Shown: one piece after another, positions 1 through 33,142 of the stretch | How the letters are laid out: every line of letters begins with the position of its first letter | Numbering within the stretch: the first letter of the stretch is position 1 | Assembly (NCBI RefSeq): GCF_004010195.1 | Contig: NC_057718.1 | Span: forward strand, 99,621,822 to 99,654,963 | DNA: 33,142 nt | DNA from: Chiloscyllium plagiosum | Taxonomy: Eukaryota | Direction of reading: 5' to 3' | Position numbers and translations under genes: made by a program | Notes under the pieces: generated by a model | Database searches by the model: none | What the model was told of the DNA's origin: nothing | The model's input: only the letters and a program-made list of their open reading frames with translations

Positions 1-1205
1 ACATGAGAGACTGTTAGCTAAGGTGGAAACATGTGGAACTGAGGGCAAATTGCCAACATGGAGAGAGAATTGGTTGTGTAGCAGAAAACAGAGAGTTGGA
101 ATAATGGGTAAGTACTCAAATTGGCAGGACATGACGAGCAGTGTCCCACAGGGATCTGTGCTGGGACCTCAACTGTTTACAATATTCATTAACAACTTGG
201 ATAATGGCATAAAAAGTCAAATATCCAAATTTGCGAATGACACAAAATTGGGCAGCATTGCAGACAGTGTTGACAACACCATAAAATTACAACAGGATAT
301 TGATAGATTAGGTGAATGGACAAAGCTGTAACAGGTGCGTTTTAATTTAACAAGGAGAGGGGTTTGGTTGCTTATTTTTATACAAGTGGACAGAGCAGTC
401 AATAAAGCAAATAGTACCTTCAGCCTTACCAATGAGCTCCAGGGGAAGTGGTGGAGGTTGGTACAATTACAGTAGTTAAAGGGCATCTGGATGGCAATAT
501 GAAGAGTAAGGGTTTAGAGGGATGTGGGCTAAGTGCTAGCAAATGGGACTAGATTGGGTTGGGATATCTGGGCGGCATGGTCGAGTTGGACAGAAGGGTC
601 TGTTTCCGTGCTGTATATCTCTAAGAGTCTATGATAATAGGGACACAGAGTACATGAGCAAGGAGGTGATGCTGAAATAACACAAGGCACTTGGTGGGCT
701 TCAGTTGGAGTCCTATTGGAGTTGTGGGTGACATACTTTAGGAAAGATGTGAGTGCGTTGGAGAGTGTGCAGGAGAGATTTATCAGATTGGTTCCAGAAA
801 TGCATTATGCAGGTAGGTCGGCAGAAGGGGGTGAGGGACAGTGGTGTGGGAGTTAAGGATGGATGGGAATGTGCTCCATGGAAAAAAGACCAAGAGACGA
901 TCTGATAGAAAACAATAATATTGGGAAGAAATTAAGACTTAAAGTGATTTGCAAACGCAAGTAGAAACATTTTCAGCCAGCGAGTAGATCAGGTCTGGAA
1001 TACACTGCCTGGAAATATAGTGAAGGCAGGTTCCTTTGACGTGTTCAAGAGGGGTATTGGATGATGATTTAAATGGAAACACTGCGCAAGGGGATGGGGA
1101 AAAGACAGGAGAATGGGACTGAGTCACAATGTTCACTTGGATAACCAATGCAGACTCGATGGACCGAACAGACTCATTCTGCACCTTAACACCTCCATGA
1201 TTCCA
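1..1205 (+). mobile_element. Old CR1-clade LINE fragment (RT domain to 3' end), internally deleted and interrupted by a younger CR1 tail
   Basis: ORF 23..331 contains WLCSRKQRV, SSVPQGSVLGPQLFTIFINNLD and ISKFANDTKL (decayed FADD). CR1 C-terminal remnants resume at 636 (aatagggacacagagtacatgagcaaggagg) and run to a decayed 3' UTR near 1150-1200. Confidence 0.9.
431..635 (+). mobile_element. Younger CR1/HER1 3' fragment nested in the older CR1
   Basis: gagctccaggggaagtggtggaggttggtacaattac...gggtctgtttccgtgctgtatatctctaagagtctatga closely matches the CR1 3' end at 29220-29665. The host LINE is colinear across it. Confidence 0.8.
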
Positions 1206-1252
1206 CATTTGATTTCCTGAAAAGTGCATTGACAACTTTTACTATATCAAAA

Positions 1253-1551
1253 GGGGCAGCGTGCTGGCTCAGTGGTTAGCACTGCTGCCTCACAGCACCA
1301 GGAACCGGGGTTCAATTACAGCCCCGGACGACTGGCTGTGTGGAGTTTGCACATTCTCCCTGCGTCTGCGTGGGTTTCCTCCAGGTGCTCCGGTTTCCTC
1401 CCATAATCCAGAGCTGTGCGGGTTAGGTGGATCGGCCATGGGAAATGCAGGGACAGAGTAGGGAAGTGGGGCTGGATGGGATACTATTTGGAGGGGTGGT
1501 GTGGACTTGATGGGTCAAAAGGCCTCCTTCCACACAGTAGGGATTTTATGA
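1253..1551 (+). mobile_element. HE1-type V-SINE
   Basis: A box tggctcagtggttagc, B box ggttcaatt, V-domain tgtggagtttgcacattctccctgcgtctgcgtgggtttcctcc, and a CR1-like tail. Confidence 0.9.
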
Positions 1552-1599
1552 AAAGTGTGATTAAAAATGCTTATCGCTGTTATATATCTGGTTATGACC

Positions 1600-1776
1600 A
1601 ATGCTGTGGGTTCAATTCTTGCACTCACTGAAGTTACCATGAAGAACCTTCCTTCTCAACCTCTCCCCTCATCTGAGACGTGGTCACCCTCAGGTTAAAC
1701 CACCTCTATCTCTCTCTCTCTCTCAAATGAGGGAGCGGCCGAATGGACCTCTGGGATTATGCTGACTTTAACCTTT
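1600..1776 (+). mobile_element. tRNA-headed SINE, family C (unnamed), 5'-truncated
   Basis: B box gggttcaattc followed by gttaccatgaag...ggtcaccctcaggttaaacc...ctgggattatg. A reverse-oriented homologue lies at 17850-18030. Confidence 0.65.
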
Positions 1777-2307
1777 AAGTTCTGATCATGTGAGTGGGAT
1801 TCAGTGATATAGATCCAGGAGTTGTGCAACCAGTGATAGCAGCATAATGTGACTATGGGAGGCATAATTGCCTCTTAACTGACTTGCACACTGTAAAACC
1901 TGTGGTCTAACGCACTATGACCACAGCTTTTCAAGTTCCACCTCAAGATTACTTAGCCCTGAGATAACCATCTGCTACTCTGGATGAAATTGTTATCTGA
2001 ACCTTCGTATCATAAAAGCTTTTCCCTGAAGTGGTTCTAAGATTAGGAGAAATGCTGAAGATAAAGCAGGCCCTTGGAGTGGTGGTTCAAGGGACATTTT
2101 TATTGTCAATGTCAAAGAGCCAACACCTTACCCAATTAGTGTCAGGTTGGATGAACTTTGCCTACAGCTGTCTGTGGTCACAGTCCACTGTCTGTGTGCA
2201 AGTCATTAGCGGATCACTCCAAATCTAATTTCACTGTCAATTTCCAACCATTCTTTCACAAATATTACATATAAGAATCGCTTTGTTGGCTCCAAGTTAT
2301 AGATAGG

Positions 2308-2358
2308 CCTCTCTCTCTCTCTCTCACTCACTCTGTCTTTCTCTCTCTCTCTCTCTCT
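2308..2358. repeat. Imperfect (CT)n microsatellite
   Basis: Direct reading of ctctctct tracts. Confidence 0.9.
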
Positions 2359-2461
2359 ATACAACTGGACCACATTCCTAACTCAGTGCATCTTGCTATG
2401 ATCTCTTCCTATTGCTTCCCATTTAACACAAGCTAATCCTTAACTACATCATTTCAGGGAC

Positions 2462-2965
2462 ATCGAGTCAGAGCGTCATAGAGCTCTACAGCGTAGACAC
2501 AGGCCCTTCGGCCCAACTTGTCCATGCAACCCACAATTGAACAAGTCCCATTTGCCTGTGTTTGATCCACATCCATCCATCCCTATCCCATCCATGTACC
2601 TGTCCAAATGTTTCTTAAGTCACAGAAATGTACTCCGCCTCCACCACTACCTCTGACAGCCTGTTCCAGACACAGCCACCCTGTGTGTGAAAACATTGCC
2701 CCTCTGGACCCTTTTGTATCTCTCCCTTCTCACCATAAACCTATGGCCCTCCAGTTTTAGACTCCCCTGTCATGGGGAAAAGCTGTCCGCTCTCTACCTT
2801 ATCAATGTCCCTCATATGATTCTATGGAGCTCTATAAAGCCTCCTCCGCTCCAGGGTAAAATGTCCCAAGCCTATCCAACCTCGTCTTATAACTCAAACC
2901 TCCCAGTCCAGGTAGCATCCCAGCAAATCTTTTCTGCGCTCTTTCTCATTTAATAATATCCTTTG
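2462..2965 (-). mobile_element. CR1/HER1 LINE 3' fragment
   Basis: Tail gagtcagagcgtcatagag...ggcccttcggcccaac, with a body homologous to 6116-6723 and 19355-19972. Confidence 0.85.
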
Positions 2966-3273
2966 GATGCAGCAGGGATTAGGAGGATCATTTTCCAGAA
3001 GAAGTCGGATAGAGTTCTTGGGGTTAAAGGATATGGAGAGGGAGTGGGTGCTGAGTTGGATGATCAGATCGAATGGCAGGGCAGGCTTAAAGGACTGAAT
3101 GGCCTACTGCTGCTTCTGTAGTCCACGCGAATGATTGTTCTGCTGGAATGGTAAGTCATTGGCCTGAGTGAAGAGCTGAAGAGCTGAATTCCCTTGCCGC
3201 CTGGGTGTTTGGGATTCAGTTCCTGGAATATAATATGCAGTGATGATCGTGAAAGTACAGGATGGATTTTTTT

Positions 3274-3587
3274 ACAGTATGCAAACAAGCCATTTGGCCC
3301 AACAAGTCCACACCGACCTTTTGAAGAGTAATCCTTCCAGACCCATTCCCCTACCCTATATTTACCCCTGACTAATGCACCTAACACTATGGGCAATTTA
3401 GCATGGCCAATTCACCCTAACCTGCACATCTTTGGACTGTGGGAGGAAACCGGAGCACCCAGAGGAAACCCACGCAGACACGGGGGAGAATGTGCAAACT
3501 CCACACAGACAGTCGCTCGCAGGTGGACTCGAACCCAGGTCCCTGGTGCTGTGAGGCAGCAGTGCTAACCACTGAGCCACCCTGCCA
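3274..3587 (-). mobile_element. HE1-type V-SINE, full length
   Basis: Reverse complement of the A/B boxes, V-domain and CR1-derived tail. Confidence 0.95.
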
Positions 3588-3633
3588 CTTCAAAACCCAC
3601 TTTAAAGACAGAAATCTGCCCGATTGTATCCCT

Positions 3634-3770
3634 GTTCTGAAGAAGGGTCACTGGCCCCGGATCATTAACTCTGCTTTCTCTCCACGGATGCTGCCAGACC
3701 TGCTGAGTCTCTCCAGCAATTTCTGATTTTGTTTCTGATTTCCAGCATCCACAATTCTTTGGTTGTTTTG
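3634..3770 (+). mobile_element. PLE-derived short repeat, family 2, with decayed hammerhead
   Basis: ttCTGAAGAagggtcactggcccc(ggatc)attaactctg...ggatgctgccagacctgctgag...ccagcatcc. The GAAAC core is mutated. Confidence 0.7.
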
Positions 3771-4690
3771 ATCACCACCATGTCATTCTGGCTTTTAGGT
3801 AACTGCTGACACACAGCGATGTGGTTGACTCTTAACTGCTGTCCAATGTGGCCTGGTTACACTCCATTGTCACATTCCTAAGGAAAGCTGGGCATGGACT
3901 ATGAACGTTGGCAGTGACTTTATATTTGGTGAATGAAGAATGCATGAGGAGACAGGTGGAGCAGGCTTACAAAGGAAAGTATGGAAAATAGGTTGGAGTC
4001 AGGAAGATGCCTATGGTTATGATGTGAAAACCTGTCTGAGTGCCAGGATAAAGGGGAGAGAGAGAACAGTGGAAGCATAACGCTGGAAACTCAACAGCAG
4101 AGTTTAGGGTAACCGCCAGTTTGTGGAGGATAGTTTGAGAGAGATTGGTCAAAAGTTCATTGAGTCTGGGAGTAACAAAAAATGATTGATGCTCAGGAAA
4201 GTGAAGGTGACCAGTGAGATGACGAGGTGGGAAAATGGGCGTATGCTAATCTCATACACCCTCCCCCCCTCAGTCGGCCTTCAGGACGTGTGCAACAAAG
4301 ACCAGACAAGGCAAGGTGACCAAGGCTGTCAGAAACTCTGGCCAGAATTCCAATAATCTGTACCCAAACCTGCATCAGTTTTTCACAAAGACGTTTCCAC
4401 AGAGGGCTGACATGTTTAATATGTGGGAATGCTACCCTTGGATGCGACAAGTTAATGGGTGCATGATCTGATAATTATCAACACATTCAGAGATTCATCA
4501 AGAAGGTAGACGCATTATAAACTAATTGATTAGACTCATGTTGTGATTTCCTATGCTCCTAATGTGCTTTAGAATCATAGAGTCATAAAGTCATAGAGAT
4601 GTACAGCATGGAAGCTTAGCCTTCACACAGCCACCTCTCCCTGTCCTTCAAACTGCACCCAACCTCTGTGTGGCAGGGTCCGCAGATCAT

Positions 4691-4821
4691 TCCTGATGAA
4701 GGGCTTATGCCCGAACCATTGATTCTCCTGCTCCTCGGATGTTGCCTGACCTGCTGTGCTTTTCCAGCACCGCACTCCCGACTCTGATCTCCAGCATCTG
4801 CAGTCCTCACTTTCCCCCTCT
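4691..4821 (+). mobile_element. PLE-derived short repeat, family 1, with decayed hammerhead
   Basis: CTGATGAaGGGCttatGCCCgaaccatt... through to ctccagcatctgcagtcctcactttccc. A perfect 9-bp TSD gcagatcat sits at 4682-4690 and 4822-4830. Confidence 0.85.
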
Positions 4822-5489
4822 GCAGATCATACACGGGGGTCTTCAGCCCAGCACAAAGCCCATCAAAACAGCCTGGAAGAGAGAAGGGGTGCGGGCCCTC
4901 AAACCTGAGCAACATACTCAAGGGGAAGGGAGCGACAGTGAGAGGGGAGAGACGGGGGTGGGAGTGATGTAGAATGGGCAACGATTGGCACACCACCCTC
5001 AGATGTGTGCTCGAAAGATTGTGCTGCGATATCGCAGAGGCCAGGAGGCACGGCCATCTCGCAAATTGAACGGACAAAGCTGTTGATAATCAGCAGGAAG
5101 GATTAGCATTATCGCTGACTGCCTGACCCCTAGCAGTGATGTAACTGCATCTAAATACATCCAGCTCCGTCAGGAATGACCTCAGGCACTGGAGCAGCAG
5201 AGGTCATGGGTTAGGATGGAGGGACCTCTGAGGCATTAAGCCATTCTCATGCGTAATCAGGCTGACAGTTTAGTCTGAGCAGGGACCAATGTTTATTTTT
5301 GCTTTGTTTTGTGATGAGCCGACACAAAGTAATTCCTACTGCAGCCGGGAGAAGTGTTCCCCCGATCACTGTGTGAGACCGGACATGGATAAGCCAGGGG
5401 CTACATATTCAATACAGTCTTCCTGTCACTGCCCTCACACCTCACTCCCATCCACTGCGGTCAACAGAGGAGTTTTGACCTTGAAAGTC

Positions 5490-7012
5490 ATAAGGCAAAT
5501 GGAACGTTGGCCTTTATTTCACAGGGAATGGATTATAAAAGTAGGAAGGTTTTGTTAAAGCTATTCAAGGGACTAGTCAGATTACAGAATGAGAAGTCAT
5601 AGTCTTAGGATAAGGGTGAGCAAATTTAAAACAGAATTGAGGAGAAACTACCTCTCCCTAAAGGGTTTGTGGGATTCCTTACCCCTACGTGTGGTGGATG
5701 CTGGGACAGTGGTTAAATTCAAGGAGGAGTTCGAGAAATTTTTAATTGGTTGAAGGGTCAAGAGGAGAAGGCAGGAAAATGGGAGTGAGGAACAAATCAG
5801 CCATGATCGAATGGCGGAGCAAACTCGATGGGCCGAATGGCCCAATTCTGCTCCTGTATATCTTATGAGCGATACAGCTGGAATATTGCGAATAGTTTTC
5901 GGCCCCTTATCTGAGGAAAGATATCCTGACATTGGAGACTGTCCAGAGAAACTATGCTGATCCTGGGTATGGAGGGAACTGTCCTATGAGGAGAGGTTCA
6001 GCATGTTGGACTTCCCCTCATTGGGGTTCAGAAGAATGAAAGGAGACCTTTTATTGAAACTGACACGATTGTTCAGAGTTTGACAGGGTAAAGCACAAAG
6101 GTGGTTTCCCCTTGTGTCATACAGTCATAGAGTCATAGAGATACACAGCACAGGAACAGTCCAACTCGTCCATGCCAACCAGATATCCTAACCTAACCTA
6201 GTCCCATTTGCCAGCACTTGGTCCCTTTAAACCCTTTTTATTCATATACCCATCCAGATGCCTTTTAAATGATGTAATTGTACCAGCCTCCACCACTTCC
6301 TCTGGCAGCTCATTCCATACACGTACCACCCTCTGTGTGGAAAAAGTTGCCCCTTAGGTCCCTTTTAAATCTTTCCCCTCTCACCTTAAACTCTACTTTT
6401 GAATTCCCCCATCCCAGGAAAGAACTAGCTATTTACTCTATCCATGCCCCTCATGATTTTATAACCCTCTATAACGTCACCCCTCAGCCTCCGATGCTCC
6501 AGGGAAAACAGCCCCAACCTGTTCAGCCTCTCCCTGTAGCTCAAATCCTCCAACCCTGGCAACATCCTTGTGAATCTTTTCTGAACCCTTTCAAGTTTCA
6601 CAACATCCTTCCTGTGGTAGGGAGACCAGAATTGAACGCAGTGTTTCAAAAGTACCCGAACCAATGTCCTGTACAGCCGCAACATGACCTCCCAACTCCT
6701 GTACTCAATGCACTGACCAATAAAATGGAGGACTACAGGATGTTAGAATAAGGGCCCCACCTTAAAGACAGATGAGGCAGAATTCCTTCTCAGAGAAAGT
6801 AGTTATTTTTTTTTTAAATCTTGACTGCAGAAAGCTGTTGAGGCTGAGTCATTAAGCATACTTAAGGCTGGGATAGACAGATTTTTAATCAATAAGGGAA
6901 ATCAAGGGTTTTGGGGAAAAGGCAGGAAAGTGGAATTGGGGCTTATCAGAACAGCCTTGGTCTAACTGAGTAGATTCAATGGGCTGAATAGCCTTGTTAT
7001 GCTCCTATGTCG
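5490..7012 (+). mobile_element. Old CR1 fragment split by two younger CR1 insertions (~5590-5868 + and 6116-6723 -)
   Basis: KANGTLAFISQGMDYKSRKVLLKL (5492-) continues at ~5875 as QLEYCE..FRPLI. The element resumes after 6723 and ends in a CR1 3' UTR at ~7010. Confidence 0.75.
6116..6723 (-). mobile_element. CR1/HER1 LINE 3' fragment
   Basis: ORF 6425..6685 MLRLYRTLVRVLLKHCVQFWSPYHRKDVVKLERVQKRFTRMLPGLEDLSYRERL is the classic CR1 ORF2 C-terminus, followed by a (tctatgac)n tail. Confidence 0.95.
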
Positions 7013-7675
7013 TAAAGAGGGAAAGGTTTCAGAGTCACATTGCAAAGGAGGAAAAACAGAAAAGTAACATAACTTGGTCACGAGATATAATCATTCCCTC
7101 CTTTCAAGCTGTTCCAATCTGCTTTTCCCACACGGTCAGCTGTTAGTTCCATCAGTTTATTTGAATTGAAAGTTCCAAGCGGAGTGAAACTTTGCTAGCC
7201 ATGGAATCAGGTCATCTGTCCCATGACCCTGGGACAAAGAATGGCTGGATAGAAGGTTTCCATAACCGTATCTCCAAGAAACATTGCAAAGTGCCTCTCA
7301 CAAGATTGGTACGCTTTCTTAACTCTTGGGAAAAATTTGCAGTGTTTCCAAAAGCCACAAATACAAGGAATGGATATCGATCGAGGCTGGGATGTGAATT
7401 TATCTCCTTGCCCTTCATTGACAGGATAGCTGAGGATTGGCCATGTTGAGGAGGTCTGAGCTGCCCTTGATAATGGGTCTCTGATTTCATTACAATGGTG
7501 CTGTAAATGGCCCACGGGCAGAGTATGTGAGTAATCCTTCTCCTGAACGCAAGGTAGCATATCAGCCATGGCCTTCCCAGATATGATGATGGGTCTGGTG
7601 GCATTATCACTCGAGTAGTAATCTGGGGATCTGGGTACAAAAGCTACCCTGCTGTGAATTCAAGAACAAGTGAAC

Positions 7676-8423
7676 AACTTATGAAGAAAGGTTGACAGAG
7701 CTAGGGCTTTTCTCGTTGGAGTGAAGAAGGATGAGAGGTGACTTGATGGAGGTATACAAGATGATGAGAACATAGACAGAGTAGATAACCAGAGACTTTT
7801 CCCAGGGTGGAAATGGCTATCAGGAAGGTGCATAATTTTAAGCTGATTGGACCAAGGTTTAGGGGAGATGTCAGAGGTCGATTCTTTACACAGAGAGTGG
7901 TGGGTGTGTGGAATGCACTGCCAGCTGTGGTACACCTCTGGGACACCCGGACCAACCAACCCAACCACCCTGTAGCTCAACATTTCAATTCCCCCTCCCA
8001 CTCCACCAAGGATATGCAGGTCTTTGGACTCCTCCATCGTCAGACCACAGCGAAACGACGGTTGGAGGAAGAACACCTCACCCTCCGCCTAGGAACCCTC
8101 CACCCACAAGGGATGAACTCGGATTTCACCAGTTTCCTCATTTCCCCTCACCCCACCCTGGATGCTGCCTGACCTGCTGCGCTTTTCCAGCAACATTTCC
8201 ATCTCTGATCTCCAGCATCTGCAGACCTCACTTTCTCCTGCCAGCAGTGGTAGTAGAGTCAGAGACATTAGGGACGTTTAAGTGACTCTTGGATAGGCAC
8301 ATGGACGATAGTAAAATGAAGGGTATGTAGGTTAGTCTGATCTTAGAGTAGGATAAAAGGCCGGCACAACATCGAGGGTCGAAGGGCCTGTACTGTGCTG
8401 TACTGTTCCATGTTCTATGTTTT
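7676..8423 (+). mobile_element. CR1/HER1 LINE 3' fragment interrupted by a PLE
   Basis: HNFKLIGPRFRGDVRGRFFTQRVVGVWNALPA[insert]VVVESETLGTFK, with tail gtactgttccatgttctatgtt. Confidence 0.9.
7933..8237 (+). mobile_element. Penelope-like element fragment: C-terminal GIY-YIG endonuclease remnant plus family-1 terminus
   Basis: HLWDTRTNQPNHPVAQHFNSPSHSTKDMQVFGLLH...RRLEEEHLTLRLGTLHPQGMN matches the PLE endonuclease C-terminal pattern (PVAxHF..H...E...L.GLN). A 15-bp TSD ctgccagc(t/a)gtggta sits at 7918-7932 and 8238-8252. Confidence 0.85.
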
Positions 8424-9569
8424 AAGTCTGGAATGAAGGGTTTAATGGTGACTGTGAAACTGCTGTTGATTGTTGAGGGAATCACCCTCTGGGGAAGGAA
8501 ATCTGCTCTCCCTGTTTAGCATAGTCCAGGCAGACTTTTGACTCTTAAGTTGCAAACAAAAAAAATCACATTGAATGATGGAGCCAGCTATATATCTGAC
8601 ACGTGCTCCCACTTCCTGTGAGACATGTACTGAAGGGAGGGTGGGGAGGCTAGGCAGAAAGGAAGTGTGGGGATTCGAGCTGGGTTCAGATAATTGGAAT
8701 GGAATTGTGGGTAGGGGCTGGTGGATGGAGATTGAAAAACATGGAAGTTTGGTTGCCAGAAGATGGGGATCTTAAGGCTGAACACGGGTGGTATGAATTT
8801 CCTTTCAGGTGTAGTCAGAAGGAGAATGCACCTGGCTCCACGTTCAGGTAAATCACTTCCCCTTTGGGGCTCAGTGTGTCTGGTTGCTCTGAGTGTGATG
8901 GTGTCAATGAATGAAACATGGAGGGTGATCATCTAATCACAGAGGCCTGAAGGATTACTTCAGGCCTGGGTAAAGAAATTTTGGCTTGTCCTTATCCCAG
9001 ATGAAGAGCCATTGGCATGTAGCCTTGAGGTGTGCACCTATTCTCTGGCTTCCATTTTGGAATCCTCATTCCGGCAGTGCTTGGAAAACCAAAATGATAT
9101 AAATCCTCACTCAATGCCCAAATCCCAGTTGGAGCATTAATATCTATTCCAACAACACCCCCCCAACAATGTTTCAATGAGACAGCTGTAAGTAGCTGAA
9201 AGGACTTGATTCCAGAATCTTCTAACTCGTGACGGTCTTAGCTACCTTCACAGCTTCAGTCATTGTATCATACAGAGGCCTTAAAGATATATCTTCACAG
9301 TAGACTTTCAAAGGTACTTAGTCAGTGTAAAATGAACAAGTTAATGCAGCGAGGCATATCATTGGGCAGCTTCAGTGTGAAAATAGAGCAGTGTGCAGGG
9401 ACGGGATTATTGGTCAGCCGTGATTCCATCAAATGTGTCATGTGAGCGGGTATTGGGACTGCAGCCTCATAGACGTGCCATTGGGTGAGCTCACCACCAG
9501 CATGAGGGTAACATGCTTCTCTCGCTTGTGAGGGAGGGGTTACACCCCCCCACCCCCCCACCCCCCCAC

Positions 9570-10022
9570 CCGATGATAGAGGAGTTTTCACCCCCATGAT
9601 AGAGGGATTCCCCCTGCTGTGATAGAGGGATTCCCCCTGCTGTGACAGAGGGGTTTCCCTCCCTCTGTGATAGAGGGGTTTCCCTCCCTCTGTGATAGAG
9701 GGTTTTCCCTCCCTCTGTGATAGAGGGGTTCCCCCTGCTGTGATAGAGGGGTTTCCCTCCCTCTGTGATAGAGGGATTCCCCCTGCTGTGATAGAGGGAT
9801 TTCCCTCCCTCTGTGATAGAGGGGTTTCCCTCCCCTGTGCTAGAGGGATTCCCCCTGCTGTGACAGAGGCGTTTACCTCCCTCTGACAGAGGGGCTTCCC
9901 CCCGTGATAGAGGGGTTTTCCCCGCTCTGTGACAGAGGCGTTTACCGCCCTCTGACAGAGGGGCTTCCCCCCGTGATAGAGGGGTTTTCCCCGCTCTGTG
10001 ATAGAGGGGTTCCCTCTCCTGT
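9570..10022. repeat. Minisatellite of 21-25-bp units (tgtgatagaggggtttccctccctc / tgtgatagagggattccccctgc)
   Basis: About 18 tandem variants. A 69-bp trimer is duplicated at 9858-9995. Confidence 0.95.
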
Positions 10023-10074
10023 GGTGGAAAGTGTTCCAAGATTATAATAGTGGAGTATTTCATCAGAGAGAATA

Positions 10075-10222
10075 CAATGCCTACAGTGTGGAAACAAACC
10101 CTTTGGCCCAACAAGTCCACATCAACCCTCCGAAGAGCATCCCACCCAGACCCATTCCCCTACATTTACCCCGATTCATGCACCTAACCTATACATGCCC
10201 ATTGGGCATTAAGGGCAATTTA
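10075..10222 (-). mobile_element. HE1 SINE 3' fragment
   Basis: cctacagtgtggaaaca...ggcccaacaagtccac...gggcaatttag matches the HE1 tail. Confidence 0.8.
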
Positions 10223-11506
10223 GAACGAACATGTAAACGAGACTTCTATTCGAAGTTGATGTACAGGGATCCTTGCCTGGAGACAAGCAGTTGAGAAGGG
10301 CAAGCACTAAGGTGAGGGGGAAAATGAAATCAGCAGATGTGGGCAAGAGAGGGTGCTGGAAAGGAAGAGCTATCTGATGGCCTTGCGTTGTCACATGTGT
10401 CACCCGATGCAGCCTCTGCAGAGAGAGGGTTCTCACTGGAAGGTGACAGACAAGCCCAAACTCAGTCCACTGTCTGCCCAGATAGGGGGATGCCATCACC
10501 TCTGTCAACACAGATGGTGCCTACATTTCCCTGTCAGCCAACTGTGCCCATCCTCTGAAATGAAACAGTCCTGTCAGATGTGTTTGAGAGATATGAGAAG
10601 GAAAGATATCAATGCAAAGCTTTGTCGTTCAGCTTTACCGGTCATTTGGCTTGAACTATGATGTTGTAATTTCTCAATATTATCCAAGGGATGATAACAA
10701 ACTATTAGAAAGTATGTTTGTCACAACAAAGTGTATAATTGATGGTTAGGTAACTCAAGCAGTCAATATAATCCATGCACATTGTCCCTTTGTAGTCTGA
10801 AACAAGATCATTTCAAAGTGGTGTTTTTGATGTCATTTAAATCATTGCCACTTTCACTTTGATTAATGAACTAACTGCAAGTTTGATGGGCTTACCTTTA
10901 TCTATATGAAGAACCCCCTTCATTTCTCATTCTTAATGATGGCTTAAATTATATTGTTCAAAGAGTCTTGAGCCTCTCTGTTCAGCCTGAGGTTGAAATT
11001 AGGAACTGTCAATTATCCCTTTGAGGTTTAATGTTGAGATCTTCCCCCGCAAGTTCCCTCGGTGCAGCCTCTGTTCCCTCGGTGATTAGAATAAACATGG
11101 TGCTCCATCAAACTCTTGTGTAGAGTTCTCTCGTTTGCCTCAGGTAATATTTTCATGAGGCCAATTTCAATCAGTTAGTCAGGTCTAACTTGAACTCATG
11201 TAAGTCACATCCGAGATATGGTGGTCCAGGGGTATTCTCAATCAATTCGTAACCCAGAACCTTGGGTTAACGCTGTAGGGTTATGAGTTCTAATCCTGCA
11301 TGAGGTGGGTGGTGAAAATTGAATTCAATATTCACAAAACAGAAGCTTAAGGGTAATAACCTCTGACCGAGCCAGTGATGTCCACACCAGATGAGTGAAT
11401 GGCGATAACTGGTGTTGTTTGTGGTAAAAGCCTATTAGGGTCAGTAATGTCCTTTAGGGAGGGAAATCTGTCATCCTTACCCAGTCTGGACTATATGTCT
11501 GTCCAG

Positions 11507-11783
11507 GAGAAAGTGAGAACTGCAGATGCTGGAGATCAGGGTCGAGAGTGTGGTGCTGGAAAAGCACAGCAGGTCAGGCAACATCCGAGGAGCAGGAGAG
11601 TTTAGGTTTCAGGCATAACCCCATCACCAGGAGGCTGAGGAGCTTCAAGGCAGAGGGGAGGATGTAGGGGGGGGTACAGTGAGAGAAGGACTGATGAAGG
11701 GCTTATGCCCGAAACGTCAACTCTCCTGCTCCTCGGATGCTGCCTGATCTGCTGTTCTTTTCCAGCACCACACTCTCAACTCC
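11507..11783. mobile_element. PLE family-1 inverted pair (minus arm 11507-~11690, plus arm 11691-11783)
   Basis: The arms are reverse complements over about 90 bp. A perfect 12-bp TSD atgtctgtccag sits at 11495-11506 and 11784-11795. Confidence 0.9.
11691..11718 (+). ncRNA. Minimal type-I hammerhead ribozyme core (PLE-associated)
   Basis: CUGAUGA-A-GGGC-uuau-GCCC-GAAA-CG-UC: intact core, 4-bp stem II, palindromic ACGU stem III and a GUC cleavage triplet. Stem I is poorly formed because its 5' side is the inversion junction. Confidence 0.65.
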
Positions 11784-11921
11784 ATGTCTGTCCAGCCACA
11801 CAACAATGGTGTTGATTGCTAGCTGGCCTCGTGACAGGCAATAAATGCTGCCCCCCTCCCAATGATGCTCCACACCTGCCCCTACCAATGGATCAGAAAC
11901 ATGGAATCAGGTCAATTGGAT

Positions 11922-11980
11922 CCTTCAGCATCTTTGAAGATACAGACGGGGTTAATGTTTCAGGTCAATGGTCTTCAGCA
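11922..11980 (-). mobile_element. Decayed PLE family-2-like fragment
   Basis: The reverse complement reads ctgctgaagaccattgacctGAAACattaaccccgtctg...agatgctg, resembling 3634-3700. Confidence 0.5.
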
Positions 11981-11999
11981 GTGCCCCAGTGAAACCTTA

Positions 12000-12265
12000 C
12001 AGTCTCTTGCTCCTTGAACTAAACTCACACAGCTGGGAAACTGGCCCCACTGACCATGTTCCCAAACTAAACTGGTTGCACTTGCCATATCCCCCCCAAT
12101 CCTTTCTATTGTAAGTGTGCATGCACTGACCACTTCCTCTGAATGTTCATTCCACACGCGAACCACTCTCTGTGTAAAAAAGATGACCCTCATGTCCTTT
12201 CTAAAGTTTTCTTCTCTCACCCTAAAATATGTCCCCTTGTTTTGAAATCCCCTTGTTATTCACTT
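12000..12265 (-). mobile_element. CR1 3' fragment
   Basis: ORF remnant FRKDMRVIFFTQRVVRVWNEHSEEVV. Confidence 0.8.
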
Positions 12266-12266
12266 T

Positions 12267-13256
12267 CATAGAACCCCGAGTGTACAGGAAGGACCTACTC
12301 AGTCCACACCCCCACCCCTCCAAAGCGCATCCCACCCAAACCCAGACCCACTCCCTTGCAGTAGATAATTAAGAAAGCAAATGGAATGTTGGTTTTTATA
12401 GCTAAAAGAATAGAATAGAAAGGTAAGGAAGTATTGTTGTAACTGTACAAGGCATTGGTGAGACTGTACCTGGAGTAATGTGCACAGTTTTGGTCCCCTT
12501 ATTTGAAAAAAGATGTAGTGGCATTGGACGGAGTTCAGAGGAGGTTCACTAGATTAATCCCAGAGATGTAGGGTTTGTCTTGTGAAGTGAGATTGAACAG
12601 TTCAGGCCTGTGCTCTCTGGAATTTAGAAGAATAAGAGGAGATCAAATTGAGGTATTCAAGATGATAAAAGGTGTGGATAAAATTAATGAGGAACAGATG
12701 CTTCCCCTTTTGCGGCATTTTGGGACGAGATGTCATAGACTTAGGATGAGGGATAGCAACTTTAAAACAGTGTTGAGGAGAAATTACTTCTGCCAAAAGG
12801 GTTGTGAATCTGTGGCATTCTCTACCCCAAAGTGTGATGGATGCTGGGACAGTGAGCAAATTTAAGGAAGAGTTAGAGAGATTTTTAATTGGTGATGGGT
12901 TGAAGGGATATGGAGAGAAGGCAGTAAAATGGGGGTGGGGTATATCAGCCATGAGAAATGGTGGAGAAAACTCAATGGGCTGAATGGCCGAATTCTGCTC
13001 CTTTACATCTTATGAAATTTTATCCCAAACACCTGCATTTCCCATGACTAATCCACCTCATCTGCACACCCCTGGACACTATGGGCAATGTCCCATGGCC
13101 AATCCACCCTAACATCGTTGGACTGTGGGAGGAAACCCACGCAGACACAGGGATGTTGTGCAAACACCTCGCAAATAGTCACCTGAGTCTGGAATTGAAC
13201 CCAGGTCCCTTGTATTGTGAGGCAGCAGTGCTAACCACTCAGCCACCGTGCCACCC
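12267..13256 (-). mobile_element. HE1 SINE interrupted by CR1 (pieces 12267-12357 and ~13020-13256)
   Basis: The tail piece and the head/V-domain piece are colinear around the LINE. Confidence 0.75.
12358..13016 (+). mobile_element. CR1 LINE 3' fragment
   Basis: KKANGMLVFIAKRIE*KGKEVLL*LYKALVRLYLE*CAQFWSPYLKKDVVALDGVQRRFTRL with in-frame stops, plus a 3' UTR. Confidence 0.9.
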
Positions 13257-14020
13257 TCTCAGTAATCCTAACCAATTGCTGCATAAATGTCCTTCCTTGT
13301 ACTGCCATTGCTTTTTGTTTTTGCTAATGACTTTAAATTGAGATCCTCATATTCTCAATCCTTCTAGCAATGTAAGCAGCTTCTCCCTATCTGCTTTATT
13401 GTGATCTCTATTGACCCCTCTCGCAACCTTCCCTTCTCCGAACTTTTCCACTCTATCCATGTGCCCAAAGTTCCTCATCCCCGGAATCAATCACATGCAT
13501 CTTCTCTGCCCTCTCGCTAATGTTCTCACCCCCTTTACAAGTTGGACTTTAAACCTGTCTTTTAAGATGTTGCAGGTTGACATTAGGGACCCTAAATATA
13601 CCGTCAGGGATGCGTTTTAAAGGGTGAGGTCATTGGCTAACAGAGTCCCAGAGAGATCCCACGTGCTACAAAAACTTTATTTATAGACTCCCCAGCAGCC
13701 AACTCAGACACAGCAACACAATTATATCACATTGCTTTTCCTTTTTAATTCACTGATTGAGGGATGAGTATCAGCCAACGATAACACTTCTTCAAAATAA
13801 ATGGCCGTGGGATCTTTGTCACCAAGAGGAAAATTGGCACCTCAGTCTGAATCTTAATCGATTTTGGCTTTAGATGTTGGAGGAGAGTTGCAGGACATTG
13901 ACTATAATTTATTCCGACAGACTGGTCTTCATCGATGGCAGAAAGGATTTGAAAGGTTGAATGAACTACTCACTCACCTAACAACCATATTTGTATCTTA
14001 TATTAAGGATAGCAATGCAG

Positions 14021-14130
14021 TGATGAAGGGCTTTTCCTGCTCCTCAGATGCTGCCTGACCTGCTGTGCTTTTTCAGCACTGCACTAATCTTGACTCTAAT
14101 CTCCAGCATCTGCAGTACCCACTTCTACCT
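14021..14130 (+). mobile_element. PLE family-1 short repeat, hammerhead 3' half deleted
   Basis: tgatgaagggctttt|cctgctcctcagatgctgcctgacctgctgtgc...ctccagcatctgcagtacccactt. Confidence 0.8.
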
Positions 14131-14584
14131 AGTACTATCCCACTACTGCTCTGCACTCTCAGACTTAACTCATGTGTTCAGGCTCCTTGTGAGGCTCGAC
14201 CCTACAACCCTGGGACTGAGAGTCAAAGTGAAGCCTTGGCCTCACCAGTGTTGCCCGTGGATGCCCTGTTTATACAGCAGCCCGGGGGTAATCGGTGGGG
14301 TACTGACCCAACTCAGTCTTACCAGTGGTTTCCAAGTTGGGTGATGGCTCTAGTTTGCTCTCAAGATGATCAAAATGTGACCCCAATGGCATGATTGCAC
14401 TACAGGCTTTACTTGGTGGAGGAACAGTGGTGTTGTGGGAATGGTATTGAGCTAGTAATCCCGAGATCCAAGATAAAGCCCGAAGGGAAAAGGTTCAACT
14501 CGCACCACTGCAACTGGAGGGAGTTAAGTTCAATGATAAACCTGGAACAGAAAACCAGTCTTGGTCATGGAAACATAGAGATGT

Positions 14585-14765
14585 ACAGGACAGCCCAGTG
14601 GCTCAATGGTTAGCATTGCTGCCTCGTAACACCATCTGATTCCTGCCTCGGGTGACACTCTGTGTGGAGTTTGCACATTCTCACAGTGCCTGCATGGGTT
14701 TCTTCTGGGTGCTCCAGTTTCCTCCTACAGTCCAAAGATGTGCAGGTTAGGGTAGATTGGCCAGC
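14585..14765 (+). mobile_element. HE1 SINE, truncated
   Basis: gtggctcaatggttagc...tgtggagtttgcacattctc...cagtccaaagatgtgcagg. Confidence 0.85.
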
Positions 14766-15201
14766 CAGCTCAGAGCCAGTCCCTGGAACAGAGGAAATTC
14801 TAAATCCTCTGCTTATAGCTATTTTCCTGAACCCATCTGTTCAGTAATGTTATTACAAACCTCTGGAGTAAGTGGGGTTTCAATTGCAGACTCTTTGCTC
14901 GAATGCCTGGACATTACCACTGCACCATGGCTTGATGTTCTTTGTATCTATTGACAGGATGGGTGGGATGTTATAGCCCATCCCTAATTGGTGGGTTAAG
15001 AAGTGGGAATTGAACCCAGAACACTAAACCGGGATTTGTGGATTACGAGCCCAATGCCAATGTCACTGTGCCACACCCTCCCCAGTTCCCCTCATTATAT
15101 TGGTCAGCCTGATTGGTCCAGGTTGGTAACCCCAATAAAGGATCTCACAGTCAACGAGATGCACCAGGTTCCAATCACTACGGATCCCTAACAAAGACAG
15201 A

Positions 15202-15875
15202 ACATTTCTGTGATGCTGTGGAGTCCGTGGACCACGTGTATATTGGGTGTGGGCGTTTGCACTCCCTTTTTCATTTTCTCAAAGCCTCCTCCTCTGCTTT
15301 TGGTTGCACTTCAATCCCACGCTCCTGATCTTCGGGCACCCGGTACGGAGGGGGGAGGGCAGGTCTGAAGACCTCCTCGTGGGTCTGCTCCTGGGCCTGG
15401 CCAAACTGGCCATTAACAGGTCCAGGCAACGGGCCGTGGAGGGGGTCGTTAGGGCCGACTGCCTGCCCCTCTTCCGCGGTTACGTTAGAGCCCGGGTGTC
15501 TCTGGAAAAGAAGCACACGGTGTCCACCAACACCCTGGAGCTGTTCAGGGAGAAGTGGGCGCCGCAGGGAGTGGAGTGCATTATTTCCCCCTCCAACTCT
15601 ATTTTGATTTAACCCCTGCCCTCCCCTTCACTGTTTGATCACACAGCATTGCCCTTTGATGTGAAGGGCACGGCTTGTCACTGGCCACTCGGGTGTTTCC
15701 TATCTTCCAGGTGGTGGAAACCGAATAAAGATTCGTACACCTTGTGTCTTTCATTGTCTCTCACACCTGCACACACACAACATGGGGGCTGGGGAAAAAA
15801 TAAGCACTACCGCGGTTAGGCGGTAGTGTGGGGGTAAAATTTAAAACGAAAGGAAAAAAAAGAGAAAGAAAAGAA
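15202..15875 (+). mobile_element. Tx1-clade L1 non-LTR retrotransposon, 5'-truncated
   Basis: Zinc-knuckle remnant FCDAVESVDHVYIGC, one frameshift, then LLLGLAKLAINRSR...FREKWA to a stop at 15612. This is followed by a 3' UTR, AATAAA at 15724, an A-rich tail, and a perfect 12-bp TSD aacaaagacaga at 15190-15201 and 15876-15887. Confidence 0.85.
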
Positions 15876-16074
15876 AACAAAGACAGATCATACTGACTCA
15901 GTGCTGGCTGGTGCTACAGTCAGTGTGTTCCTGGTGGTACCGGAGAGGAGGGTTTCATTGCCTTTCCCCCCCCCCTTGTTTAGGGAAGGAAAAAAAAACC
16001 CAAAATTTTTTTTAAAAAAGACAGACCATCAAAGCAATACAAACACCCATGGCTGCTCTTTGATATCCTGTTAA

Positions 16075-16428
16075 GGTGATGGCCTAGTGGTATTATCACT
16101 GCACTGTTAATCCAGAGACCAAGATAATAATCTGGGGATCCAGGGTCGTAATCCTGTCACGGTAGGTCGTAGAATTAGAATTCAATAAAAGTCTGGAAGT
16201 AAGAGTCTAATGAGGACCATGAATCCATTGTTGATTGTTGGGGAGAAACCCATCTGGTTCACTAACGCCCTTCAGGGAAGGAAATCTGCCATCCTTGCCT
16301 GGTCTGGCCTTCATGTGACTCCAGACCGACAGCAATGTGATTGACTCTTAACTGCCCTCTGGGCAATTAGGGATGGGCAATAAATGCTGCCTAGCCAGCG
16401 ACACCCTCATCCCATGAATGAATAAAGA
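16075..16428 (+). mobile_element. tRNA-headed SINE family B, full length
   Basis: A box tggcctagtggtatt, core catctggttcactaac...gggaaggaaatctgccatcc, and tail gggcaattagggatgggcaataaatgctg. At least six homologues occur in the window. Confidence 0.85.
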
Positions 16429-16989
16429 ATCCAGGCTGCTACCCCAAGACCCAGCTCACTGTTAGATACTACTGGAGTGGCACCAATTCTCTAGGAGTTT
16501 CGTTTCTCTGTGAAAATGCAGATGAAAATAAACCTCGGTGCATCTGAATAGCAGCCCACTTATCCCCATGGCCAGAAGCTACACAACGAGCTAAATTGCT
16601 TTCTTTGCCCTTCAATGTCCTTAACATCTGCGATTGTAATCCACAACAAAGACGTGAATAATGATTGGCATTTTCAACGGCAACTTCACGTCAAAGGCAT
16701 GAGAGACCGTCGCTTTGGTTGGGTTGAGCTGTTTGCTCCTAAATCCTTCCAAGGCGTTACTCTGTGCAGCTCACTTGGGTGAATAGCTGCCTCACACTGT
16801 TCAGCTGTGAGAGCTGGAGCCTGGAGCAGGGTGGGTGTGCACTGTTCTGCCCACAGGCTGGTAACTCTGCGACAGACCCCAACAATCGAAACACTCCATT
16901 TGTTCTAGACTGTAGAACAGCCCAGGAACAGGCCTCACCAAAGTACCAACTGATCCAACCGTTGTGGGTAGCGTGCCTTTAAACCCCAG

Positions 16990-17235
16990 TAGAATCCCTA
17001 CAGGGCAGATAGAGGCTGTTTGGCCCATCAAGTCAGCACAAACCTCCCCCCCCCCCCACCACCACCAAGAGCATCCCCCCCACCTCATAATCCCACGTTT
17101 AACTGTGGCTAAATGCAGAAACCCACGCAGACACGGGAGAGAAGTTGCAAACTCCCCGTAGACAGTCACCTGAGGTTGGAATCAAATCCGGGTCTCTGGC
17201 ACTGTGAGGCAGCAGTGCTAACTACTGAGCCACCA
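16990..17235 (-). mobile_element. HE1 SINE, internally deleted
   Basis: gaaacccacgcagacacgggaga...tgtgaggcagcagtgctaactactgagccacc. Confidence 0.85.
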
Positions 17236-17849
17236 ACCTTTTCTTATGATTGGCTCTTAATTTCAGTGAGATCCTCACTCTTTCTTCTAAACCTCCAATG
17301 GGAGTGGGGGGGGGGGGCGGCGGGCCCAAATGGCTGAACCATTCCTCAGAAAACAAACTCCTTCCTCCTATGAATTAGTCTCAGATGGTACATTAGAGAA
17401 ACATTTTGAAATGGGTGCGTGTTTGTGTGTCAACGTGAGCACCGTTTGGTTTCAAGTGTGTTATGGTACTGCAATTAGCCAAATATGAAACAGCTTATTT
17501 GAAAATGTACTGTAGGGGCCCGCTATCACTGGTAGCATTACTTCCCTGCACTATTGAGACCCTTTATGAGAGAGTGGAATAGGTGAATGAAGATAGAATC
17601 TAAAAAAATGTCAAATATTGGTTCCATTGAGGTGGCCCATCTGAGCTGTGAATTGTGGGATTCCTGTTCTTATATGATTGATGACAGTTTGACGTTATGA
17701 CTGTATTATTGTCAGTACATAGCAGTACTTATGTTCTTGAGGAACAATCTTTTGAATTCCATTGGTCTATGTCTCCCCACAGATGGAATTTTGGAATCCC
17801 ATTGCATCCGCCAGGATGATTGAAGTGAATGTGACAATAACGTCTCTGA

Positions 17850-18030
17850 TGAAAGTGGCCATAGTCCCAGAGGGCCACAGGGTTTCGCGCTCTCATTACA
17901 GAGGGGTGATGGGGGTCGTTTAACCTCAGGGTCACCACGCATCGGGAAGGAGAAGCCTTTCATGGTAACCCCAGCTAGTGCGGGGAATCGAACCTACTCT
18001 GCATCGCAAACCTGCCGTAGTCGAGCTATA
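17850..18030 (-). mobile_element. tRNA-headed SINE, family C
   Basis: Reverse homologue of 1600-1776, with B box ggaatcgaacc. Confidence 0.65.
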
Positions 18031-18547
18031 GCAGGCAAGGCCCGTAAACCGGCTGTTTCCGATTGTTCTGGCTCCTCTGTTTTCAACAGCAAATTCGACT
18101 GCACCGTGGGTGGCACGTTGGCTCCGTGGTTAGCACTGCGGCCTCATTGCTAGAGTGCAAGAGAAGGTTCAGATTATTACACAGAGAAGAAAGCACAAGG
18201 TCTTTTCGATTGGAGGCAAAAGCAGCAGTTGATGAGTTTATGAGGTGTTGGAGCTGATCCCCAAAGATCTGGGAAGGTGACGAGGTAGCCAGGGCCTAAA
18301 TAGCCATGAGTTAAACTGCCCATTTACGTCAAATGTGAAAGAGAGTTCATCGGCATCTCAACCCGAATATGATGTGTTGGTGGTGGAAAGCTGGGGGTAG
18401 GGGGCGAATGATTGTTTCCCAATTTCTGGAACTACACGTCTTTTGCCTGGAGGAGAAGGCACTTTTGCAGACATTTGGAATGCGTTGGGCCTAGTGAGCT
18501 GCTCAGTCCAAGGGGCAATTAGGGGCGGGCAATAAATACTGAGACCC

Positions 18548-18790
18548 TGTGTGACTGACTGTGTGGAGTTTGCACGTTCTCCCCGTGTCTGCGTGGGTTT
18601 CCTCCGGGTGCTCCGGTTTCCTCCCACAGTCCAAAGATGTGCAGGTCAGGTAAATTGGCCATGCTAAATTGCCCGTAGTGTTAGGTAAGGGGTAAATGTA
18701 GGGGTATGGGTGGGTTGCGCTTCGGCTGGTCGGTGTGGACTTGTTGGGCTGAATGACCTGTTTCCACAGTGTAATCTAATCTAATCTAAA
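18548..18790 (+). mobile_element. HE1 SINE lacking its head, low divergence
   Basis: Near-consensus V-domain with CpGs retained and a (taatc)n tail. Confidence 0.95.
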
Positions 18791-18799
18791 TACCTCCCC

Positions 18800-19185
18800 T
18801 GTGTGTGAGGGATTGAACTTTAATGATAACATCTGGATTAAAATATTAATCGCATTAATAAGGATCAAGAAACTACTGACTTCTTGTAAAAACCTATCTG
18901 GGTCACTAACGTCCCTTTAAGGAAGGAAACTGCCATCCTTACCTGGTCTGGCCTTCATGTGACTCCAGACCCACAGCAACATGGTTGACTCTTAACCACT
19001 CACCGAAATGGCCAGGCAAGTGGCTCAGTTCCCTCAAACAGAGGGAAGTGCTGCTGGTGTACCCTACAGCATGGAGACTGTGGGAGTTCAAGAAGGCAGC
19101 TCACCCCCACCATCTCAAAACCCATTAGGGACGGGCAATAAATGCTGGCCCAGCCAGTGACACCCATATCCCATGACCAAATATT
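18800..19185 (+). mobile_element. SINE family B variant with a long LINE-derived tail
   Basis: Family-B core at 18890-19000, then 19060-19175 homologous to the LINE end at 28815-28928. Confidence 0.7.
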
Positions 19186-19354
19186 CAAATGAAGTGTCAG
19201 ACAGTCTCCTGCAAATGGTTCGAATTTAAACTCCATACAGTGCAGAAACAGGCCATTCGGCCCATGTACTGACCCTCCAAAGAACATCCCATCCAGACCT
19301 ATTCCTGTAACTCTACAGAGATAGGGTGGATAGATTTCTCTATAACTTTCCTGA

Positions 19355-20915
19355 TACAGCACGGAAATAGACCCTTCAGTCCAACCAGTCCATGCCGAAC
19401 AAGTTCCCAAACTAAACATGTCCCACCTGCCTGCTCCTGGCCCATATCCCTCCAAACCTTTCCTATTCATGTCCTTATCCAAACGGCCTTTAAACATTGT
19501 AACTGTGCCCACATCCACCACTTCCTCAGGATGTTCATTCCACACATGAACCACCTTTTTTGTAAAAAGGTTGCTCCTCGGGTCCCTTTTAAATCTTTCT
19601 TCTCTCGCCTTAAAAATATACTACCTAGTTTTGAACTCCCCCATCCTATGGGAAAGACGCTTGTCATTCACCTTATCTATACCCCTCATGATTTTGTAAA
19701 CCTCTATAAGGTCACCCTTCAACCTTCCAGTGAAAAATGTTCCAGCCTTCACAGTCTATTTTTATAACTCAAACTCAATTCCTGGCAACATCCTGGTAAA
19801 TCTTTTCTGAGCCCTCTCCAGTTTAATAATATCCTTCCTATAACAAGGGGGCCAGAACTGGACACAGTATTCCAGAAGAGACGTCACCAATGTCCTGTCC
19901 AACCTCCACATGGCATCCCAACTCCTATACTCAAAGGTCTAAGCAATGAAGGTAAGCATAATAAGCACCTTCAGCACACAGAGAGGAGGTGCAGTGGCTA
20001 ACGGACTAGTTCAGAGCCAACAACCTGTCTCTGAACGTGGAGAAACCAAAGAGATGGTTGTTGACTTCAGGAGGGCATGGAGCGATCACTCTCTGCTGGA
20101 CATCGACGGCTCCCCTGTGGAGATTGTGATGACCACCAAATTTCTTTGCGTCCACTGGTGGAGAATCTCACCTGGACCCTCAACACCAGTCCCATAGCCA
20201 AGAAAGTCCAGCAGCATCTCTACATTCTGCGCGGGCTGAGGAAAGCCCACCTCCCACCCCCTCGCCATCCTCACCACGTTCTACAGAGGGTTCATTGAGA
20301 GTACCTTCTGCTGCTGCATCCCTGCCTGATTCAGGAATCACACCGTCTCAGATCGTAAGACCCTACAACAGATAGTGAGGACAGTTGAGAGGATCATCTG
20401 GGTCTCTCTCCCTCCATTACAGACATTTACACCACAAGCTGCATCCGAAAGGCTAAGAGCATTGTGGAAGACCCTACACCCCCCTGACTCAAACTCTTTT
20501 CCCTCCTGCCATCTGGCAGAAGATACCAGAGCATTCAGTCTCTCACAGCCAGACTGTGCAACAGTTTCTTCCCCCAAGCCATCAGGCTCCTTAACGCAGT
20601 ACGATCGGACTCTTTCCCATCTGAAATTCTTTGGTATTGCTGCTAGAAAAATATCTATTATTTATCATTCTTCTATTACACTGTAACTTGTGTGTTTTGC
20701 ACTTTTAATGCACTTTATGCCGTGTACGATTGTATAGTTTGTGCTATTCATGTAGCACCCTCGGGCCTGGAGGAGCGCTGTCTCATTTTTACTGTATCAG
20801 TTGGATATGGTAGAAATGACAAATAGACGCTAATCTACTATCTACTCTACCCTATCCTGTCTGCATGTGATGCAAACATCAAAGAATGATGTACCTGAAC
20901 CTGTCGGTCTCCCCT
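19355..20915 (-). mobile_element. CR1/HER1 LINE fragment (19355-19972 and ~20851-20915) interrupted by Rex1
   Basis: VHVWNEHPEEVVDVGTVTMFKGRLDKDMNRKGLEGYG. CR1 sequence resumes after the Rex1 tail. Confidence 0.85.
19973..20850 (+). mobile_element. Rex1/Babar-clade LINE 3' fragment
   Basis: Frameshifted LNVEKTKEMVVDFRR, LTWTLNT..AKKVQQHLYILRGLRK, ILTTFYRGFIES, FSLLPSGRRYQSI...RLCNSFFPQAIRLLN, with a short tandem tail atctactatctactctac. Confidence 0.9.
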
Positions 20916-21537
20916 TATATTGGAGACCTACTCTGTGATCAATAGTTTCCTTTTTCAACCCCCCTGCAAAACATGAAACAGCAGAGATCAATTATCCCTG
21001 GGACATTTAACCATCTGCCCCAAAAACAATTTCAAAACTCAAATTGCTGAATGTAGGAGAGCAGGGGAGTTTGAAAATCAAGAGAAGTAAAAAAAAATGC
21101 AGTATGTCAGTATGTCAGGCACTGTGGCACATTAATGTCCCTCTGTCTGATTTCAGTGTTCCAACTTTTGGACAGGAATTGCAGCTAACGAAGGGAAATG
21201 CTTGTGTGGTGCGATCTCAGAGCTGGTTTCCCCTTAATTGAATCTGCTCAGATAAGACTCGACAGCACTTATGACATCACCATGTCTACAACATGCCAAG
21301 ACCTCTTTTCCCATGAATGTTGTGTTTTTCATTCAATCCTCCAAACAGACAAAACGAAGGAGTGGATCGGTGAGTGTATATTTCCCACAATAAAATAGCT
21401 TTGAGAAAACACGGCCTCTATTTGTGTGCACGCTAACAAATCCAATGGAAACTAGTCTTGGAGGAAGAATGTGGCTGCTGTCCCTATTAAAAGCAGTGAA
21501 TGTTTGTGAAAGACAAGCAAGGAGCTAGGGGAAAACT

Positions 21538-22146
21538 CTGTGTATATGTGTGTTTGTGTGGGTGGGTGGGTGAGTGTGTGCGCATATGTGTGTGTGTGAT
21601 GTACATGTGTGTGAGTATGGGTGGTGGGTCTGTGTATTCGGGTGGATGGGTCTGTATGCCTGTGTGTGTGTATATGAGTCTGCATGTGTATAAATACACA
21701 TGGTTTTGTGTGTGTGTTTATGTGTATATGATGAGCACATGTTTGTGTATATATGGAGATGTGTGTGCATATATAAGTGGGTGTTTATGTGTCTGGGTGT
21801 GTTCAAGCATCGTTACATAAGTGGGGCCGTGTATGTATGAATGTGTCTGTGTTTGTGCTTACAATATTTAGGTGTGTGCACATATGTTTGTGAATATATG
21901 GTTGCGTATATGTGTATATGGATGGGAGAGCATGTTTGTATATGGGTGTCAGTGCATGTGGGTGCATGCATGTATATATGGGTGTGCGTGTGTGTGTATA
22001 TATGGGTCTGTGTGTGTTTATGTGTGTGTGTACATGTGCATGTGTATGTGGGTGTGTGTATGTGCGTGCATGTGTATCTGTGTCTATGTGTTTGTGTGTG
22101 GAGGGGCGGGGGTCCATGTGCCTGTGTCTGTGTCTGTATGCATTGT
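21538..22146. repeat. Long degenerate (TG)n/(TA) low-complexity tract
   Basis: About 600 bp of mostly alternating purine-pyrimidine sequence. Confidence 0.95.
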
Positions 22147-22159
22147 GCAACAACACACA

Positions 22160-22430
22160 CCGAAAAGGATGGCCAACATTTTGTACTAACGTCCTAAAAG
22201 CATCCCCGAAGAGGTCAGTCATTCTCGTGAGCGATGGGAAAGAGTCCCTCACCTGTAACCGACCAGAACAGCGAAGGCTCATTCAGGAGAGCACCAAACG
22301 CATTGAGTGTGCTGCTCTGGGAACGTGCAAAGGTGCCTGAGGAAGAGCACATTGCCCCCAGAACCTTCAAGTAGCACTCTCTCCATGGGTGCCAATGTTT
22401 GCACATCAAACATGGGACTTACCACCCAGC
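22160..22430 (+). mobile_element. Ancient RTE-clade LINE 3' fragment
   Basis: NVLKASPKRSVI...ESLTCNRPEQRRLIQESTKRIE resembles the RTE C-terminus (D.LKaSLK...WE.LA.DR..WR..I.EG). MGANVCTSNMGLTTQ resembles a decayed C2H2 finger (C.rvC.SrIGL.SH). Confidence 0.65.
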
Positions 22431-22689
22431 CAGCCTTGAATATGGGACTGCAGCCTATTGATCCATTCACTGCTCCAGCCCACACTTCTTTATCTTATCA
22501 ATAAGAATGCCCTCGATATCAAAAGCACAGTTATGAGCTGGTCAGCATGTTGACAACAGAATAACTACAGAGGCAGGTGAAGACAGTGAGGGAATAAATG
22601 ATTTGCAGAAGAATTATTTCAGGTCAGCCTTGAAGTTGGGAAAAGGCATGGGAAATCAAGATGAAAATTAAGTTTGGAAAACAGCACCC

Positions 22690-23000
22690 TTTATTATTAT
22701 TCATTCACGAGATGTAGATGTGATTGACAAAATCAACGTTTAATGTTCCACTACTCATCACCCTGCGTGGTAAGTTGCCTCCTTGATTTAGTTATTATTA
22801 CACTGAGGGTGGTGTTATTGCCATTTGTTATCCTAACTACCCAGAGGGCAGTTCAGGGTCAACCGCAAGGCTGTAGGTCTGGAGTAACAAGTAGGCCAGA
22901 CCAGGTAAGGATGGCAGATTTCCTTCCCTAAAGGTCATTTATTTTTGACAATAAGTGATGTTTTCTTTAACCTGCTTAATGAACAGGATGTTCTCAGCTG
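22690..23000 (-). mobile_element. SINE family B, decayed
   Basis: gtaggccagaccaggtaaggatggcagatttccttccctaaagg. Confidence 0.75.
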
Positions 23001-23590
23001 AGTTTAAACTCCACCAGCCTCAGGATTACAAACCCAGTGATGTTCCTATGACATCTTACTCTCTTGAACAGATCCCTCAGTACATCACTGTGACTGGGTG
23101 TCACATATGGGCTAGAGTCAGCACATTTACTTCCCCACAGACATCAATGAGCCAAACATATTTTTAAGACATTTCCTAATTAATCTGTGCAGCAAATGTC
23201 ACCGCACATACCTCTGGAGGATTGGGATTTGAACCCAGGCTGTCTAGGTCCAGAGGTAAGGACATTACCATTATGCCACAACAGATGTACAACACTCAGT
23301 AGTTTCATAGATGCCACTGCTGAGATTAGCATTTTATTTCTGATTAACGGTGTTCATTAGATTTAAATGTCCCAGGTGGGATTCGAACTCACGTTCTAAG
23401 ATTGTTTGTCCAGCCCTCTGGGTTAGCAGCCCAGTAGTGGCTCACTAAACCCCTACCCACAAAAAGCAGAGATTCACACAGACCAAACTGAATCAGCCCA
23501 GGGAGGCTGTGGAAGGGAATCTGTGAGACACATCAGGCTGTGATGTTAACACAAGAATGCCAGAACATGCTAAAGGCTAAGGGGCTGGAT

Positions 23591-23604
23591 GCGCCCCCTT
23601 GTGG
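23591..23604 (-). promoter_or_regulatory. Candidate CTCF-binding core motif
   Basis: The minus strand reads CCACAAGGGGGCGC, one mismatch from CCACYAGGGGGCGC, in non-repeat sequence. Confidence 0.45.
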
Positions 23605-24266
23605 GTTCAGTTGGGACAACCACTGACACGGGTCTTCTGTTCACACACTCTGGACCCATGTGCATTTCTAACACAGACAGCTTTGCAAGTGTAAAACTGA
23701 TAGTCATTGCTACACGCCAGAAGAAGAGAAATTGTTATCAGTGTCACAACATAACCACAGCCGATTAATTCTGATTTGGCAACAGGCAGACTGAATAGTA
23801 TTTAAATACGCAGCAGCACCCAGGTTTAGAAAGCATGATTGAGCTCTACATAAAACTCTTCACCATCTGAACACCAGCCCAGATCAAGGTGCTGTCAGTA
23901 GGACCAGTACAGAGACTGGTGACCCTGCTCAGCAAAAGCCCTGTGTTGTCACCTCTGTGCTCAGAGGTCAGGCGTTACTTTTTTTATTTTGTGTGTTGAG
24001 TTTGTCATTGGCGGGCTCATTAAATCTTACTAGGCTTGAGAAGGTAGTGGTGAGCTGCCATTTTGAACTACTGCAGTCCTTCCATATACTAGAATTGATC
24101 TTTCTCTGCACCTTCTCTGTAGCTGTAACATTCTGTTCCATTACCCAGATATACTTAGGTAGGGTGCAATTCATTTCAATAGCACACAAAACAATACTTT
24201 TCACTGTATCTTGGTACATGTGGCAATAATCAATCAAATCAAGTTAAATATTCTGTAGATAGACCT

Positions 24267-24590
24267 GCATGGTGGCTCAGTGGTTAGCACTGCTGCCTCA
24301 CAGTGTCAGGGACCACGGTTTGATTCCACCCTCAGGTGACTGTCTGTGTGGAGTTTACACCCCGTGTCTGCGTGTGTTTCCTCCCACAATCCAATGATGT
24401 GCGTGTTAGGGTGAATTGGCCATGCTAAATTACCCTGTAATGTTCAAGGATGTGTAGATTAGGTGCATTAATCAGGGGTAAATGTAGAGTAATAGGGTAG
24501 GAGAATTGGTCTGGGCGGATTACTCTTTGGAGGGTCAGTGTGGACTTATTGGGCCAAATGGCCTGTTTCCACACTGTAGGGATTCTAAGT
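24267..24590 (+). mobile_element. HE1 SINE, near full length
   Basis: A/B boxes, V-domain and CR1 tail ggcctgtttccacactgtagggattcta. Confidence 0.95.
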
Positions 24591-24591
24591 T

Positions 24592-24965
24592 CAATGTTAT
24601 TAGGGAGGGAATATACAGGACTTTGACCCAGCGACAGTAAAGGAACAGCAATTATATTTCCAAGTCAGGATGGTGAGTGGCGTGGAGGGGAACTTGCAGG
24701 TGGTGGTGTTCCCATGCTGCCCTAGGAAGCGGTCATGAGTTTAGATTGTACTTTGGTAAGTTGCTTGTAGGTGGTACACACCACTAGCACTGGGCCCAGT
24801 GTTGGAGGGAGTAAATGCTGAAGGTGGCAGATGGGGTGCCAGTCAAGAGGGGCTGTTTTACCCTGGATGGTGTTGACCTTCCAGATAAGTGGGCAATATT
24901 TCATCACGCCTCTGACCTGGGTCTTATAGCAGGTAGACAGGCTATTGGGGGAGGGTCATGAGGCG
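24592..24965 (-). mobile_element. LINE fragment of the same family as 28360-28930
   Basis: The reverse complement aligns by eye with 28420-28800 (IQGKTA, catcctgacttggaaatata). Confidence 0.75.
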
Positions 24966-25372
24966 GTGACTGGGAGAGGAAATGGGTAACAGCTGGTGTT
25001 CCACTTTCCTGCTGCTTTTGGCAGTTACTTAGGAACTACTGGAGAGAGACTGAGGTCCATTTTACTCCTGCCTAGGTGTGCAGTGCTGCAGATAGATGGG
25101 TTTCTTGGTTGATTTTTGTGCCTGTTAGTTATGTTGCTTTTTGTTGCTCATCTTAACACAGCCAAAAATGCAGAAAATCCAATCTGGTTCTCTATTCTTT
25201 GGTCTGGAAATTGGCCAGGAACTGTCATACTCTGGACACCCCAGTTTGGGCTGTGCAGGGGGTAACAAATGACAATTTATCCTCACTCCACAATAATATA
25301 CTCACTGCAAACATTCAGTCCCCCCCACACCTTTGGGACAGCTCAATTCGGCACACACAGGCTGATATGTTA

Positions 25373-25845
25373 AAAATCACACAACACCGGGTTATAGTCC
25401 CACAGGTTTATTTAGAAGCACTAGCTTTCAGAGCACTGCTCCTTCATCAGGTAGCTGTGGAGCAGGATCACAGAATTTATAGCAAAAGATCACAGTGTCA
25501 TGCAACTGAAACGATATATTGAACAAACCTCGATTGCTGTTAAGTCTTTCATCTTTTAGAATGGGTTGTAGGTTTCGGTTCATTAAATCCCAGAACTTCT
25601 TTTAAGTCACATTCTCAAGATAACTTGAGGTTTTATAAAAAAAAGTAACATATCAGCTCAGACAATGCATTAAGGTGTGAGGTTACAGTGTGTCTCTATC
25701 CCAATCTTGAGTCAGACTGGTTCAATTTCCAAAGTAGGAATTTATGAAATATTACATGGACTGATTGCCTGCAGATTGTGTGCTTTTTGAGCAAAATAGA
25801 ATATATCTGCAAATATAATTCTGCAAATGCAAATTCACACCACAG
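25373..25845 (-). mobile_element. PLE-derived repeat, family 3
   Basis: Hammerhead near its 3' end, terminus ...ggactataacccggtgttgtgtgattttt, and a possible TSD ctgat(a/g)tgtta at 25362-25372 and 25847-25857. Confidence 0.7.
25418..25455 (-). ncRNA. Minimal type-I hammerhead ribozyme (PLE-associated)
   Basis: RNA 5'-GCUAC-CUGAUGA-A-GGAGC-agu-GCUCU-GAAA-GC-UA|GUGC: intact core, 5-bp stem II (one G-U), palindromic AGCU stem III and a short stem I. Confidence 0.7.
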
Positions 25846-26044
25846 ACTGATGTGTTAGACTGTCTGCCTCAACACGAATGTATTAACTCTCGTGATCCTC
25901 GATGGGTCAAAATAATCACATTTTTCAACCTAAATACTGGAGCTGCTATCAACTGTAAGCCTCACAGCTGACTGCATGTTACACAATGATACACAACAGC
26001 ATGGATGCACTCACTGTGGAATGGCAGAATGTGATTTTGAATTT

Positions 26045-26402
26045 TTTAAAAATTCATTCCCAGGATGAGCGTGTCGCTGGCTAGGCCAGCATTTATTGCC
26101 CATCCCTAATTGCCCAGAGGCGGTTAAGAGTCAACCACATTGCTGTGGGTCTGGAGTCACATTTAGACCAGACCAGGGTAGGGATAGCAATATCCTTCCC
26201 TAAAGTACATTAGTGAATGAGATGGTTTTTTTTTTCCCCTAACAATTGACAATGGATTCATGGTCATCATTAGACTCTCTCTTGTTAATTTTTTAAAAAT
26301 TGAATTGAAGTTCAATTTGCCATGGGTGGAATTTTGGTTCCCAGAGTATTACGTGGGTTTCTGGATGAAGAGTCCAACAATAATACGACTAGGCGATCAC
26401 CT
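26045..26402 (-). mobile_element. SINE family B, full length
   Basis: Reverse complement of 16075-16428. Confidence 0.85.
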
Positions 26403-26707
26403 CTCTCTGCTATCCTGGATGTGAACGTGCATCGCGATGTGACAATATCATTTTTAATTTTTGAAAATAATGTACAGTGTCTCTCAGTCCAGCCCTGGGG
26501 CTGAGGCAATTGGACAAAGGGGTGACAGGGTTAGCAGGGAAGGGAGTGTTGTGTAAGGTAATGGTTATGAAAGGGTTAACCTGTGAGCTAAGTGAAGTTC
26601 CGCCGACTCTGATACATTGTGCAGTTACTGGGCCGGGTATCAGGCAGTTTTGGACACTCATTGTCCATAAGGCAGGAGCCCACGTGTTCTATGTGCTTCT
26701 TTTTTTA

Positions 26708-27011
26708 AATAGAGTGCATACGGGTGTGGAAACAGGCCGTTCAGGCCAACAAGTCCATACCGACCCTCCGAAGAGCAACCCACCCAGACCCAATTCCCCT
26801 AACCTAACTAAGGCAGCTAACCTACACATCCCTGAACACTATGGGCAATTTAATCATGGCCAATCCACCCTAACATCTTTGGACTGCCGGAGGAAACCCA
26901 CACAGACATGGAGAGGGTGTGCAAACTCCACACAACAGTCCCCCGAGGCTGGAATCAAACCTGGGTCCCTGGTGCTGGGAGGCAGCAATGCTAACCACTG
27001 AGCCACCATGC
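26708..27011 (-). mobile_element. HE1 SINE
   Basis: Head, V-domain and tail present in reverse. Confidence 0.9.
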
Positions 27012-27504
27012 AATAGTACTCATAGCCCAGACTTAATGTAACCCATATATGTCTATAGTTGCTGAGATGTAATAAATTACATTTTGTTCCCTAAGACAGG
27101 CATCTCTTCTAATGAGAGTTATTCCTGGACCATCCCTCTTCTGTTGGTCCATGGTCTATCTTCCACCACAACCAACTGAACAGCCCATAAGACTGGCATA
27201 GGAGAGGTGACTGGGAGCAACTCTTTACCACTGTTTGGGTCTTGACAGAGTGTGGATTCCTTCCTTTAAGTTAATTGGTTCAGATGCAATATGAACACCT
27301 CTGGCATAGGTGGGATTTGAGCCCCAGTTCTTCTATCCTAAAGATGGGGATACTACCACTGCAATAAGGATCCCTCCAGCTGATGCATTTTATTGCAACA
27401 GGGCAACAACAATTCCCTTCTCGTCGGTGTTAGAACAGGGAGCTGGATGAACTTTGAACTTTCAAAGTTGAAAATTCGTTAGTTGTAATGGCTTGAGAGG
27501 AACC

Positions 27505-27792
27505 CTAGCACTGCAGCCTCACAGCACCAGGGTCCCAGGTTCGATTCCACCCTCGGGTGACTGTCTGTGTGGAGTTTGCACGTTCTCCCTGTCTCTATGT
27601 GGGTTTCCTCCAGGTGCTCTGGCTTCCTCCCACAGTCCAAAGATGTGCAGGTTAGGGTGGATTGGCCATAGGAGATTGACCAGTGTTCAGGCAAGGTGGA
27701 TTAGCCATGGAAAATGCAGGGTTACAGGGATAAGGTGGGGTGCTCTTCAGAGAGCTGGAGTGGGCTGAATGGCCTGTGGGGTTTCTATGATT
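27505..27792 (+). mobile_element. HE1 SINE
   Basis: B box ggttcgattcc and V-domain. Confidence 0.9.
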
Positions 27793-27994
27793 TTATCAGG
27801 CACTAGGCTCCTAACTAACACATTTCAGTTAGAGTTATAACGCAGCGAAGTCATTTTCGTAAAATGGCTTGGAAGAATAAATTTGACCAAAAGCAGGTAC
27901 AATGCGAGGCAATTCCAATGGGTCAATAGTGTGTCTCACTGTGAGGAGGATGAGCTGAAAACAGAAAAGCACAACAGGCTTCAGGAAACCTTCA

Positions 27995-28245
27995 GCAAAG
28001 AATAGCACCATGGATGATGGTGTTCTCCAAGGATTAGTGTTAGGAGGTAGCAATTGATAGTGTCCAGAATCTGTTCCTTTGGTATGTTGACTTCAGCCCA
28101 CAGAAGAGCTTTTCACCTCACAGTGTGTCGTGATAACAGTATCACTGCGGGAGATAAGAGGATTGAAGAGGCTCGATGTAGACGCGACCTCGATAAGATG
28201 GGTCTGTTTTCAGTCAAGGCAAATTGTTCAAGCCTGGTACTTGAG
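27995..28245 (+). mobile_element. Very old CR1 RT remnant
   Basis: GVLQGLVLG (~GVPQGSVLG), CRDNSITAG (~FADDTKLGG) and RRDLDKMG (~QRDLDRLG) occur in the expected order and spacing. Confidence 0.55.
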
Positions 28246-28359
28246 GGGTCGGCCTGGCCAGGGGTGCTGAAGTAAGAAGCAGCCAACTCTCCAGGTTAAC
28301 ACACTGGGGGCACAGTGATTAACAATGATATGGAAGCACTGATAGAGGCTGGAAACACC

Positions 28360-28930
28360 ACGGCAAGTAACTCACCTCCTAACTGCCCCAAAAGCCTGTC
28401 CCACCATCCACAAGGCATGAGTCAGGAGAGTGATGGAATACTCCCCACTTGACTGGATGGGTGCAGCTCCAACAACACTCAACACCATCCAGGACAAAGC
28501 AGCCCCCGCTTGATTGGCAACACATCCACAAACATCCCCCCCCCCCACTCCCACAACACCCCCCACCCCCACCACCACCGATGCTCAGTAGCAGCAATGT
28601 GTACCAGCTACAACAACTCACCAAGGCTCCTTCAACAACACATTCTAACCTCTACCATCTAGAAGGACAAGGGCAGCAGATACATGGGAGCACCACCCCT
28701 CTGTAAGTTCCCCTCCAAGCCCCTCACCATCCTGAGTTGGAAATATATCACCGTTCCTTCACTGTTGCTGGGTCAAAATCCTGCAATTCCCTCCCTAAGG
28801 GCATTGTGGGTCAACCCACAGCACACGGACTGCAGCGGTTCAAGAAGGCAGCTCACCCCCACCTTCTCAAGGGGCAACTAGGGACAGGCAATAAATGCTG
28901 GGCCCAGCCAGTGGTGTGTTCATCCCATTA
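28360..28930 (+). mobile_element. CR1/L2/Jockey-group LINE 3' fragment, probable partner of SINE family B
   Basis: SLSTIHKA*VRRVMEYSPLDWMGAAPTTLNTIQDKAAPLDW and VAGSKSCNSLPKGIVGQPTAHGLQRFKKAAH. The tail ggcaactagggacaggcaataaatgctgg is shared with SINE B. Confidence 0.8.
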
Positions 28931-29142
28931 AAGAATTTGTAAGAAAAACAAACAGAACTGATGAATACAGGTTACTCACTGGATCTCAAGGCCATCACTA
29001 CAAGATAGTCACTAATGTGCAATTCAGGAGAAACGTGCTAACCCAGAGTTTGCTTAAGAAGTGGAACTAACTACAGTCAGAAGGGGTTGCGGCAAATACA
29101 TTTAAGGAGAAGCTGGGAAAATGCACAGACGGGTATGGAAGG

Positions 29143-29665
29143 GCATAGGTTTAAGGTGAGAGGGGGATGATTTAAAAGGGACACAAGGGGCAACGTTTTA
29201 ACACAGAGGGTGGTGTGTGAATGGAATGAGCTGCCAGAGGAAGTGGTGGAGGCTGGTACAATTACAACATTTAAAAGGCATCTGGATGGAGATATGAATA
29301 GGAAGGGTTTAGGGAATATGGGCCAAATGCTGGCAAATGTGACTAGATTAATTTAGGATATCTGGTCAGCCTGAGAAGGTGAGGACTGCAGATGCTAGAG
29401 ATTACAGTCGAGAGTGTGGTGCTGGAAAAGCACAGCAGATCAGGCAGCATCTGAGGAGAAGGAGAATAGACGTTTTAGATATAAGCTCTTCATCAGGTTT
29501 CATTCCTGATGAAGGATTTTTCCCTGAAACATTGATTCTCCTGCTCCTCGGATGCTGCCCGACCTGCTGTGCTTTTCCAGCACCACACTCTCGTATCTGG
29601 TCCGCATGGACGAGTTGGACCGAAGAGTCGGTTTCTGTGCTGTACATCTCGGCGACTCTATCTCT
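29143..29665 (+). mobile_element. CR1/HER1 3' fragment interrupted by a PLE inverted pair
   Basis: HRFKVRGG*FKRDTRGNVLTQRVVCEWNELPEEVVEAGT. The 3' UTR resumes at 29594. Confidence 0.9.
29371..29593. mobile_element. PLE family-1 inverted pair with back-to-back decayed hammerheads
   Basis: ...cttcatcagg-tttcatt-cctgatgaag... at the centre. TSD tatctggtc(a/c)gc at 29359-29370 and 29594-29605. Confidence 0.9.
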
Positions 29666-29675
29666 GTCGTAAACA

Positions 29676-29870
29676 TGTGGTCGATAAAGTGTGACTCTGG
29701 AAAAAGTGCAGCAGGTCAAGCCGCATCAGAGGAGCAGGAGAGTCAACATTTCAGGTCCTGATGAAGTGTGCTGGCCTGCTCCTCAGATGCTGCCCGACCT
29801 GCTGTGCTTTTCCAGCACCACACATTATCCACTCTGACCTTCCAGCATCTGCAGTCCTCACTATCTCCAA
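29676..29870. mobile_element. PLE family-1 inverted pair (older)
   Basis: Minus arm ~29680-29756, plus arm starting tcctgatgaag at 29756. Possible TSD gtaaaca at 29669-29675 and 29871-29877. Confidence 0.8.
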
Positions 29871-31032
29871 GTAAACACTTATTGTGAGATTTTACCCTGT
29901 GCTCCTTGACTCTATATCAAGGGGAAACAACCCTTCTGCACCTATCCTGTCAATCCCCTTCAGAATCTTGGGTATTTAAATAAGGCTGCCTCTAATTCTT
30001 CTATATTCCAATGAGTACACATCCAATCTACTCCAGCTCTCCTCGTAAGACAGTCCCTCCATTCCTGAAAGCAGCCTAGTTATCCTTCTCCAGACATCCT
30101 CCAATGTCAATATATCTTTCCTTTGATAAGGATCACCCATTCCCGACATCCCTATCCAAGATCAACCTCCACCCTGGGAATTCTCACACAGTTGCCCACC
30201 GAGAGGTGACGCTGAAAGGGTCAGTGTTTCTCAGTTCTGTCCCCTTCACCTCCATCCACTTCTTCCCAATGATGGAGCTCTTTTCCCACACTCTGCTGTA
30301 GGCGCAGCGAGTGACGAGCCAAGCCAGGACTCAGGTCACGAAAGCCAACTCCTTTTGGACAAACTCTGCTTCCTTGGGATTCAGTTTCACCCCAGGACAA
30401 GGTAAAGGGAGACCCTCAGAAACACGTGGACTCCCCCAGGGATTTTAAGCTGTCCTGAGAGAGGCCGCCCAGAAACTGCTTACCTGACACGGGCATGATG
30501 TGAAATTAAAGAACACTTCAGCTGTGTAACAGGTCGTGATAGGAGCTCATTAGTTTCAGAGTCTATCCCAGACTCTTTGCTGCCTTTCCCCCTATAAATC
30601 AAAACTTTCTCCGATGTGCTCATTCTGCTGCCTTGGCATTCCAATGGTCTGAGATTCAACCATCTCAACGTTGGCTTTCTGCAGCGGTGTGGAATGTGGT
30701 TCCTGCCCCTTCCTTGACCTTGGGAACCCATGAGCCAAGAACTACAAACAGATGGACTTTGTTTTAATTTTTTTATGTATGATTTTTGTTATTAATACAG
30801 GCACCTAGAGTAATGCAGCCTGGTAGCTCAGTGGGTAGCACTGCTGCCTCACGGCGCCAGGGACCTGGGTTCAATTCCACCCTCAGGTGACTGTTGGTGT
30901 GTTCTCTGAGGGTTTGCTCTGGTTTCCTCCCACAGTCAAAATGTGCAGGTTAGGGTGGATTGGCTGTGCTGAATTGCCCTGTAGTGTCCAGGTTAGCCTG
31001 GTTAGGTGGGTTAGCCATGGGAAATGCCTGAT

Positions 31033-31664
31033 AGAACATAGAACAATACAGCACAGAACAGGCCCTTCGGCCCTCGATGTAGCGCCGACCTGTGAACTAT
31101 TCTCAGCTCGTCCCCCTACGCTATCCCAAGGACTGCTTATCCAAGGACTGTTTAAATCTCCCTAATGTGCCTGAGTTAACTATGTTGGCAGGTAGGGCAT
31201 TCCATGCCCTTGCCACTCTCTGAGTAAAGAACCTGCCTCTGACATCTGTCTTAAATCTATCACCCCTCAATTTGTAGTTATACCCCCTCGTACACGCTAA
31301 CGACATCATCCTAGGAAAAAGACTCCCACTCTCCACCCTATCTAATCCTCTGATCATCTTGTATGTCTCTATTAAATCCCCTCTTAGCTTCCTTCTGTCC
31401 AATGAGAACAGACCCAAGTCCCTCGACCTTCACTCCAGACCAGACAACATCCTGGTAAATCTCCTCTGCACCTTTTCCAATGCATCCACATCCTTCCAGT
31501 AATGTGGCGACCAGAACTGTACACAATATTCCAGATGCAGCTGCACCAGCGTTTTGTATAGTTGCAGCATGATATTGCGGCTCCGGAACTCAATCCCTCT
31601 ACCAGTGAAACCTAACACACCATATGCCTTCTTAACAGCACTATCCACCTGGATGGCAACTTTC
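31033..31664 (-). mobile_element. CR1/HER1 LINE 3' fragment
   Basis: VKKAYGVLGFTGRGIEFRSRNIMLQLYKTLVQLHLEYCVQFWSPHYWKDV and LRGDLIETYKMIRGLDRV...WNALP, with a (atgttct)n tail. Confidence 0.95.
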
Positions 31665-31792
31665 AGGGCTTTTGCCTGAAATGTTAAGGTTTTTTTTCCC
31701 CACTGCTCCTCAGATGCTGCCTGACCTGCCATGCTTTTCCAGCACCACACTCTCGACTCTAATCTCCAGTATCTGCAGCCCTCACGTTCCCT
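31665..31792 (+). mobile_element. PLE family-1 short repeat (its first bases ctgat stranded at 31028-31032)
   Basis: agggcttttgcctgaaatgtt...gatgctgcctgacctg...ctccagtatctgcagccctcac. Confidence 0.8.
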
Positions 31793-32344
31793 ATGGGAAA
31801 TGCAAGGCCACTGGGATTGAGTAGGATGCTCGTTGGAAGGCTGGGATGGGCTGAATGGCCTGCTCCCACACTGTGGGGATTCTACGACTTAAACACTTTT
31901 CACTGTATTTTTTTGTATAAATGCAAATGACAATAAAAGACAGTTCTGTTCTATTCTCAGGGAGAAAAATCTACTATTACAGAATTAAATGTTCCTTTGG
32001 AAAAGCTCTGTCCTTTTCAGAGACTGTCCTCTTTGATCGCTCTGTGGTACAGTACTTGAAGTTCTGCTGGTTAAGCACACCAGGGGCTAAATCTTCACCA
32101 AGATTCATCAGAACGTCCCTGACTCAAGGCTGGTGGGGGAAACCATGCGATCAACGATCGAAGATTGAGCACGTTCGTATTTTTGGGCAGCATATCCCAG
32201 GGATGTCTCGGAATTACGGCCACACGGATTCCAGTCCAGGTTTTCCAATCTCCCTGACAGCCTGTCGCAAAGCCACTCCTCAGAGAGGGAGGTGGGAGAA
32301 GGAGCGGGGGAGTGGGAAGAGGGAAGAGGAGGCTTAATTGGAGA

Positions 32345-33020
32345 GATGGGGCTTCCCTACTTTGGTGGGAAAGCAATTGGTGACAGAGTTGTATCACTCA
32401 GCAAGTATTTGGGATTTGGAATGTACCACCTGGAAAGGTGGGGGAGGCGGGTTTGATTGTGGCATTGTAGAGGGGCACTGGATGGTTATTGGAATAGAAA
32501 TGGTGTGCAGGGGGATGGGGAAAGGGCAGGAGTTTGGCGCAAGGGGATAGAACCAGTGCAGGCACGAAGGGATGAATGGCCTCTTTCTGTATCTTAATAA
32601 TTCTTTGATTCTGTGGAAAATTGTCAACCTGAAGCCACTGAGTATTTCAGGCATTTTCCTGACATTGTGACCCCAGATTTTCAGCTCCTGCAACGTTTCA
32701 TTTGTGTGGGGAAACATGTCCAAACGTGTGATTGAAGAGGAAGGTTTTAAGCTACTGGGGAGACTATGACATGGTGGCACTGTCATGGGATCTATATTCC
32801 AGCATGTCTCCCATCTCACCTCCCACACTCCCTTAATGCTGTGGGATTGCGCTGCTTGGCAGATGGCGCAATTCGACAGTGAGTAAACTGAAGGAGGGGT
32901 TAGACAGATTTTTAATGGGTTGAAGGGATACGGGTTGAAGGCTGGAAAATGGGGGTCAGAAACATATCATCCATGATCGAATAGTGGAGCACACTCAATG
33001 GGCAGAATGACCCAATGAAC
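32345..33020 (+). mobile_element. Two decayed CR1 3' fragments (~32345-32610 and ~32875-33020)
   Basis: tggaatgtaccacctggaaagg...gaatggcctctttctgt and gacagatttttaatgggttgaagggata...ccatgatcgaatagtggagc. Confidence 0.65.
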
Positions 33021-33142
33021 TAATGAAGGTATCACAGGGACATGAGGGATGGGGGAGGCATTGGGAGAATATGGTAGGGGGATTTGGGGCATGAGAGAGA
33101 GAATGGGTTGGAGGGTTTGGAGGGTGAGACAGATAATGGGTT

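Follow-up and report, generated by a model that had tools for sequence, protein, structure and literature searches.

The locus analysed here raises the question of whether the short, mostly non-coding insertions with hammerhead-like heads that are scattered through it form a separate, retrozyme-like non-autonomous class, as an earlier note on this DNA had suggested, or whether they are insertions of a kind already known from Penelope-like elements (PLEs). The whole stretch of 33,142 nt is called the window below.

Short insertions in the window

Ten insertions were present in total, and all of those noted earlier were recovered at their positions. Together they covered ~2,040 bp, that is 6.2% of the window (10 per 33 kb), and a tRNA-type SINE was found at about as many loci, so that a window saturated with these insertions is not an apt description. 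Their sizes were 42-56 (the 11922 fragment), 109, 130, ~132, ~139, 195, 223, 277, 305 and 474 bp; this range, from below 60 to 474 bp, does not agree with units of a discrete 130-280 bp, the size first given. Family 1 accounted for seven insertions with ten arms, which were recovered by BLAST with the 4691 copy as query and showed 78-91% identity to it, the family 2 copy at 3634 being a weaker match. The features are as follows.

3634..3772 (approximate ends), + strand: family 2 unit, sister of family 1; hammerhead head without GAAA; TSD not found
4691..4820, + strand: tailed monomer of family 1; start 2 nt ahead of the core; mutated GAAA; TSD 12 bp, 1 mismatch
7933..8238, + strand: 5'-truncated PLE copy; GIY-YIG C-terminal coding piece from 7933 to ~8130, then the tailed end; hammerhead taken out by an internal deletion; TSD 15 bp, 1 mismatch
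11507..11690, - strand: tailed family 1 arm; hammerhead decayed; 58-60 nt of pyrimidine-rich sequence, of unproven origin, upstream of the core
11691..11783, + strand: inverted tail-less arm, ending at unit +93; intact minimal hammerhead, the only one among the family 1 heads; TSD of the whole insertion (11507-11783) 12 bp, 0 mismatches
11922..11978, - strand: weak, degenerate fragment resembling family 2; direct repeat of 8 bp around 11931-11972
14021..14129, + strand: tailed monomer of family 1 that has lost stem II and GAAA by deletion; TSD not found
25373..25846, - strand: family 3; no PLE protein match over the first ~395 nt, which are followed by a minimal hammerhead, here intact, with its core at 25450, and by a short 3' portion; TSD 11 bp, 1 mismatch; putative PLE
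29371..29593: head-to-head pair of a tailed arm (29371-29497, -) and a tail-less arm (~29501-29593, +, ending at +88), both beginning at the hammerhead edge; TSD 12 bp, 1 mismatch
29676..29870: head-to-head pair of a tail-less arm (-, from unit +18) and a tailed arm (+, from 29758); TSD 7 bp, 0 mismatches, weak
31028..31792, + strand: family 1 tailed monomer; core interrupted by a ~630-bp insert (~31033-31664); TSD 11 bp

The claim that most family 1 copies have TSDs of 7-15 bp was borne out for six of the seven insertions (12, 15, 12, 12, 7 and 11 bp), with none found at 14021; at 31028 the repeat can be read as 11 bp with 0 mismatches or as 13 bp with 1 mismatch. When 300 random position pairs were scored in the same way, 10 reached a score of at least 9 and 23 a score of at least 7, so the 7-bp repeat at 29676 and the 8-bp repeat at 11922 are weak as TSDs. 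The insert that splits the 31028 copy is presumably CR1/L2-like and the host sequence around this copy presumably a SINE, while the 7933 copy is nested in what we take to be a CR1/L2-like fragment; Tx1/L1-like is also among the labels that we assume for neighbouring repeats.

A minimal hammerhead at the head of the unit

Heads were judged by eye for CUGANGA, a paired stem II, GAAA and NUH, and 2 of the 12 were intact, namely those at 11691 (+) and 25450 (-). The description of most insertions as beginning with an intact core was therefore not upheld. The 11691 head consists of the core, one extra A, a 4-bp stem II, GAAA and the palindrome ACGT, with the predicted cut site after unit +28. The 25450 head has the same layout, with a 5-bp stem II of different sequence and the palindrome AGCT. 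As seen by eye, stem II thus differs in sequence between families 1 and 3 and pairs in both; the decayed head copies break pairs, and MAFFT offset family 3 by one column. The consensus of loose ends from many contigs restored an intact family 1 head, so the master element had one.

Automatic searches gave little. The bare CTGANGA motif occurred 30 times in the window against 25.7 +/- 4.6 expected, which is chance level, and its count was rejected as hammerhead evidence. A strict scan for core, stem and GAAA gave 2 matches in the window against a shuffle maximum of 2; it disallowed the extra A and so under-scored the 11691 head. The Rfam search that had been proposed as a check returned no hammerhead match from the covariance models, either in the window (E up to 5) or in the two best heads (E up to 10), and weak miRNA and snoRNA matches were rejected as chance or fold-back effects. 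In MFE folds of the monomer the hammerhead shape was absent, as expected for min-HHRs, and these folds were set aside.

The hammerhead call comes from anatomy: there is one extra nucleotide ahead of stem II, the closing pair is G-C, helix I is short and positions 15.2-16.2 are palindromic, as PMC4209133 describes for the min-HHRs of PLEs. As in that study, the motifs are mostly single and dispersed, and there too pairs on opposite strands were reported, 100-700 bp apart. We found no shark named in PMC4209133, whose supplementary species lists may include some. These features support a type I minimal hammerhead with a palindromic stem III, whose self-cleavage is putative.

Family 1 and an RT and GIY-YIG element

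The translation of 7933-8160 showed 85% identity (51/60) to the C-terminus of the Chiloscyllium punctatum protein P0002. The GIY-YIG match of P0002 is sub-threshold, the GIY-YIG scores in this protein group being 17.7 and 20.8 bits against a cut-off of 22.6. P0002 has 94 longer relatives, most of them annotated with RT, and a Pfam check of two gave RVT_1 and sub-threshold GIY-YIG matches; a long RT-bearing ORF is also present in Chiloscyllium (P0004). When 96 PLE-type proteins were compared with the window by tblastn, the 7933 piece was the only match and RT was absent from the window. Pfam gave no match for the 76-aa piece of the 7933 copy alone, and blastx of the units gave no N-terminal PLE match (best E 0.068). 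Because one TSD-bounded copy, that at 7933, runs from the end of the GIY-YIG ORF across an internal deletion into the family 1 tail, family 1 is the 3' end of a PLE with RT and GIY-YIG. The protein match also points to a host that is probably carpet-shark-like. The same copy speaks against the separate non-autonomous class that had been proposed, since it joins the ORF end to the same tail.

Family 2 had been described as a family in its own right. The 3634 unit aligned with family 1 along its whole length with a score of 89, against a shuffle maximum of 45, and an independent family 2 was rejected on this result; family 2 is instead a sister of family 1 and, by homology, a PLE terminal unit. 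The 11922 fragment scored 38 against a shuffle maximum of 27, which is weak, and it is degenerate, so the division into three families was given up. Beyond the core, family 3 did not resemble family 1, and it had no match to the 96 PLE-type proteins or to Pfam, and no coding remnant was found in families 2 and 3. The proposed Penelope origin is thus backed by an ORF in family 1 and by homology in family 2, while family 3 may be a PLE, as its hammerhead and TSD suggest.

3' ends and head-to-head pairs

Seven arms ended at about +120 to +128, and the three inverted arms ended at +88, +93 and ~+92, so that 33-40 nt separate the two fixed 3' ends of the family 1 unit. Each of the inverted insertions (3/3) consists of one tailed and one tail-less arm inside a single TSD. 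Among the matches listed for two DNA runs, loose contig ends with long flanks marked the tailed end (11505) and the neighbourhood of the tail-less end (11541-11550); those at 11547/11550 are in part alignment breaks within the element and not true ends. Strand-switch joints in the contigs, among those listed, extended to 11632-11633, which is the hammerhead edge.

PLE insertions are described as carrying an inverted pLTR and an optional tail of 30-40 bp (PMC3846280; PMC8557442), and for EN+ PLE units 5' truncation and TSDs of 8-10 bp belong to the same picture (PMC3846280; PMC8557442; PMC11167929). The paired arms and dual 3' ends of family 1 match this published anatomy. Likeness extends to the GIY-YIG ORF end linked to the unit, the inverted tail-less arm, the TSDs (7-15 bp here) and the hammerhead in the pLTR. 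Unlike these elements, the units here are very short and very numerous, with 5' ends clustered at the hammerhead edge. Family 1 is therefore a member of the EN+ PLE insertion units, a known kind in animals. An ATG within the core opens a frame of just 17 codons, unlike in the anole element PAc.

5' ends at the hammerhead edge

Seven of the ten family 1 arms started within -5 to +2 of the core, the exceptions being 7933, which starts in the ORF, 11632, which reaches 58-60 nt beyond, and 29757, which starts at +18. Under a best-case geometric truncation model this gave P ~3e-8, or ~3e-4 for three of the four non-inverted insertions, with the interval of -5 to +2 chosen after the data had been seen and the inverted arms not independent of each other. 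The 5' ends are focused and not continuous; what stood of the discrete units described earlier is this focus, and not the unit sizes. The focused starts lie ~28 nt upstream of the predicted cut site and are therefore not made by cleavage, which was rejected as their source, and no copy in the window terminates at the cleavage site. Copy ends are not defined by self-cleavage, and the edge-aligned starts likely mark the beginning of the copied RNA. Among the papers that our literature searches listed, none dealt with hammerheads of shark PLEs or with a focus of 5' ends at helix I.

Abundance in public sequencing runs

Four of the 24 listed runs were aligned to 11490-11700 at 80% likeness. The unit was matched by 85,746 contigs in X1 and by 77,484 in X13, a run with a different organism label, counts that are not copy numbers. 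At least two labelled organisms thus have the unit in great abundance, and the very high abundance claimed before is supported, at ~80,000 contigs per DNA run. For coelacanth and Xenopus, PMC4209133 gives 4,000-9,000 motifs, and abundance here seems to exceed that clearly, with the reservation that contig counts are set here against motif numbers. Outside copies were sought by pattern scans, with 0 in viral contigs and 0 in the first metagenome scan; five metagenome and five prokaryote loci were dropped as chance, as they held the 23-34-nt motif alone with no PLE protein match.

Contig depth across the hammerhead edge fell from 4,922 to 36 in X1 and from 6,515 to 35 in X13, more than 100-fold. 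This test is weakened by the copy used, which has a decayed head and whose 58-60 nt beyond the edge matched almost nothing and are perhaps divergent or foreign; it does not separate a spike alone from a spike plus the tail of longer copies, and summed contig depth does not equal copy number. Of the contigs breaking at 11597-11601, more than half stopped within 49-74 nt, compared with 255 or more at the tail end.

In ~2% of X21, a poly(A) single-cell RNA run, 3,235 of 12,955,460 records matched, in both orientations, which fits passive read-through. As for the proposed check for short or circular transcripts, these reads showed no pile-up of starts or ends, in a type of library that would miss such RNA.

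Proposed copying of the pLTR module

We consider it probable that the insertions are dead, short copies of the pLTR module of endonuclease-bearing PLEs, made by the RT/GIY-YIG protein of the parent element and not by a retrozyme cycle. As reported in PMC11167929, the PLE protein nicks and extends both DNA strands, reverse transcription begins inside the RNA at two sites flanking the tail, and the anole enzyme inserted uncleaved RNA in vitro, ribozyme activity being unnecessary. The copy starts seen here in a genome, ~28 nt ahead of the cut site, are in line with this in vitro result (PMC11167929). In the mechanism proposed here, the element's own protein would prime at the internal site or sites, use of one giving a monomer and use of both a head-to-head pair, and the cDNA would mostly halt at the 5' edge of the hammerhead. 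The template may simply begin there, the cDNA being primed in the transcript's 5'-proximal pLTR and running off the end, or the RT may stall at a folded or protein-bound ribozyme.

Several observations weigh against this explanation. PLE truncation is usually described as variable, whereas the 5' ends here are tightly focused, and just one of the seven family 1 insertions reaches the ORF. The depth drop at the hammerhead edge in X1 and X13 would also suit a dedicated short template, and families 2 and 3 are without a coding remnant. The TSDs were not AT-rich, whereas the anole enzyme prefers AT-rich sites in vitro.

More tentatively, and with some doubt, we suggest that the main product of the shark PLE is a run-off cDNA primed in the 5'-proximal pLTR, that the 5' end of the RNA is the helix I edge, and that the hammerhead, left uncleaved, marks the end through its structure or by binding protein, some short loci perhaps being self-propagating non-autonomous masters. 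Were this so, fixed-length units of 90 or 128 bp, together with their head-to-head pairs, would record the template start in tens to hundreds of thousands of copies, and the hammerhead would not be acting as scissors. The class itself is ordinary; its interest is as fossil evidence on the role of the PLE hammerhead, and at the very high copy number the distribution of 5' ends is directly measurable.

Other origins considered

The units could instead be a dedicated, SINE-like PLE derivative, in which short master loci give an RNA of ~130 nt or slightly longer from the hammerhead, mobilised in trans by the PLE protein. The focused 5' ends, the depth drop of more than 100-fold and the 77,484-85,746 matching contigs would all suit such a derivative; pLTRs are reported to suffice in cis for mobilisation in trans (PMC3846280), and non-autonomous PLEs are described in Chlamys (PMC8557442). 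We nevertheless regard it as unlikely, since identity between the short arms and the 7933 copy, which bears the ORF piece, is as high (79-94%) as that among the short arms themselves (78-93%). The depth drop is not decisive when the 58-60 nt past the edge may be divergent or foreign, the contigs breaking at 11597-11601 hint weakly that many continue into further repeat, and the RNA reads have no pile-up of starts or ends, although such RNAs would escape a poly(A) single-cell library.

The focus of the 5' ends might also be a splice or recombination mark, with the helix I edge as a 3' splice junction or a template-switching hot spot. In D. virilis the intron stops, on its 3' side, at the 5' edge of helix I (PMC4209133), and the 11632 arm is preceded by pyrimidine-rich sequence in which an AG lies a few bases upstream of the core. 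This reading is quite improbable: the window shows no constant, short first exon ahead of its cores, PLEs are described as keeping introns on copying (PMC3846280), and no splice joint lies there among the RNA matches listed.

Retrozymes are defined by tandem units and by monomeric linear and circular RNA (PMC7229834; 10.64898/2026.07.22.740005), and Li et al. accept minimal motifs too as retrozyme hammerheads (10.64898/2026.07.22.740005). Like non-LTR retrozymes, the insertions are short, mostly non-coding and PLE-related with a type I hammerhead; unlike them, they have no tandem arrays in the window, no canonical hammerhead and ends off the cleavage site. They are not classed as retrozymes here, because the window holds no tandem unit, only monomers and head-to-head pairs, and the ends are not defined by the ribozyme cut. 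That they are nonetheless true retrozymes, with tandem repeats cleaving themselves into monomers that then circularise and insert again, is the most remote of the readings: a type I hammerhead is shared with PLEs, Li et al. report retrozymes in the single chondrichthyan sampled together with many monomer derivatives, and may list shark families in their supplements (10.64898/2026.07.22.740005), and joints that go back from 11618 to 11519 were seen in one contig each of X13 and X17 among the matches listed, but the whole core lies on the 5' side of the copies, which stop ~100 nt past the cut site, a layout that a cleavage-to-cleavage monomer would not give, their hammerhead is minimal, and head-to-head arms on opposite strands cannot supply a cis dimer of like-sense ribozymes.

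A Penelope-like expansion has been reported earlier from whale shark introns (10.1101/443036). Because this expansion is already annotated there, the expectation that standard annotation would label these insertions as unknown repeats is doubtful; curated consensus units would improve the repeat annotation of sharks.

Core variant in RNA and DNA

At place 11626, the variable position of the hammerhead core (CUGANGA) that starts the family 1 unit, a short terminal unit of a Penelope-like element, about half of the poly(A) single-cell RNA reads reaching this place carried a CUGAAGA-type variant, whereas the same difference made up only about 1% of DNA contig depth. A different subfamily may therefore contribute disproportionately to the RNA; reads from the sister family, family 2, could be the source of the excess.

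Tail-to-tail joints and the sequence between the arms

Among public-run contigs matched to 11490-11700, several strand-switch joints were observed in which 11503-11509, the 3' end of the tailed arm, was joined tail-to-tail to 11541-11551, the end region of the tail-less form, each supported by 2-7 contigs. Possible origins of such joints are a tandem arrangement of the palindromic unit, insertion of the element into its own tail and a circularised intermediate.

In the insertion at 11507-11783, the two inverted arms are separated by the following stretch.

11633-11690, minus strand: pyrimidine-rich, 58-60 nt

It had almost no matches elsewhere in two DNA runs at 80% likeness, and may be either a divergent upstream part of the terminal unit (pLTR) or captured filler.

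Other features in the window

9574-10023: minisatellite, about 18 copies of 23-25 bp units, 78% matches
~15350-15880: clean-looking LINE 3' end
21539-22140: degenerate TG-rich simple repeat, ~600 bp
31033-31664: LINE 3' piece inserted into a family 1 unit, within its hammerhead core
32095-32397, minus strand: open frame, 100 codons, non-repeat look

Pfam searches gave no match for either the LINE at ~15350-15880 or the open frame at 32095-32397, and the latter may contain a host exon. The former, presumably Tx1/L1-like, has a C-terminal frame open up to 15612, followed by a 3' UTR with an A-rich run at its end. The piece at 31033-31664, which we take to be CR1/L2-like, lies in a family 1 unit that itself lies in a SINE, and the order of events can thus be read from these three nested layers.
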